Source: Nemertoderma westbladi (lineage: Eukaryota; Animalia; Xenacoelomorpha). Taken from it: DNA of 64,000 bases. The stretch covers positions 1 through 64,000 of the forward strand of contig JAUCBJ010005606.1 in NCBI GenBank assembly GCA_032718475.1, written 5' to 3'. Under the pieces are notes generated by a model. That model worked only from the letters and a program-made list of their open reading frames with translations. It searched no databases and was not told the origin of the DNA. The position numbers and the translations under genes are program-made. Of the stretch, positions 1-64,000 are shown one piece after another (position 1 is the stretch's first letter; every line of letters begins with the position of its first letter).

Positions 1-157
1 ATTGAGCCGGGCAATCTGCAGCTGACACCTCATGCAGTGGCTCAATTCATGCTCTCCCTGTCAAGGATGCTTTGGTAACAGGATGTAGGTAAGGATGGTG
101 TCCATCCACCCAAACACATTGGAAAGCTGTTGGCTTGTCTTGATTTTTGTTATTTTA

Positions 158-2340
158 TACTACTACTACTAGGTCGAGCGAACTCGGACAGTGGAAATGA
201 GATCCTTCCAGGCTTCCCGATTCTCCATAGTTGTCGCAATTTCGTTTCTCCCAAGTTCAGTATCCCTTTCAAGTTGATCTATATATGTTATGGCAGGTCG
301 TCCACGACTACGCTTTCCATGAGTTGGTTGCCAGAGAAGTAGATCTGGTATGACCTCGTCTTTACTTCGCCAGCAGTGCCCACTGAATCTTAATCTGCGT
401 TCACGGAGGGTGGTTGATACAGGTGGTATTGTACCATAAAGCTCGGCGTTTGTCATGTGTTGTCTCCAGCTGATGTTTAGGGCTGCCCTTAGTAGTCTTG
501 TGTAGCAACCATCAATTCGTTGTTCAAGTGATTTAGTCAGTGTCCAGGTCTCACCGCCGTATAAAAATACACTTTCCACTGTGGCTCGAAAGAACTTAGT
601 CTTCAGGTGCCTGGAGAGATCTGATTTCCAGATGGTATCCATTTTTGATAGAGCTACCCAAGCCTTTGCTTTCCTAACTTCTATGTCCTTTTTGCTACTC
701 TCTATCCATGATCCAAGGTACTGGAAGTCATCGACCTTCCTTAGTTGATTATTATCAATGGTTGTCAAGTTTCCATCAACATTAAAGGTCATGAATTCGG
801 TCTTGGTAGCATTTATATGTAATCCAACCTCCTTAGCAGCCCTCTCCACTTTATTTAGTAGAAGCTGTGCATCTGCTAGCGTATTAGAGAGCAGGGCGAT
901 GTCATCCGCAAAGTCGGTGTCTGTGACTGTAGTTGCCGGATATCTACTACTTCTGCGTTCTTGAAGTGTGAATCCCAGATCTTCACCCTTTGTGGCCGTC
1001 CTCATTGCGTAATCCAGCACAATTACAAATAGTAATGGTGCTAATGTGTCACCTTGCAGTACGCCAGCCAGGATTGAGAAAAACTCAGTTTCACCATCTG
1101 GTGAGAGTACCTGCGCTTCTGTGTCACAATATAACAATCCAATGCCAGCAACAATTACTTCTGGTATTCCATAAACTCTTAGGATTTCAAGCATTTTACC
1201 TCTATGGATGGAGTCGAATGCCTTCTTGAAGTCCACAAAAGTCATGACTGCGGGGAGATTCTTTGACTTAATTCCTTCAATCAGTCTCCGTAGTGCAAGT
1301 ATCTGAGCTATTGTTGATCTACTTGGTCGAAATCCGTTTTGGCTCTTACGCAGTAGTTTCTCTATGTGAGGCCTAATCCTATATAGAATCATTTTATTGT
1401 ATATTTTGGCAGCTACCACAAGCAGACAGATCCCACGATAGTTTGTTGGTATGCCGAGGTCTCCTTTCTTGGGGAGAGGCTTTAGTTGACCTTTAGTCCA
1501 AATTGGTGGTGGCTTTTCCCCTTTTAACATCCGGTTGCAAACATTCAATAATGGTCTATTTAGCACTCCGGTTTTCCATACCTCCGCTGGGATTTCATCT
1601 AATCCACTCGCTTTATTATTGGTCATGCTTTTAATGCTTCTTTGGAGTTCGGCAGGTGTGAAGTCCCCTGTTTCTATAGGTAGTGTCTTGTCATATATTT
1701 TCCTTGTAGGGCTGACCTCGATGTTTGGTGGCTGCCCAAGCAAGTTGCTGAAGTGATTTTTCCACTTCCCAACACGTTCTTCAGGACTATCGGCTTTGAG
1801 GTGCCCCTTTGCACAACTTTTCCGACCAGATACCTCATTTACAGTTTGCCAGGTAAGTCTTGATTGTTGCTGTATGTGAGCAGTTGTAATTGCTTCAGTT
1901 TTATCCTGTATGTACTTTTCCTGGCTGATGTTGTAGGCCAATTTAAGGTCGTCCTTAGCTTTCTCAACCTTGTTAATGTTTTCGGTTGTTGGTTGTTCGG
2001 TTTTAACTTTGTAGGCTATCTTAAGATCTTCTCTCTTACAAGTAACCTCAGAGTTTTGCCATGGCACATACTGTTTTCGTTTAGGTTTCTGGGGGATATG
2101 CCTCTTAGCTGATTCCTTGTGGGCTGTTATTATATTCTGGTATATTGAATCGGTGGATTGGTCTTCATCCATTGGCTGAAGTGCTTCAAAGCGGTTTCGA
2201 ACTTCTACTGTATAAGCATCCTTTACAGCATTGTCAGTTCTGAGTTTCTCCCAGTCATAGTTGATTTGCTTGCTTGTCCTGGGTTTGCTGGCTCTCAAAC
2301 TGAGTCTGATCTCTGCAGTCACAATTCTGTGGTCCGAACC
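158..2340 (-). mobile_element. RTE-type non-LTR retrotransposon (LINE), 5'-truncated; RT ORF 169..2322
   Basis: RT motifs NYRGICLL, QNGFRPSRST, FVDFKKAFDSI, GVLQGDTLAP, FADDIALL, FQYLGS. Just upstream, in frame, is GSDHRIVT (last motif of the APE endonuclease), where the element is cut off. The stop codon runs directly into a (TAG)n tail (tactactacta on +). Confidence 0.92.
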
Positions 2341-2566
2341 AATTATATTTTATAAATCTTTGATATTTAATTGTATTGTAATTTAAAGTCTTCGGAAGTT
2401 AAAAGACTAAAATGTCCGATTAATAAGAGTTTATTCATAGGCCTATTATTTGAAGGCCAAAGTCTTCAAATAATGGCGAATGGGTTTATATCGCCATATA
2501 GGGTCAATACTATTGGTGAATATAAATTGTGGTGCCCTACCCATTTCTCTGCTACTACTGTACACC

Positions 2567-3249
2567 TTCGTGAGGCCTTCGCGCAACACGAGACTCAGCT
2601 ATGAGACATAAATTAAAATTGAGTGATTCTATCAGAAGTTCAGATAATCATACAAAACCGCCAATCAATAAAAGAAAGGGTACCCCTTTTAAATCTGCAC
2701 CCAATTTGAAAATTAAGCAATTTAATATTAACATACTCTAATAGGAATAGGAGGAGGAGGGATGCAGAGAGGCTATGCAAGTTTTGTGAAAATCTTTAGC
2801 TGCCCAATCTCTCTCCCTGTCTTGTAGTTACATTACCCCTACCCCCCCCCCCTCCACTTCCAGTGAAACATTCTGATTAGCTCACAGTAACAACTCCTAC
2901 AGCTAGCAACTCCACACCAGTAGTAATGACTTGATGTTTACCAATAATGAGCAGGATTACATTTATTTTTAATAATTGTGCCGTTTTAATTACGTTTAGA
3001 TCAATTAAGGACACATATTTTATTAAAGCAAATCACTTGAACTAATCAAAAACTATAATAGAATGGGGTATGGGGATTACAGCTGTATTATTTTTAAGTA
3101 CAATTATTTTAATCTTATTCTAGAAAATAAGTTTGGTTATATTTCATCAAAGATTGGCCGAGTTATTGGACACTACAGAAAGATAGATCAACAGAACGAC
3201 AGGTTCATTAATGGCTAAGGCTCATCTTACTTCGTGGCTCGCCCGACAG
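2567..3249. mobile_element. Non-autonomous interspersed repeat (Helentron/HINE-like family), copy 1
   Basis: Starts with ttcgtgaggccttcgcgcaacacgagactcag and ends with cttcgtggctcgcccgaca. The internal block tgtgccgttttaattacgtttagatcaattaa recurs at ~34720 and ~40217, and the same termini recur at ~27646, ~35937 and ~39180. Confidence 0.55.
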
Positions 3250-3466
3250 TACGATTTTCGTATACTTTAGTATAAAAGACGGTATCCTTTCGAAATGACA
3301 GACTTTATTCGATCCAGACGTGATAGTTTTATACATATTATACTGTCCAAGGTACACTATAGAACGGAATTAACAATGGGATTGCTGTAACCAGCTTTTC
3401 AATGATAATTCAATTTCAGTGTTCAATTTTTCTAAGAGAAACCCGAAACACAATAGAGGCAAGCAT

Positions 3467-3850
3467 CTACATTCTACCTACATTCTACCTACAGTCTACC
3501 TACATTCTACCTACAGTCTACATACATTCTACCTACAGTTTACCTATATTCTACCTACAGTCTACCTACATTCTACCTACAGTCTACCTACATTCTACCT
3601 ACAGTCTACATACATTCTACCTACAGTTTACCTACAGTCTACATACATTCTACCTACAGTTTACCTATATTCTACCTACAGTCTACCTACATTCTACCTA
3701 CAGTCTACCTATATTCTACCTACAGTCTACCTACATTCTACCTACATTATACCTACAGTTTACCTACAGTCTACCTACATTCTACCTACATTCTACCTAC
3801 AGTTTACCTACATTCTACCTACAGTTTACCTACAGTTTACCTCCTACAGT
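3467..3850. repeat. Minisatellite, 11-bp unit TACCTACA(G/T)T(C/T), about 35 copies
   Basis: Directly visible tandem repeat; explains the repetitive ORFs 3402..3863 and 3419..3991. Confidence 0.9.
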
Positions 3851-6800
3851 TTCAAATCTTTAGCCTTCATTCAGTCTTCAATCTTTAGCTGCCTGTTCAA
3901 TAGAAGTGGAATAACTAGGAAGGCAAAAGTCAAGAGCACAGATTTTAGTTTTATATTTGTCGTTGGATGTGGTTTTCAGTTGTTGGGGTAGTGATTAACC
4001 CAATCTTCTACAATGACTCCAAAACACAGGGTAGAAGATTTAACAGTCCCACTATATTGATTGGATTGTCAAGTAACTCTGACTCAAGTCACTGTCTGAG
4101 ATTCATGGCTTCTTCTTTGCTCTTAAATTAATTGTTCTGGAACATCTGATTTGGGACAGTAATCATGCTGTATTAACATAAGTAGCCTACATACCTCCAG
4201 GCTTGAAATCATAATACTGCTATAACAAATTTTCAAATTTAAAAATTTGTAGTTTCGCAGCCACCAGAGGCGCATCCACAAGGAGGCTGAATTTATTGTG
4301 AGCCATAGTATGACATACATTAGGTTTTTTTAATTAGATTTTTTTGAGTAATTTGACACATGCATCGAATTGTTTCGCGAAAAAAATTTGTTTTGCTCGA
4401 ATAAATTAGTTTTCGCACGAAAAAATTAGTTGTTGCGCGAAAAAATTAGTTTTTGAGCGAAAAATCGTTTTTTTTTTACATGAAAAAATTATTTATACGC
4501 GAAAAAAATTTTTTTTGATAGTAAAATTTCGTTTTTTGTGCGTACTTTTTGTGCGTAAGTTTTTACGAGCCGAAAGAATTTTTGGAAAAGGCAAGTTTAA
4601 ATTGTGAACCTATTTCTGAACTTTTTATTGTGGACTCAAGTCCAAGTCTGCATCACTATCAGTCCTGCAGCCAGTGCAGTTGTAGTGTGGCCGCAATTGA
4701 TTATCACAGAATCAGCCAGTGCCATGGCTGGGGTAAGTATTTATTTTAGGTATTTATTTGTCGTCAATGCCGTAATGAGGTTAATCTATTCGATAATTTG
4801 GTCCGGCTGCGATAGTTAGCAACAAACACAAACTCTTCCGAAACTATCAGAAGGCCAACCAGTATAGAGAATAGGCTAAGTACTACTTCAGTGGAGTCTA
4901 TGACAAGTATTGGCAGGATGGCCATGATGAACCTCTGAGTCTGACCAACGAAATAAGTCGTTTTTATACCAGAGAGGGCTAGCGTTGGCATTAGGTTAGC
5001 TAGGAGGTGAGGTTCAGGGTTATTGCTCAATCGTACTCGTCAGAATACTTGTACCATTACAACTACAAACCTAAGATTATCCGTGACTCCGAGCGGCCTA
5101 TTGTTGGTAGGCTTTCTGTAGAAACCTACAGCTACAATCAACATACCATTAATAATTCTTCGCCAGCAATCAACTTCACTGAAAAATTCCACTACCGAGA
5201 AACACTGCATTCTCGAATTTACTATTTGTGTGATGACAAATCAATCATCCGTGATAAGATTAGTTATTTGTTAAGGTATCAACCACCTTGTTCCAACAAT
5301 TACAACTTTGTTAAAGCTCCAAATAAAACTATAACACCAAGTTGTATCCCTGAGGGATTTCACTTCGACGGAAAGGGTCTACATACCCTATATCCTGGGA
5401 ACCGGATGATTGACTTACAACTTCTATCTAGAGAAAGAAGTCAGCCCGGTAGTGCTACCGTTGGAGAATCTTCCAGTTTCAGTATCGCATCCCATGACGA
5501 TGAAGGAGGTGCTGAAGTTTTCGTCCTTTCACCTCCCTGACTCTTTTTTTTTAACCTAATGTAACTGAATAGGACATTACTGACGCTTAGAGAAATACTG
5601 CTGGAACTTGAAACTCGAATTGACAACAGTAATTCGAACTTAGTAAATGTCACGAGAATGATGTTTTAGATAGCTGTCTGCGTGCGTTTGAAAGGCGAAC
5701 ATTCAACCCATGATATACTATTGTTTGTTTTGTGGGCGAACAATGAATAGACAAACGGAGTTCTCCCGAGTACTATTGCGTAGTATACAAAGAGATGCCA
5801 CTCTTTAGTGGCGAAGAAAATTGAAAGGTATTAATTAACCTTCGGTTATAATTGTAAGTTTCATAACAAATATTGTATAATAGTAATAATATAATATACA
5901 ACTGCATCCTGTACTATACTTACTGCTTTGGTTAGAATAACGTGCCACTGTAACCTGCCCCTTGCATTTAATTGATGATTTAACATTGAGAAAAATTTTA
6001 ATTCGCCGAGATATTTATATTTTAAGGTCTCAACTGGGAAATTTATTATACTGTCGGGTATTGACAGTAAACAACATAACAAACAGTAGCACAACTAACC
6101 CAGAGCAATAAAATGTAAGATGCCCCTCGGAAAGTATACAGTATGCTAATTAGTTCAGCAGCTAGGTGATTGTGCCTGGATGCCAAATGCCATGGGACAA
6201 AAAGAGGAAATTGTAAAGTAGAATAAAATTCAGGTATATTCTGGTGCTCGTAATCATAGAAAATCGCACTGGTGCCTGTTTTATGTTAAGATAGTTGGCA
6301 AGGCAAAGTCATTTATCTTTTCTAAAATGTTTGCAAATGTATATGTAAATACGAAATCGTGTATCTTGATGCAAATAAACCTCCATATTTTATTTACTGC
6401 ATGGACAATTATAATATATTATTATGTAAACATTCCATTTGGAATGCGAAATTGAGTTAATTAAAAAGTATCAAAGTTCACTTAGAGGAACTCGTAAAGG
6501 CTTAATGATGTGAATGACGAATAATGTAATATATCACTGTGTAGTTAAACAATTAACTTATTAGTTTGTTAATGACTGCTGAGAGGCCGGCATGTAGAAT
6601 TAAGCATAATCGTAGAACTTTTTGCAATGTTTGTCATTTGTAAATTTATTAAAAGTTTACCTTGCCATAAAAACAATCCTCCAAATGATCGGATACCATA
6701 TAATTCATCCCCATACTGCTGGCACTGTATAATGAAGGTTAGAATACATTTAAAATACAATAATGTATGTAATACAATAACCAGAAAGTGAACACGTGGT

Positions 6801-6924
6801 CTCACAGCATTACATACAATAGTTATTTCATGTAGATCATGATCCGGTTGACAGACTTCGTGGCAATCGAAAAGGGTTCCACAGGTATATGTACCCTGGA
6901 GCCTAATCTGGTACTTTGGTCAAG

Positions 6925-7945
6925 CAATGTGAGTTGAATCCAATAACACAGATCCATTCGAAGTGTTATGCGGAGTCCTCCAGGGTGATACATTTGCACC
7001 ATTCTTATTCATAATTGTAGTTGACCATGACCATATTCTACATGGCTTCAAATCAATGTCAATGGGGTGATGGTTACTCCACGTACTGGCTCCATAAGTC
7101 GAGGAAATCCAGCCAAGTACTTAACTGTAGACTTTAGGAGTGGGGAGTACTTAGGGGATGACTTAGGAGTACTCTCAGAATCACTAGAGGAAGCCCAATG
7201 GCTCATCTTCTCATTAGAACAGGCTGCTTCTAGTGTTGGTCAACAAGACCAAAATTTTGACAGTTCGAAATGTGTGATTGTATGAGAATAAGCTCAAATG
7301 ATGGTATGTTTGAGCATGTGGGCGACTTCTGTTACCTGGGATCATGGATCCGGAAGTCAGGTGAGGACCTTCGAATATGTAAGGGAAAGGAAAGGCATGG
7401 GCAGCCTTGAATAGGCTTTCCCGGATTTGGAAGTCACCGAGAATTAATCGTAAACTTAAGGTCCGATTATTTAGAGCAGCAGTAGTTCCAGTACTCCTCT
7501 ATGGGAGTCCATGCTGGGCTTTAACTGCTAAGGACACCAAATCTCTGGATGGCACATTCACAAGAATGCTACGCCGAGTTCATTGTGTCAAGTACAATGC
7601 ACACATCTCTAACCAGACACTATGTAACATTGGAGGTGACTCATTGGTACCCCCAAGCTTAACACTAGAACAAAATCGCCTCCGCTTTGCAGGACATTGC
7701 TTTCGCCGTGAGGACCAGCCAGTGCATAATCTTGTACATTGGCAGCCTCATGGAGTGAATAAGCATGGTGGACAGCCCATGACTTTCTTGAGACACATCT
7801 TAAAGGACACTGGCCTTGAAGATGCGGATGATCTAGCAAATGTCATGGGTGATAGGGAGTTGTGGCGGCGCAATTTTGTCGACAAGCCGGCACAGCATTC
7901 TTTCAAATGCAGCTGCAATGCAGCATGCCGATCCTAGTAGTAGTT
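6925..7945 (+). mobile_element. Degenerate RTE-type LINE fragment (second family), 3' part
   Basis: Frameshifted remnants of GVLQGDTFAPFLFII, DDL and FCYLGSWI, and ORF 7407..7937 (LFRAAVVPVLLYGSPCW, RLRFAGHCFRREDQP) homologous to the C-terminus of the 169..2322 protein; ends in tagtagtag. Confidence 0.8.
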
Positions 7946-8425
7946 GTACATAACTTGTCATCTGAAGGGAAGCACCAGCAAATCGAATTATTCAATATAA
8001 AGCATCAACACCCATCTGGTTAACCTCCATTAAACTCCATCAACCTCCGTTAAACTCCAATAATTTTACTAAGAAGGAAAATTAAATATAATTTATTTAC
8101 AATGTAGCTTGATACCATAAAATGGTCATAATCGTGGACAAAATTTATCCGCCAATAATAATGTGACACAATTATTCTCATGTGATCGAAATTATTATTT
8201 AAAATATAAAATAAAATTTGAAATAATTATTATTTTGTTAACCTACCCGTACCCTATTTTCTTTGTAAATAATGGATAAAATTTCCAAAGAATCATGTTG
8301 GTCTTATGGTATTGATATGCTGAAGCACAATAATTGATTTACGAGGATAATTTATTGATTTAGGAATTTTATATAAGTATATTTTGAGAAATCATCTTTG
8401 AATTCTCATTTATTATGGTGCGAAT

Positions 8426-11400
8426 ATGGTAAAATATACCTTCTTATATAGTATTCTAATGTGTTATTGGGTTTCTCTTCCTTATTGTTATAGTACTACG
8501 AATAATTTCAATGTAGTAAAATCAATAAACTCCAAAAACTTATCACATCTCACACCAGTCGACAAAACTAATTGTATTAATTGTAGTTGCCCCCCCTCAA
8601 TGGTAAATGACAAATGTATATTTAACTCCAAAGATATAAATGATGAAAAGGCTATTATTACATGCAAAACCAAAAACCAAGTCTCCAAATGTACCTACAA
8701 ATCTCAAAGTTTATCTCATATATACCACCCTCCTGATGAGACTGTGTATCTCATAAAAAAGGTTGACTACTGGAAGGATGAAATAGATCCAATGATAACA
8801 TGCACTCCAAGTAAGTCAAATGAACAATGTGAACCCCACAATATTAGGCTTGAAATTGAATATCCTGCTGAGGATGTCGAGATCTATGTTGGAGAAAATG
8901 ATTTACCACAAGATTTAAGAGTCAAGCCAGGAGTAGATGTTCAGTTGCGCTGTAGATACATTGATGGTCATCCTTCAACGAAATGCCACCAATGGTATAA
9001 AAATGAAGAAATAATAAAAGATGAAGATTCAAAGGAACTTAATTTTAAAAATATTTCAAAAAAAGATGCCGGGAATTATGAATGTGAGGCATTAACAACA
9101 TATTCGAATGGAGATACCGATTCTACAGAGTCAGAAATTGTTAAAATTATAGTTGAATATTGTGATAATATAATCTTAGACCTTGGGAAAACATCAGAAT
9201 CACCCAACTACTCAAATCTAACTACATATACCAATTATAATGTTACAATTATAGTTGGTGAGCTTGTCGAGTTTGAGTGGAAATATAATTCAACAACAGT
9301 GTCGACAGATATATATTTCTCATGGTCAGGGACAGGGACACCAGATATCCATCAGGATCACAAAATAAAATTCATTGCCAGCAAGGACTACAAGGGTAAT
9401 TTGTTAACAGTAGCTAAATGTCTGTTTCAGTGTGAAGGATGTCAGCAAGAGATAAATTACAGAGCTAACATAAGCATTGACGTCGTATATTGTATAGATG
9501 CAAAACTCATTATTACTTATAATGAGAATCCAGTCTCAATCCCAAATGATGGCAACGTAATTGTTATAAGAGATAGTGAGGTTGTGTTGCAACTGGTGGT
9601 TGATGCTAATATAGAACTTGTTTACAGCTGGAAGGGGCCTGGTATAATAATCTCAAATGTGTCTCAACAAGCTTTTATTGCAACAACCAATAGAAACGGC
9701 CAATTCAATGCCTCAATTTCATGTTTATATGACTCATATTTAAATTATACAAACGATTATTCTTTCAGTTTCAACTTGAAAATTGGAATTCCCCCTGAGC
9801 TAGACAATCCAGAACAAGTTGAGGAAGTTGATAAACATGAGAATGTTACAATGAAATGTGAAGCCTGGAGCAATCCGCCACCCAGAGGTGACTATGGAGT
9901 TGTAGAGTGGCGATTTCAAAATCCAAACAATGACCCAATTAAGCCAGACAACAAGACGAAATTTATCACCATACAGTCTGTAGATTTGCCAAATGATGGG
10001 CAATGGCATACTGAAACCTCATTAAAGATTGTGAATGCTGATGTACAAGCTGATGGAAAATATTATTGCGATTTTACTAATGGTGTTGGGGTAAAGGGAA
10101 GTGGTGTAGTCGTATTACTTATCAGAAGAGAACCAGAACTAATTGATGTGAAATCAATAGAAGTTGAATGGCTCAATGCAACACAAATGAAAATATCTTG
10201 GCAAGAAAGCGATAATGGTGGTTATACACAGTATTATCAGATTGAGTTATATGAATTTCCATTGAATCCTGTACTGAAAGAAGAACCAACTAATGAAACT
10301 TCCCAATATCTCATTCAAAAGTTAAACCTTAGTGAGGGCAATAGTGAATTTGTTCAAAGTGGCGTCAGTGGAAATTATGAATATCAGCTATTCTATCAAT
10401 CATGTAATAGGCTGGGGTGTACTGTTAAAGAACATGCATATATCAAATACAACTATACTCCCAATAAATCGTCACAAGGTCTAAGTGAAGGTACGAAAAT
10501 TACCATTGCTGTTGTTATATCTGTAACAATTATTATTAGTATAGCAATTGCTGTGTACTATATGATATTTCGAATAACAAGAAAACCAACAAAGAGTGAA
10601 GAACCTCCTGTAAACCCTTCACAAGGTAAAACCGTAAATGATGTTTATAGTGATTACATAGAATATGGATCAGCAAATTATTCAAATAATAGGAAATCTC
10701 TAACTGAATACAAACCTAAAACAAACCGTGAATCATTACGCTCAAAAGACTCCACAAAAGAAGCCGCAGATATATATGCAGAATATGCAGTGTCTGGTGG
10801 TTCAATGGAGGAAGTTAAGAAAGAGCTGAAAAGTGCAAAAAACGATTTAGTTCTTAAAAATACAAATAATGCTCCACGTGTATCGAATGTTCCTCCAAGA
10901 AATGTTACCTTTGGTGTTAAGGACCATTCACGCTTCTCCACTGCAGTCCCAGATGCTCATGACAACCAAGTCACAGTAGATAATGAAGACTATGTGGAAC
11001 TTGGGAGTGAAACCTACTACACTACAGACACTATTAATGTGACTAAACCAATGGAACAACCAACACCAACAACACAAACAACAAAACCGAAGGGTTACTT
11101 GAAGAGGTTACGGGCACTAGCTAAGAGTTTCTCCAAGAATGCTATTAATTCACCCAAGAATGATAACCCAGTTGACCATGAATACTTTGTCTATGATTGT
11201 CAACACAAAATCAATTCCCAAGGGAGGAAAGGAACATCTATGACTACTGATAATCCTGCATTTTTACCAGATCCCGAAGATAACTCAAACTCACTAAACT
11301 ATATTCCAACAACCTCAGGTGAACGATTGAATACCAATAGATGGAGTTCAAATACAACAGACAATGACCAGGAACCTGCAGAATATTTTGTAATTAAACG

Positions 11401-11869
11401 AGAAAATTCGGTAGAATGTCTGGAAGTTGAATATGGAACTTCAACGTCTTTCCCAAATTCTAATATAAAACAGATGCAGAGTTTTAAAGGCACAATCGGA
11501 AATGTGATGCCTAAATCTAATTTAAGGAATGTCAAAGAAATTCAATCAAAAGATGCCGGCTATGTAGACCACGAGGCTAATTCTGGAATATATTCTTCAG
11601 TTATAAAACAAGTAAAAAAAGAACATGATACACCAATTAATATTCCTGGAGTTGTTAGATCAGAAGATGTAGATAAATACCACCAAAATGATGATGATAC
11701 TGCAGTATATACAACCGTTGTAAAACCGCTAGGGAAAACAGAAGATAAACCAAAAAATATTCCTGGTCTTATAGTTCAACCAAATGAAGAGCTTGATGGA
11801 TCTGATACAGAAAAACCGGATATTCCAGAATATAGTCCGGCACTTTTTAACATTCTTTTAACATTCTAA
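8426..11869 (+). CDS. Intronless IgSF type I transmembrane receptor, paralogue A (signal peptide, ~5 Ig-like domains, FN3, TM, Tyr-rich tail; Sidestep/nephrin-like architecture)
   Basis: 1147-aa ORF with a hydrophobic N-terminus. Ig motifs VQLRC...WYKN...DAGNYEC and VTMKCEAWSNPPP...EW...DGKYYCDFTNGVG; FN3 motif ISWQESDNGGYTQYYQIELY; TM ITIAVVISVTIIISIAIAVYYMIF (nt 10499-10570) followed by RITRK; ~430-aa tail with many Tyr motifs. Confidence 0.88.
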   Translation: MVKYTFLYSILMCYWVSLPYCYSTTNNFNVVKSINSKNLSHLTPVDKTNCINCSCPPSMVNDKCIFNSKDINDEKAIITCKTKNQVSKCTYKSQSLSHIYHPPDETVYLIKKVDYWKDEIDPMITCTPSKSNEQCEPHNIRLEIEYPAEDVEIYVGENDLPQDLRVKPGVDVQLRCRYIDGHPSTKCHQWYKNEEIIKDEDSKELNFKNISKKDAGNYECEALTTYSNGDTDSTESEIVKIIVEYCDNIILDLGKTSESPNYSNLTTYTNYNVTIIVGELVEFEWKYNSTTVSTDIYFSWSGTGTPDIHQDHKIKFIASKDYKGNLLTVAKCLFQCEGCQQEINYRANISIDVVYCIDAKLIITYNENPVSIPNDGNVIVIRDSEVVLQLVVDANIELVYSWKGPGIIISNVSQQAFIATTNRNGQFNASISCLYDSYLNYTNDYSFSFNLKIGIPPELDNPEQVEEVDKHENVTMKCEAWSNPPPRGDYGVVEWRFQNPNNDPIKPDNKTKFITIQSVDLPNDGQWHTETSLKIVNADVQADGKYYCDFTNGVGVKGSGVVVLLIRREPELIDVKSIEVEWLNATQMKISWQESDNGGYTQYYQIELYEFPLNPVLKEEPTNETSQYLIQKLNLSEGNSEFVQSGVSGNYEYQLFYQSCNRLGCTVKEHAYIKYNYTPNKSSQGLSEGTKITIAVVISVTIIISIAIAVYYMIFRITRKPTKSEEPPVNPSQGKTVNDVYSDYIEYGSANYSNNRKSLTEYKPKTNRESLRSKDSTKEAADIYAEYAVSGGSMEEVKKELKSAKNDLVLKNTNNAPRVSNVPPRNVTFGVKDHSRFSTAVPDAHDNQVTVDNEDYVELGSETYYTTDTINVTKPMEQPTPTTQTTKPKGYLKRLRALAKSFSKNAINSPKNDNPVDHEYFVYDCQHKINSQGRKGTSMTTDNPAFLPDPEDNSNSLNYIPTTSGERLNTNRWSSNTTDNDQEPAEYFVIKRENSVECLEVEYGTSTSFPNSNIKQMQSFKGTIGNVMPKSNLRNVKEIQSKDAGYVDHEANSGIYSSVIKQVKKEHDTPINIPGVVRSEDVDKYHQNDDDTAVYTTVVKPLGKTEDKPKNIPGLIVQPNEELDGSDTEKPDIPEYSPALFNILLTF

Positions 11870-12061
11870 CAACTTTCTATAGCTGCTACCCGAGAGTAGT
11901 AGGGGTGGGTGCTACTCCTATCCCAAGATTTGCTCCCAATTATTTAACTGGTACACATTTTATCAACCCCAGTGGATGAAAGGCTGAGTGGACCCTGGCG
12001 AGGCTGAACCTACAACCAATAGATTGCAGGCCCGGTGCTCAGCCAACTGAGCTACCCCGCC
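11855..12061 (-). mobile_element. tRNA-derived SINE with Meta-domain-like core
   Basis: Minus strand begins ggcggggtagctcagttggctgagc (A box) ... ggttcagcc (B-box-like), then gtccactcagcctttcatccactggggttgataaaatgtgtacca, resembling the MetaSINE/Sauria-SINE conserved core; short agaatgtta tail repeats. Confidence 0.65.
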
Positions 12062-13681
12062 TTATAACTATAATTCTACTGCATAATTTAAACAATTACA
12101 TTTTCAGCTTTTTTTTTCTGGAAAACAAAATAATTATAGGATTAGTAGATATTGCCCGAAAAAGTAGCCACCACTTTAATAAAAGTTAAACTTTCAAAAG
12201 TGAATTCTTGTTTTTAAAGTAGTCACAATATTATAAAGAATATATTATATCTATAAAGAAAATTTCAGTTTTGAAAGTAGACTATAGTAATAAATTCTAC
12301 ATCTTTGCAATCCCAACCTAAAGGTGCATCATGGCACTTCGGCACTATAACATTTTGGCTATATTGGTGTTGACATCCCGGTAGTGACGGCCATGAGAGT
12401 AAATTGGTGGAAATCGATACAGAATCGTATTATACTTTTGATATTTTGTATTAACCCTTAGTAGCATGGGCTTTATAAAATAAAGGGAAACTGAAATTTC
12501 TCAAAAATTTTATTCTGTAGAAAACAATTTCGCCATAAACTTTGCAAACAATTTCGATCACCACTATATTTTTTTCAACTTCATTTATGCTACTAAATGT
12601 TCCACATGAAATAATAAAAATTATGACACGTAAAAATGAACACATGTGTTTCCATATACATCTTGTATTCCATGAGTGAGTATACCATATATATATTATA
12701 AATTTTTGTTGCAACCAATAATAAATTATATATATATACCTATATGTAGATCACATTGCATAATGCAGAATATGAAAAAGTGAAACATAAAATCGTTTTA
12801 AGTTGAACGAAAAGAAAGTTCTATATTAATTTTAATCCAATTTTAATTAATATTTATAATAACATGTAAGATATTTATTATACTATTTTTTGCTGTCATC
12901 ATCATTCATTATTCTGATATAAAATTTGTAATTTTCTACCATAATTGGCAGTGTGTAATTTTACTGAAAATAATGTTATCTTATTGTTTCTCAGTAACAT
13001 AATGTGCGAAATAAAGTAAAATAATGTGTATGTAAAATGTATATTTTGTGAAATATAGGAAAGAATCATCGTTTTACTTCGTATCATCAATTACTTTCTC
13101 GAGATTATCCGAATCTTCTAGGCCCGTTTCCTTTAAGAGACGTATCAAAAAATTCTTAGGCAGTCAACCAAGCAAATGGCAAGGACATCAAATCACAAGA
13201 TTGTGCACACTGGCTGGTAATTACGGCGGAACCATGCTATCTATTCTCAAACGGTCATCCCTTATGATTCAGAAATATAGAAAAAATTTTTCGTTTTTTT
13301 ATATAACCTACACATCCAACCATTATTGGTCTGTTTAAACATTTATGATTCTTTCAGAATAATGTTTATTATTATTAATGTTTATCAAAATACAATGTTT
13401 ATCACTTATTTTCAAATATTCATGTTACTTGTGATAGAATATTGTAATTACTTTTATGTATCATTAATATTATTTAACATATTAGATTATTTACTGCATA
13501 AACTTAGTAAAGAAATATTTTAAACCAAGATCAATTGTTTTCAATAGACTCAGAAAAAACAAAAAATAGCACATTATTTCACACCAATCCTAAAAGTATA
13601 ATTTGATGAGAGATTGTTAGTGAGTGACGCAATTTACACATCAATGGGTCATAATGGAAATAAAAGATATGAAATAAAGCC

Positions 13682-13960
13682 TACTACTACTACTACTAGG
13701 TCGAGCGACCTCGGACAGTGGAAATGAGATTCATCCAGGCTTCCCAATTCTCTATAGTAGTCACAATTTCGTTTCTCTCAAATCCAGTATCCCTTTCTAG
13801 TTGGTCTATAGATATTTCATAGCCGGTCGTCCACAACTACGCTTCCCATATGTTGGTTGCCAGAAAAGTAGATCTGGTATGACCTCGTCTTTACTTCGCC
13901 AGCAGTGCCCACTGAATCGTAATCTGCGTTCGCTGAGGGTGGTTGATACAGATGGTATTG
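13682..13960 (-). mobile_element. Short 3' fragment of the same RTE family as 158-2340
   Basis: Close match to 158-432, including the (TAG)n tail and ggtcgagcg...gacagtggaaatgagat. Confidence 0.85.
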
Positions 13961-14026
13961 TAACTACTAGCACTACAATGCATTGGGGTTGCTTTACCGG
14001 TTAATCGACAAAATTGGGCCGCCACA

Positions 14027-14180
14027 ACATCCTATCACTCGTGACTTTCGTGAGATTACCTGCATCTTCAAGTCCAGTTTCTCAAGAAAGTCATGGACTG
14101 TCTACCATGCTCATTCTGTCCACGAGGCTACCAAAGCACAAGATTATGCACAGGACGGTCCTCTCTGTGAATACAATGTC
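14027..14180 (-). mobile_element. Fragment of the second RTE family
   Basis: Reverse complement aligns by eye with ~7690-7860 (ctcaagaaagtcatgg, caagattatgcac). Confidence 0.65.
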
Positions 14181-15430
14181 AAACCAATTCAATTCAATAA
14201 TATCTCCGATAATATCACATGCGACGTGAGATAATGCAACATAATACTAAAATTACATAAGTTATATAATCAATATTAGTGAAAAATATAATAATTATAT
14301 CGGCGGACCGATCGGATAGCTCATAAAAAATTATAATAATTGAACGATGAGATGAAGTGGTATGCCCTAGCCAAGTGTGTTATATGACAGGTTATAGGGT
14401 GTCTGAGGCACTCAGACTTCAAGAGTACAGGAATGTAAGTGCACAACCGAATAAAAGGATGTACGTCGAATTCAAAATTCCCCCCACCGCATTTACATAA
14501 GTCCAACAGTAAAGAACGTAATAAAGGTAAAAGTGTATATATATAATAAGTGTATCGAATTATAAATCAAATCTGTCTTAAAGGTTGTCAACAATAAAAT
14601 AATAATAATAATAACTAATATAATATTGCCAACTTGTAAAAATATAGTTCCTGGCCAGTAGGTAATGGTTATAATAATTATATAATGTAAATAATATTGC
14701 CAACTTGAAAATTTATAGATCCCGGCCAGTAGGTTAATGGGATGTACGTACAATCACATTATATCGGACTCTAGCACCATGGGGGACGAGGATACATTGT
14801 ACTTTCAACTGTAAATCTGATATGGTTGCTTTTATGGTGTGCTGTGCCGAGCACACTTTTCAGTTTTACATTGGGAAGACCATACAGAAAATCCACCAAC
14901 GTATATGAATGGTCACCGATCCATGATTCGGAATTATCCTAAGAGATTCAATGATTATATGTTTTACGAGGTTATCCTGCTAGCTTGCCATTTATTCCTC
15001 TGTGGCGTACAGAACTTAGCGATAGCTGCAGTCGAGCAGTACAGGGACACTAAGACTCTACTGGCTGCCGAAGGTAACCTGATATGTCTACATAACCCGC
15101 CATTAAACCTAATTAAACCAGCTATTTGATCTACATATTATTTACGTAAATACAACTCGACAATGACCTAATAATCTTTGTGTCGTGTTATTTTGATTTT
15201 GCCTATGTGGACACAATCAATATACAGGGTTTTTGTATGGTGGTGATTTGCGGCCACATTTACTTTTCTGATATAATTTAATTACTTTTCCTTTTTACTA
15301 TCAGCTGTTCCAACAATTTATTTTCCTTTCTTCTCTATCAGTTGTTACACACTTACAGGTTCAATTTTCAGCAGCATTATTGTCGCCACCTAATTTTATA
15401 CGAATTGAATTTGCTATTAAGCAGCAATAC

Positions 15431-16572
15431 AATGGGTGATCATTTGTTAAATTACTTTAAATGTGGATTTAGTCACAAGGAAATTTCTGATCTTCTCAAT
15501 GAGGATTTTGACGAAGACATTTCCGTGCGAACCATAAGGCATGTTCTTGGGGACCCTAAAGAGAAGGTTACATCTAAATAGACTACCGGAAATCATTTCA
15601 GCCATTAAAGCGGAGCCCCCATGTGGGTACCACCATATGAAGCGTATTGTTATGTTTAAATATGTACTGTTCGTACGTGAAGAAGTTGTAGCCCTAATTC
15701 ACAGGGTTATTTATAGGCCCAGATAGTGTAAAGCAGCGATTGGGAAATAAACTGGTTAGACGAACGTATAGTTCCCTCGGTCCACATTATCTACACCAAA
15801 TAGACCTGTGGGATAAACTGAGAATCTATGGTTTAACAGTTAATGGGTCTATTGATGTGTAGAGTTGTAAACTAATCTGGTAGCGTTGTTCGTCAACAAA
15901 CAACGATCCCTTTGTTATTGGTTGGACGCTACTTTTTAGAAGCTATCACAGAATTAAATGGGGTTCCATACGTAATTTGTTCTGATCGAGGAACCGAAAA
16001 TGTAAATGTTGAGACCTTAACTTGCAAAGGTTTCTGAGACTAGCGCATGGTGACAATCGTGTCGAAAATGTAAAAGAGTACCTGTATGGTAAAAGCTCAC
16101 GTAACCAAAGTATTGAGGCTTGGTGGTCCAAATTTCAACAACTTGGAATGTGTAAGTGGCTAAACCATTTCTCAGAGTTTGACCATGATGGAAGTGTCGA
16201 TACCTCCGACATGGTTCATATTGAAATTGTTCGTTTCGTGTATCTTGACTTCTTACAGAGATGTCTTAATATTTATTGTTAGAGCATTATGGAATTTGCA
16301 CAGTCTCAGAAAATCGGTCTCACTTCAAAATGTGGCAAGACTAATATATTATTCCTGGACCAACCCAACTACTTACGGCCACTGGAACTAGAATCAATTG
16401 ATATAATTAAATTTCTCGCTGTTTCAGAGGTACCCCCCTGTATGGAGACAGTATGTCTTTATGTGAGGATTCCCTTGTGAGGATCTGTTACCGCTGACTT
16501 CAAACATCCTACGAACTGTACTGGTCTTCATGATTGTAAAAACACTTTACTCTACTCACTCCTAGATTCATG
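15431..16572 (+). pseudogene. Disrupted DDE transposase (integrase core, IS3/IS481-related eukaryotic type)
   Basis: Across frames: GFSHKEI..ISVRTIR (HTH), RRTYSSLGPHYLHQIDLWDKLRIYGLTVNGSID, SDRGTEN, YLYGKSSRNQSIEAWWSKF, WNLHSLRKS; multiple stops and frameshifts. Confidence 0.75.
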
Positions 16573-16767
16573 AATGGCTTTCAAGAAATTAATGAAATTA
16601 AATGATTAAGTATAAATTTAATGTCATTCGCTTTTTATAATGTAAATGCACATAAATAGGGACCGATAAACCCTAGACTGGTTTATGGAATTAATATTCT
16701 TAATTATTTATCTACTAGTTGCATCAGAGCTCAGCCCTAATTCTAAAATCAAAAATAAAGCAGTAAT

Positions 16768-17109
16768 GGGGCATTCCATGTGAAATCATCCAGGTCAAAT
16801 AACTAAGGTCTTCAGATTTCCTTCAAACATTCACAGTTTGAATATGAATGCAAAATGATCGCTTACCAAATATTACCCAATATGGCCCAGGTATTCAAAA
16901 GTTATTGCTATCTCAATTTTCAGATTTTTCGGGGCTCCGCATAAGATAAGGCCTAATTAGCAGAAGCCACTGTAGCTTAAAAATTGGTAGTACTTAATGG
17001 TATTTTGTCTCAAAAATGAGTGTTTGTGGGTTTTCAGGCATGTTGAATTTAAAAATGCAGTCAAAACTGTGAAATGTGTTGGCCTGGATGATTTCACGTG
17101 GAATGCCCC
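16768..17109. mobile_element. MITE nested in the IS3EU-like element
   Basis: TIR ggggcattccatgtgaaatcatccagg / cctggatgatttcacgtggaatgcccc; no coding capacity; TSD unclear. Confidence 0.75.
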
Positions 17110-17209
17110 TAACCTGGTCTTCGTTATGGTTTTGCTCAGAATAACGTGCCACTGTAACCTGACCATTGAGACGAGATATTAAAAAAAAAGACATTCAGAA
17201 ATATTGGGT

Positions 17210-17286
17210 AAAAATAAACACCCACTACAACTCAAAAATAAACACCCACTACAACTCAAAAATAAACACCCTCTACAACTCAAAAA
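17210..17286. repeat. Short tandem repeat, ~24-bp unit x3
   Basis: aaaaataaacacccactacaactc repeated. Confidence 0.8.
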
Positions 17287-17667
17287 TTGTTGTGGTTAAA
17301 AATTGATTAAAAGGTTTGTGAACTTCAACGACCTGTAATCGTTGAATAGAATACAGTTTAACGGAATTTATATCGTTCTAATATTCAATGTTAATGCCGA
17401 GGAATATGGCGGCGAGTGGGGTTTGTACTCAGAATTTAGCAAGGGAAATTTTCGAATTGTCTATCAGATCTTTTGGGATGATGAACCTTAATGGTAAATA
17501 AAATATTATTGTGGGAGGCAGGGAGAACCTTATTTCCCAAAAGTATTTTTTTTATCCGTATTGCCTATAGTCTTTAATGATATTTTAACTAAGTACCGTA
17601 TTCCACAAACCTTTATTTCACCATTACTACTAAGCACAAAAAAACAAAATGAATGTTTTGAATGTTT

Positions 17668-18340
17668 TTAAGACATTGAAAATAAATCCTTTAAAGGCAA
17701 ACCATTGTAAATACAACTCGTAATAATTATTTTAGCACATATATCCGCAACTAAACGATAGTGCCGATTATCGGTTCTTTCAAATCTCAGTTCACCTGAA
17801 AATGTGGGATACCGTGATCCACTTCCAAATAGAAGGATGTCACTCAACTCAACCACCTTATGTACAATTTCTCCGGAATTATCTTCAAAAATAGAGGTGG
17901 TTAGTTCGCTCTTGCTTACTCTCTTTAACAATTGGAAGTATTTAAACGTGATTTCAGTTTCCTAGCCTTCTTCAGTATTAACAGAAGATTCGTAGACTGG
18001 TACAAAGCACTGCTTTGCCACTTCATAGGATACACTACATTTCACAAGAGACTTTAAACTTTCGTCAGGAAAATGCTTTATAATTTCCAATACACCATAT
18101 GATCACAATCCATCTCTGAATTGACTCAACTCTTTGGCCACTGAACTCAGAACTGTGTGACGTATCAATAATTCTAAAACCCGATCTCTGTCAGCTATTC
18201 CGAGACTTCTGGTCGTGCCAACTATCCCCATGTCAAACCGATGCTCCTGAAAATTATCCAGGGAATTTTGAAACTGGTCATCCGTTAATAGATCACCTAA
18301 TAATTTTAATTTTTCAAGACAATCTTCATCAGCAGAAAAG
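17668..18340 (-). pseudogene. Degenerate HECT-like (G2E3-type) E3 ligase C-terminal remnant carried by the transposon
   Basis: Minus-strand translations ELSQFRDGL*SYGVLEIIKHFP and LSDILLFGSGSRYP...LVADICAKIII resemble HECT motifs QFxEGL..GVL, LLxFxTG..P and PxAxTC; contains stops. Confidence 0.5.
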
Positions 18341-18354
18341 AAATATTATTATTT

Positions 18355-18612
18355 GGACCCACCTTGGTGTAGTGGTTGCATTGAATTCACATCTCTTGTA
18401 GGTAGAGGGTTCAATCTTCGCATTGGCCAGGGCAGTTTTCGTTTCGGTACGAATGCTTTGAAGGGACCCGCCAGGGCTCAAGGGTAGCTAAATGAGTACT
18501 GGAGTTTCCTCTGGGGAGTATAGTTCTGGGGGGACCGCACAGGAAACTAGTCGTCAGACTTTGTGCGCAATCCCTGGCCTAACGGCCGAAGAAAACTTAT
18601 TTTTACTTTATT
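18355..18612 (+). mobile_element. tRNA-derived SINE (second family)
   Basis: A-box-like tggtgtagtgg, B-box-like ggttcaatc, core with taaatgagtac, T/A-rich tail. Confidence 0.5.
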
Positions 18613-19339
18613 TCAGAAAATGTAAATGTGGTCGCAAATCACTACCGTAGTTTTGTTTGTTTCTTTTTGTTTTTTTTTGCTCTTGAAGTTTGAGGCAGGC
18701 CGGTAGCCCGAAAACGTTTAATTTATATATATTATAATATCAGCCAATAAAACCCACTTTTTACTTAATATTAATTATTATATAATAATTGAACACGTCC
18801 TGTTAGTAATGCCTATAAAACATATACAATATCATTACATAGTACAATGTAATGCAACTGAGTAAATGCACCATTACATTGGCCCCAAGCCTCATATCGA
18901 AGCCCTGCCGCCCCCCCCCCCCTCACACCCATGTATATTTTATCTTTTGTTAAGAGATGTTTTTAATGCAACAAAGGCAGACCTATTTTGTATAAATCGG
19001 TAAATTTAGTTTCCATTGAGTTACAAAGCCTCAAAGAATAACTATTATACAGTGTTGTAGAAACCACTGTAACCCCGTATGCCAGGCCCAGGCTGTTAAT
19101 TAATAGTAATAAGTGAATTGTTGTGGGCCTATTACATTATATATTCAATTCACTGATTATTACTGATGATATTAGATAGCTGTCAAAAAATAATTGTTTT
19201 GAAGATGACCGAGTGCGGCATCAATGTGCATCGCTTACAAATGAGAAATTATTTTTTAAATCAGATTGGTCGCATCGGTAAAAAAAATGCTGAGCATTAA
19301 AGATGCTAGTTGGACTCCTGGGTTCTAGGGTGGGTTCAG

Positions 19340-19860
19340 GGTCATCACTCGCTCGTTGTCCTGGTTGCAATAAATGATGACAAAAGTTGATAAAGTGGGA
19401 AAGATGATGCCATGCGATCAGAAAAAGTAACACAGCGTATAATTTTATTGATTTTGGTTCCAATTTGCTTAATGAATGTCGAGCCAACAGAATACCATAA
19501 TATAATGCCATATGTAATATAAGGGTGAACCATGGAAAAGTAAATGTGTTTTAAGGATGTGTATTGGAAACACAATATGCCTCAGAAGATATTGAAACTT
19601 TAGATATTTTTTTAATATATAATAATGTGGGGCTTAAAAGATAGATTTTCGTCAATGCGAATTCCCAAGTACTGAGCAGAAACCGGTTTGCATTGTCGAA
19701 ATTTAATTTGTTGATAGTATTCGAGAAAAAAATATACTCAGATTTTTTTTAAATTTATGGAAAGTATTTTTTAGAGTTATACATTAACATAGTGAATAAG
19801 TTTACAGGGGATTCATCAATAGACAGTTGTATTCATCAATGGACCAATTCCACCATTGCC
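19340..19860 (-). mobile_element. Degenerate CR1/L2-group LINE RT C-terminal remnant
   Basis: LKHIYFSMVHPYITYGIILW, preceded by QYLGIRIDENLSFKPHII, typical of the post-RT region of CR1/L2-group elements. Confidence 0.65.
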
Positions 19861-20304
19861 ATTATAAAATCTGCTGATACGAGGGCAAGTCGCCAAACAC
19901 CCCCATGTCCTTAATCAGAAATTTATCAGTCTGTCCAGTCCGCATTCGGTACTCTTGAACCCCCACTGCGCTAAGGGAAAGCTTATCTACAGCAGTCAAC
20001 TCGCATTGGGGACCCGAGTGTTAGAGAATTAACTGAGAATAATCTAGTGACTTGCCCCAGGTTCACCAATGGCTTGGTTGGTCGGGGTGGGACATGAGAG
20101 TAGCCTCCAACTCCAGAATCGCTCTCCCCATCACAATCTGGCCTTCCTGGTGACCCAGGGTTTGGGCCAGAAAGGTCATTAGGAAAGGGACTCAAAGAAT
20201 TGTTGGCTGCTCTCTCTCCAGTAGGGGGTGAGACAGACCTAGTGAGACAGAAGTAGCCTCCAATTCCAGAATCCGTTATTGGCTGGATCCTTCAAGATCA
20301 GTTT

Positions 20305-20480
20305 TTGGCTGTATTTCCTCGACTTCTGAAACTAGTGGGTGATGTTACCATGACCCCATCTTCATTATGATAATCTATGGACGGCATGCATATAACATGA
20401 TCCAAAAACAATTATGAATTGTGGTGCAAGATTGTCACCCTGGAGCACTTCCCATGGATCTGTGTCACCATCAACAGTAA
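20305..20480 (-). mobile_element. RTE-type RT fragment (second family)
   Basis: TVDGDTDPWEVLQGDNLAPQFIIV; reverse complement resembles 6945-7115. Confidence 0.6.
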
Positions 20481-20566
20481 ACACAAATATTGTGGAACTA
20501 TTGTATATTTTGTATACTATATATATATTGTGGATCTGATTGCAGCAATAATTCTCCCAGGAATCG

Positions 20567-20658
20567 GAAAAGCACCATAAATACAATAAAAGCACCATAA
20601 ATACAATAAAAGCATCATAAATACAATAAAAGCACCATAAATACAATAAAAGCACCAT
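20567..20658. repeat. 20-bp minisatellite AAAAGCACCATAAATACAAT, about 4.5 copies
   Basis: Direct tandem repeat. Confidence 0.85.
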
Positions 20659-22249
20659 ATGCTGAAAGTATCTGTATCAAGTAAAAATATCAAGCACTGA
20701 TTCGTAGGACATTAACAACCCCAAAAAATGTTTACAAATTAATCAAATATTCAATCGTGTTATCTTGATACAAACAATCTCCTTCATTATATGCAGGAAG
20801 AATAATTATATATTATAATGTAAATATGTTTGATTTAAAATGAGAAATTAAATTTAATCACATAATATCAAAGTTCACTCAAAGTTGCTACCTATTGATT
20901 ACAAGAAATAATAGAGTTCATAATGGTTTACAATAAATAGTTAATTAAACAATTTAGTTGTTATTTAAAGCTATAATAATACCATAATAAATTAATTAGT
21001 TTAACTTCCATTACATCTTCGATAATAACTCTATTCCGGGGGGTGTAAACGCTAAGTCGACAATCATCGGTAATTATCAATTGAAGGAAAAGAACAGGTT
21101 ATAGGGGAAGAATATTCTGGCTAAAACAATAAACCAGAGTCCAATTCACAGATTACAGCTTCATATTTGTATTAGCAGTGAGTGTAAGTTGTGGTCGTAG
21201 CCAAAACGTATACATCCCTTTGAAGTGAGTAAATCCTAATCGTAACGCACATGGTGTTTACATTCACACAAAAATAGCTCCCCAGTGCCTATTCTATTGT
21301 AAAAAGTACCCCCCCCTCCTGTATAAATCAGATATGGGAAAATAACCCTATGCGTCAAAAATACAAAACTCAGGTTTCAAATTTTTCTTTCAATAATGGG
21401 TAAGCGAATCGCTGTTGTATGAAATAAACAGCCACAGTTCCAGACAATGGGGCTATACATTATACAAGTGCGTTTCCATACGTCCGTTGATGATTAGTTT
21501 CTTGTCCTTGCCATCTTAACCAGATCAACCCGCTCTGCCACTGTCTGACTCCATAACTCTCGCATTATATCACATTAACGTATCTATAGTGCATTATACT
21601 AGGCCCTGTCATTTACACCACTTTTTTATGTGCTATTTCGATTTTCCCTACCGCATTTTGTTTTGTATAATTTATCCGCTCCGTCCAGTCAAAGGCGTGC
21701 TGCACTTTACGTAATTCGAATTCACTGAATCGAATCATCGAATTTCATTTACAACCGTTTCGTTTTAAATTAACCGTCCTGCTATTTTTTAAGTTAATTG
21801 TAAAATTCTTGAAAATAACTTTTCATAAAAACTCAGAAATTTGTATCATTATGAGTTTGTAAATTATTTTTCTTTGTCTTTATGTGTCACATACTTTTCA
21901 TTTGGTTCAAACTACCCCGTTTGAGGCGTTAAACCAGTTGAACGAACTATAATACAAACATACAGCTAAACTACGCCATATCCATACTATTAATTATACT
22001 CTGTTTAAATGGCGGCGTGGCATAAAAACCCTCCGATTTCTCAGAAAATGTTTATGAATTTAATGAAATTTATTACAGTTAAATGGTGTTACAGCACTAT
22101 TTTTTTTTGCGAAAGTCACAATTATAAATTTTGCACTATTAATACCTGGTGTCATCCGTAAATACATTTGGATTTATAACTATTACTTTCATCCAACACT
22201 TTTTACATAATATGTAAGTAAGTAGAATAGTTAATTACAGAAACAGCAG

Positions 22250-22970
22250 AACCAGTACTCATATTTGGGACTCTATGCTGGGCTCTATATGCTGAAGACA
22301 TGCCTTCCCATTAGTATTCGAAGGTCTTCACATGACTTCCTTGCCCACAATGACAATCACAGCTAACAGAAGTTGTATACATTCTCAAGCACACCATCCT
22401 TTATGCTCATACGTTCAGACATTTCTTGAGGACTGTCAAAGTTAACTGTCAAAATTGAGGTCTTCTTAGAGTTAACACATACACCAACACTAGAAGCAGC
22501 ATGTTCTAATGATCTGAGGAGATGTTGGGCTCCCTGTAGTGATTCTGAGAGTACTACTAAGTCATCAGTAAAGTCTAGATCAGGTACTTGGCTGGATTTC
22601 CTCGACTTCTGCAACCAGTAGATGTGTTACCATAACCATAACCCCATCGTTATTATGATGATCTAAGGACATGTGTAGGACATATTTAACCACAATTATG
22701 AATAAGGATAGTGCATATTACCAATGACTTTGGCGAGATTTGCCAATTCTTCAAGGCCGGCGTCCTTTCAGAGGCGTCTTACTTTCTCCATTAGGCTGCT
22801 AAAGCACAAGATTGTGAACAAACTGGTCCTAAAGGCGAAAGCAATATCCTGCAAAGCGGAGGCGGCTCTGTCCAAGTGTCAAGCTTGGGGGAACCAATGA
22901 GACACCTCCAATGTTATATAGTGTCTGGTTGTAGATGTGTGCATTGTACTTGACACAGTGAACCCGGCGG
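22250..22970 (-). mobile_element. Rearranged RTE-type fragments (second family)
   Basis: ORFs 22363..22614 (DLDFTDDLVVLSESL) and 22829..23035 (RRVHCVKYNAHI...RLRFAGYCFR) match 7067-7790 in the opposite orientation. Confidence 0.75.
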
Positions 22971-23538
22971 CATATTATACAATAATATATAAAATACAAT
23001 GTGTAGACTTTATTTACCGCTTGTCCCAAACACACTGTCTCTATACTTTATAAGGGGGATGGGGAATCGAGAGGGGAAATAAATACATTACTGTATTTAC
23101 TGTGCCATATGCAACTTTTATTGTTAATATAAATATATTCTTATTATTATCAATGAACATAGGGAATTAGATGTGATTCTCTGAAGCTATCTGGATAGTG
23201 TCTACACCACAAATAATAAACCAAGTGCGACTGAAATCTCAGTAAATAATACTCGGAAAGTTGTAAGATAAATCGTCACCTACTCTGTTTCTGGACCACT
23301 TGGTTGGTCCGTTTGGGGACGCCTCAAACACCAATCTCCTGATTATTCATTCATATAACATTATTGATGTTGGCCCTGTCAAAGCAACGTAGTAGGTGTG
23401 CTGTAGCTAATACTAATAATGAAAAAAATTTCGTACGAGAGATTATGGTGGAAGATATTAAGAGATAGACTGATGGCCAATTGATTTCGTAAAATAGATT
23501 TACCATTGAATTAACTGTTCTGGTCTTATATAATAGTT

Positions 23539-26500
23539 ATGTATACCTGCATATATATCATTGCCATTTATTACTTAGTTTTGCTTCCCGAGAGTTACAG
23601 TTATTTCACTGTGAATAATTTCAATATATTAGGTACAACAAACTCCAAAAATATATCATACCCTAATCCAGTTGATAAATCAGTATGTTTTCAATGCAGC
23701 TGTTCCTCTTTGACGGGGACAACATGCAAATTAAAATCCGAAGACATAAATTCTGGAAGGGCTTTTGTCACCTGCAAAAATCCATATTCTGGCCTTTCCA
23801 AATGGTCATATAAGGGTCAGTCTTTAACTCCTATAACGTTTGTCCAACCTGATACAACGCATTTCTTTATTAATAATGTTAACTACTGGAAGGATGAGAT
23901 TGCCCCGACCCTAGAGTGTAGTGGAAATGGCTTTGCTAATAGTTGTTTGTTCAAATGTTCCATTGATCTTCAAATTCAATATCCAGCTGAACGGGTCGAG
24001 ATTTATTATGGGATCTTACCTTTAAATGATTTAAGGGTCAAAGAAGGAGACGATGTTGATTTGCGTTGTGAGTATAAAGATGGTAATCCTCCAACCCAAT
24101 ACCATAAATGGTATAAAGATGAAGAAATGATAGAACATAAAGATTCGAAGTTCCTTAATTTGAAAAAAATATCAAAGCATGAGGCAGGGCAGTATAAATG
24201 TGAAGCCTTAACGAGATATTGGGATGGAGTGATTGAATCTACATCTTCAAAACTTGGTAAAATTACAGTTGAATATTGTGACAACATGATCTTGCACCTT
24301 GGGATGACTTGGGAATCACCACAACCAAACCAAATTTTAAATTACGATGTCACAATTATTGTTAATGAAATGGTCAAATTTGAGTGGAAATTTGATTCAA
24401 CAACAAACATGTACTTTTTATGGACACAGGGTACCAGTATACAAGAGACTGGTAGCGGAATAAAGTTCATTGCAAGGAAAGACAGTCAAGGGAGTTTGTT
24501 AGCTGAAGCTGTATGTAGCTTTCAGTGCCAAACATGTGAAGTGGTGAGATACAAAGCAAACATAACAATTGACGTTGTATATTGTATAGATGCAAAACTC
24601 ATTATTACTTATAATGGGATTCCAGCCTCAACCCTAAATGATGGCAATGTTCTTGTTATAAGAGATAGTGAGGTTGTGTTGCAAATGGAAGTTGATGCTA
24701 ATATTGAACTTTTTTACAGCTGGAAGGGGCCTGGTATAATAAACTCAAATATACCTCAACAAGTTTTTATTGCAACAACCAATAGTAACGGCCAATTCAA
24801 TGCCTCTGTGTCATGTTTATATGACAAATCTTTAGAATATGCAAAAGATTACTCTTTCAATTTCAACTTGACAATTGGAATTCCTCCTGAGCTAGACAAT
24901 CCAGAACAAGTTGAGGAAGTTGATAAACATGAAAATGTTACAATGAAATGTGAAGCCTGGAGCAATCCGCCACCAAGAGGTGACTATGGAGTTGTAGAGT
25001 GGCGATTTCAAAATCCAAACAATGACCCAATTAGGCCAGACAACAAGACGAAATTGATCACCATAGATTCTAAAGATTTGACAAATAATGGAAAAATTAT
25101 AAAATGGTATACTATAACATCGTTAACTATTGTGAACGCTGTGGTACAAAATGGCGGAGAATATTATTGCGATTTTATTAATGGTGTTGGGGTAAAGGGA
25201 AGTGGTGTAATTGAATTGATCATCAGAAGAGAACCGGAAAGAATTGATGTGAAATCAATAGAAGTTGAATGGCTCAATGCAACACAAATGAAAATATCTT
25301 GGCAAGAAAGCGATAATGGTGGTTATACACAGTATTATCAGATTGAGTTATATGAATTTCCATTGAATCCTATACTGAAAGAAGAACCAACTAATGAAAC
25401 ATCTCTAAATCTCTTACAAAAGTTAAACCTTAGTGAGGGCAATAGTGAATTTGTTCAAAGTGGCGTCAGTGAAAATTATGAATATCAGCTATACTATCAA
25501 TCATGTAATAGGCTGGGGTGCACTGTCAAAGAACATGAATATATCAAATATAACTATACCTCTACCAAATTAACCGAATCAACACAAGGTCTCAGTGAAA
25601 GAACAACAATTACCATTGCTGTTGTTATATCTGTAACAATTATTATTAGCATAGCAATTGCTTTATACTATATTATATTTCGAATAACAAGAAAACCAAA
25701 GAAGTGTGAAGAACCTCTTGTAAATACTTCACAAGGAAAAACAGAAAATGATGTTTGCATTGAATATATAGAATATGGATCAGCCAATTATGCAAATAAT
25801 AGGAAATCTCTAACTGAATACAAAACTAAAACAAACCGGGAATCATTACGCTCAAATGACTCAACAAAAGATGCCGCAGATATATATGCAGAATATGCGG
25901 TGTCTGGTAGTTCAATGGAGGAACTTAAGAAAGAGCTGAAAAGTGCAAAAAACGATTTAGTTCTTAAAAATACAAAGAATGATCAATGTGTATCGAATGT
26001 TCCTCCAAGAAATGTTACCTTTGGTGTTAAGGACCATTCACGCTTCTCCACTGCAGTCCCAGATGCTCATGACAACCAAGTCACAGTAGATAATGACGAC
26101 TATGTGGAACTTGGGAGTGAAACCTACTACACTACAGACACTATTAATGTGACTAAACCAACTGAACAACCAACACCAACAACACAAACAACAAAACAGA
26201 AGGGTTACTTGAAGAGGTTACGGGCACTAGCTAAGAGTTTCTCCAAGAATGCTATTAATTCACCCAAGAATGATAACCCAGTTGACCATGAATACTTTGT
26301 CTATGATTGTCAACACAAAATCAATTCCCAAGGGAGGAAAGGGACATCTATGACTACTGATAATCCTGCATTTTTACCAGATCCCGAAGATAACTCACTC
26401 AGCTATATTCCAACAACCTCAAGTGAACGATTGAATACCAATAGATGGAGTTCAAATACAACAGACAATGACCAGGAACCTGCAGAATATTTTGTAATTG

Positions 26501-26979
26501 AACGACACAACTCCATGGAATGTCTGGAAGTTGAATATGGAAGTTCAACGTCTTTCCCAAATACTAAAATAAAACAAATGCAGAGTTTTAAAGGCACAAT
26601 CGGAAATGTGATGCCTAAATCTAATTTAAGGAATGTCAAAGAAATTAAATCAAAAGATGCCGGCTATGTAGACCAAGAGGCTAATTCTGGAATATATTCT
26701 TCAGTTATAAAACAAGTAAAAAAAGAAAATGATAAACCAATTCATATTCCTGGAGTTGTTAGATCAGAAGATGTAGATAAATACCACCAAAATGATGATG
26801 ATACTGCAGTATATACAACCGTTGTAAAACCGCTAGGGAAAACAGAAGATAAACCAAAAAATATTCCTGGTCTTATAGTTCAACCAAATGAAGAGCTTGA
26901 TGGATCTGATACAGAAAAACCGGATATTCCAGAATATAGTCCGGCACTTTTTAACATTGTTGATTATAAAGAGTGGTAG
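23539..26979 (+). CDS. Intronless IgSF type I transmembrane receptor, paralogue B
   Basis: 1146-aa ORF with the same architecture as A. High identity to A from DVVYCIDAK onward, strongly divergent N-terminal third; ends IVDYKEW. Confidence 0.88.
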   Translation: MYTCIYIIAIYYLVLLPESYSYFTVNNFNILGTTNSKNISYPNPVDKSVCFQCSCSSLTGTTCKLKSEDINSGRAFVTCKNPYSGLSKWSYKGQSLTPITFVQPDTTHFFINNVNYWKDEIAPTLECSGNGFANSCLFKCSIDLQIQYPAERVEIYYGILPLNDLRVKEGDDVDLRCEYKDGNPPTQYHKWYKDEEMIEHKDSKFLNLKKISKHEAGQYKCEALTRYWDGVIESTSSKLGKITVEYCDNMILHLGMTWESPQPNQILNYDVTIIVNEMVKFEWKFDSTTNMYFLWTQGTSIQETGSGIKFIARKDSQGSLLAEAVCSFQCQTCEVVRYKANITIDVVYCIDAKLIITYNGIPASTLNDGNVLVIRDSEVVLQMEVDANIELFYSWKGPGIINSNIPQQVFIATTNSNGQFNASVSCLYDKSLEYAKDYSFNFNLTIGIPPELDNPEQVEEVDKHENVTMKCEAWSNPPPRGDYGVVEWRFQNPNNDPIRPDNKTKLITIDSKDLTNNGKIIKWYTITSLTIVNAVVQNGGEYYCDFINGVGVKGSGVIELIIRREPERIDVKSIEVEWLNATQMKISWQESDNGGYTQYYQIELYEFPLNPILKEEPTNETSLNLLQKLNLSEGNSEFVQSGVSENYEYQLYYQSCNRLGCTVKEHEYIKYNYTSTKLTESTQGLSERTTITIAVVISVTIIISIAIALYYIIFRITRKPKKCEEPLVNTSQGKTENDVCIEYIEYGSANYANNRKSLTEYKTKTNRESLRSNDSTKDAADIYAEYAVSGSSMEELKKELKSAKNDLVLKNTKNDQCVSNVPPRNVTFGVKDHSRFSTAVPDAHDNQVTVDNDDYVELGSETYYTTDTINVTKPTEQPTPTTQTTKQKGYLKRLRALAKSFSKNAINSPKNDNPVDHEYFVYDCQHKINSQGRKGTSMTTDNPAFLPDPEDNSLSYIPTTSSERLNTNRWSSNTTDNDQEPAEYFVIERHNSMECLEVEYGSSTSFPNTKIKQMQSFKGTIGNVMPKSNLRNVKEIKSKDAGYVDQEANSGIYSSVIKQVKKENDKPIHIPGVVRSEDVDKYHQNDDDTAVYTTVVKPLGKTEDKPKNIPGLIVQPNEELDGSDTEKPDIPEYSPALFNIVDYKEW

Positions 26980-27645
26980 TAACTATAATATAAAGATAAT
27001 CTCCTAACAGATAGAGGGAAAATTAAATTGGCGCAAGGCGGCAAGTTGGCCATCACGGAAAATTACTTTCTCGACTCGCTGAATTAATAATATTAATTAT
27101 CAATTAAGGGAAATAAAAAGAAGCAGGATACAATAGCATGTTAATTAATCAAAACAATAAATGAGAATCAATAGCGCAGGATATAAATTATTATTATTTT
27201 GACGATAACTAGCTGTAATAGTAATTTGTTTCCAAGAGTCCCCAACCATAATAGAAAAACAACTTTCATCTCTACAATTTAATATACATTCCAATTTTGT
27301 GCTTTTGAAAATACTGGTTAAAAATTATGTCCTAAGTATAATTAATTATAAGTGTATTTAAATAAATCAACGATTGTTTTACAAATTATTACATTAATAT
27401 TATTACAGTTACTTTAATAATATTGTAAGAAATACTTTGTATGTATTACCAATAATATTATTAAAAATATTATAATATGTACATCCTTACACTTAATATA
27501 AATATATTATAACCCAAGAAAGACCCAATTGTTTTACAATCCAAAACTCTTCAGAATTTGGTTTCGGTTTATATATTGATAAGATTAAATTCATACTTTT
27601 CTCAACTCCTATATTACCATATTATTATGTCCAAAAGAATACACG

Positions 27646-28060
27646 TTCGTGGGACCTTCGCGCAGCACGAGGCTCAGTTATCAGATACAGGTCAAAATCG
27701 AGAAATTCTATCCCAAAATCGGCATTTAAGACATTTAACCAAACCGCCAATAAGAATAAATCAAAGAAGAGAGAAAGGGGGAACCTTTCTCTTAATCTGC
27801 ACGACTGCCGGACCACCCCAACCCAAAGACACACAGAGGATTAATGTAAGGCAGAGGTATTAACAGGAAAATTGTGTTTTAAATTTTAGGCGAATAGGCG
27901 TTCCAATTTGTAAAAAATATTAAAACTTACCTTATGCGGATAGTATTGATACTGAAATATTAATTTATCATGCTCGCTTACTTTCGTCGCTCGCCCCACA
28001 ACAGACACACCGATTGAGTTAGTTGTACCTGTATGCTAAGCTCGCTTACTTTCGTCGCTA
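27646..28060. mobile_element. Non-autonomous interspersed repeat (Helentron/HINE-like family), short copy
   Basis: gttcgtgggaccttcgcgcagcacgaggctcagttatcagatacag start, plus about 1.5 units of the gctcgcttactttcgtcgctcgccccaca repeat seen at 40616-41572. Confidence 0.55.
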
Positions 28061-29371
28061 TAAAACACTATAACAAATAAATACTAAATAACTAAATAAA
28101 TACTATAAAAAAAATAGTAAATAAAAAATAAATATTTTTAGTGATGGAAAAATACGTGCCGTTTAAAAACACTAACCGAGTAAAGCTAACCACGGCAAAG
28201 TCTATGGTGATATCCTGTTGACGCAAAACCTCTATGGATGAGGCATGAAGCACTTCCGCATCGCATATGCGCAACCAAACAGTATAGTTCTCGAACTTCT
28301 CGCAGCGGAATGCGGAGGGGCTTCTAATAAAAACTCATGATCCTCCTCCCACTGTCTACCAACCCGCAATTTAATAACAGTTTAATTATATTAAAATATT
28401 ACATTTAGGGAATATATTACAACAAATATGGTAAATAAATCCTGATATCACAGGTAACAGTTTAAAACTATACTAACAATCATCTTCATACATCCCTTCT
28501 TTGACCAATTTCACTAAAATATACTATATAAAAAAAATTCTAAAAAAACTAATATTGTATTGTACTGACGACATAGTTTCTTTCCAGACTGCAAGCAATC
28601 TGTAACCATAAAAATCAATCTGTTACTGCAGTACTCTACTACAGGTTGCAGGTGGATGCCCTGAAACACGTTAGTCCTTAAAGTCAGTAGGCAGGCAGTA
28701 GGCCTATTTATACCGGTAGGTAGTAAGGCAGTAAGGTGTAAAAAAAGAGGTAGATGAGCCACACAAATACAGGAATTTAATAATAACAAAATAAAGAGGT
28801 AACAAAAAATAAAAAAAAGAGGCATAAAAGTCATAATGTGATTATACATTATAATAATATAGAACGTTGGTCTGACGTAGCCCGGTAGGGCGAAAACGTT
28901 TACGACTAAATAGTGTTTTTGCTTTATAGTCAGACGTTGAAGACCCCATACTTACCTAAACTTCGGCTTGGTAATTATTATTTTAATTATAATGGAACCA
29001 CTGCTAATAGCCTACCGCTTTATATCTGACAAGATTAAACATCATCCGAAATTATCATGGATGACAAAGCCTCGCACTTTGCCGGGAGGCGAGGTGGAAA
29101 TAGACCATAGCGGGAACAGGCGGGCGTGCCAAATTCTCCCAAATTCCATATGGGCCGTGTGGTCGAGGGCTGACGGCTAGCCTTGTCAGCCAATCTCCAT
29201 TCTTGTTCTTGGTGGTCCTCTAGATAGCTTCAATAGGCTGGAAGAGTACCAACTGCCACCTCATTCTTCTCCCTGTATATGGCATCCTGCGGAATTTGCG
29301 ACTCCTTTAGTACCTGAGACAATTTGGCATTAAGGTTATGGACATTTACATTTAGATGTAGGGCCTAATAT

Positions 29372-29578
29372 TATGGTTTTGTTCAGAAATGAAATGGAAA
29401 AAATGAGAAAGTGCGTCACCAGGGGTGGAACCAGCGCTATACGTACGTTTCAGCATATCAGGCCCCATCAGTAGCGCTAACCAGTTCAGCCACTTGTCCC
29501 TGACATTCACTATCCCACCTAATCCACTTCTATTGAACAGGCAGTCTTAAGTTGCACATATTTCTGAACAAAACCATA
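29372..29578. mobile_element. Small MITE with 19-bp TIRs and tRNA-like interior
   Basis: tatggttttgttcagaaat ... atttctgaacaaaaccata; the minus-strand interior has A-box-like agtggctgaactggttagcgct. Confidence 0.6.
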
Positions 29579-29874
29579 CATAATATTACATCTTTAATTA
29601 CAGTTGCATTAACTGCTCAACTCCAATTTATTTATTTACATTTGGGGCCTTTCCGGACAAGATAGCATCCGAAACAACCTATATCCCATGAATAGAGGCG
29701 GCATGTGCCGGGTCTTTTTGCATTTTTTGATCCTTCAGATCAACTCCACCATGCAGAGCTGGGAAGAGAAAAAGGTCCTCATCAACATCGTTCACATGAG
29801 TCCCAAACAATGCAGGGATGTAGGTGGACAGTATTGCTGTCTGTATTGGGGGAAAATCGGCGACATCTGTTGGG

Positions 29875-30672
29875 ACAACTCCCAAGAGTTAGTACAACTC
29901 CCAAGAGTTAGTACAACTCCCAAGAGTTAGTACAACTCCCAAGAGGTAGTACAACTCCCAAGAGGTAGTACAACTCCCAAGAGTTAGTACAACTCCCAAG
30001 AGTTAGTACAACTCCCAAGAGTTAGTACAACTCCCAAGAGTTAGTACAACTCCCAAGAGTTAGTACAACTCCCAAGAGGTAGTACAACTCCCAAGAGTTA
30101 GTACAACCCCCAAGAGTTAGTACAACTCCCAAGAGGTAGTACAACTCCCAAGAGTTAGTACAACTCCCAAGAGTTAGTACAACTCCCAAGAGTTAGTACA
30201 ACTCCCAAGAGTTAGTACAACTCCCAAGAGGTAGTACAACTCCCAAGAGTTAGTACAACTCCCAAGAGTTAGTACAACTCCCAAGAGTTAGTACAACTCC
30301 CAAGAGTTAGTACAACTCCCAAGAGGTAGTACAACTCCCAAGAGTTAGTACAACTCCCAAGAGTTAGTACAACTCCCAAGAGTTAGTACAACTCCCAAGA
30401 GGTAGTACAACTCCCAAGAGTTAGTACAACTCCCAAGAGTTAGTACAACTCCCAAGAGGTAGTACAACTCCCAAGAGTTAGTACAACTCCCAAGAGTTAG
30501 TACAACTCCCAAGAGTTAGTACAACTCCCAAGAGTTAGTACAACTCCCAAGAGTTAGTACAACTCCCAAGAGTTAGTACAACTCCCAAGAGTTAGTACAA
30601 CTCCCAAGAGGTAGTACAACTCCCAAGAGTTAGTACAACTCCCAAGAGTTAGTACAACTCCCAAGAGGTAGT
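29875..30672. repeat. 19-bp minisatellite ACAACTCCCAAGAG(T/G)TAGT, about 42 copies
   Basis: Near-perfect head-to-tail repeat with one recurrent T/G variant. Confidence 0.95.
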
Positions 30673-31929
30673 CCGATTCGGCGTGGCGGGACCTAGTCAT
30701 CCTGGTAAGGCTGTCCGATGGTACTCTTTTGCCACTTTTATTACTTATTCAGTCAGCCCATATAGTCTCGCACTATGTGTCGCCTGTTTTACACAGGGCA
30801 AAGTCAAACAAGCCAGTAGATATGTTATCACTAAGGCCAAATGGTATGCTTTTAGATTTACTATTACTTGGTCGGGACTGGTACTAAACACTAATAATAA
30901 GTATTCCTAAGCAAATCGTTCACTGACATTAACCAAATATTTCAGCCCTGACGCATCAAAGGGTAAGATGCGCCATGACATCGCGCCATGACATCACGGC
31001 ATATTATATTATACATAGATACATGCATACACCATTACATTCATAAATACATACACACGTGGGCATCACCACTATCACCGGCCGACCCCACATGTAACAC
31101 GTCCAGATTTCGTAATCACCATTGTGAAATCTCTAGTCATATTATCTTTTAGTGAGTTTCAGGAATGTCAGTGACTGACGACCGCATTTCCTTTCTCCAG
31201 CCGGTTTACATAGATCATAGTACCACGTTAGCTGTTGCAGACAAGTCTCACATAGATCATAGTACCCCATTAGCTGTGGCAGACAAGTCTCATCCATTGT
31301 GCCTGCAAGGTGCTTCTAGATTTTGGTAATAAGACGTTGCTATCCAATGACTTGTTAATTAAGTGAACATTGTATCTTATGTTATGAGGTCTGCGCATCA
31401 TCCTGGTGTATGTTTTTATGCACTAACTTGTTGCAAAAATTTGTAGTTTTAGAGACAAACGTTTGGTATCATCCTACAGTGATTTAATTACAGCAAAATC
31501 TCATCGCGGGGATCCCATAGGTCGCAAGTATCATAAACATGCGTGGGCGGGAGAGAATCACAGGTCTTGAAGAATTCTACAAAGATGATTTGAAGATGAA
31601 TGACTTTCCACGTTGACAACTCTTCAATGCCCCCTCGAAGCTGCAGAGTTACAGTCCATTGGCGCGGGTCGGGCTTTGGGGATGGGGCAGGTCTGCGGGG
31701 GTTCGATCTGGCTACCCAATACTGATGAGTGGAATATGGGTGCAACATTATTGTTAAATTTTCTAAACTTTAATTAAATTTAACTCTTTATACAGTATGT
31801 ATTTTCATCATGTATAACCATTAATTATTGTATCCATATATTATATTAATTATATAGTATTTGATGATTTACTAAAAAAAAAAAAAAAAAAAAGGTGGTT
31901 TATATAATATATATATAATATAGTAATAT

Positions 31930-34774
31930 AAATATAGTCAACGCAGTACTCGTCTTCATTATAAGCCTCGTTGTTGTCGTCCTGTTTTGTATTTAAATAT
32001 ATCTCCTAAACGCAGACTGACGATCTTTATAACTACCGATGCATTCAATAGGCGAAGACAGGTATGGTTTTGGTTTATAGGAATATAGTATACGCAGTAC
32101 TCTTCTTCATTATATGCCTCGTTGCGCCTGTCGCTCATCCTGTTTTGTCATAAAATAGTTTTTCTAAACGCAGCCTGACGACCTTTATACAGTTATAACT
32201 AGAGAGCCAGCAAGCTGGCTGGAAGGAGCCCGGGGGGAAGAATCCTAGCCAATACTAAACTAAACAATTGTCTAAATGGTGTGATGATACATAGCTGACT
32301 TTGTGGCTTGCCCCACATAATAAAAAATGAAACCACTAACACTAACAACCGAATATTTATAAGAAAATGCCCATGATTCACAACCAGATAAATAACAAGT
32401 TAGATTTACCAGTACAGGTACGGTTACCTTTCTTTTTGAAAACCATTAGATTTAACAATTAATAGAAGTCTAGGTCGCGGCGAAAAATAATAACGCAAAT
32501 TAAACAACCATACAATCGGCCTACACACTTTTTTATTATTCGAAATAAATTCGCTAACAGAAAATATCTAAACTAATTTATTTATTTACTAATTAATCTA
32601 AACGAGAAGGTGAACAATTGTTTCTACACAATTAATTATGACGACTTTTATGGGATATGTAATATTTACTGTTCAATAATAATTTACAATCTCCCATTCC
32701 AACACATTCCCAGAGAGTAATAATATCATCAATATAACAAACTAAGTGGATTATAATTCGATTTCTTCAGCCAAGTCCAATAGCTATTTTTCTGAAATTT
32801 ATATTGCTAATTTAATTATTTGGCATATTCTGTTTGTGGCGCAGACTAAAATAATAATAACATTGTTGACATACAGTCTTTGAACCTTTCAGTCTTTCTC
32901 AGCAGTACTTTGTGGCTCGTCCCACATAATAAAAACTGAAACTTTGCTATGACAACACACCCGGTTCTTTTAAATTTGCGTGATTTGATTTATGCTCGCA
33001 CCACTATTTGTAAGAAATATTAAAACTTATCTTACAGTATGCCAATGTAGTAATGGTATTAAAATATAATTAAATTAATTTACACTATTAATGCTTCAGC
33101 TAAAAAATCGTTTCAGCTAAAAAATCGTATGTAATAAAAAAAATAAGAATATTTTTAATATGTGTATATGTAATATAGGTATTACTGCTAAGTTAGGCAG
33201 TAGGCCAGAGCGGGCTCCTTAAATACATGCAACTACTGTATTATAGTGTAGGTCAACTATAAAACATTTTGCAATCCACAATGAGTATCGACTGCAATAG
33301 GACACAACACACTGCTTTGTGTAACTAAAATTCATTCTCCTGATCCACCCCCTAACATAGCAGAGTGAGTAACCTTATTGTAGATATACCCTTAGGAAGC
33401 ACTGGGAGAGCAATCAGCTTATGGGGTAATAACATTAGAAACCAACAGCTTATGTGTGAGTAAACATTGCCTTTCCTTATAGCCTACTAGTAAAACTTGG
33501 CAACCAACACGTTTTTCTATGACTGTGTATAACATATTAAGCCATATTTCATCATGAACACCGGCTGTTATTTTACCATTGCTTTTAATTTCGCGACAAA
33601 ACAATGTCAAAAAACTAAATATATCGAATACCACACATAGAATCGATCTGAAATTTTGTAACGCGATTATGAACCTCAAAAGCAATGTACTTGCAAAATT
33701 TCATCAAAATCGCCAGGCAGGAAGTGCCTGAACCTGGATAATTATCAGTCAGTCAGTATGTCAGTCAATGTAATGTATCCTGAAGATTCTTACAGTAAGT
33801 ATCCCGCTGTCAAGCGGGCTCCTAATTATGCGAAGTTTCGAAACTGTTCGAGTAACTGCTGATACATCTATGTGGATATGTGTGATACAACGCCAACGCA
33901 TCGTATGCCGATGTAGTAATATGGGCAGATTCGAAACGGGAAATTCGACGCAAATAACAGCTCGTTATTCTCAAAAATAAAACTGTAACCTGTTCTATTG
34001 TGTTTAGTTTATTGTTTTGGTTAAAATAACGTGCCACCTTAACCTGCTCCTTTCCCTAAATTGAGAATTTAACATTGAGGCGGGATATTAATTCGCCAAG
34101 GCGGGTTTTGCGTCCAGTTTCCCCCCCCCCCCCCCCCTGTCTCAATATGGGTATTGAAATAATAATAAATTAATTAACACTCTTAAAGCTGCAGCGAAAA
34201 AGTGTAGCTAATTTCCTAGAATACATAAAAATTAAAAATATTATTTTTAAGAACATTAATTTTACTACTTTGCAGAAATTAAATTAAACAGTAACCAGAC
34301 AAATATATTGTGGAATAAACTATTTCAGATATAAGCCTACAACAGCCATGCCATGCATAGTATTTGTTATTATATCTGCTTGTTATTATATCTGGTTAGT
34401 TGCCAGTACATAGTCTGATGCAGACCGGTAGGTCGAAAACGTTTACTATTGTATCTTTATCTAATATAATATAACCAGCTAAAGACCCTCAATACTTTAT
34501 TTTTTCTATCATCTTTACTTTATTATATCTGTCATTTTAACTGAGATACAATACAGGCAGGCAGCGTATATGGTGGGGGAGTAAGAATGCTGTCTGGGCT
34601 GTCTATTAAAATTCCCATCTGGTTAGGCTAAGCAACAACTCCCAGCAGCCCTAGCTCCACACCAGCAGAGACTAGATATGGTGACCAATAATGGAGAGGA
34701 TTACATTTGTACTCAATAATTGTGCCGTTTTAATTACGTTTAGATCAATTAAAGACACATTTATTAAAGCAAAT
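31930..34774. repeat. Interspersed repeat blocks duplicated at ~39370-40270
   Basis: Examples: 31940-32197 ~ 39400-39657 (gcagtactcgtcttcattata...gacgatctttata); 33827-33990 plus 34145-34350 ~ 39658-39972; 34707-34774 ~ 40205-40270. Confidence 0.7.
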
Positions 34775-35440
34775 CTACGGAGCCCCTAAAGGGACATGGG
34801 TTTCCCCTTTTTTTTCTAAGTCTGGCCCAGAGATACTAAGTCCGGGCCAGAGATACTAAGTCCGGCCCGGAGATACTATCTCAGGCCCTGAGATACTAAG
34901 TCCGGCCCGGAGATACTATCTCAGGCACGGAGATACTAAGTCCGGCCTGGAGATACTATCTATCTCAGGCCCTGAGATACTAAGTCCGGCCTGGAGATAC
35001 TATCTCAGGCCCGGAGATACTAAGTCCGGCCCGGAGATACTATCTCAGGTCCGGAGATACTAAGTCCGGCCCGGAGATACTATCTCAGGTCCGGAGATAC
35101 TATCTCAGGCCCTGAGATACTAAGTCCGGCCCGGAGATACTATCTCAGGCCCACTGAACAAGGATACTATAGTCCGGCCCGGAGATACTATCTCAGAGCT
35201 ACACTGAGGTACTACGTCCGGCCTCGCAGCAGTACTCTCTCTGGCCCTGAGATACTAAAATGTCTCGGCCCGGATTGCATACTATCTCAATGTGCCCTGA
35301 ATTGATTATCTAAGTCCGGCCCGGAGATACTATCTCATGGCCCGGTGATACTTTAGCTCCGGCCTCGGAGTTACTATCCTCAGGCCCGGAGATACTAAGT
35401 CCGGCCCGGACCATACTATCTCAGGCCCGGTGATACTCTG
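34775..35440. repeat. 20-bp subterminal-type tandem repeat (GAGATACTAAGTCCGGCCCG / GAGATACTATCTCAGGCCCG) following a MITE-like end ctacggagcccctaaagggacatgg
   Basis: Alternating unit variants that decay after ~35150; the insertion interrupts the Helentron-like repeat at aaagcaaat. Confidence 0.75.
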
Positions 35441-35936
35441 CCATCTGCATTTACGCAGTTCCAGCTACTCGTTTATGAGGGCAGCCTATACTTCATAGCT
35501 GCTATTCATACTCACACGTCCATACTCATTTCAGGCACCTTTGTGACTGACCGAATACAGAGACGCTATGTCGTGTTCGGATTTACATACACCTAGCTGT
35601 TGCAGTTTAACTTATCCGCAGGCCATTTAGCCATTGCCTAAACCAAATATACAGTAGGCATAGTTTCTTAGTCCATATTAATAGAAAACAGATCAAGTTC
35701 AAACAGTTTCTGTAGCCGTTGCAAGGGTATTAGATCATTAAGTCTTTATATAATGCCCGTTGGTAGGTCGGCTTTTATTCAATGGCACGGGGTCATGCCT
35801 CCCTCCAAATATGTAACTACTTTGTATTGTGCTGTGCTAACAATACTCTTGTGTCTCCATATTAAATATCTCACAAATTGAAATGTGAAACTTAATTTCC
35901 ATGTTCCCGTCAAGATGTCTGTACTTGTAGAACACG

Positions 35937-37473
<1,537 letters not shown>

Positions 37474-37475
<2 letters not shown>

Positions 37476-38691
37476 AATGAGCTATAATAACTTCATACAA
37501 TGGCAATTACGGAAGAGGTCAGATTGTGGTTCGTTTGACAAGACTGGTTCTGGGCCAGACAGACTACAGTTTGATAGGGGCGTAACGGAAAATGCATAAC
37601 ACCTCACTACACTATAAGCCGGCCGTTAGATGGCCCGGCCAATGTCCATATCTGACTAATATCAATATCAATATGTAATGGCTGGATTCTGGCTTTTTTA
37701 AGAGCAGCGATTTTTGTATGTCCGTTCTTTTGACTTTTTTTGTCCACATTTATTTACGAATTTACCATTATGACTTTTGTTGTCCACTGAATGGCTTTTT
37801 ATAAACGTGCGCATTTCTTCAAACTGTCAGACTGATGATTTCTGGATTGTCAGATAGTTTATTTTACAGTGCTTACAAATTTAATGACAAAACTAGTAAT
37901 GGCAGCACTAAACATTAGCTTACACATGACAAACGCTTAATTTTATTGTTAGTACTGCGAACTGAAACAAAAATTTTACTAGTTTCAGTTTGAATAAATT
38001 AATATAAAGTAATTAATTTATTAAATCAATTAATGAAATTAATTAAATTAATTTCAGTCTTAAAAAATTCAAGTATCAGTTTCAGTTGAGAAAAATGTCA
38101 AAAACAATTTTAGTTTCAGTTCAGTTCGCAGGGCTACTTATGTTGCAATACTGTATTGACTACTGCTTCGTGAACGCAGACCTCGATTCAGTGGTAGCTC
38201 GCTCGACATAAGAATAGGTAGGAGTAGTACTAAATTAAAATTATTTAATCCGCCGTATCCCCCATCGTGCCTAATTGCCATTACATTATGTCACACATGA
38301 TTGCCACAAGCACTTAACATCAACTATCTGACAATCCAGAAATCATCAGTCTGACAGTTTGAAGAAATGCGCACGTATATAAAAAGCCATTCAGTGGACA
38401 ACAAAAGTCATTATGGTAAATTCGTAAATAAATGCGGACAAAGAAGTCAAAAGAACGGACATACAAAAATCACTGCTCTTAAAAACGGCAGAATCCAGCC
38501 ATTGCTAGTCAGATATGGACATTGGCCGGGCCAGCTAACGGCCGGCTTATAGTGTAGTGAAGTTGTTATGAATTTTCCGTTACACCCCTATCAAACTGTA
38601 GTCTGACTGGCCCAGAACCAGTCTTGTCAAACGAACCACAATCTGACCTCTTCCGTAATTGCCATTGTATGAAGTTATTATAGCTCATTGT
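37474..38691. mobile_element. MITE with ~380-bp terminal inverted repeats and a nested small inverted-repeat element (~37950-38140)
   Basis: acaatgagctataataacttcatacaatggc... (37474-37860) is the reverse complement of 38322-38691. Inner pair ctgcgaactgaa / ttcagttcgcag. Confidence 0.85.
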
Positions 38692-39178
38692 CTTCTAATA
38701 TGTAGCTCATTCTAGGTTATCCTACTATGGGACTAACAGTAAATAGCTGTGTATAGATGAGTATAGATAGGAGAATCTATGTTTTATTAACTGAGCATAG
38801 GTGAATCTATATTATATTAGCTGAGTATATGTGAGTATGGATAAATTGTAGGCATATGGCCGGTTAAACTGGTAGGCATAGTAGTTCCTAACCTAAATAT
38901 TTTTAAAGCCACAATTTTATCAGTATCAGTGCAGCATACTCTGATACTGCCTTTACCATTAATTGACAGCCGTAGCCGTAGCCGCAGCCGCATAGGCCTA
39001 ACTGCCTACATAGAGGAGTGCCTGCATATATACTGGTACAGTATATCATGATTCATGTCATTGCCAGCCATATTATCTAATATCCTAGTTTTTAACATTT
39101 TTAGCCGATTTCCTAGGAATTAGTGTTACTGACTAATTTTGCTTAAAGCCTGCAACATATATACTAGAAGCAATAACA

Positions 39179-41572
39179 CGTTCGTGGGGCCATCGCGCAG
39201 GACGAGGCTCAGTTATCAGATACAGATTAAAATTGAGCGACTGCATCACAAAATCAGGTTTTGAGAAATTTACCCACACCACCAATCAATCAAAGAAAGG
39301 GGGACAGTACGTGTTCACCCCTTTTAATCTGCACCCCCCCCCCCCCCACCCTTCCCACCCACCAGTAATTTATAACTACCGATGCCTTCAACACAGTAGG
39401 CAGTACTCGTCTTCATTATTATAAACGTCGTTGTGCTCGTCCTGTTTTGTATTTAAACATATTTCATAAACGCAAACTGACAGACGATCTTTATAACTAC
39501 CGATGCCTTCAATAGGCGAAGCCAGGTATGGTTAATAGGAACATAGTCTACGCAGTACTGGTCTTCATTATATGCCTCGCTGCGCTCGTCGCTCGTCCTG
39601 TTTTGCATTAAAATATTTTTCCTAAACGCAGACTGACGATCTTTATACAGTTATAAATATGCGAAGTTTCGAAACTGTGCGAGTAACTGCTGATACATCT
39701 ATGTGGATATGTGTGATATGTGGAGATGTGTGATACAACGCCAACGCATCTTATGCCGATGTAGTAATATGGGTATTGAAATAATATTAAATTAATGTAC
39801 ACTCTTAAAGCTGCAGCGAAAATATGTAGCTAATTTCCTAGGTTACATATAAAATAATAATATTATTTTTAAGAACATTAATTTTACTACTTTGCAAAAA
39901 TTCAATTAAAAAATAACCAGACAAATATATTGCGGAATAAACTACTTCAGATATAAGCCTACAACAGCCATGAGTATTTATGTCATTATATCGTCTTCAC
40001 TTGCGATAGTAAGTAATACAACATTTATAGTATAGAGTCAATAGGAATTGAAATACAGGCAGTGTGGTTGGAGTTATGTCTGTGTTGCTATAGCAATACC
40101 ACTGGCTGCCTATTACAGTACAATTCCCCTCTGCCCTGGTGCCAGCTAGCAGCTCTACACCCCCGCAGAGACTATGTTGACTAATAATGGGCAGGATTAA
40201 ATTTATACTCAATAATTGTGCCGCTTTAATTACGTTTAGATCAATTAAAGACACATTTATTAAAGCAAATCACTTGAACTAATTAAAAACTATAATGGAA
40301 TGTTGTATGGGGATTACAGATTTAAGTATAATTATTTAAATCTTATACTACAGTAGAAAATAATTAATATCCTTTAAGGAGGCAGGTTGAAATTGATGTT
40401 TTTACCCTAATCAACTTAATTAACTAATTAACTGCTATTATCTTAGCTTCTCGAAGGCCACGCGAAAATTCAACTTGGATAATTTCTAAACTTTGGCCAG
40501 ACTACATGTGTACCAAGTTTGGTTAAATTTCATTAACATTTGGTTGAGTTATTAACGTTTAAAATTGGACACGACAGAACAACAGAACAACAGATCGACA
40601 GATCAACAGAGCAACAGACACACCGATTGAGTTAGTGGTATCTGTATGCTAAGCTCGCTTACTTTCGTCGCTCGCCCCACAGAACAACAGATCGACAGAT
40701 CAACAGAGCAACAGACACACCGATTGAGTTAGTGGTATCTGTATGCTAAGCTCGCTTACTTTCGTCGCTCGCCCCACAGAACAACAGATCAACAGAACAA
40801 CAGAGCAACAGACACACCGATTGAGTTAGTGGTACCTGTATGCTAAGCTCGCTTACTTTCGTCGCTCGCCCCACAGAACAACAGATCAACAGAACAACAG
40901 AGCAACAGACACACCGATTGAGTTAGTGGTACCTGTATGCTAAGATCGCTTACTTTCGTCGCTCGCCCCACAGAACAACAGATCAACAGAACAACAGAGC
41001 AACAGACACACCGATTGAGTTAGTGGTACCTGTATGCTGAGCTCGCTTAATTTCGTCGCTCGCCCCACAGAACAACAGATCAACAGAACAACAGAGCAAC
41101 AGACACACCGATTGAGTTAGTGGTACCTGTATGCTGAGCTCGCTTTCTTTCGTCGCTCGCCCCACAGAACAACAGATCAACAGAACAACAGAGCAACAGA
41201 CACACCGATTGAGTTAGTGGTACCTGTATGCTAAGATCGCTTACTTTCGTCGCTCGCCCCACAGAACAACAGATCAACAGAACAACAGAGCAACAGAACA
41301 ACAGACACACCGATTGAGTTAGTGGTACCTGTATGCTAAGCTCGCTTACTTTCGTCGCTCGCCCCACAACAGACACACCGATTGAGTTAGTGGTACCTGT
41401 ATGCTAAGCTCGCTTACTTTCGTCGCTCGCCCCACAACAGACACACCGATTGAGTTAGTGGTACCTGTATGCTAAGCTCGCTTACTTTCGTCGCTCGCCC
41501 CACAACAGACACACCGATTGAGTTAGTGGTACCTGTATGCTAAGCTCGCTTACTTTCGTCGCTCGCCCCACA
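39179..41572. mobile_element. Non-autonomous Helentron/HINE-like element with tandemly amplified 3' end
   Basis: Family 5' motif gttcgtggggccatcgcgcaggacgaggctcagttatcagatacag; ends in an array of units terminating gctcgccccac. Confidence 0.55.
40574..41572. repeat. Tandem array, 11 copies of a 68-bp core (period mostly 97 bp, last three 68 bp)
   Basis: Core agacacaccgattgagttagtggtacctgtatgctaagctcgcttactttcgtcgctcgccccac starts at 40616, 40713, 40810, 40907, 41004, 41101, 41198, 41303, 41371, 41439 and 41507, separated by (ACAG/AACAG)-type linkers. Confidence 0.92.
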
Positions 41573-41962
41573 CTACAAGGAGATGTACATGTTTGCATAA
41601 TCACTTCAGTGGGCCGACATTCCGGCCATCTCATTAAAAATTATCATTTTAGCCTTATATATCGTTATCCAATGAATGAAGTTTTTATAAAATTATCCAT
41701 AATAAAATTCGAATTTATTTTTCGAATAAGCTCTTGATTTAGATTTGTATAGAACATATTCCTAGTTCCTACCTCATTACAACAGATACCAGTACTCTAA
41801 TTTACAACTGTTGAATGAAATGTAGTCAGTTATTACTATTTTATTTCTGAGGTTCAGATTTCCTGTACATTCTGTCGATTTGTGTTCTATTAAAAAAAAT
41901 ATTATTCTGTATATTTTACAATAATGGTTCAAATAATGCAATCTTGATTGTTATATGATATA

Positions 41963-44839
41963 ATGCTACGATACTGCATAAATACTGTTTTCCTATATAT
42001 TTTAATCTTAATTGCTCATACCAGTTATTCTTTAGCTTTGGAAACTATTGTTCAGAGTAGAGATAGCAAAAGTGAACTCAGTGAAGAATACAAGAAGGAC
42101 TCTGTTGACTGCAGTTGTTCATCTAATCAGGACCCATGTCATCTAAGATCCCGAGATATACTTAAAGGGGAAGAATATGTGAGCTGCACAAATTCAAATG
42201 GAGAACGTAATGAATGGTTCTATGGAGGTCAAAGGTTAACACCTGATGAATTTATCAAACCGGATGAGACAAGATTTTATATAACTAGTGTCGATTATTG
42301 GAAATATAACACATCGCCATTAGTATGCAAAACAAAGAAGAAGAGACAGAAAAAATGCAAAATATCACTCATTATAGAATATCCTGCAGAAAAGGTTCAA
42401 GTATATCATGGTATATTGCCGTTGACAGATCTAAGAGTTAAGATCGGTGATGATGTTGTGTTACGATGCAAATATACAGATGGTTATCCTAAGACACAAA
42501 CCCATCTATGGTATAAAGATGATGCTATTTTACCAGGTGATTTCTCCAATACGCTTTCCATTACAGATATTTTGAAAACAGATGCAGGACGATACAAATG
42601 TGCTGCTAAAACAACATATAGCTTTGGGTCTGATTACGACATAATTCAGTCAAACAGTGGAAAAATTACAGTTGAATATTGTGATAATGTCAGACTATTT
42701 TTTAGCTATAAATTTGAAAAACCACAAGCCGATAGCATCTCAAAATTCAAAGTAACAATTGTAGTTGGGGAATTTGCGAAGTTTATGTGGAGATTCAAGT
42801 CAACAACTAATATGTTTTTCATATGGAATGGAGAAGCAACACAAGAGTTCGGACAATCACTTGAATTTCCAGCTACAAAGGAGAGTAAAGGTGTCATAAA
42901 TACTGAGGCAGAATGCAGTTTCCAGTGTGAAGATTGCCGTTCTGTAAGTTACAGAGCACAAATAGATATTGATACAATATACTGCATCGATGCAAAGCTA
43001 CGAATTACCACCAATGGAGAAGCACCCCTAAAGCTAAATGATGGAAGCTTCCTTGTTATGAAAGACAGTGACGTTGTGATGCAACTAGAGGTTGATGCTA
43101 ATATAGACCACCAATTTGCCTGGAATGGACCTGGAATTCGTTCATTGGTTGAATCCTTTAATAAATCCAAACAACATTTTCAAGCAACACCAAATAGAAA
43201 TGGCAAATTCGGTGCAACAGTTTCTTGTTTTTACAATTTCGAATTCGAATATGAAAACCACCATAATTTTGATTTTAACTTAACAGTTGGAGTGTCTCCA
43301 GATTTGGAAATAGAAAAACAAGACATGTATGTTGATAAATCAGGTAATGTAACCATGATGTGTAAAGCCGTGAGCAATCCACCACCTACCGGAGTTTATG
43401 GGGCTGTGCACTGGCGATATAATGATCCAAATAGTTCTCCAATTCAAGCAGATAACCGAAAGACATTCCTTTCAATAGACTCGCAGGATATATCAAGTAA
43501 TGGCATTATTACACATTGGAATACTGAAACATTTTTAAAAATAACAAATATTGAAGTAAAAGATGCTGGAATATATTATTGTGATTTCATTAATGGCGTT
43601 GGAATACTTGGAAGTGGTGTAATTTCCCTGCATGTCAGATCTGAACCAGAAAGTATTGATGTAAGTTCATTGGAAGTCAAGTATATCAATGCATCAACCA
43701 TGGAAATAACATGGAATGAAACCTTTAATGGTGGTTATGCACAATATTATCTGATAGAGTTATATAGTCTACAACAAGATATAAATAATGATACATCTCC
43801 AAATTTAATGCAGTCGTTAAATCTAACAAACAGAAGATTTGTTCAAGGAGGAATTAGTGATAGGCATTCCTATGAAATAATTTGTCAATCATGCAACCAA
43901 CTAGGTTGCAGTAGAAAGAACAATGCCTTTATTCAGTACGATTATAATGCAGAGAAATTAACTGGTGGTTCATCAGCTGGAACGACAATTGTCATTGCAG
44001 TCGTGGTGTCAGTAACTATAATTGTAATCATGGTTGTTGCTTTGTATTATTTTGTAATCCGAGTTGCATCTAGACGTTCTGATAATTTGAAACAAGTTGA
44101 AAATCCGACAAAGCAAGGAAACTCACAGGCAGTTGTGGGTGATGATGAGTATATAGTGTATGATGTAAACAAAAGAGCAAGCAACAGGAAATCTCTCACT
44201 GAGTATGCGCTCCGAAACAAACATAATTCTGATGAATCTTTACATCCAAAAGAGATAAACATGAACAAAGATGCGGCTGATTTGTATGCAGAGTATGCAG
44301 TTTCTGGAGGATCAATGGAAAATCTAAAGAGAGAATTGGAAACAATCAATAATAAATCACCTCATAGAAATACATATGTGATTGATAACTCTCGACCAGC
44401 AAGAATCACAGAAAATAATAGTAACATCTTTGGTGTCAAGTTACCAGCATTAACAGATCACCATAATCAAACTACAAGTGAAGATATATACAGCAACGGA
44501 GATTATTTGGAACTAGAAAGTGAAACTTACTACGATGTGAATTCCTTCAAAGAGAAGACACAGCCATCGTCAGTAATGAAGCAAGGTGGATTCTTTAAAT
44601 CAGTGAAGGGTCTTAGGAAGAAGTTATTGGTTGTTAATAAGAATGGCCCGGATGCCAATGTACCAAGTACCAGTGATCACGAATATTTCGTCTATGACAA
44701 TAAATCTCAGTTATGCACCCAGGGAGTAGCACCAGTAAAATCAATAATCGAAGCTGATGATGACCAACCTGATATAAGTAATGAACTATATTTTGTGTTG
44801 GAGCAAGATGCAGTTGACGAATATTCTGTTTACGGATAA
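41963..44839 (+). CDS. Intronless IgSF type I transmembrane receptor, paralogue C (shorter tail)
   Basis: ATG at 41963 (the ORF track starts at an upstream TTG, 41948); 958 aa; signal peptide, same Cys and Ig pattern (DAGRYKC, DAGIYYCDFINGVG), FN3 (ITWNETFNGGYAQYYLIELY), TM TIVIAVVVSVTIIVIMVVALYYFVI. Confidence 0.88.
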   Translation: MLRYCINTVFLYILILIAHTSYSLALETIVQSRDSKSELSEEYKKDSVDCSCSSNQDPCHLRSRDILKGEEYVSCTNSNGERNEWFYGGQRLTPDEFIKPDETRFYITSVDYWKYNTSPLVCKTKKKRQKKCKISLIIEYPAEKVQVYHGILPLTDLRVKIGDDVVLRCKYTDGYPKTQTHLWYKDDAILPGDFSNTLSITDILKTDAGRYKCAAKTTYSFGSDYDIIQSNSGKITVEYCDNVRLFFSYKFEKPQADSISKFKVTIVVGEFAKFMWRFKSTTNMFFIWNGEATQEFGQSLEFPATKESKGVINTEAECSFQCEDCRSVSYRAQIDIDTIYCIDAKLRITTNGEAPLKLNDGSFLVMKDSDVVMQLEVDANIDHQFAWNGPGIRSLVESFNKSKQHFQATPNRNGKFGATVSCFYNFEFEYENHHNFDFNLTVGVSPDLEIEKQDMYVDKSGNVTMMCKAVSNPPPTGVYGAVHWRYNDPNSSPIQADNRKTFLSIDSQDISSNGIITHWNTETFLKITNIEVKDAGIYYCDFINGVGILGSGVISLHVRSEPESIDVSSLEVKYINASTMEITWNETFNGGYAQYYLIELYSLQQDINNDTSPNLMQSLNLTNRRFVQGGISDRHSYEIICQSCNQLGCSRKNNAFIQYDYNAEKLTGGSSAGTTIVIAVVVSVTIIVIMVVALYYFVIRVASRRSDNLKQVENPTKQGNSQAVVGDDEYIVYDVNKRASNRKSLTEYALRNKHNSDESLHPKEINMNKDAADLYAEYAVSGGSMENLKRELETINNKSPHRNTYVIDNSRPARITENNSNIFGVKLPALTDHHNQTTSEDIYSNGDYLELESETYYDVNSFKEKTQPSSVMKQGGFFKSVKGLRKKLLVVNKNGPDANVPSTSDHEYFVYDNKSQLCTQGVAPVKSIIEADDDQPDISNELYFVLEQDAVDEYSVYG

Positions 44840-45099
44840 GAAATATGTGCGGCCTTTAGAACAATATATAAGTATTATTATAGTTTATTAATATTCAAAG
44901 TTAATGAGAAAATTAATGTAAATTGATATGATAATTATTTATAGAAAGTTAAAGTAAAAAATGGGTTAAAGTTAAATGCATTTCTAAAATCTTCATAACA
45001 ACCAGTTTCTACTGTACAATGAAATGACTAGAGGTAGAATATAACTTTATATGAGTTATAATTACTTAGAGCAGTGTATATTAATAATGTCCATTCTTT

Positions 45100-48000
45100 A
45101 GGAGTTACAATGTTACGGGATTATCTCTATATCCACTTCGCCACACCAGAAACCAATTCACTCTATTAGCAATCAGCCGTAGAATTGCAACTACGATCTA
45201 AGAAGAACATGAATGCAGAAATGGCATACCACACAGTTACTACTTACGAGTCTCATAAAGAACTTTAACAAGAAGCATTCACACATCTATACATATACAA
45301 TCAATCTGTCCGCAAGCGTTCGATATAGTCCTTTATGAGAAACAATTCCATAAACTTGACAATCACAGGTCAATGTCACACTGACATCTACCATTGAAGA
45401 ATATTACAAAAACTCAGTGACATATTTGAGAACTAGCAGATACCAATATAACAAACAAATCAAATTACAAGAGGGGGTTCGTCAAGTGGGTGTGCTCCCA
45501 GCTCTATTATTTAACATCTACATCTCGGATCTCATAGACTCACTCATTGACAGTGGACTAGGTGTTCACATTAATACCTATTCCTAGTATCAAATGCAGA
45601 CAATATAATTTTACTAGCCAACATAAAGTCACACTAATACAATTAATTAACTTCGCTGACGCCTTCTTCGAGAAAACAACCTCCACGAGAACACTACTAA
45701 ATGACACCTTTTATCAATAAATCCAAACGGAACCTCATCAACTACAGATGAACTCTATCTTGAACACGATTGTAAATCGGAGAAGAGAATAAAATATATG
45801 GGTCTACCACTGCGCCCCCCCCCCCCCCCCCCCCCCCATTCACATCACAACAAACAACATATTGTTGGGAAGATATGGGAACATGTGATGATGATGAATC
45901 GACGAGGCTTAAAGCCTGACACATTACCTCTAGAGATTACTACTCTCGTCTGGCACACTTTGGCTGTCCCTAGTATAATCTATGCCTCTTCTGCCTTATT
46001 TACAGAAGTCATTGATGAAATAGCTGGGAAATGCAGGAGTGCAATGCGTGACATTCTTTGTCTCGAAAATAGAGTTTCAAATAACCTCCTTAGTGACCTA
46101 TACGACCTGGATGTTGAACGAACAATACGTTCCAACCAATCACGAGTAATCTGAGTAAGGCAACGATTTTGAACATTTCTTCGCGATCTTCGCAAACGTC
46201 GCGATCTTCGCGATATTTTGTGTTTACCAATACTATAGGGGAGCTTCGTGAACGTCGCGATCTTCGCGAAATTTTGTGTTTACCAATACTATAGGGGAGC
46301 TTCGCAAACGTCGCGATCTTCGCGAAATTTTGTGTTTACCAATACTAAAGGTGGAGCTTCGATAAAAAAATTTCTCAACCTTTAATAATATTATTTATTA
46401 ATACCATTATAGGTACAGCGACGCAAAAATAGCAAAATTTCTGGAAGGCCTACACAAATACATGGACTTCTAGAATACAATTTTATACCATCTGTCTGTA
46501 TATATATAACATTCTAGAATTCTGTGAACAATACTAATACTAATAGTGTCATATATATACTATAGAACATGTTAGCTATTTCATTTAAAAAAAAAATATT
46601 TCTCTAGAACTAATAATATATTTTATTCTAGAAACATTTTAAAAAATATATTTTTCATTATAGATTTTATTACTTTTTAAAAAATGTTCTAGAACATTCG
46701 CGAAGATCGCGACGTTTGCGAAGTTCCACCTATTCACCTAGGTGAACCCGACATTCTATTCAGCAATACTATAGGTGGAGAGCGCGAACATCGCGATCTT
46801 CGCGAATTTTGTGTATACCATTTCTATAGGTCGACCATCAGATGCGAAATTTTTATGCGAAGTTCCAAAATTTTGCTAAATTTGAGAAGCAATTCTATAG
46901 GCTTACCGAAAAAATATAAGTAGAACTTTCATTGAAAATGTATGACACAAAACCAAATGTTTGTCATAGCAGTACTGGAACACTGTTCTTTCACTTAGCT
47001 ATGAAATATATTCTAAATAATACCAGTACTGTACTCGCGGTTCGCGGCTAAACTACACGAAACTGTACTCGTATTGTATCATATCTTTATAAAATATGAA
47101 TAGTTTATTTGTGTTCTCCTCTAGAATATAGACATTCATGGATACAGCACATTATTGTTGCTGGCCTTTTTAGTATACAATTCATAATTGTTTTAAATAT
47201 AAGGAAAGGACTGTAGTGCAAAATTTATATATTAATATTGTTCACCGAATTCTGGAATGTTATATATCTATATATATATTAATATATGGTGTAAAATAAT
47301 ATTCTAGAATTCCATGTATTGGTGTAGTCCTTCCAGAAATTTGGAAATGTTTGCAAAGCCCCGCCTATAGCATTGTTAAATAATATTAATAAAGGTTCTG
47401 ATACTACACAAAAATCGCGACGTTTGCATAATCCTTCGTAAAATTTTCGTAAAACGTTTTAAAACATTCGTCGATTCTTCGTAAAAATTTTGAAGATATT
47501 GTAGAACATATTGGCGATTTATTTAAAAATACTTTTTTCTCTAGAACTAATATATTTTGTTCTAGAACATAAATATTTTAATATAAAACTATAATATTTG
47601 TTATTAATCGATTTTCTTTTATTAAAAAAAAAATATGCTAGAACATTCGCAAAGATCGGGACGTTTGCGAAGCTCAACCTATAGTATTGTTAAACACAAA
47701 ATATCGCGACGTTTGCGAAATTTCGCGTTTTTCGCAATCTTCGCAAAAATCGCGACGTTTGCGAAGATCGCGAAAATCGCGAAGAATTGTTCAAAATCGT
47801 TGCCCTAATGAGTAATCTACAACATGTTCAACTGTGGAAATAGAAAAATTCAATATATAATAATGCATGACCTTGTTAGACACTGGACAACTAGTGCCAT
47901 ATTTAGCTCACATCAAAAAACCAGCTGGATGTATAATTTGCCATCTCTGAACTCCTTTGCGATGTCAGAATATAGCCTCAAAGCATGTTCCACAAGATCA

Positions 48001-48110
48001 AAATCAATACAAGTCATCAATCGCACATATAAAGAAAAATTACAGGCCATGTACTGTAAATCCATCCTGCAGAAATTTATTTATTTAAAATTTATTGAAA
48101 CATTAAGTTG
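45100..48110 (+). mobile_element. Degenerate LINE RT remnant interrupted by a DNA element
   Basis: Remnants QITRGVRQ..C...LLFNIYISDL and LVWHTLAVPSIIYAS; resumes after 47810 where the duplicated gagtaatct is found. Confidence 0.55.
46153..47809. mobile_element. Non-autonomous TIR DNA transposon with subterminal repeats
   Basis: TIR ggcaacgattttgaaca.ttcttcgcgat / atcgcgaagaattgttcaaaatcgttgcc; reiterated cttcgcaaacgtcgcgatcttcgcg units; flanked by direct repeat (g)agtaatct (8-9 bp TSD). Confidence 0.8.
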
Positions 48111-48386
48111 ACTATGACTACCTTGTATGTCGTAATCTTGTGTGATTGGATAGATTTATATAAGTTGTATACATTATAATGTGCCATCATTAATCTCCAG
48201 AGTATTTGTTTTTTATCTTTTTTCTATGCCTCGTATATACATACAGTAATAGATTGACCCTTTTAAAATTTGTACGTATATACCTGCAATAAATAATATT
48301 ATTACAGCCACTGGGGGCGTTCAATCGATGATCAATGTTCAATGAACATGAGATCAATCAATCAATCAATGTTTAATAAAGGAGAT

Positions 48387-49767
48387 GGTAATGGTGAAAA
48401 ATATCGAGACTTGAATAATATCGAGAGTAAAAATAACGAGAGTAAAAATATCGAGAGTAAAAATAGCACGAGATGAAAAATATCGAAAATAACGAGTGTT
48501 GAAAAATATCGAGAGTAAAAATATAGAGTGTTGAATAATATCGAGAGTAAAAATATAGAGTGTTGAAAAATATCGAGAGTAAAAATATAGAGTGTTGAAA
48601 AATATCGAGAGTAAAAATATAGAGTGTTGAAAAATATCGAGTGTTGAAAAATATCGAGAGTAAAAATATCGAGTGTTGAAAATATCTGGTGTTGAAAAAT
48701 ATCGAGAGTAAAAATATCGAGAGTAAAAATATCGAGTGTTGAAAAATATCGAGAGTAAAAATATCGAGAGTAAAAATATCGAGTGTTGAAAAATATCGAG
48801 TGTTGAAAAATATCGACTGTTGATAAATATCGAGTGTTGAAAAATATCGAGTGTTGAAAATATCGAGTGTTGAAAAATATCGAGTGTTGAAAAATATCGA
48901 GTGTTGAAAAATATCGAGTGTTGAAAAATATCGAGAGTAAAAATATTGCATTTTACTTGAGCATTTTATTTAGAATTATGGAACAATATTGCAGTGCATG
49001 GGTTACAACAGTGCAAGTGAATGGCATTATGTAATACACCTTGGGTACCCAATTACTAGATTTATTATACTAGCTAGTTTTTGCTATATTTTTAATAAAT
49101 ATTATAAAAGAAGTGCTAGCTATAAATTTTGATAAATATTATAAATATTGTTAAATATTATATTAGAACACGTACTGTATAAGCTACCAAATGTTGATAA
49201 ATATTGTTGTTCTAGAACATTTTTAGTAAAAAAAATTATCATACAACCCTTATTTAAAAAAATTGTTACTATCGATATTTTTCATCTCGATATTTTTCAA
49301 CATTCTATATTTTTCAACACTCGATATTTTTACTCTCGATATTTTTCAACACTCGATATTTTTCAACACTCGATATTTTTCAACACTCGACATTTTTACT
49401 CTCGATATTTTTCAACACTCGATATTTTTACTCTCGATATTTTTCAACACTCGATATTTTTACTCTCGATATTTTTCAACACTCGATATTTTTACTCTAG
49501 ATATTTTTCAACACTCGATATTTTTACTCTCGATATTTTTCAACACTCGATATTTTTACTCTCGATATTTTTCAACACTCGATGTTTTTACTCTCGATAT
49601 TTTTCAACACTCGATATTTTTACTCTCGATATTTTTACTCTCGATATTTTTACCCTCGATATTTTTACTCTCGATATTTTTTGAACTCTCGATATTATCG
49701 TTATTTTTCAACACTCGATGTTTTTACTCTCGATATTTTTCATGTCTCGATATTTTTCAATATAACC
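48387..49767. mobile_element. Foldback-type element: inverted arms built from 15-17-bp tandem repeats
   Basis: Left arm (tgttgaaaaatatcgag / agtaaaaatatcgag)n, right arm its reverse complement; GG...CC termini; exact 8-bp TSD aaggagat on both sides. Confidence 0.88.
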
Positions 49768-49877
49768 AAGGAGATTACTACCAAAAATTTCAAGCTAGTA
49801 ATAGGGCCTGGTAGCCACACAAAGGGAAGATCACGTGTTGCGCAATCTATTATATTATCAAAACGGTAAATGTGTTG

Positions 49878-50782
49878 TATATACACCATAACCCTTAATA
49901 CAACAACCATTTTTAGGGGGTCGGAGCTCCCCCCCCCCCCCCCCCCCCCCCTATTTTTTTCAAATTTCTATCAAATGCTACGATATTTGGTATGATGATA
50001 GATGACACCTTTTCTTACTGGAGGCCTGGCCGGATTTTTTAATTTGTGAGCTATTTCGATACAACAAGCCGTTAAAAATCGTCTATTTCGTAATATTTAG
50101 CCATCTACGTCAGCTTTATTTTTCGTCTTTGGAATGAGATCTAGATATCATTCGAAGCGCCTTCATCTGCAGATTCCGAATATGAAACCCGTAGTAAATT
50201 TCACCAAGAACTTCCGGAGATATTATCAAAATACTAAGAGGTAAATTTTGTGACGTAAATCGTTGTAATTCTAATGTTTTTTTTACTCAATTCTATAATA
50301 TTAATTATGGGTAATGAAAATACAAGATGGAGAGTTTTAAACGCTCAGCTAAATAATAATTAATATTCTAGAATAAAGACAAGAAAACATCAGAATTATA
50401 GCGATTTACGTCTCTAAATTTACACATTAGTATTTTGATAATATCTTTACCAATTTTTGGTTAAATTTAAAACGGTTTTCAGATTCGGAATCTACAGACG
50501 CACACGCTTCGAATGATATCTAGATTACATTTCAAAGACGTAAAATAAAGTCTACGGAGGTGGTTAAACATTGCTAAATGGACATTTTTTAAGGGATTGT
50601 TGTATGGAAATAACTGAGAAATTGAAAAATCCGGCCAGGCCACCAGTAAGAAAAGGTGTCGATCTATCATCATACCCAATTTCGTAGCATTTGATTGAAA
50701 TTTGAAAAAAAATTCGAGGGGGGGGGGGGGGGGCTCCGACTCCCTAAAAATGGTTGTTGTATTAAGGGTTATGGTGTATATA
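49878..50782. mobile_element. Palindromic MITE with TA flanks (Tc1/mariner-like)
   Basis: tatatacaccataacccttaatacaacaaccatttttaggg... mirrored by ...ccctaaaaatggttgttgtattaagggttatggtgtatata; the arms extend ~400 bp. Confidence 0.85.
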
Positions 50783-51759
50783 TTGCTTATCCATTGTGCA
50801 TAGATTGTACAGGAATGAATCTGTAAGCAGATTCAATTCCGCTGCATTACCCTCATAAAATGGGATAGTGGCATTTTCAGCAATATATTGGAGATACGAG
50901 ATTAGCAGTAACTAATCTCGTACCACAACCAACATCGGGGACAGTACAAACCCCAAAGCTACACACAAAGGGAGGTTAGAGGTCAAACCACCTCGGAAGG
51001 GGAGACAGCTAGCAGGGGCCAGCGACAGGGGGGAAACACTCCCAGAGAGTGAAAAGCGTGAAGTAGGTTATTAGCCAATAAGGGCGAAGGAGAGCATCCA
51101 CTAGGTAAGAGGCCATGGTAATGTAGAAGTGATCACACATATTATCTATGTATATTGGTATATCATTCAGTTACTCAGATTGTCAGTTTTAGTGCAGACC
51201 GGTAACATTCTTCACCGTCACCAATATCAGTACAGCATACCGGTATCCATCAAATCTGTACTTCCGCTTTTATTGTGCTATCATTATCAACATTTAGAAT
51301 ATCAAGAGACTACATCAAACTCTCATTATTTTACTACATTGGCCTCGGCCTAGCTGCTAGCGCTATCCCTAAAGCAAAACGGTGACGCGTAGTATATTTA
51401 TCCGGTCGGGATCACTTGATCCCGTCACAGTGAAGAATTCCCAACTGAACTGAACTGAACTGTGACTGCCAGACGCCAGAGACAAAGAAAAGATGAGCAC
51501 ATGAGAACCCCGATTATCAGAGGGAGAGAGGACACCGCCGCGGACCTCGGACGACACCAACCAAACGATCCGCGAGGCCGCGACGAGACGGTATCGACCT
51601 GCGACACCGGATTCGCCGACGAGGGACGATCCGGTACCCCAAGCGGAGGGCGGCCGTCAATCACGAGAGAGGGACGAGTCGACGCACGACGGCGGTAGGA
51701 GTACCGAAGTCACCAGCCAGCCACAGGCCGAGGGCGACGGACGGCCCACCGGAACGGCG

Positions 51760-54700
51760 ATGGTGGGGCCGCCGGTACGACGCCGAACCAGGAGAGGAGG
51801 AGGAGATGTCGGCGAAGAGGACGTTGGGACCAGCGATCGGCTACGACGGTCCTACAACGCCACGAAGAAACTATTACAGGAGGCCAGAGAGGGAGGAAAG
51901 GTAAACCAGGGAAAGTTAAACCAACGGCTAGGTGAGTCGAATAAACACTTTCGGTATCTAGTTCGTTTTGGGCAGGGAGAACTGGTGAGTGAGAGAGCGA
52001 GGGGGGTCGCCACCGAACTATTCGAACTGTGGCAATCCGGGGTTATGGAGCCTGAAGTAGTGTACGTAGGGCCATATTTAGTGGATGCCAGGGGAATTAA
52101 GTTAGTGGGTTGGGTGGATCCGCATGAGGGCGAACCTGAGGTTAACCCCGAGGATTTGGTCTCGTCGGTTAGCGAGAACCCCAGAAAGCAGGGGAAAGTT
52201 AGTAGGACAGAGAGGCGACGGGAGTCTGTTGCGACCGATAAGTCCGCTACATCCTCCGCGAAAGCAAGAAGGGTGTTAGAGATAGATCTGGCGTGTCAAC
52301 TAGACATGGTGGCGCTAGACCAGAAATAATTAGAGAGGCAGTTGGATGAGGGAACTGCTTTGTTAGAGAAAGAGAGAGAGTTGGCGAGGGAATGTAGAGA
52401 GAGGGCCGAAAGGGTGGCGAAGAACTGTAGAGAGCAAGAAGAGAGAGAGACAGAGGAACGTAAAGAGCGAGAGGCGAGAGTAGAGAACGAGCGTAAAGAG
52501 CGGGAGACGAGAGTAGAGAACGAGCGTAAAGAGCGAGAGATGAGAGTAGAGAACGAGCGTAAAGAGCGAGAAGTGAGAGAGGCAGCGAGGGTGGAGAGAG
52601 AAACGAATGAACATAAAGAGCGGGAGGCGAGAGTGGAGAGCGAGCGTAGAGAGCGGGAGGCGAGAGTAGAGAGCGAGCGTAGAGAGCGGGTGGCGAGAGA
52701 AACAGAGTTAGCGAACCAGAGTTTACGAGAGGATAGAGAGAGAGAGAGAGAGCGGGAAAGCGCATGCGGGATGATATGCATGCCCAGTTGAGGGGGCTTA
52801 TGCAATATCAGGCCAAGCAGAAGCGCCGACTAGACCTGGTGCAACTAGGATTATCTGAGAGTGAGGCTGGCTCGGGCAGTATTTACGAGGAGCCAGAAGT
52901 GATGGAAACGTTTGTTAATACCCCACTTGCAGGGACCGGACGACAGACCCAAGACTGGTGTAACCGTATGGGCGGGGGGGGGGGGGGGGGGTAATAATAA
53001 TACGTTAGAAGGCATTAATATTAATAGTACCGTAGTAGACAACCCTAATCAAACTTTCATTGCAGGAAATAATATTTTGCCCAGTAATAATAACTTAAAT
53101 CCAAATAATTCTAACATAAATATACAAAATAATAACCCTAATATAAATATAGAAAATAATTCAAATAATAATTTAAATTCAAATATACAAAATAATCCGA
53201 TTCCAATTTAAATATACAAAATAATAATTCTAACATAAATACACAAAATAATTTAAATAACAACCCAAATTCCGAACAGAATAATTTAAATAATTTAGGT
53301 AATAATGTTGTTGATAATGGTGCTATTAATATGAACGCGGGAGACATAGGTGGTCCGACCAGCGAGAGCCTGCAAGGCCACGTAGTTAGTATGCAGGGAG
53401 TAGCGGGGGTGAGTCAACCTGACGGGAGCCTGCAAGGCCACGCAGTAGTAGAGGGAGAGGCGGGGGTGAATAGACCCAGCCGCAGTAGAGATAGTGCGTC
53501 GAATAGAGAGGGGCGTAGAAGCGAAGTAGAAGATAGTGAAGCAATAGGTGGCGAGTGGGGGGGGGGGGGGGGTACAGGCGTCCCACCACGGGAGATTAGT
53601 GGTGCGAGGGGGGGCAGACAATGTCCCACGGGCGTCGGCGGATCATGCGAGGGGCAAGTTAGGTGAACCGCAGCACCCGGCGATGGAGAATAGTAGGGGG
53701 ATTACGAATATCCCCAGCAGCATCCAACCAGCTAGAGAGAGAGATGTTGGCGTTGTGAGCAGGCGAGCGAAAAGACGCCGAGCCCAGTCAGAAGACGGAA
53801 GAAGAACAGTGGAGTTTAACCGGGAGGTCAACGAGAGATCTCATGAGCGGGAACGCTACACTGAAGAGAGAAGAAGAGAAGAGAATTGGAGAAGCGTTGC
53901 TACGAGCGACTGGAGAGCGAGGATGGATAGCGAGCCGTCGGTAGTAGAGATGGAGTTGGAGAGTCAGTGGGGTCGAACTCCGGGAGATTGCCGTCGCCCC
54001 GGAGAGACGCAGCCTGGCGAAATATATCATACGCCAGGAGAGGGGTACAGAATGTACTGGTACGAGGACGAGAACAGGAGAGGGGATCGAAGAGAAACTT
54101 CCCAACGGGATATAGCTGCCGATCGAGGGTACGGTAGTCGCAGGGAGGACTTCTTGGATTATTCGAGAAGGTTAAACTTCGGTCCGGAAGGACACATACA
54201 GACTGCAGGACATACTGTAGGCCTTACTGCACATACTATAGGCCATGCTGGGAGAGATAGTGTAGGCGATAGGGTAGCGCGAACAACGGGATTAGATCCG
54301 GAAGTCGCGGCATATATACCGGTAGGTAGGCAAGAAGTGGATAGGCCTATACCGGTACCAGCACAGCAGTATGACTATAATATGCAGGGACATAACATAT
54401 ATCCAGGGGAGGGGAGAGTTATTGCAGATAGGTGTATGGGCCCCAATATATTAACATCAACCCCAGTACCAAACATACCACCGGTGGGGGGGGGGGGGGG
54501 ACAGGGTGACATTCCCCCATTACAATATCAACAATACACTCAACCGGGAATAAGAACATCGAACCCCCTGGACGAGAACAGATCTTGCGACACGGAGATA
54601 TGGAGGGGGCCGTTACCCCCAATGGTATATCCGACGCAAAGAAAGTCAACAGGCCCGACGGGCGGACCGCACCCAACGGGAGAATCTGTACAGCATCCCT

Positions 54701-55790
54701 CGAACCCATTGGAAGCACAGGCAATGGGAATGGCAACACTTATCGATGCGCTCAAGACCAGGATCGAGCTACCACCAGTAGAGCCATTTAAATTCGACGG
54801 AAGCAGACCGGAAGAATACCTGCAATTCCGACGCATGTACAGCAACGAGATATTAACTAAGAACCTGACGCAGGCGGAGTGCCTAAAATATCTACAGGTA
54901 TACACAGGAGGCCCAGCGTACGACATCGTGAGGCAGTATCAGGGCATCGAGGGTGGCTTCACGACTGCATGGCGGGCCCTAGACAGGGAATACGGACACC
55001 CTGCCAAGATCATCCGGCAGACCCTGAGGGGAATAACATCGGGTGGCCTACAGGATAACCCTGTTAGCATAAAGACCTTCGCGAACAAGGTCGAGAAGGC
55101 GTTAATCGTGCTGAAAACGCTAGACGCGCCATACGAACTCAACGCATCTAATAATATCACCACGATAGCGCAGGCACTGCCGATCTGGCTGCGCAATAAA
55201 TGGAGAAAGATCGCCTTCTCCACCCGGGAGAAGAAAGGTGCGGAACCGGGCCTAGAGGAAATGTCGAACTTCCTCAACTACGAAGCAGAGTTAATCACGG
55301 ACCCAGTCTACAGCGAGGATAGTCTGGGGAAGGCGCCGAGGGCCGAATACAACAGGCCGAAACCAGAGCACAATGCGGCAAATGCGTTGCCAAAATTAAG
55401 ACAATCCCTACCATACGCGGCGTCACAGGGGACTGCAAGTCCACAGATAGCTGGGAGTGGGGCCAGACTGTGGCACGAACAGGGACAAAATAACAACACA
55501 AACAAATATAATCCCAACACACCCAGTAGGCCAAACCCAAATAACCAAAACACTAAACCGGTAGACGTGAACCTACGCGCAATACGTATAGGGCTATATA
55601 GGGAATGTTACAACCCAGAATAGAAATGTCAATTGCATAAAGACAGAACCCATAAGACCATGGACTGTAAGCATTGGCTGGCATTACCCGAACAAGATCG
55701 GAAAGCCTATGCGGATAAGAATGGAATTTGTCACCGATGTGTGGTAGGAGGACACAAGGTTGAAGAGTGTAAGGAGACACCAGTAAGATT
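51760..55790 (+). pseudogene. BEL/Pao gag region (coiled-coil E/R repeats, Asn-rich tract, DUF1759-like capsid, Zn knuckles), broken by stops and frameshifts
   Basis: IELPPVEPFKFDGSRPEEYLQF, LKYLQVYTGGPA, ALDREYG, LPIWLRNKW; CHRCVVGGHKVEEC knuckle; frame changes at poly-G runs. Confidence 0.8.
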
Positions 55791-58332
55791 CGGTCAAGGC
55801 AAAGGTCAAACAATGGCGACAAGCACCATAGGGGCGAAGAAAAGGGGAACGGTGCTACTGGGGGTGGTACCGGTGAGGGTAATAGGAGAGGGCGGTCGAT
55901 CAGTTACTACCTTGATGCTGGTTGACAGTGGAGCAGCCTTCACATTGGTGGAGAATTGGGTGGCTGAAGAGATAGGGTTACAGACGAGGCCAAGCAGAAT
56001 GGCGGTAACTACCATCTCCAGCAAAGATGAGGTCCTGGAGATGAGGACGGGAAGGTGCGAGATATCAGCGATAGCACCGGGATGTGACTATGGGGCGACC
56101 ATCGACCCCATCTAGGTAATAGAATCAATCAACATAAACACCAGCCGACCAACTAACATCGAGGTCGACCAGTATAGATTCCTGGACAACATCGATTTCT
56201 CGATACCAGAGGTGGACGTCAGGAAGGTATCCATCATAGTGGGAATGGACTGCCCGACGGCTCACGAAAGAGTACAGACGATCTTCGGGGAAGACAGACA
56301 GCGCGATCCGATGGCAATTCTCACACCATTCGGATGGACGCTGAGCGGCCCAATCAAAACCAAAATTCCATTTAGGATGTCGGAGACATCGGGGTGCATG
56401 TTCGCGGGGACTATGAGGGAGATGGAAGATGAAGGAGCGGAGGAACAGCTGAAGAGACTGTTGAGGCAGGCTTTTGAAGGACTGAAGGAGACCGGGGTCG
56501 GAACCTCGGTAGAGGATAAACAGGCAGTTGCAGAGTGTGAAGGAGTCGATGAGATGCGACGAGGGACGGTACACCATAGGCATGGTGTGGAAACAGCCGA
56601 AGTTGCCGTTGCCTGACAACAAGAGGATGGTACTCACGAGGCTTCGCATACTGAAGCAAACGCTTAAACGGAGCCCCGAGAAGGATGAGTACATCCATAG
56701 GACGATAAAGAAGTACGCCGAGAAAGGATGGGCCGTGGAGTTGCCGGTTGACGAACCAATCACGGACAGGACCTACTACCTGCCACTTCATGTGGCTTTA
56801 GACCCAAAGAAGGGTAACTGCGGATGGTGGTTGACGCATCGGCTAAAACCAATGGCAAGAGCCTGAACGACTATCTGCTCAAGGGCCCCAATATCTACAA
56901 CTCGGGGATAGAGGTCTTGTTGAGATTTAGGAATGGGAGGCACACCTTCACGTGCGACATCGAAGGCATGTTCAACCAGGTCCGTATGACGGAGGAGGAC
57001 AGCGACAGCCAGCGCTTCCTATGGTACAACGGCGACGAGGAATCATCGACAATACCGATGTACAAGATGGTGGTGCAGAACATGGGGGCCAAGTCGTCCT
57101 CATTCACGACGACTGTGGCTGTAAGAGATACGGTAGAGGGGAAAGAGGGGAAGTATAGCGCCAAAGCGATCGATATGATTCGACACAGCTTCTATGTAGA
57201 CGACGGGATGGAGTCTGGAAACACGGTTAAAGAATTACTGGACACAGGGCGCGAGGTTCGCGACATCCTGAAAGGATCCGGATTTAACCTGACCAAGTTT
57301 CAGTCCAGCTCAGAGGAGTTTATGAAAGCCATAGAGGACAGGCGGCCAGAGTCGACCATGGACAACCCCACAACAGCCAAGGGACAGGACATGGCGGACA
57401 AGAGAGTAGAGTCTCAGCAGAAGGCGCTGGGGATCGTGTGGAACCGGGAGACGGACGAGTTCAAGTACCAACAGAGCCAGGAGGGCGCGGAGATCCACAC
57501 AAAGAGGGGCTATGTATCGTACATAGCAAGGATATACGATCCCTTAGGCCTGGCATCCCCATTGTTAGTCACGGGGAAGCAGATACTTAAGAAAGTATAT
57601 AAGTTAAAGGACGAGTGGGATACGGAGGTCCCGGAAGAGATATGCAAGCAATGGAGCAAGTGGACAGGGAGTCAAGAACAGATGGGGACGTACAGCATGC
57701 CACGCGTGTATTTCCCGAACGGGGACATGACGGATCTGGACCTACACATGTTCTCCGATGCATCATTGGAAGCATACGGAGCGGCACTCTACCTAGTACA
57801 GCGAAAGGGGGCTCATAAGCCCAGACTTGCATTCAGTAAAGCAAAGTCGATGCCGCCAGATTCAGCATCAGTCCCAAAATTCGAGTTGACAGCTGCAAGA
57901 TTAGGAGTAAGGGCCACAGCCTACTTGATGGACACTATTCCCAACATAGTGGAAACACACTACTGGATGGACTCCATGGTAGTGCTCGGGTGGCTGCACA
58001 ACGAGAAGACGAGATACCCTATATTCGTCGTGAATAGGGTGGACGAAATATGGGCGACGACAGACTTGGAAAGGTGGCACTACTGCCCAACGGACGAGAA
58101 CCCAGCAGACTTGTTATCGAGGGGTGTGGCACGCCACACTTTCTCAAAGAAGGAAGTGCTATGGCAGCATGGGCCACACTTCCTGAATGATAGATCGGCC
58201 TGGCCACCAATGAAGAAGGTGGACCCGGGCTCAGAGGAAGTAGCACCAGGGGAAGAGGGAGAAGATTCAGAAGGAGAAGAGATATATAGTCAGATGGTGA
58301 GGGAAGTCAGGGAGGTACAACCGAAATTATAA
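55791..58332 (+). pseudogene. BEL/Pao protease, reverse transcriptase and RNase H
   Basis: LVDSGAAFT (aspartic protease), LTPFGWTLSGP, YYLPLH, VVDASAKTNGKSLNDYLLKGPN, CDIEGMFNQV, SFYVDDG, IYDPLGLASP, MFSDASLEAYGA, WMDSMVVLGW, ENPADLLSRG. Confidence 0.9.
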
Positions 58333-58398
58333 GAGCCATGTGACAACCCGACGGATAGGATACTCAGCTACAGCTCCAGTTGGTACAAGACCAAGAAG

Positions 58399-59694
58399 TT
58401 GGTAGCGTACTGGAGGGCCTACGGGGATTTCCTCAAGGGAGTTGGCAAGGACGCCAAGAGGAAACCAAATATCTATCGAGTTAGCAAACAACAACATCTT
58501 CGTCGGGACAGCGAGCTCATCACGCTGTCACCACAACTCAACGATGACGGGATTCTAGTGATGAATTCCAGAGTGCTGAATAACAACAGCCTTATCATTC
58601 CACCAAAACCCATTATCATCCCCAACAGATCGCTGATAGTCCACCAGATCAATTGGGACTCCCACAAGTCGATAGGCACCAACCAGACCCTCACAGAGAT
58701 ACGGAGGACCTTCTGGATCGCGCAGCTAAGAAAGAAGGTGAAGGCGGTAGTGGGGCAGTGCCAGACCTGCCGACGGACAAGGAAGGAGAGGGCCGTACAG
58801 GAGATGGCGCCATTACCGGCCAGTAGAGTGAGACAGCACGACCCGCCATTCACGCACTGCGGCGTAGACATGTACGGGCTGATTAAGATCAAGGTGATGC
58901 GACACACGGAGAAACGATACGGCATCATCTTCGTATGTAACAACACGAGGGCGGTAGGAATAGAACTCGCCCAAGACGCCACGGCATCGGCATTCATCAA
59001 TGCCTTAGAGAGATTTAGAGACCGCAAAGGTGGAACGATCGCAGTGATCTATTCCGACAATGGAACCAACTATGTGGGAGCGGAGAACGAGTTGGCGGAG
59101 GCCTTGGACATCCTAGAAGGAGAAGAGGTCAGGGCAGCCATGAGGATACAACAGGTGAAGTGGGAAAGGAGGACGCCGTATGCGCCACATACGTTAGGAT
59201 GCGTCGAGAGGCTTGTGGGTAGTTCCAAGCATCTGATGACGAAGTTGATGAACACCCACATGGTGACAGAGGACATTCTAAGAACGGTGCTAGCTAAGTG
59301 TGAGGGAATCATTAATAGCAGACCGCTATACCCGGAGAATGACGACCCGGAATCACTAGACGTGCTAACACCGAGCCAATTTCTGATGGAAAGGCCAGCG
59401 ACCATCGACATGCGGGGTGTAGACCCAGATGACATACACTCCCGACAGAGTTGGAAAGTCGCCAAGGCGATAAGCGCCGAGTATTGGAGGAGGTGGGTCG
59501 AGGAATACCTACCCACATTACACAGGAGGAGCAAGTGGAGAAACACCACTCGAGAGTTAAAGAAAGGTGACTTAGTGATCGTCACTGACGACACAATCAT
59601 CAACAATCAGTGGAGGCTAGCGAGAGTAGTAGACACTTACCCTGACGAGGACGGAAGAGTCCGATCGGTGGAAGTGCGGATAGGGGTAAGATAG
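58399..59694 (+). CDS. BEL/Pao integrase (HHCC remnant, DDE core, DUF5641-like C-terminus)
   Basis: CQTCRR, MAPLPASRV, PFTHCGVDMYG, IYSDNGTNYVGA, ERLVG, INSRPL, LTPSQFL, YWRRWVEEYLPTL, DGRVRSVEV. Confidence 0.88.
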   Translation: MVAYWRAYGDFLKGVGKDAKRKPNIYRVSKQQHLRRDSELITLSPQLNDDGILVMNSRVLNNNSLIIPPKPIIIPNRSLIVHQINWDSHKSIGTNQTLTEIRRTFWIAQLRKKVKAVVGQCQTCRRTRKERAVQEMAPLPASRVRQHDPPFTHCGVDMYGLIKIKVMRHTEKRYGIIFVCNNTRAVGIELAQDATASAFINALERFRDRKGGTIAVIYSDNGTNYVGAENELAEALDILEGEEVRAAMRIQQVKWERRTPYAPHTLGCVERLVGSSKHLMTKLMNTHMVTEDILRTVLAKCEGIINSRPLYPENDDPESLDVLTPSQFLMERPATIDMRGVDPDDIHSRQSWKVAKAISAEYWRRWVEEYLPTLHRRSKWRNTTRELKKGDLVIVTDDTIINNQWRLARVVDTYPDEDGRVRSVEVRIGVR

Positions 59695-59919
59695 GAGCTA
59701 AAGATAGAAAGACCTACAGGAGGACTGTAGGGAAGTGCTGCCTATTATAAGGGGCAGCATAGAGTTTAGTCGTCCAAGTGTTGGACTGAGGGGGGTGGGA
59801 TTGAGGGCGAGACGCCCTTCCCACACAAAATATAAAAAAATAATAAAAATAATAAATTGATGATTGTGGTGCATATAATGCTAATGCTAAATAATTGTGG
59901 TGCATATGTGTGTTGCGTC

Positions 59920-60890
59920 TCAAATTCGCAAAACTCGAATCTAAGAAACCAATAAGAATGGACAGATGCATATCAACGCTATGTCCCATAATTAAAGACG
60001 GCAAGAAATACATAGGAACACTATTAAATAACGCACTAGAAGGGTTAGGGGTTATATATCCCATTATTATTCCAAAACAGTCACAAATAGTTGTTAAAAT
60101 CATAGCGGATTGCCATACGAAGGTTCAGCATCGCGTAACAAAAGAAACTATGGCAAGAGATAAGACTAAATTATTGGATACATTCGTTAAGAACAGATAA
60201 TGACACCATTGCCAGAAGAACGTCTTACGGCGTATTTTACATTTTTCGCATTTTACAAATAGCGGAGTAAATCTATTTTGACATATAAGAGTGAAGATAG
60301 GACGCAAATACGACAAGGTGGGGTGCGATAATGGTATGTTACGCCAGCAGGGTGGTCGCTCTTTAAATAGTGAGGAATGTAAAGTGTGGAGGCATTCATT
60401 AACACATTACGATGTTTCATCAGCAACCACGGAGGGATGAAAACTATAAATTCTGACAACGGGGGAAACTTCATAGGTTCGAATGAGGAACTGAGAACAC
60501 TATACCAATACGCACAGACGCAAGAAGTTAATGCAACATCTATGAGAAACTGGCTATTGAAATTCCATATGACATAGGCACCACATTCCTCAGGGGTGTG
60601 GTAGCAGTTAATTGGTACAACTAAGAAGCAGATGTTAGCGGTTACACGGAACAGATGTCTTAATGAAGATACACTAGCAACAATATTTGCCGAGACAGCA
60701 GCCATTATGCACCCAAAGTGATGACCCGGAGTCGTATGAGGTACTTACACCAAGCCACCTGCTACTACAGAGGCCAGTACAGGTACTGACGCTGGAGTTA
60801 ATTGATGGCAGAGATTCCTATTCCAAGCGGACGTTGAAGGTAGGTAAAGAAATTTAAAGATTATTCTGGTAGAGATGGGTAGAGGATAGC
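59920..60890 (+). pseudogene. Second, older and AT-richer BEL/Pao integrase remnant
   Basis: YPIIIPKQSQIV, PLPEERL, AFINTLRCFISNHGG..INSDNGGNFIGS, APHSSGVW, DPESYEVLTPSHLLL, with many stops and frameshifts. Confidence 0.75.
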
Positions 60891-61647
60891 AGGAGCAGGA
60901 ATAAACTGGAATAGAAAATATAACTGATAACTTTCATCCACATCAAGATGCCGTGTGTCCTTCCTTCATGTCATTTAAGCAGTTCCGTCACTCTATGTTA
61001 CGGCAGCTTATTATATATAACACGTCCAAACCATTTCGGCACCTTTGGACTGCGACTACAGAGACGATATAACGAGTTTGTATTTAATCAGTAGAGGTTT
61101 AATTAAACTAATCCCATGCCATATAGAGAGAACAAACCAAATATACAGTAGTCATAGTTTCATAGTCCATATTAGTTGAGAAAATTCCAAGATAATCATA
61201 AGTTATGTAAGTTATCACATTTTGACTTTATTATTGTTATATTAATTTGAGTATTAAATCTTAATATCATAAACTGTAGAACCATTCTGACTTCCAGACT
61301 TGTCCAAGTCTACACAGGGCTATACATATCATCCAACTCAAAGAACATTCGCAATGGTCGTAAAAAAGTCACATATCCATAATGTTTGTATAAAGTAAAC
61401 CGTTGTATAAAGGCAACAAATATCTATTCCACTCTACCCACGTAGTTAAATTCCATTTCCTTTTCCAAATAAGCTCTAATATTAATATCTGTACGCAACA
61501 TATTCCTCCCTCGTTACTGCGGACACTAGTACACTATTAATTAATTAATGTTGAACTAAATGTAGAAAATGTAGTCAATTTCTATTATATTTGTTAGATT
61601 GAGGCAATATTCTTCAAATAATGTAATATTGTTTGTTTTAAGATAGA

Positions 61648-64000
61648 ATGCTGCGATACTCCATAAATACTGTTTTCCTATATATTTTAATTTTAATTAC
61701 TCATACCAGTTATTGTTTAGCAGCTGAAACTATTGCTCAGATAAGTGATGAAAGTGAACTCGTAGAAGAATACAAGGGGCCAAAGGAGTCTGTTGACTGC
61801 AGTTGTTCATCTAATCAGGATCCATGTCATCTAAGATCCCGAGATATACTTAAAGGGGAAGAATATGTGAGCTGCACAAATTCAAATGGAGAACGTAATG
61901 AATGGTACTACAGAGATCAAAGGTTAACACCTGATGAATTTATCCAACCGGACGAGACACGATATCATATAACAAGTGTTGATTATTGGAAATATAACAC
62001 ATCGCCATTAGAGTGCAAAACAAAGAAGAAAAAACACGATGACAGATGCGAAATAACTCTCATTATAGAATATCCTGCAGAAAAGGTTCAAGTATATCAT
62101 GGTATATTGCCGTTGACTGATTTAAGAGTTAAGGCCGGTGATGATGTTGTGTTACGATGCAAATATACAGATGGTTATCCTAAGACACAAACCCATCTAT
62201 GGTATAAAGATGATGCTATTTTACCAGGTGATTTCTCCAATACGCTTTCCATTACAGATATATTGAAAACAGATGCTGGACGATACAAATGTGCTGCTAA
62301 AACAACATATAGCTTTGGGTCTGATTACGAGATAATTCAGTCAAACAGTGGAAAAATTACAGTTGAATATTGTGATAATGTAATACTATATTTTAGTTAT
62401 AAATGGTACGAACCACAAGCTGATAGCCTCTCGAAATACAAAGTAACAATTGTAGTTGGGGAATTTGCAAAGTTTATGTGGAGATTCAAGTCATCAACTA
62501 ATATGTTTTTCGTATGGAACGGAAAAGCAACACAAGAGTTCGGACAATCACTTGAATTTACAGCTACAAAGGAGAGTAAAGGGATTGTAAATACTGAGGC
62601 AGAATGCAGTTTCCAGTGTGAAGATTGCCGTTCTGTAAGTTACAGAGCACAAATAGATATTGATACAATATACTGCATCGATGCAAAGCTGCGAATTACC
62701 ACCAATGGGGAAGCACCCCTAAAGCTAAATGATGGAAGCTTCCTTGTTATGAAAGACAGTGACGTTGTGATGCAACTAGAGGTTGATGCTAATATAGACC
62801 ACCAATTTGCCTGGAATGGACCTGGAATTCGTTCATTGGTTGAATCCTTTAATAAATCCAAACAACATTTTCAAGCAACACCAAATAGAAATGGCAAATT
62901 CGGTGCAACAGTTTCTTGTTTTTACAATTTAGAATTCGAATATGAAAACCACCATAATTTTGATTTTAACTTAACAGTTGGAGTGTCTCCAGATTTGGAA
63001 ATAGAAAAACAAGACATGTATGTTGATAAATCAGGTAATGTAACCATGATGTGTAAAGCCGTAAGCAATCCACCACCTACAGGAGTTTACGGGGCTGTGC
63101 ACTGGCGATATAATGATCCAAATAGTTATCCAATTCAAGCAGATAACCAAAAGACATTCCTTTCAATAGACTCGGAGGATATATCAAGTAATGGCATTAT
63201 TACACATTGGAATACTGAAACATTTTTAAAAATAACAAATATTGAAGTAAAAGATGCTGGAATATATTATTGTGATTTCATTAATGGCGTTGGAATACTT
63301 GGAAGTGGTGTAATTTCCCTTCATGTCAGATCTGAACCAGAAAGTATTGATGTAAGTTCATTGGAAGTCAAGTATATCGATGCATCAACCATGGAAATAA
63401 CATGGAATGAAAGCTTTAATGGTGGGTATGCACAGTATTATCTGATAGAGTTATATAGTCTACAACAAGATATAACTAACGATACATCTCCAAATTTAAT
63501 ACAGTCGTTAAATCTAACAAACAGAAGATTTGTTCAAGGAGGTATTAGTGATCAGCATTCCTATGAAATAATTTGTCAATCATGCAACCAACTAGGTTGC
63601 AGTAGAAAGAACAATGCCTTTATTCAGTACGATTATAATGCAGAGAAATTAACTGGTGGTTCATCAGCTGGAACGACAATTGTCATTGCAGTCGTGGTGT
63701 CAGTAACTATAATTGTAATCATGGTTATTGCTTTGTATTATTTTGTAGTTCGAGTAACAGCAAGACGATCTGATAAATTTAAATCATTTGAAAATCCCCC
63801 AAAGCAAGGTAACTCACAGGCGGTTGTGGGTGATGATGATTATATGGTGTATGATGTAAACAAAAGAGCAAGCAACAGGAAATCTCTCACTGAGTATGCT
63901 CTCAGAAAAAAACATAATCGTGAATCTTCACATCCAAAAGAGATAGACATGAACAAAGATGCGGCTGATTTGTATGCAGAGTATGCAGTTTCTGGAGGAT
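61648..64000 (+). CDS. Intronless IgSF type I transmembrane receptor, paralogue D (runs off the window; not in the ORF track)
   Basis: ATG at 61648 (MLRYSINTVFLYILILITHTSYCLAA...), colinear and highly similar to C through the Ig domains, FN3, TM and into the tail (NRKSLTEYAL, DAADLYAEYAVSGG); no stop before the window end. Confidence 0.88.
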   Translation, partial: MLRYSINTVFLYILILITHTSYCLAAETIAQISDESELVEEYKGPKESVDCSCSSNQDPCHLRSRDILKGEEYVSCTNSNGERNEWYYRDQRLTPDEFIQPDETRYHITSVDYWKYNTSPLECKTKKKKHDDRCEITLIIEYPAEKVQVYHGILPLTDLRVKAGDDVVLRCKYTDGYPKTQTHLWYKDDAILPGDFSNTLSITDILKTDAGRYKCAAKTTYSFGSDYEIIQSNSGKITVEYCDNVILYFSYKWYEPQADSLSKYKVTIVVGEFAKFMWRFKSSTNMFFVWNGKATQEFGQSLEFTATKESKGIVNTEAECSFQCEDCRSVSYRAQIDIDTIYCIDAKLRITTNGEAPLKLNDGSFLVMKDSDVVMQLEVDANIDHQFAWNGPGIRSLVESFNKSKQHFQATPNRNGKFGATVSCFYNLEFEYENHHNFDFNLTVGVSPDLEIEKQDMYVDKSGNVTMMCKAVSNPPPTGVYGAVHWRYNDPNSYPIQADNQKTFLSIDSEDISSNGIITHWNTETFLKITNIEVKDAGIYYCDFINGVGILGSGVISLHVRSEPESIDVSSLEVKYIDASTMEITWNESFNGGYAQYYLIELYSLQQDITNDTSPNLIQSLNLTNRRFVQGGISDQHSYEIICQSCNQLGCSRKNNAFIQYDYNAEKLTGGSSAGTTIVIAVVVSVTIIVIMVIALYYFVVRVTARRSDKFKSFENPPKQGNSQAVVGDDDYMVYDVNKRASNRKSLTEYALRKKHNRESSHPKEIDMNKDAADLYAEYAVSGG

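Follow-up and report, generated by a model that had tools for sequence, protein, structure and literature searches.

The Alr allorecognition genes of Hydractinia encode clustered immunoglobulin superfamily (IgSF) receptors with FN3-like regions and degenerate Ig domains, in which the outermost domain (D1) is the most variable and sequence is exchanged between neighbors, as reported between Alr2 and Alr2 pseudogenes; 35 Alr2 alleles have been found in 18 colonies. Alr proteins consist of one to three Ig domains, an FN3-like spacer, and a transmembrane (TM) helix, each domain has its own exon, and these one-domain exons are shuffled. Alr and the Botryllus FcoR receptors both begin with a V-type domain, that of Alr being a V-set domain without the B/F pin cysteines, and ITAM or ITIM occur in many (not all) Alr tails. 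FcoR proteins combine V-Ig, sushi, and two C2 domains in 520–610 aa, carry ITIM or hemITAM as well as acid-flanked Y-x-x-I/L/V core motifs, and vary in gene content. In Siglec/CD22 receptors, of which the ITIM is a family feature, the N-terminal V-set domain binds ligand and there is no FN3 (none in the gar CD22-like protein). Nephrin (nine Ig plus FN3) and Kirrel (five Ig, no FN3) are invariant in layout. Drosophila Sidestep (Side), whose family is given for flies only in a review table, is a multi-exon gene for five Ig domains, FN3, TM, and an unstructured tail of 200–400 residues ending in a PDZ peptide, and it binds through IG1. Clustered protocadherins work in a comparable way without being homologous: a single large exon encodes ectodomain and TM, genes stand in tandem on one strand, and the constant exons are shared by splicing in the alpha and gamma clusters; in fugu, regional conversion affects the 3' ectodomain, with raised GC3, and leaves EC1–EC3 divergent. 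Sea urchin single-exon TLR arrays, although made of LRR and TIR domains, are a precedent for intronless tandem immune receptors in invertebrates.

The Nemertoderma westbladi locus described here resembles Alr in its clustered IgSF and FN3 composition, degenerate Ig domains, most variable D1, and likely exchange between neighbors, and FcoR in its Ig receptors, acid-flanked tyrosine motifs, and possible gene-content variation. In contrast to Alr, each gene is one continuous ORF for five Ig-like domains and an FN3, a layout that also sets it apart from nephrin and Kirrel, and D1 is C2-like with both cysteines kept. Unlike the protocadherins, the genes encode Ig domains, and each has its own tail.

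Four single-ORF receptor genes in tandem

The window, by which we mean the whole 64-kb stretch of DNA analyzed, carries a tandem row of four single ORFs on the plus strand with starts at 8426, 23539, 41963, and 61648, confirming the four same-strand receptor paralogs that a first-pass annotation had placed there. The first, g1 (8426..11869), encodes 1147 aa and g2 (23539..26979) 1146 aa with 77% identity to g1; g3 (41963..44839) encodes 958 aa and represents a second subfamily, and g4 (61648..64000), 91% identical to g3, runs for at least 784 aa before the window end cuts its tail. The length of ~1000–1150 aa proposed for the complete frames holds for g1 and g2 and not for g3. Because 6.05% of intergenic triplets are stops, a 784-codon open frame would arise by chance with a probability of ~1e-21 (our own arithmetic), and g1–g4 are real genes. 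All four copies are intact, no pseudogene fragment was found in the window, and contigs from sequencing runs X1–X3 cover all 30 bins of g2. A contig of 316–324 nt recovered in X1, X2, and X3, with 47–48 differences from g2 where g1 has 17, suggests a further family member, and further copies probably lie beyond the window.

An assembly artifact, in which uncollapsed haplotypes of two genes appear as four, might be suspected from the 94% DNA identity of the g3 and g4 ORFs and the 93% of g1 and g2 over their 3' two-thirds. However, homology between copies ends at the ORF ends and kilobases of flank are unalignable except for dispersed repeats; dS between g1 and g2 is near 1 in D1 and D3; and the promoter-proximal 5' flanks of g3 (41705..41962, plus strand) and g4 align weakly, with only 68% identity over 238 nt (controls 43–48%). 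The copies are paralogs, not haplotigs, and the haplotype alternative that had been raised is largely refuted and hardly credible.

Outside the genes there are 131 stop-free frames of at least 75 aa; the 73 that we scanned contained no other host gene, only transposon domains and one sub-threshold match in a repeat. Frames in tandem repeats and those overlapping or antisense to transposon frames were left out, and short exons of a multi-exon gene could escape such a scan, so the claim that the receptors are the only host genes in 64 kb stands for the scanned frames and not for such exons. The transposons are not all decayed, as had been stated: a LINE retrotransposon on the minus strand (169..2349) keeps a 726-codon open frame with a reverse transcriptase domain. 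Between g3 and g4 lies a BEL/Pao LTR retrotransposon (53548..59694, plus strand) that is split over several frames and for which no LTR pair was found.

Domain layout and relatives

All four genes share a predicted layout of signal peptide, five Ig-like domains, FN3, TM helix, and tail, with a hydrophobic N-terminus and a TM segment in each; in g1 a Cys stub follows the signal peptide and the tail has 431 aa. Pfam matches Ig at D2 and D5 in 4/4 genes; its FN3 matches score under the curated cut-off, and the FN3 motif GG-x-x-Q is present in all four. No gene has a Pfam cadherin match. D1, D3, and D4 are called Ig-like from weaker profile, fold, and language-model evidence. In g2 (all features on the plus strand, boundaries at the N-terminus approximate) the signal peptide and a short Cys stub (CxC) occupy 23539..23721, where relatives have a V-set domain, and are followed by a C2-type D1 (23722..23982), which is the most divergent domain in 6/6 gene pairs (27–83% identity) and keeps both B/F pin cysteines in 4/4 genes. 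The canonical D2 (23983..24276) has a long FG loop, strictly patterned in g1 and g2 and with a one-residue variant in g3 and g4. D3 and D4 (24277..24879) are a degenerate internal tandem duplicate in which the B-strand Cys is absent and the N-terminal and F-strand Cys are invariant. D5 and the FN3 with its GG-x-x-Q (24880..25557) lead to the TM helix (25609..25683) and a tail of 431 aa (25684..26976).

D1 aligns by sequence to a C2-set domain, fold searches alone giving no set assignment, and in profile alignment it corresponds to domain 2 of V-C2-Ig receptors, which is of C2 type: D1–D2 aligns to domains 2–3 of a gar CD22-like protein at 51 bits, gar domain 2 being a Pfam C2-set_2. Judged from these alignments, the usual N-terminal V domain is apparently missing and the short Cys stub takes its place, and no V exon was found upstream by profile or by comparison of paralogous DNA. 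The array thus departs from Siglec/CD22, matching from domain 2 onward, with an FN3 and without an ITIM.

A comparison by hhalign with four nephrin-like/hemicentin-like proteins (three hemichordate) gave 97.9% over 482 columns, D1 through TM, at 21% identity. Vertebrate CD22-like controls score alike (98.1%, 369 columns), so for the Ig part the match does not single out hemichordates. Automatically named hemichordate and bivalve nephrin-like, hemicentin-like, or CD22-like V-C2-(Ig)n-FN3 proteins (XP_077986001.1 of Glandiceps, XP_002737065.3 of Saccoglossus) are colinear in profile from D1 to TM and share the D2-type long FG loop, the membrane-proximal Ig, and the GG..Q FN3 with g1–g4; ten looked-up matches with the loop motif comprised eight hemichordate, one oyster, and one lizard protein. 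Several such relatives from a single species lie on records of equal length, as expected if they are clustered. A V-set domain opens the Glandiceps protein, and several hemichordate and bivalve matches terminate in ITIM plus ITSM, traits that we read from the matched proteins in place of a published family definition and that g1–g4 lack. The degenerate D3/D4 pair has no counterpart in these proteins (1% probability).

The data support a lineage-specific, fast-evolving IgSF/FN3 family; no named orthologue emerged from the searches, which bears out what had been proposed. On our best reading of the alignments its probable relatives are the "nephrin-like" receptors of hemichordates and the CD22-like receptors of fish. 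The suggested likeness to Sidestep and nephrin survives for architecture and fails for membership (V domain, Ig count, or PDZ end). We envisage descent from the V-C2-(Ig)n-FN3 "nephrin-like/CD22-like" class, in the course of which the V domain would have been lost, through a single intron-free founder (either a retrocopy or a product of an intron-poor genome) that would then have undergone old tandem duplication.

Mosaic divergence between neighboring copies

Where D3 meets D4, DNA mismatch between g1 and g2 drops from ~35% to ~7%, and silent sites change likewise. When one breakpoint is fitted, its best position is codon 343, five codons before the D3/D4 boundary, and the homogenized part of g2 (24567..26961, plus strand; 6.7% mismatch vs 34.7% upstream) ends just short of the stop. 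Values of dS are 1.03, 0.49, and 1.11 in D1, D2, and D3, and 0.11, 0.18, 0.11, and 0.06 in D4, D5, FN3, and tail; four-fold sites differ at 23/62 distal vs 24/277 proximal positions (p=1.5e-7). The longest identical tracts reach 215 nt in g1/g2 and 221 nt in g3/g4 (run-length permutation, p=0.0002 and p=0.015). Because silent sites switch together with total mismatch, gene conversion has likely homogenized the membrane-proximal base of g1 and g2. The pattern clearly parallels that of fugu protocadherins, the parallel being patchy in g3/g4, but GC3 does not rise in the converted part of g1/g2.

The divergent tips (D1–D3) have dN/dS of 0.33–0.61, each below 1, with pN<pS in D1 (p=0.001) and D3 (p=2e-5). 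They are constrained and therefore functional, and since silent sites diverge alongside, the g1/g2 gradient reflects conversion of the base and not measured positive selection; no domain in this per-domain comparison has dN/dS clearly above 1, and the label "diversifying" given to the family is not supported. Selection may keep D1–D3 outside the conversion tracts, or divergence may already have carried the tips beyond the reach of conversion.

Divergence was also said to concentrate N-terminally, which is strong in g1/g2 and not so in g3/g4, where identity is 83% in D1, 98% in D2, 87% in D3, and 84% in the tail fragment, which has diverged to the same degree as D1. A distal-to-proximal gradient at g3/g4 four-fold sites is absent (11/104 vs 13/164, p=0.51), and D1 plus D3 against D2, D4, D5, and FN3 gives p=0.059 at such sites.

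If the genes were redundant old duplicates of one adhesion gene, converted only where homology persists, D1–D3 could have drifted past the threshold and their divergence would say nothing about specificity. The lockstep of silent and replacement divergence and the tip dN/dS below 1 agree with this, as do values near 1 inside the converted tract (1.05 in D4, the highest of any domain; 0.73 in the tail), expected of recent unselected differences. We nevertheless regard it as quite unlikely, given a breakpoint at a domain boundary, the integrity of all copies in the window, and the recurrence of D1 and D3 as the divergent ectodomain patches of g3/g4 (10.3% and 7.6% vs 1–3% in D2, D4, D5, and FN3; heterogeneity p=9e-11). 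Were the tips redundant, this would be an ordinary lineage-specific IgSF expansion.

The best explanation, to which we give slightly better than an even chance, is that these are V-less single-pass Ig/FN3 receptors in which g1 and g2 keep a conversion-homogenized base and distinct outer three domains with their own partners, and likely feed a common phosphotyrosine pathway. It starts from gene structure, domain order, the silent-divergence mosaic, and the conserved acid-flanked tail tyrosines, which we count as established, and the distinct tips of g1 and g2 are predicted to bind different partners. New here are the headless (V-less) tip, the internal D3/D4 duplicate, and the g1/g2 switch at the D3/D4 boundary. 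If the family has indeed shed its V domain along with every coding intron while exchange still breaks off sharply where two domains meet, it would add a further way of placing variable tips on a constant signaling base. Single-ORF genes are easily cloned, allele-typed, and assayed, and this makes tip specificity directly testable.

Tails, alleles, and candidate roles

The long tails (258 aa in g3) are not Tyr-rich by composition, as they had been described, with 4.9–5.8% in the three complete tails vs 5.2–6.0% in ectodomains; their tyrosines are, however, selectively conserved and acid-flanked. In the g2/g3 tail alignment, 12/15 Tyr are kept vs 87/222 other residues (p=0.002), and D/E-Y is enriched in all three complete tails (p 0.0002–0.016; in g2, 10 of 21 Tyr directly follow D or E). 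Kinase phosphorylation and SH2 recruitment are established for acid-flanked Tyr motifs of such kind, and the tails would presumably be phosphorylated by a kinase and recruit SH2 proteins. Strict ITIM, ITAM, and ITSM are absent from the three complete tails under patterns as wide as the published Alr ones or wider, as is the nephrin/Kirrel tail motif YDxV. Judged by the PDZ classes, the g2 and g3 ends match none, and that of g1 could match class II but stems from a local duplication.

For V-less receptors of this kind, immune-type surveillance, in which the surfaces of cells or microbes would be monitored by heterophilic binding as in CD22/SIRP/CEACAM-type multigene families, is a tentative role, weakened because the tails are without ITIM, ITAM, or ITSM; non-neural host cell–cell recognition would make up the rest, and the two jointly seem marginally probable. 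The analogy drawn with Alr, SIRP, Siglec, and KIR falters on these missing motifs and on the missing V-set tip; variation of the g2 tip is low in the available runs. Over signal peptide, D1, and D2, runs X1, X2, and X3 each gave a single contig, with 0/802, 7/768, and 7/802 differences, or at most 0.9% in the runs covering that tip (at most two samples, X1 being possibly the window's source, from contigs that drop variants and would miss alleles below 80% identity). The Alr traits absent here (one to three Ig, an exon per domain, V-set D1, frequent ITAM/ITIM) make an Alr-like allorecognition locus of highly polymorphic self markers, with homophilic allele-to-allele binding, very unlikely, and such figures, set against the Alr2 allele count, may speak against it too. 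The likenesses to Alr listed at the outset, Alr2-like neighbor exchange included, speak for it, as does one contig from run X4 with g1-type letters at 24 of the 25 coding sites listed and then the g2 3' flank, perhaps a recombinant haplotype.

A code for cell identity or neural wiring, in which the differing tips of constitutive adhesion receptors would bind each other homophilically or recognize a family of partners in a Sidestep- or protocadherin-like manner, is unlikely but deserves weight. Five Ig, FN3, TM, and a long unfolded tail are the Side layout; the ectodomain encoded in one exon, the tandem arrangement, and the regional conversion at the 3' side recall the fugu protocadherins; and Atlas neighbors at 0.89–0.92 include arthropod Ig clusters (0.90–0.91), contactins, and neuroglian. 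Yet g2 and g3 have no PDZ end, D1 matches a second-position C2 domain whereas Sides bind via IG1, none of 20 looked-up matches was named Side, and shared constant exons are absent. Conserved wiring genes generally have lower ectodomain dN/dS than the 0.3–0.6 seen here. In an independently evolved, protocadherin-like barcode system of Ig folds, which we consider rather improbable, a retrocopied V-less receptor would have founded the intronless array, with D1–D3 as an identity cassette swappable at the D3/D4 junction onto a signaling base homogenized by conversion; new self or cell identities would then arise without exon shuffling, and gene content would vary between animals. CpG is depleted in the ORFs (22 observed vs 47.5 expected in g1), which hints at gene-body methylation; such methylation is associated with constitutive, not inducible, genes, and the depletion speaks against our preferred explanation and fits the constitutive expression of a wiring code.

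Gene content of the window

The window holds a real cluster of receptor genes. Four tandem, same-strand, single-ORF Ig/FN3 genes, g1 to g4, start at 8426, 23539, 41963 and 61648 on the plus strand, as the first-pass annotation had it, and span 8426-11869 (g1, 1147 aa), 23539-26979 (g2, 1146 aa), 41963-44839 (g3, 958 aa) and 61648-64000 (g4, 784+ aa, truncated by the window end). The length of about 1000 to 1150 aa proposed for the complete ORFs fits g1 and g2; g3 is shorter. Each ATG is preceded by in-frame stops at 2-8 codons, and all four N-termini are hydrophobic. By end-to-end alignment, identity to g1 is 77% for g2, 44% for g3 and 45% for g4, and g3 and g4 are 91% identical. An ectodomain profile search of the window found no fifth copy or fragment, and when 73 of the 131 other stop-free frames with at least 75 aa were run against Pfam, no host domain turned up, in keeping with the proposal that these four paralogues are its only host genes. 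The window yielded no downstream kinase or phosphatase exon and 0 Rfam matches. That the copies might be uncollapsed haplotypes was also checked: their flanks do not align, and identity between g3 and g4 falls from 94% within the ORF to 68% in the 5' flank, so g1 to g4 are not haplotigs. We give an artefact a negligible probability.

The remainder of the window consists of a LINE frame, a fragmented BEL/Pao element, smaller transposon remnants and tandem repeats. These element types, together with the Ig/FN3 content, point to an animal. The LINE frame (169-2349, minus strand, 726 codons) has an intact RT domain and closest database relatives about 60% identical, and its 3' end is repeated at 13685-13962 (90%). 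An integrase-core fragment (16013-16279, plus strand; Pfam rva_4, E 8e-7) lies between g1 and g2. The BEL/Pao retrotransposon between g3 and g4 (53548-59694) carries gag-like DUF1759, protease, RT, Peptidase_A17 and integrase in separate frames, at 50-52% GC vs a background of roughly 36%; no LTR pair was found for it. Minisatellites comprise a 19-mer repeated 42 times (29875-30672), (ACG) repeated 98 times (37106-37398), 97-mer/68-mer arrays (40582-41572) that stop some 400 nt short of the g3 start, and two inverted 32-mer arrays (48395-49759), and there is a MITE- or foldback-like inverted repeat pair (37474-37874 and 38308-38691; 400 nt, 91.5% identity, ~430 nt apart).

CpG observed/expected is 0.45-0.55 in the genes, 0.72-0.91 between them and 0.86 in the BEL element. 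Codon-junction CpG is depleted in all four genes (21-22 observed vs 33-48 expected under synonymous shuffling), and GpC is not depleted. Gene-restricted CpG depletion is the pattern left by invertebrate gene-body methylation. The depletion in g1 to g4 suggests such methylation (on which see PMC10883760).

Domain architecture and relatives

Each protein has five Ig-like domains (D1 to D5), an FN3 domain, a transmembrane segment and a tail. Pfam scores D2 and D5 as Ig in each of the four, and the FN3 domain gives a weak match once it is cut out (two of two tested, E 0.007-0.009). D3 and D4 repeat a single module in which certain Cys, Trp and Gly positions are invariant and the B-strand Cys is missing. 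The profile of this pair gives a weak alignment over the sodium-channel beta-1 Ig domain (E 0.16), and most of the pair's Atlas neighbours are Ig-family clusters (0.90-0.93). For D1 a beta-sandwich is predicted with modest confidence. In the AlphaFold and Foldseek comparison proposed earlier, the full-length model was unusable (pLDDT 30.5), and the D1-D2 model (pLDDT 45.6; about 55-70 over D1) returned top Foldseek rows that are nearly all Ig folds, at TM-scores near 0.2. The best VIA-align Z, 7.2, falls inside background, and no PDB sequence matched the D1 profile.

By sequence, the match of D1-D2 in fish CD22-like proteins is to domains 2-3 (51 bits; hhalign 98.1%); the counterpart of D1 there is a Pfam C2-set_2 domain that shares its extra G-strand Cys. 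On these alignments, g1 to g4 therefore appear to begin at the equivalent of the second domain of V-C2-Ig receptors, preceded by a brief stub that contains a CxC motif. A missing upstream V exon was sought with a V-domain profile and as paralogous DNA upstream of the genes; neither approach turned one up. The combination of missing V domain, degenerate D3/D4 pair, intronless form and a conversion boundary at a domain junction is unusual. Intronless tandem immune receptors have a precedent in sea urchin TLRs (PMC3367398). Two expectations were dropped: that Xenoturbella is intron-poor (PMC11521371 reports a median exon number of 4, with a GC content of 43%) and that octopus protocadherins are intronless (PMC6339937 describes them as multi-exonic).

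The suggested BLASTP/HMMER searches returned no full-length homologue among 5726 candidates at E<=0.001, the best ectodomain BLAST match among 164 proteins reaching 63.5 bits and 25% identity. Against 1.84 billion proteins, a profile search produced 1242 matches, the best 150 of which are multi-Ig proteins aligned nearly all around D2; from metagenome contigs, 358 pattern matches yielded 0 confirmed. Automatic names among 20 looked-up matches are CD22/sialoadhesin-like and hemicentin-like in fish, amphibian and lizard, and nephrin-like, hemicentin-like and kirrel-like in hemichordate or oyster. Only the joint alignment of four invertebrate-type proteins (three hemichordate) extends through FN3 and the transmembrane segment; over the Ig part alone a vertebrate control scores equally well. 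Several invertebrate relatives end in an ITIM plus an ITSM. A quick tree of 71 of the best 150 matches and the four D1-D2 segments has a long branch; it places D1-D2 beside C2+I pairs (support 88) and resolves no orthology. We read the four genes as a derived branch of the nephrin-like/CD22-like class that would have lost the V domain, coding introns and canonical motifs. A wiring or cell-identity code we regard as unlikely (for nephrin/Kirrel and Sidestep family definitions see PMC10084454, and for the Sidestep layout PMC12258940).

Five of the multi-Ig proteins (P0057, P0098, P0107, P0143 and P0164; three hemichordate by name) end in a paired ITIM and ITSM, and several Ptychodera and Glandiceps relatives have records of equal length within each species. 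There is possibly an undescribed hemichordate cluster of inhibitory Ig receptors; a literature search listed no paper on one, judged by titles and abstract openings.

Mosaic divergence and constraint

Between g1 and g2, DNA mismatch is 34.7% through codon 343 and 6.7% beyond, the D3/D4 boundary lying at residue 348. Synonymous divergence follows the same step: dS is about 1.0, 0.5 and 1.1 in D1 to D3 and 0.06-0.18 in D4, D5, FN3 and tail, and four-fold sites differ at 23/62 vs 24/277 on either side. Similarity stops at the stop codon, which fits conversion tracts and not recent duplication; regional 3' conversion has a precedent in protocadherins (PMC1852091), and exchange of Alr2 with its neighbours is treated in PMC8282982. 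Against a simple conversion picture stand g3/g4, which have no distal gradient (p=0.51) and diverge in D1, D3 and the tail, and the absence of a GC3 rise in the converted part of g1/g2. The N-terminal concentration of divergence in the first-pass annotation is strong only for g1/g2. The term "diversifying" is not borne out, because the g1/g2 tips (D1-D3) are under purifying selection (dN/dS 0.33-0.61, with four sequences too few to detect a few selected sites). Neutral redundancy of the copies is quite improbable.

Six sequencing runs were listed, none recorded as RNA; five include part of g2, and the contigs of four (X1 to X4) were compared with it. From signal peptide to D3 start, about 800 nt, X1, X2 and X3 each give a single contig with 0, 7 and 7 differences from g2, where a contig of g1 sequence would show 259. 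Low polymorphism in the g2 tip is thereby indicated weakly at best, since X1 and X2 come from a single sample, possibly the source of the window; X4 does not cover the 5' half of g2, a gap that carries no information. Alr-type allorecognition (Alr family in PMC9546547, Alr2 allele diversity in PMC3342096) is highly improbable. A short contig over D5-FN3 in three runs, with 47-48 differences from g2, fits none of g1 (17 differences) and g3/g4 (about 67% identity), and one loose contig end is missing from the window; together they point to additional members or to alleles of high divergence. In X4, one contig carries g1-type letters at 24 of 25 listed coding sites within its span and runs on into the g2 3' flank; it has 79 differences in total, vs 82 between g1 and g2. 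It may be a converted or recombined haplotype, but the sites listed are only the best-supported ones, and contigs of this kind collapse near-identical copies, as in X1 to X3.

Tails and proposed role

The tails hold 15-21 tyrosines. By composition they are not "Tyr-rich", the share being no higher than in the ectodomains, yet the tyrosines are kept between subfamilies (12/15 vs 87/222 other tail residues). They follow an acidic residue at a higher rate than in shuffled sequences; PMC12065747 discusses acid-flanked core motifs in Botryllus FcoR. Strict ITIM, ITAM and ITSM are absent from the three complete tails, and the long g1/g2 tails have two additional [IV]Y[ST]xV sites missing from g3.

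Structure, mosaic, constrained tips and conserved tail tyrosines are established. We lean, by a little, towards a family of recognition receptors that differ in their tips and share an output: D1-D3 would bind paralogue-specific partners, conversion would keep base and tail interchangeable, and clustering would lead to phosphorylated tails and SH2 recruitment, as is established for such tyrosine motifs. An immune-type role is the most likely one and allorecognition the weaker reading; neither label is established for the cluster. Literature searches for invertebrate Ig/FN3 clusters of intronless or ITIM type listed no paper on this family, judged by titles and abstract openings and with most subscription literature outside their reach.

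At 11846-12075, the final g1 residues depart from those of g2 beyond a short local duplication, and directly after lies a ~190-nt insert, which we take to be SINE-like in look and of which the window holds no second copy. The g1 C-terminus apparently owes its altered sequence to an insertion.

Follow-up and report, generated by a model that had tools for sequence, protein, structure and literature searches.

Genes A and B, neighbouring members of a family of putative Ig receptors, show an old, young, old pattern of divergence: a 2.4-kb tract of young identity is bounded on both sides by sequence of much older divergence. These 3' 2.4 kb have most probably been homogenised by repeated ectopic gene conversion, with each of the two genes as a possible donor. 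Ectopic gene conversion is a textbook process; the A-D family, composed of Ig, FN3 and TM parts, is uncharacterised and is a new setting for it. As a case of regional concerted evolution among Ig receptors, the pair is clean and double-bounded. If trees were calculated from the complete genes, the A/B duplication would be mis-dated by a factor of about nine.

The window, that is, the whole stretch of 64,000 nucleotides that was analysed, is repeat-rich DNA of animal type with a GC content of about 30-44% outside one retroelement. Four long ORFs on the same, forward strand represent the paralogues A, B, C and D, which can be aligned end to end. Gene A (8426-11869, 1147 amino acids) and its partner, gene B (23539-26979, 1146 amino acids), each consist of a single ORF. 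Gene C (41963-44839, 958 amino acids) is the outgroup paralogue, and gene D (61648-64000), which is cut by the end of the window, is a recent sister of C. The protein of A is 77% identical to that of B and 44-45% identical to those of C and D. C and D are 94% identical, with identical runs of up to 221 nt from module 4 to the TM segment; their divergence is higher in modules 1 and 3 and in the juxtamembrane part. Because the frames are open and alignable throughout, all four genes are apparently intronless.

The product of gene B consists, in this order, of a predicted signal peptide, five Ig or Ig-like modules, an FN3-like domain, a TM helix and a long, Tyr-containing tail. The sequence itself shows the hydrophobic N-terminus and the TM segment. 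Pfam Ig families score above the cut-off in all four proteins (Ig_3 at 57-65 bits, V-set at 31-40 bits), but their detection is restricted to modules 2 and 5, and modules 1, 3 and 4 are undetected. The fn3 matches of the four proteins are below the cut-off, and cadherin families are absent among their Pfam matches. Modules 3 and 4 align with each other as repeats (E=2e-4, 22% identity). Two AlphaFold folds calculated from four-sequence alignments were of low confidence (pLDDT 47 and 34), and the Foldseek matches of the first of them (contactin, RPTP and Robo, with TM scores of 0.1-0.2) were set aside. The tails of A and B contain 21 Tyr and four YxxI/L/V sites each, and the tail of C is about 170 amino acids shorter. 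No strict ITAM, ITIM or ITSM occurs in the tails of the four proteins, that of D being incomplete. The 'recognition' and 'signalling' halves of these putative receptors are labels taken from the architecture.

The nucleotide identity of A and B is 0.654 before the motif DVVYCIDAK (B 24571, A 9479), rises to 0.933 behind it and reaches 0.953 in the part from the TM segment to the end. Both the switch at this motif and the near identity of the tails, which had been noticed in the sequence-only reading, are thus real. The best changepoint for all sites lies at B 24568 (support 24550-24579), with 352 differences in 1014 sites before it and 160 in 2385 after it. When only codons for the same amino acid are considered, the changepoint is found at B 24577 (support 24496-24592), with 60/174 versus 37/686 differences and a permutation p of 0.001. 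From modules 1-3 to the part beginning with module 4, dS falls from 0.98 to 0.11 and dN from 0.38 to 0.06; a uniform dS along A/B, which had been named beforehand as the contrary outcome, did not occur. Among fourfold-degenerate sites, 22 of 60 differ between A and B before B ~24568 and 25 of 279 after it (p=4e-7). At the same class of sites, there is no step between A and C (26/43 versus 59/109, p=0.59) or between B and C (32/49 versus 58/112, p=0.12), and local mutation rate or constraint therefore fails to explain the step between A and B. The changepoint of the C/D pair is not significant (p=0.41), which leaves A/B as the only pair with this pattern.

The step divides gene B into an unconverted 5' third (23539-24567, corresponding to A 8426-9475), which contains the signal peptide and modules 1-3 and is 65% identical to A in nucleotides, and a homogenised tract (24568-26958, corresponding to A 9476-11854), which is 93% identical. 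Besides the TM segment and the tail, two of the extracellular modules are included in the tract, as is the FN3-like domain. Module 4 begins with IDVVYC at B 24568, and the identity switch is therefore on the module 3/4 junction. This agrees with an earlier placement at an Ig3/Ig4 boundary as far as the junction is concerned, but Pfam detects neither of the two modules as Ig. The chance that a random boundary would be this close to a junction is estimated at about 1 in 20, there being about six junctions in 3.4 kb, and the match is suggestive only. The dN/dS ratio of modules 1-3 is 0.39 for A/B and 0.42 for C/D, and these values of about 0.4 give no sign of positive selection there. A rise of GC3 in the tract, which would be a supportive though not a defining sign of conversion, is absent: the values are 0.25 versus 0.29 for A, and for B the tract is lower, with 0.25 versus 0.33 (p=0.006). 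This speaks against conversion. Module 4 (24571-24879) has an A/B dN/dS of about 0.83, with 25 nonsynonymous and 8 synonymous differences, and an A-C ratio of about 0.39.

On the right side, the high identity of A and B runs to the last codons (B 26958, A 11854) and stops there, the last 215 nt of the tract being identical; no high-identity sequence past the stop codons is seen in the window. The tract ends at a replacement of A's last codons (11855-12062, reverse strand; ends approximate), which, read by eye, resembles a tRNA-headed SINE-like insertion. No tRNA, no Rfam match and, within the window, no second copy were found for it. Directly after the perfect match, the protein of A ends with LLTF and that of B with VDYKEW. 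Behind the putative insertion in A, 10 nt match the sequence at the stop of B.

Outside the genes, A and B share two blocks of homology on the forward strand. The upstream block (A 6324-6566, B 20725-20966) is 67% identical by BLAST and 72% identical in ungapped columns. The downstream block (A 13331-13545, B 27314-27540) is 69% identical by BLAST and 80% identical in ungapped columns, with many gaps; it is short and AT-rich. The local scores of the two blocks, 68 and 57, compare with shuffle maxima of 23 and 28 (200 shuffles each), and both blocks are unique and collinear, which indicates that A and B are an old duplication at the DNA level. A weak match of the 3' flank of C (score 23, shuffle maximum 23) was rejected. 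The upstream flanks of A (6992-7937) and B (22231-22969) also contain LINE-like fragments, which are partly inverted relative to each other.

The tract itself is not of one age. A second A/B changepoint is found at B ~25900-25990 (p=0.001 for synonymous and 0.003 for all sites). It separates the middle part, with 128 differences in 1402 sites, from a younger stratum in the tail (25988-26958), with 32 in 983, and the proportion of differing sites thus drops stepwise towards the 3' end: 35%, 9% and 3%. Within module 5, an island of higher A/B divergence (25041-25159) contains 24 differences in 110 nt (p=0.008). This patch had been described as more similar to C than to A. The contrast between A and B is a real one, but the resemblance to C is not: identity is 62% for B-C, 76% for A-B and 66% for A-C, and the site patterns uniting AB, BC and AC number 19, 5 and 9. 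The second step and the module 5 island suggest several conversion events, or tracts, of different age.

Read-derived contigs from other samples contained part of the stretch in five of the six listed runs, which represent three samples; four of the runs were aligned, to B only. In X1 and X3, from two samples, module 4 is present as separate A-type and B-type contigs (with 0 and 25 differences over 261 nt), and the read data thus contain both copies. All 39 of the variants checked carry the letters of A (40 of 181 variants being listed). The contigs listed for X1-X3 end near the A/B fork. X4, from the third sample, has a 2180-nt contig that spans 30 of the listed diagnostic sites; 26 of them (25401-25909) are A-type and the next four (25924-25985) are B-type. 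It has both A-type indels and extends past B's stop into the 3' flank up to 27515; A-type letters in the FN3 and TM parts are thereby joined to B's 3' flank. Both a further conversion and an A::B crossover in that sample fit this contig. Since short bubbles have been collapsed in an arbitrary way in such contigs, it is a lead and not proof. There is no cover in X4 over B 23000-25309, and the word share of 0.21 is close to that of an A-type tail plus the B flank (0.16+0.06). A single-gene haplotype in X4 is not claimed, since missing cover is no evidence for one. The contig with B's unique 5' part (23543-24344) has no differences in X1 but seven in X2 and X3, or about 0.9%, and modules 1-2 may accordingly vary between alleles. 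A pair of X1 contigs (agreement 0.83) has a loose end at 24704 that reads on in frame as QHKFTWNGPG. This peptide is unlike A/B and unlike C/D (DHQFAWNGPG), and the end probably belongs to a fifth paralogue outside the window.

The following course of events is proposed for the homogenisation. A and B, which are 15 kb apart, would mis-pair, and a break in one of them would be repaired from the other. The 3' end of the tract would be at the last codons, where homology ends. At the module 3/4 junction, heteroduplex extension may have been blocked by module 3, which is rich in indels; alternatively or in addition, longer tracts may have been purged by selection against hybrids with altered outer modules. 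Modules 1-3 would in either case have escaped conversion between A and B, and the two receptors are predicted to differ in their outer binding ends but to have a nearly common stalk and tail. A and B are equally compatible with the data as acceptors, and to single out B, as had been done initially, is arbitrary.

The sequence-only reading had described B as a mosaic with a recognition half like that of C/D. A transfer of its 5' third and of the Ig5 patch from the C/D lineage, which would be true domain shuffling, is very improbable. Words common to B and C/D upstream of the switch do exist at the protein level: in modules 1-3, 55 amino-acid columns have A=B≠C, 36 have B=C≠A and 15 have A=C≠B (36 versus 15, p=0.005). 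A B=C run of 23 nt is found at the module 2/3 junction, where micro-conversion or constraint could be responsible, and the corresponding A=C run is 19 nt long. B is, however, not closer to C/D than to A. The nucleotide site patterns of modules 1-3 are 189/102/99 for A=B, B=C and A=C; the 5' third of B is 65% identical to A and 55% to C in nucleotides; at fourfold sites of this third, 22/60 differ between B and A and 32/49 between B and C (p=0.004); and the patch in module 5 has the AB-dominated site patterns given above. The upstream flank of B matches that of A and not those of C or D. Trees of modules 1-3, of module 4 to FN3 and of the TM region all give AB|CD, so that the separate trees proposed for the two halves are not in conflict. 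Four-taxon trees have little topological power, C and D being close sisters, and the test of a C/D donor is therefore carried by branch lengths and site patterns. Across these trees, the A-B path length falls from 0.64 to 0.10, and the stem from 0.77 to 0.51. The protein branch of A in modules 1-3 is merely longer than that of B (0.80 versus 0.32), and the words that B shares with C/D are therefore most likely ancestral residues kept by B and lost by A. Judged by these comparisons, the 5' third of B is the old sister of A's. Since this third has A and not C as its nearer relative and the topology AB|CD holds for both halves, the 5' parts were retained and not exchanged, contrary to the shuffling of domains that had been suggested. 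The chances are smaller still that A and B are recent and of uniform age, and that their contrast is due to strong constraint on the 3' part or to fast adaptive change of the 5' part. Modules 1-3 do change faster in protein (A-C dN is 0.60 there and about 0.37 from module 4 to FN3), but the step is synonymous, amounts to about ninefold in dS and is missing from the other pairs, and the part in which A and B are most similar is the tail, which is only about 42% identical to that of C.

Recombination, which had initially been put as either gene conversion or unequal crossover, has homogenised the 3' two-thirds, and of the two processes conversion is favoured because both flanks are at the old divergence. 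A single unequal crossover could have made a hybrid gene from an old 5' third and the 3' part of its partner, the co-duplicated flank being erased later by deletions and insertions. The sharp left boundary would follow from such an event, and the X4 contig is compatible with an A::B fusion. After a single crossover, however, one of the flanks should also be highly identical, whereas no such identity is present past the stop codons, where the downstream block is at the old divergence; the A-B interval is not repeated within the window, and two age strata require at least two events. We consider this quite unlikely. It is unlikely, too, that the donor was reverse-transcribed mRNA, a cDNA-templated variant of conversion that would yield 3'-biased tracts and could also explain the lack of introns. 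The stepwise rise in identity towards the 3' end and the single ORFs of the genes are in its favour, as is an ORF at 169-2349 on the reverse strand, which by its motifs presumably encodes a LINE-like reverse transcriptase. Against this template, the left boundary is sharp, without a taper, and on a module junction, the flank homology of A and B indicates duplication at the DNA level, and selection on tracts yields the same steps. An assembly artefact, with copies collapsed or mis-polished, could account for the identity of the final 215 nt, and no contig among those listed bridges the left boundary, but the tract contains 160 A/B differences and both versions of module 4 are found as separate contigs in two samples, which makes an artefact hardly credible.

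Several known systems were compared with the family. The clustered protocadherin variable exons of fugu have a 5' identity of 60-80% and a 3' identity of >99%, with a discrete boundary in EC4 or EC5 and a rise of GC3 in the converted part (PMC1852091). A/B share with them the tandem arrangement of adhesion-type genes, divergent 5' and near-identical 3' parts and a boundary inside the ectodomain; as between A/B and C/D, the converted parts of protocadherins differ strongly between subclusters (same source). The polarity of A/B is likewise that of protocadherins, the outer modules staying distinct. A review ascribes such a protocadherin pattern to selection against conversion (PMC3966226). Protocadherins have cadherin repeats and shared constant exons, whereas A and B have Ig and FN3 modules and a whole tail per gene in one ORF; the A/B tract is 93% identical, versus >99% in fugu, shows no GC3 rise and is found in one pair. 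The resemblance to clustered protocadherins is confined to evolution. In the paired Siglecs, Siglec-11/16, repeated gene conversion likewise maintains the similarity of Ig receptors, but with the opposite polarity: their ligand-binding part is converted and their signalling differs (PMC5701461), whereas in A/B it is the outer modules that differ and the stalk and tail that are shared. Hydractinia Alr is, like A-D, an invertebrate cluster of divergent genes with Ig and Fn3-like domains, a TM segment and a Tyr-containing tail (PMC9546547). The Ig domains of Alr proteins, however, number 1-3 and are encoded by one exon each, and an ITAM or ITIM is present in many of these proteins, whereas A-D have five modules in uninterrupted ORFs without a strict ITAM or ITIM.

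Relatives of the family were sought in sequence libraries. Word-indexed searches, which covered near lengths only, gave no match at E≤0.001 among 7297 and 5870 candidates. A HMMER search gave 2117 matches; the best 150 of the 2117 are multi-Ig proteins, nearly all of which match best over module 2. BLAST against the best HMMER matches produced partial alignments only, and neither a full-length relative nor an orthologue was found in the libraries searched. A search of the PDB gave 34 matches, all generic Ig. Feature matches in the atlas, at 0.91-0.93, were a Rotifera Ig/FN3 cluster, borderless, NCAM-like and nephrin. IgSF proteins of the nephrin, Sidestep, Borderless and NCAM-like types have, like A-D, Ig repeats, a membrane-proximal FN3 and a TM segment, but the similarity to A-D is that of generic Ig domains, the best BLAST matches being 20-41% identical over parts; the likeness to Sidestep is presumed. 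A literature search, with most subscription papers outside its scope, found no description of the A-D family.

A joint reading of these observations, which is speculative and on the whole doubtful, is that A-D belong to a family of intronless Ig receptors of invertebrates, hitherto undescribed, in which a protocadherin-like identity code has evolved independently. Modules 1-3 would provide paralogue-specific binding, and ongoing, possibly cDNA-templated conversion would keep the stalk and tail common in place of constant exons. A/B hybrid or single-gene haplotypes would segregate among individuals, as expected of a locus for self/non-self recognition or cell identity. Provided that binding specificity depends on the outer modules and that haplotypes vary, the locus would be a candidate recognition system.

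Other repeats occupy parts of the window between and beyond the genes. A broken LTR retroelement, presumably of the BEL/Pao type judging from its motifs, is located between C and D (~51500-59700, forward strand). Very homogeneous tandem arrays are present at 29875-30672, 37106-37398 and 40582-41572; their units are 19 bp (42 copies), ACG (98 copies) and 97/68 bp, and the 68-bp unit also occurs as a single copy at 27972-28059.

Follow-up and report, generated by a model that had tools for sequence, protein, structure and literature searches.

Genes C and D of this locus are close tandem paralogues of one IgSF receptor family that are near-identical over long stretches and differ in patches, which raises the question of what made, or kept, the patches different. 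A preliminary description of gene D read them as amino-acid-changing clusters between recent duplicates and attributed them to positive selection on putative ligand-binding surfaces. Our analysis points to a different history, in which C and D are older tandem duplicates, made into a mosaic by gene conversion, whose remaining peaks of divergence selection may have kept; we place this reading a little above even.

Four receptor genes in a repeat-rich window

The window, that is the whole 64,000-nt stretch of Nemertoderma westbladi DNA that was analysed, carries four same-strand, uninterrupted open reading frames (ORFs) of one family, genes A, B, C and D. All lie on the plus strand. Gene A (8426..11869) encodes a paralogue of 1147 residues with 45% identity to D, and gene B (23539..26979) one of 1146 residues; A and B are near-identical in the distal tail and very divergent in domains 1 to 3 (D1–D3). 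Gene C (41963..44839; 958 residues) is the closest paralogue of D, with 94.3% nucleotide identity over 41928–44312, and gene D (61648..64000) has an uninterrupted ORF that runs past the window end. A tblastn search within the 64-kb window found no family copy beyond these four. The stretch is contained in four of six listed public sequencing runs (X1–X4, from three studies; X1 is possibly the window's own source). In X1, X2 and X3, a contig end before 62346 joins at the Ig2/D3 boundary motif and then runs on into sequence without a counterpart in the window (0 matches when 3 mismatches are allowed); it probably belongs to a fifth paralogue at another place in the genome.

The DNA around the genes is repeat-rich and of animal type, with LINE and LTR remnants and tandem repeats. 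An intact-looking LINE reverse transcriptase ORF of 717 residues (169–2322, minus strand) matches RVT_1 and mostly animal clusters, and a remnant of a related LINE element lies at 7407–7937. The tandem repeats include a 42-copy array of a 19-mer (29875–30672), a 98-copy run of the triplet ACG (37106–37398) and arrays of 97/68-base units (40582–41572) that end about 390 bases upstream of C. An LTR retrotransposon at about 51700–60900, presumably BEL/Pao-like, has a gag-like region (53548–55623) and broken pol pieces (55633–59694); this element and a second decayed integrase-like piece are found some 700 bases upstream of D.

The gene D product reads as a type I membrane protein with a likely signal peptide, five Ig-fold domains, a probable FN3 domain, a TM segment and a tyrosine-bearing tail. 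The likely signal peptide, a hydrophobic N-terminus, and the likely TM segment, a 24-residue hydrophobic run (678–701; 63679..63750, plus), were both read from the sequence. D1 (residues 48–141; 61789..62070, plus) has an Ig fold that keeps the B- and F-strand cysteines (C76 and C123) and the C-strand tryptophan (W86), and Ig2 follows at 62071..62367 (plus). Pfam places Ig_3, I-set and V-set above cut-off, with the best stretches in Ig2 and D5; the FN3 matches are weak and all under cut-off (fn3 E=0.016 in A; fn3_SORL1 E=0.03–0.07 in B and C). The usable AF2 model, which covers residues 46–563 of D with FN3 outside it, is based on the four paralogues aligned with 28 multi-Ig proteins. It predicts five beta-sandwich domains with a mean pLDDT of 80.8, under a bias towards Ig from the 28 unrelated Ig proteins; a single-sequence model (pLDDT 30) was unusable. 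Top Foldseek matches of the model are nearly all Ig-array proteins at 8–17% identity. The Ig fold of an IgSF type I receptor is supported by Pfam, the AF2 model and Foldseek alike.

D1 aligns with the second Ig domain of multi-Ig proteins, which we take to be C2-set-like. The D1–Ig2 region as a whole aligns with these proteins at ~20% identity, a level of fold and not of orthology, and the PDB sequence matches include CD22; by their appearance, we presume the aligned proteins to be CD22/Siglec-like. Word-index protein searches returned nothing at E ≤ 1e-3, either with C at near lengths (7996 candidates) or with the family alignment at shorter lengths (1921 candidates). A full HMMER search gave 1240 matches, the best 150 of which all peak over generic Ig parts. 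In the databases searched in these three ways, the family has no full-length relative. The protein searches likewise found no orthologue from another species that would date the C/D duplication, and a literature search for a comparable single-exon tandem IgSF family gave no match, although such a family may have been published.

The tails of A and B are ~430 residues long with 21 tyrosines each, and that of C has 260 residues and 15 tyrosines, C/D-type tails being ~170 residues shorter than A/B-type tails. The tyrosine-rich tails of A, B and C have acidic tyrosine motifs in common, such as DHEYFVY, and contain 3–4 single YxxL/I/V motifs. The ITAM, ITIM and ITSM consensus patterns gave 0 matches in the four tails, that of D being represented by the 84 residues inside the window. 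Altogether, the family probably consists of at least five IgSF receptors with five Ig domains, a probable FN3 domain, a TM segment and a tyrosine-rich tail. Judging by this architecture, A–D would serve in adhesion or recognition, with the tail tyrosines passing on the signal.

C and D differ in clusters within and beyond the ectodomain

Across 781 aligned codons, C and D show 62 amino-acid differences: 13 in D1, 7 in residues 245–264 of D3, 6 in the rest of D3, 10 in the signal peptide and stalk, 14 in the tail, 1 in the TM/linker region and 11 in Ig2, D4, D5 and FN3 together. The four C-versus-D peptide pairs quoted in the preliminary description are exact (for example, WFYGGQR/WYYRDQR and FIKPDETRFYI/FIQPDETRYHI), and the near-identity of Ig2 and D4 is real, with 2 differences in 99 aligned codons and 1 in 101, respectively. 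The mature-domain cysteines are indeed kept (19 of 19 in the ectodomain), and only signal-peptide cysteines differ. The statement that the differences lie mainly in D1 and the start of D3 holds for the folded ectodomain (20 of 37) but not for the whole gene (20 of 62).

The four patches all lie on the plus strand. Patch 1 (residues 86–92; 61903..61923) covers the C strand and the C–C′ turn, and patch 2 (98–108; 61939..61971) the D–E turn and the E strand on the opposite sheet, where Y106F probably faces inward, judging from the strand register of the model. Patch 3 (121–137; 62008..62058) spans the F strand, the FG loop with a one-codon indel and the G strand; what had been called a charge reversal here is a drop, from +8 in C to +2 in D, with local K/D and K/E swaps. 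Patch 4 (245–264; 62380..62439) comprises the first strand of D3 and the loop after it. Two further clusters, absent from the preliminary description, lie in the signal peptide and stalk (61691..61769, plus; 15 differences in 79 nt plus indels) and in the juxtamembrane tail (63744..63825, plus; 16 differences in 82 nt). In a two-state segmentation, both are as dense as the D1/D3 patches; this HMM split (fourfold sites 16/36 vs 8/232) is circular and serves for coordinates only. A low-divergence tract (62591..63542, plus), which runs from the end of D3 through D4 and D5 to most of FN3, holds 17 differences in 952 nt and may represent one or more conversion tracts.

Replacements are clustered beyond chance (permutation P=1e-4 for window variance), and a uniform-omega simulation matches the observed peak in 0.6–7.7% of 1000 runs, depending on window size. 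The clusters are therefore real, but they are not purely amino-acid-changing: the four patches contain 21 non-synonymous and 8 synonymous differences in 46 codons.

Silent divergence rises with the replacements, and the flanks are old

C/D dS is 0.26–0.31 in D1 residues 86–137, 0.34–0.41 in D3 residues 245–264 and 0.03–0.07 in Ig2, D4, D5 and FN3; Ig2, homogenised between two divergent domains, is at 0.05–0.06. Over 19 windows, silent and replacement divergence correlate with a Spearman coefficient of 0.78. Among codons for the same residue, silent differences occur in 21 of 211 within three codons of a replacement vs 17 of 488 elsewhere (P=8e-4), and each of four uniform-mutation simulations reached the observed co-location ratio in 0–3 of 1000 runs. 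With directly adjacent codons removed, the co-location gave P=0.016 for the whole gene and P=0.10 for the ectodomain only. A by-domain chi-square test of C/D silent heterogeneity gave P=0.15, and fourfold-site permutations gave P=0.26–0.72; this modest heterogeneity counts against a mosaic.

The 5′ flank of D (61310..61603, plus) is homologous to the flank of C at 41573–41857, with an alignment score of 121 vs a best of 54 in 200 shuffles. The two flanks are mismatched at 74 of 264 aligned positions (28%) with 51 further gap columns, giving a JC distance of 0.35, to be read as coming from an alignment that is, like the other flank alignments, AT-rich and gapped. Since this distance is close to the patch dS, the patches and the C/D duplication seem to be of similar age; the label of recent duplicates is not confirmed. 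Coding tracts have 2–4% mismatch vs 21–28% in the flanks, and next to such flanks the near-identical tracts look too young.

Part of the silent pattern would also be expected if the coding duplication were recent and relaxed constraint in D1, D3, the stalk and the tail were combined with clustered multi-nucleotide mutation, with no conversion. The silent excess peaks directly beside replacements (11/89) and falls off with distance, several C/D codons differ at two adjacent bases, and more replacements fall on C. This explanation leaves unaccounted for the strongly diverged flanks beside little-diverged coding tracts, as well as the whole-domain gradient between A and B and a lineage variant carried by both paralogues, which are described below. 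We consider it improbable as a full account; clustered mutation may nevertheless contribute to the C/D silent pattern.

Codon models do not support classic positive selection between C and D

Recent duplication followed by classic positive selection on ligand-binding patches, perhaps mainly in C, can draw on the clustering and on several further observations. The pooled patch dN of 0.22–0.23 looks high vs the gene-wide dS of 0.08–0.09. Polarised changes comprise 34 replacements on C vs 11 on D, with 12 vs 11 silent changes (Fisher P=0.06), and under a clock constraint omega comes to 0.51 on C and 0.06 on D (P=4e-4); the surplus of replacements and higher omega in C fit some adaptive or relaxed change. 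The D1 changes favour one face, as detailed below. Two of nine branch-site tests, both with D as foreground, were nominally significant (P=0.017 and 0.019, for D3 alone and D1+D3); they are one signal, due chiefly to codon 254, where two bases differ and omega sits at its upper bound.

The silent differences speak against this explanation. dS across the patches is 0.25–0.48, and a value of ~0.3 does not come from site-specific positive selection, which leaves local dS unraised. dN/dS in patches 1–4 is 0.72–0.83, 0.36–0.42, 0.49–0.69 and 0.98–1.19, and 0.61–0.75 when pooled; it thus lies below 1 in three of the four patches and in the pool, the outcome that had been named in advance as speaking against positive selection. 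None of the four patches has dN/dS significantly above 1, despite their post hoc choice. Pairwise dN/dS is 0.40–0.47 in D1, 0.46–0.54 in D3 and 0.44–0.52 overall. Site, branch and branch-site tests used four-taxon codon models (A–D), which have low power with four sequences. In these, M2a was no better than M1a in 6 of 6 domains (P=0.15–1.0; LRT 0.0 in D1 and D3), seven of the nine branch-site tests were non-significant, and omega on the C/D branches in D1+D3 was 0.33, below 1 (P=0.0012). Simulations with omega=1 in D1/D3 and dS of 0.085 matched the patch density in 18–64% of runs, and the flanks are old. By site or by branch, the C/D pair thus shows no significant omega above 1 beyond the nominal codon-254 signal, and classic positive selection is not supported; we rate it as improbable, by a hair more so than relaxed constraint with clustered mutation.

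An independent pair repeats the order of divergence

A/B dS is 0.9–1.2 in D1, 0.4–0.5 in Ig2, 0.8–1.0 in D3, 0.11–0.13 in D4 and 0.03–0.04 in the distal tail (heterogeneity P=2e-22), and the order, with D1 and D3 above Ig2 and Ig2 above D4, is the same in C/D and A/B. A block of the A/B 3′ flank has 21% mismatch. Silent and replacement divergence raised together, with tracts younger than the flanks, is a strong pattern in A/B and a moderate one in C/D.

The identity of A and B ends abruptly a few codons before the stop (11857–11870 and 26961–26979, respectively). After the break, A continues into unrelated sequence, possibly an insertion, and flank homology is back at 13277–13555 vs 27251–27556. 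An upstream match at 7467–7631 was not counted as flank homology, as it lies inside the LINE remnant. Where A and B differ, B has the residue of the C/D outgroup at 56 positions and A at 29 (P=0.005); A evolves faster than B, mirroring C vs D.

The co-location of silent and replacement changes, flanks far more diverged than the conserved tracts, and the repetition of the pattern in A/B all argue for a conversion mosaic. That coding tracts have been exchanged, by conversion or by unequal crossover, we regard as quite likely.

Public runs show stable patches and one variant on both paralogues

At codon 80 (61885..61887, plus), the variant K80 (N80K) is found on both C-type and D-type contigs of X3 and on neither type in X1 and X2. 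In X3, the base A at 61887 accounts for 77.3 of 77.3 depth, including contigs of both the C type and the D type with their first base at 61877, and in X4 it is linked to a C-type patch within 30 nt. Across X1–X4, all four combinations of N80 or K80 with C-type or D-type patch 1 occur, the two sites being 20 nt apart, which indicates exchange between paralogues or repeated mutation. This argument concerns one site and assembled contigs, not reads. In X2 and X3, patch-4 contigs of the C type match window C with 0 differences, and those of the D type differ from window D by 0 and 1. Across at most three samples, the patches thus look like differences fixed between the paralogues, not like hypervariable alleles.

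A contig of X4 (61672–61943) has an extra patch-1 replacement, Y88N, and then switches to sequence that matches the decayed integrase-like remnant at 60705; it is a disrupted copy or a library chimera. A contig of the same run that joins a D-type stalk to a C-type patch was dropped as a candidate conversion tract, as long-range linkage in these contigs is unreliable. The missing C-type stalk and tail contigs of X3 were dropped as well, C-type patch 3 also being lost from the contigs of X2 and X3. X1, though a possible source of the window, is without the C-type patch-4 letter at 62382. Because the assemblies drop real variants, the absence of a C-type contig is unusable as evidence.

Over 61400–62010, D-type contigs are deeper than C-type ones, ~2.5–3.5-fold in X1, 1.2–1.4-fold in X2 and ~2-fold in X3; contig depth is no copy number, but the excess could come from additional D-like copies or from variation in copy number. 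Another X4 contig, at 63651–64000, carries a D-type tail followed by a 3′ end unlike that of C; a deletion of 2 bases at 63945 would put this tail out of frame. The contig's start is, by appearance, presumably a cDNA template-switch adapter, hinting that a D-type gene is transcribed; X4 is not recorded as RNA.

Selection may keep the patches apart

The C/C′/F/G side is a common IgSF binding face. On the predicted model, 10 of the 13 C/D differences in D1 fall within the 31 of 94 residues that form the C/C′, F, FG-loop and G side, in three contiguous clusters that make up the enrichment. The notion of a variable binding surface survives to this extent; positive selection on it is not supported. 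Furthermore, 11 of the 13 differences occur at columns where A and B differ too (P=0.028). In Hydractinia Alr2, specificity residues are reported to lie on strands C/C′ (PMC8282982). On the model, selection may thus keep the D1 patches unconverted rather than speed their change.

The peaks could instead be neutral remnants of the mosaic, left where diverged stretches resist conversion and loops tolerate change. The signal peptide, the stalk and the juxtamembrane tail have diverged just as far; for D1+D3, omega along the C/D branches does not differ significantly from the background (P=0.11); and differences between A and B show no enrichment on the same D1 face (19/31 vs 34/61; P=0.39). Neutral remnants fit less well with the fact that each of two independent pairs has its peaks in D1 and D3 and a more homogenised Ig2, and with patches that do not change between X2 and X3 even though the two paralogues have a site 20 nt upstream in common. 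We hold this alternative to be unlikely, if well short of negligible.

In the mosaic with possibly selected peaks, which we prefer, tandem IgSF receptor duplicates would swap stretches of coding sequence, through gene conversion or unequal crossover, and this exchange would keep the membrane-proximal domains and the distal tail alike. The D1 and D3 patches would be old differences left unconverted, and selection would probably retain them, each receptor with its own putative binding face. Besides the evidence above, this reading draws on the four codon-80/patch-1 combinations, patches identical across samples, and the D1 face with its shared columns. Selection for distinct putative faces is favoured by the fact that D1 and D3 stand out in two independent pairs while the Ig2 between them is more homogenised; whether selection acts against conversion at D1/D3 we nevertheless put at an even chance. 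Several observations count against the mosaic: the signal/stalk and juxtamembrane clusters are as divergent as the putative binding patches, A/B lacks a face bias, the variable columns of C/D and A/B do not overlap in D3 (P=0.73), and the shared variant is a single site.

Patchy amino-acid divergence of close paralogues is thus not by itself positive selection, and it is the near-identical stretches that need explaining. If selection protects the peaks, ~20 residues would set binding specificity in this receptor family, and patch-swap binding tests would be cheap to design.

Comparison with known systems

Among mammalian IgSF families under concerted evolution, CEACAM (PMC7042247) and Siglec (PMC5701461) genes resemble A–D as paralogues with conversion tracts, probable ones in A–D, and in CEACAM32 selection is reported to hinder conversion over the Ig exons (PMC7042247). 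A–D differ in having no N-terminal V-set domain. Paired receptors such as Siglec-11/16 are reported to homogenise the ectodomain, whereas in A–D it is the distal Ig domains that differ, and homogenisation affects the distal tail and the parts near the membrane. Contactin, Robo, Sidekick, Dscam and NCAM are the top matches of D in fold and features but have only the repeated Ig fold in common with it, at 8–17% identity, with whole-chain TM of 0.16–0.32 and other architecture.

Like A–D with their probable FN3 domain and likely TM segment, the Hydractinia Alr genes are a clustered invertebrate IgSF family with unusual Ig domains, an FN3-like fold, a TM segment and tyrosine-bearing tails, and Alr12A/B, a pair near-identical except in domain 1, parallels C/D (10.1101/2022.03.04.482883). 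The Alr genes are reported to be multi-exon with exon shuffling, to have 2–3 Ig domains with a V-set domain 1 that lacks the Cys pin, to carry ITAM/ITIM in some tails and to show extreme allelic polymorphism. A–D, in contrast, have five Ig domains, of which D1 is of the Cys-Trp-Cys kind, tails that match neither ITAM nor ITIM and, in few samples, little allelic variation. With uninterrupted ORFs, a Cys-pinned D1, five Ig domains and 0 ITAM/ITIM in four tails, we rejected A–D as members of Alr.

A wider reading, which we offer as a long shot, is that the genes form an undescribed array of five or more Ig receptors without introns, in which conversion within one coding exon builds a variable/constant design. 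It would provide a code for cell recognition, whether of self/non-self or in cell pairing, with an origin independent of Alr, Dscam and protocadherins. The design itself, with common stalk-proximal domains and signalling tail and with selectively protected D1 and D3 faces, is part of that reading and just as doubtful.

The closest parallel in process is exon 5 of the human red/green opsin genes, where a divergence peak under conversion has been read as selection restricting conversion (Fawcett and Innan 2011, PMC3924837); RHD/RHCE and the clustered protocadherins are cited there as further cases of divergence peaks. Like C/D, the opsins described there are tandem paralogues that have diverged little along most of the gene, with peaks in places (PMC3924837). 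In the opsins, it is introns that are converted and function is mapped to two residues, whereas the putative C/D tracts lie within coding sequence, in uninterrupted ORFs. The process is thus a known one, and the family in which we describe it is a new instance.
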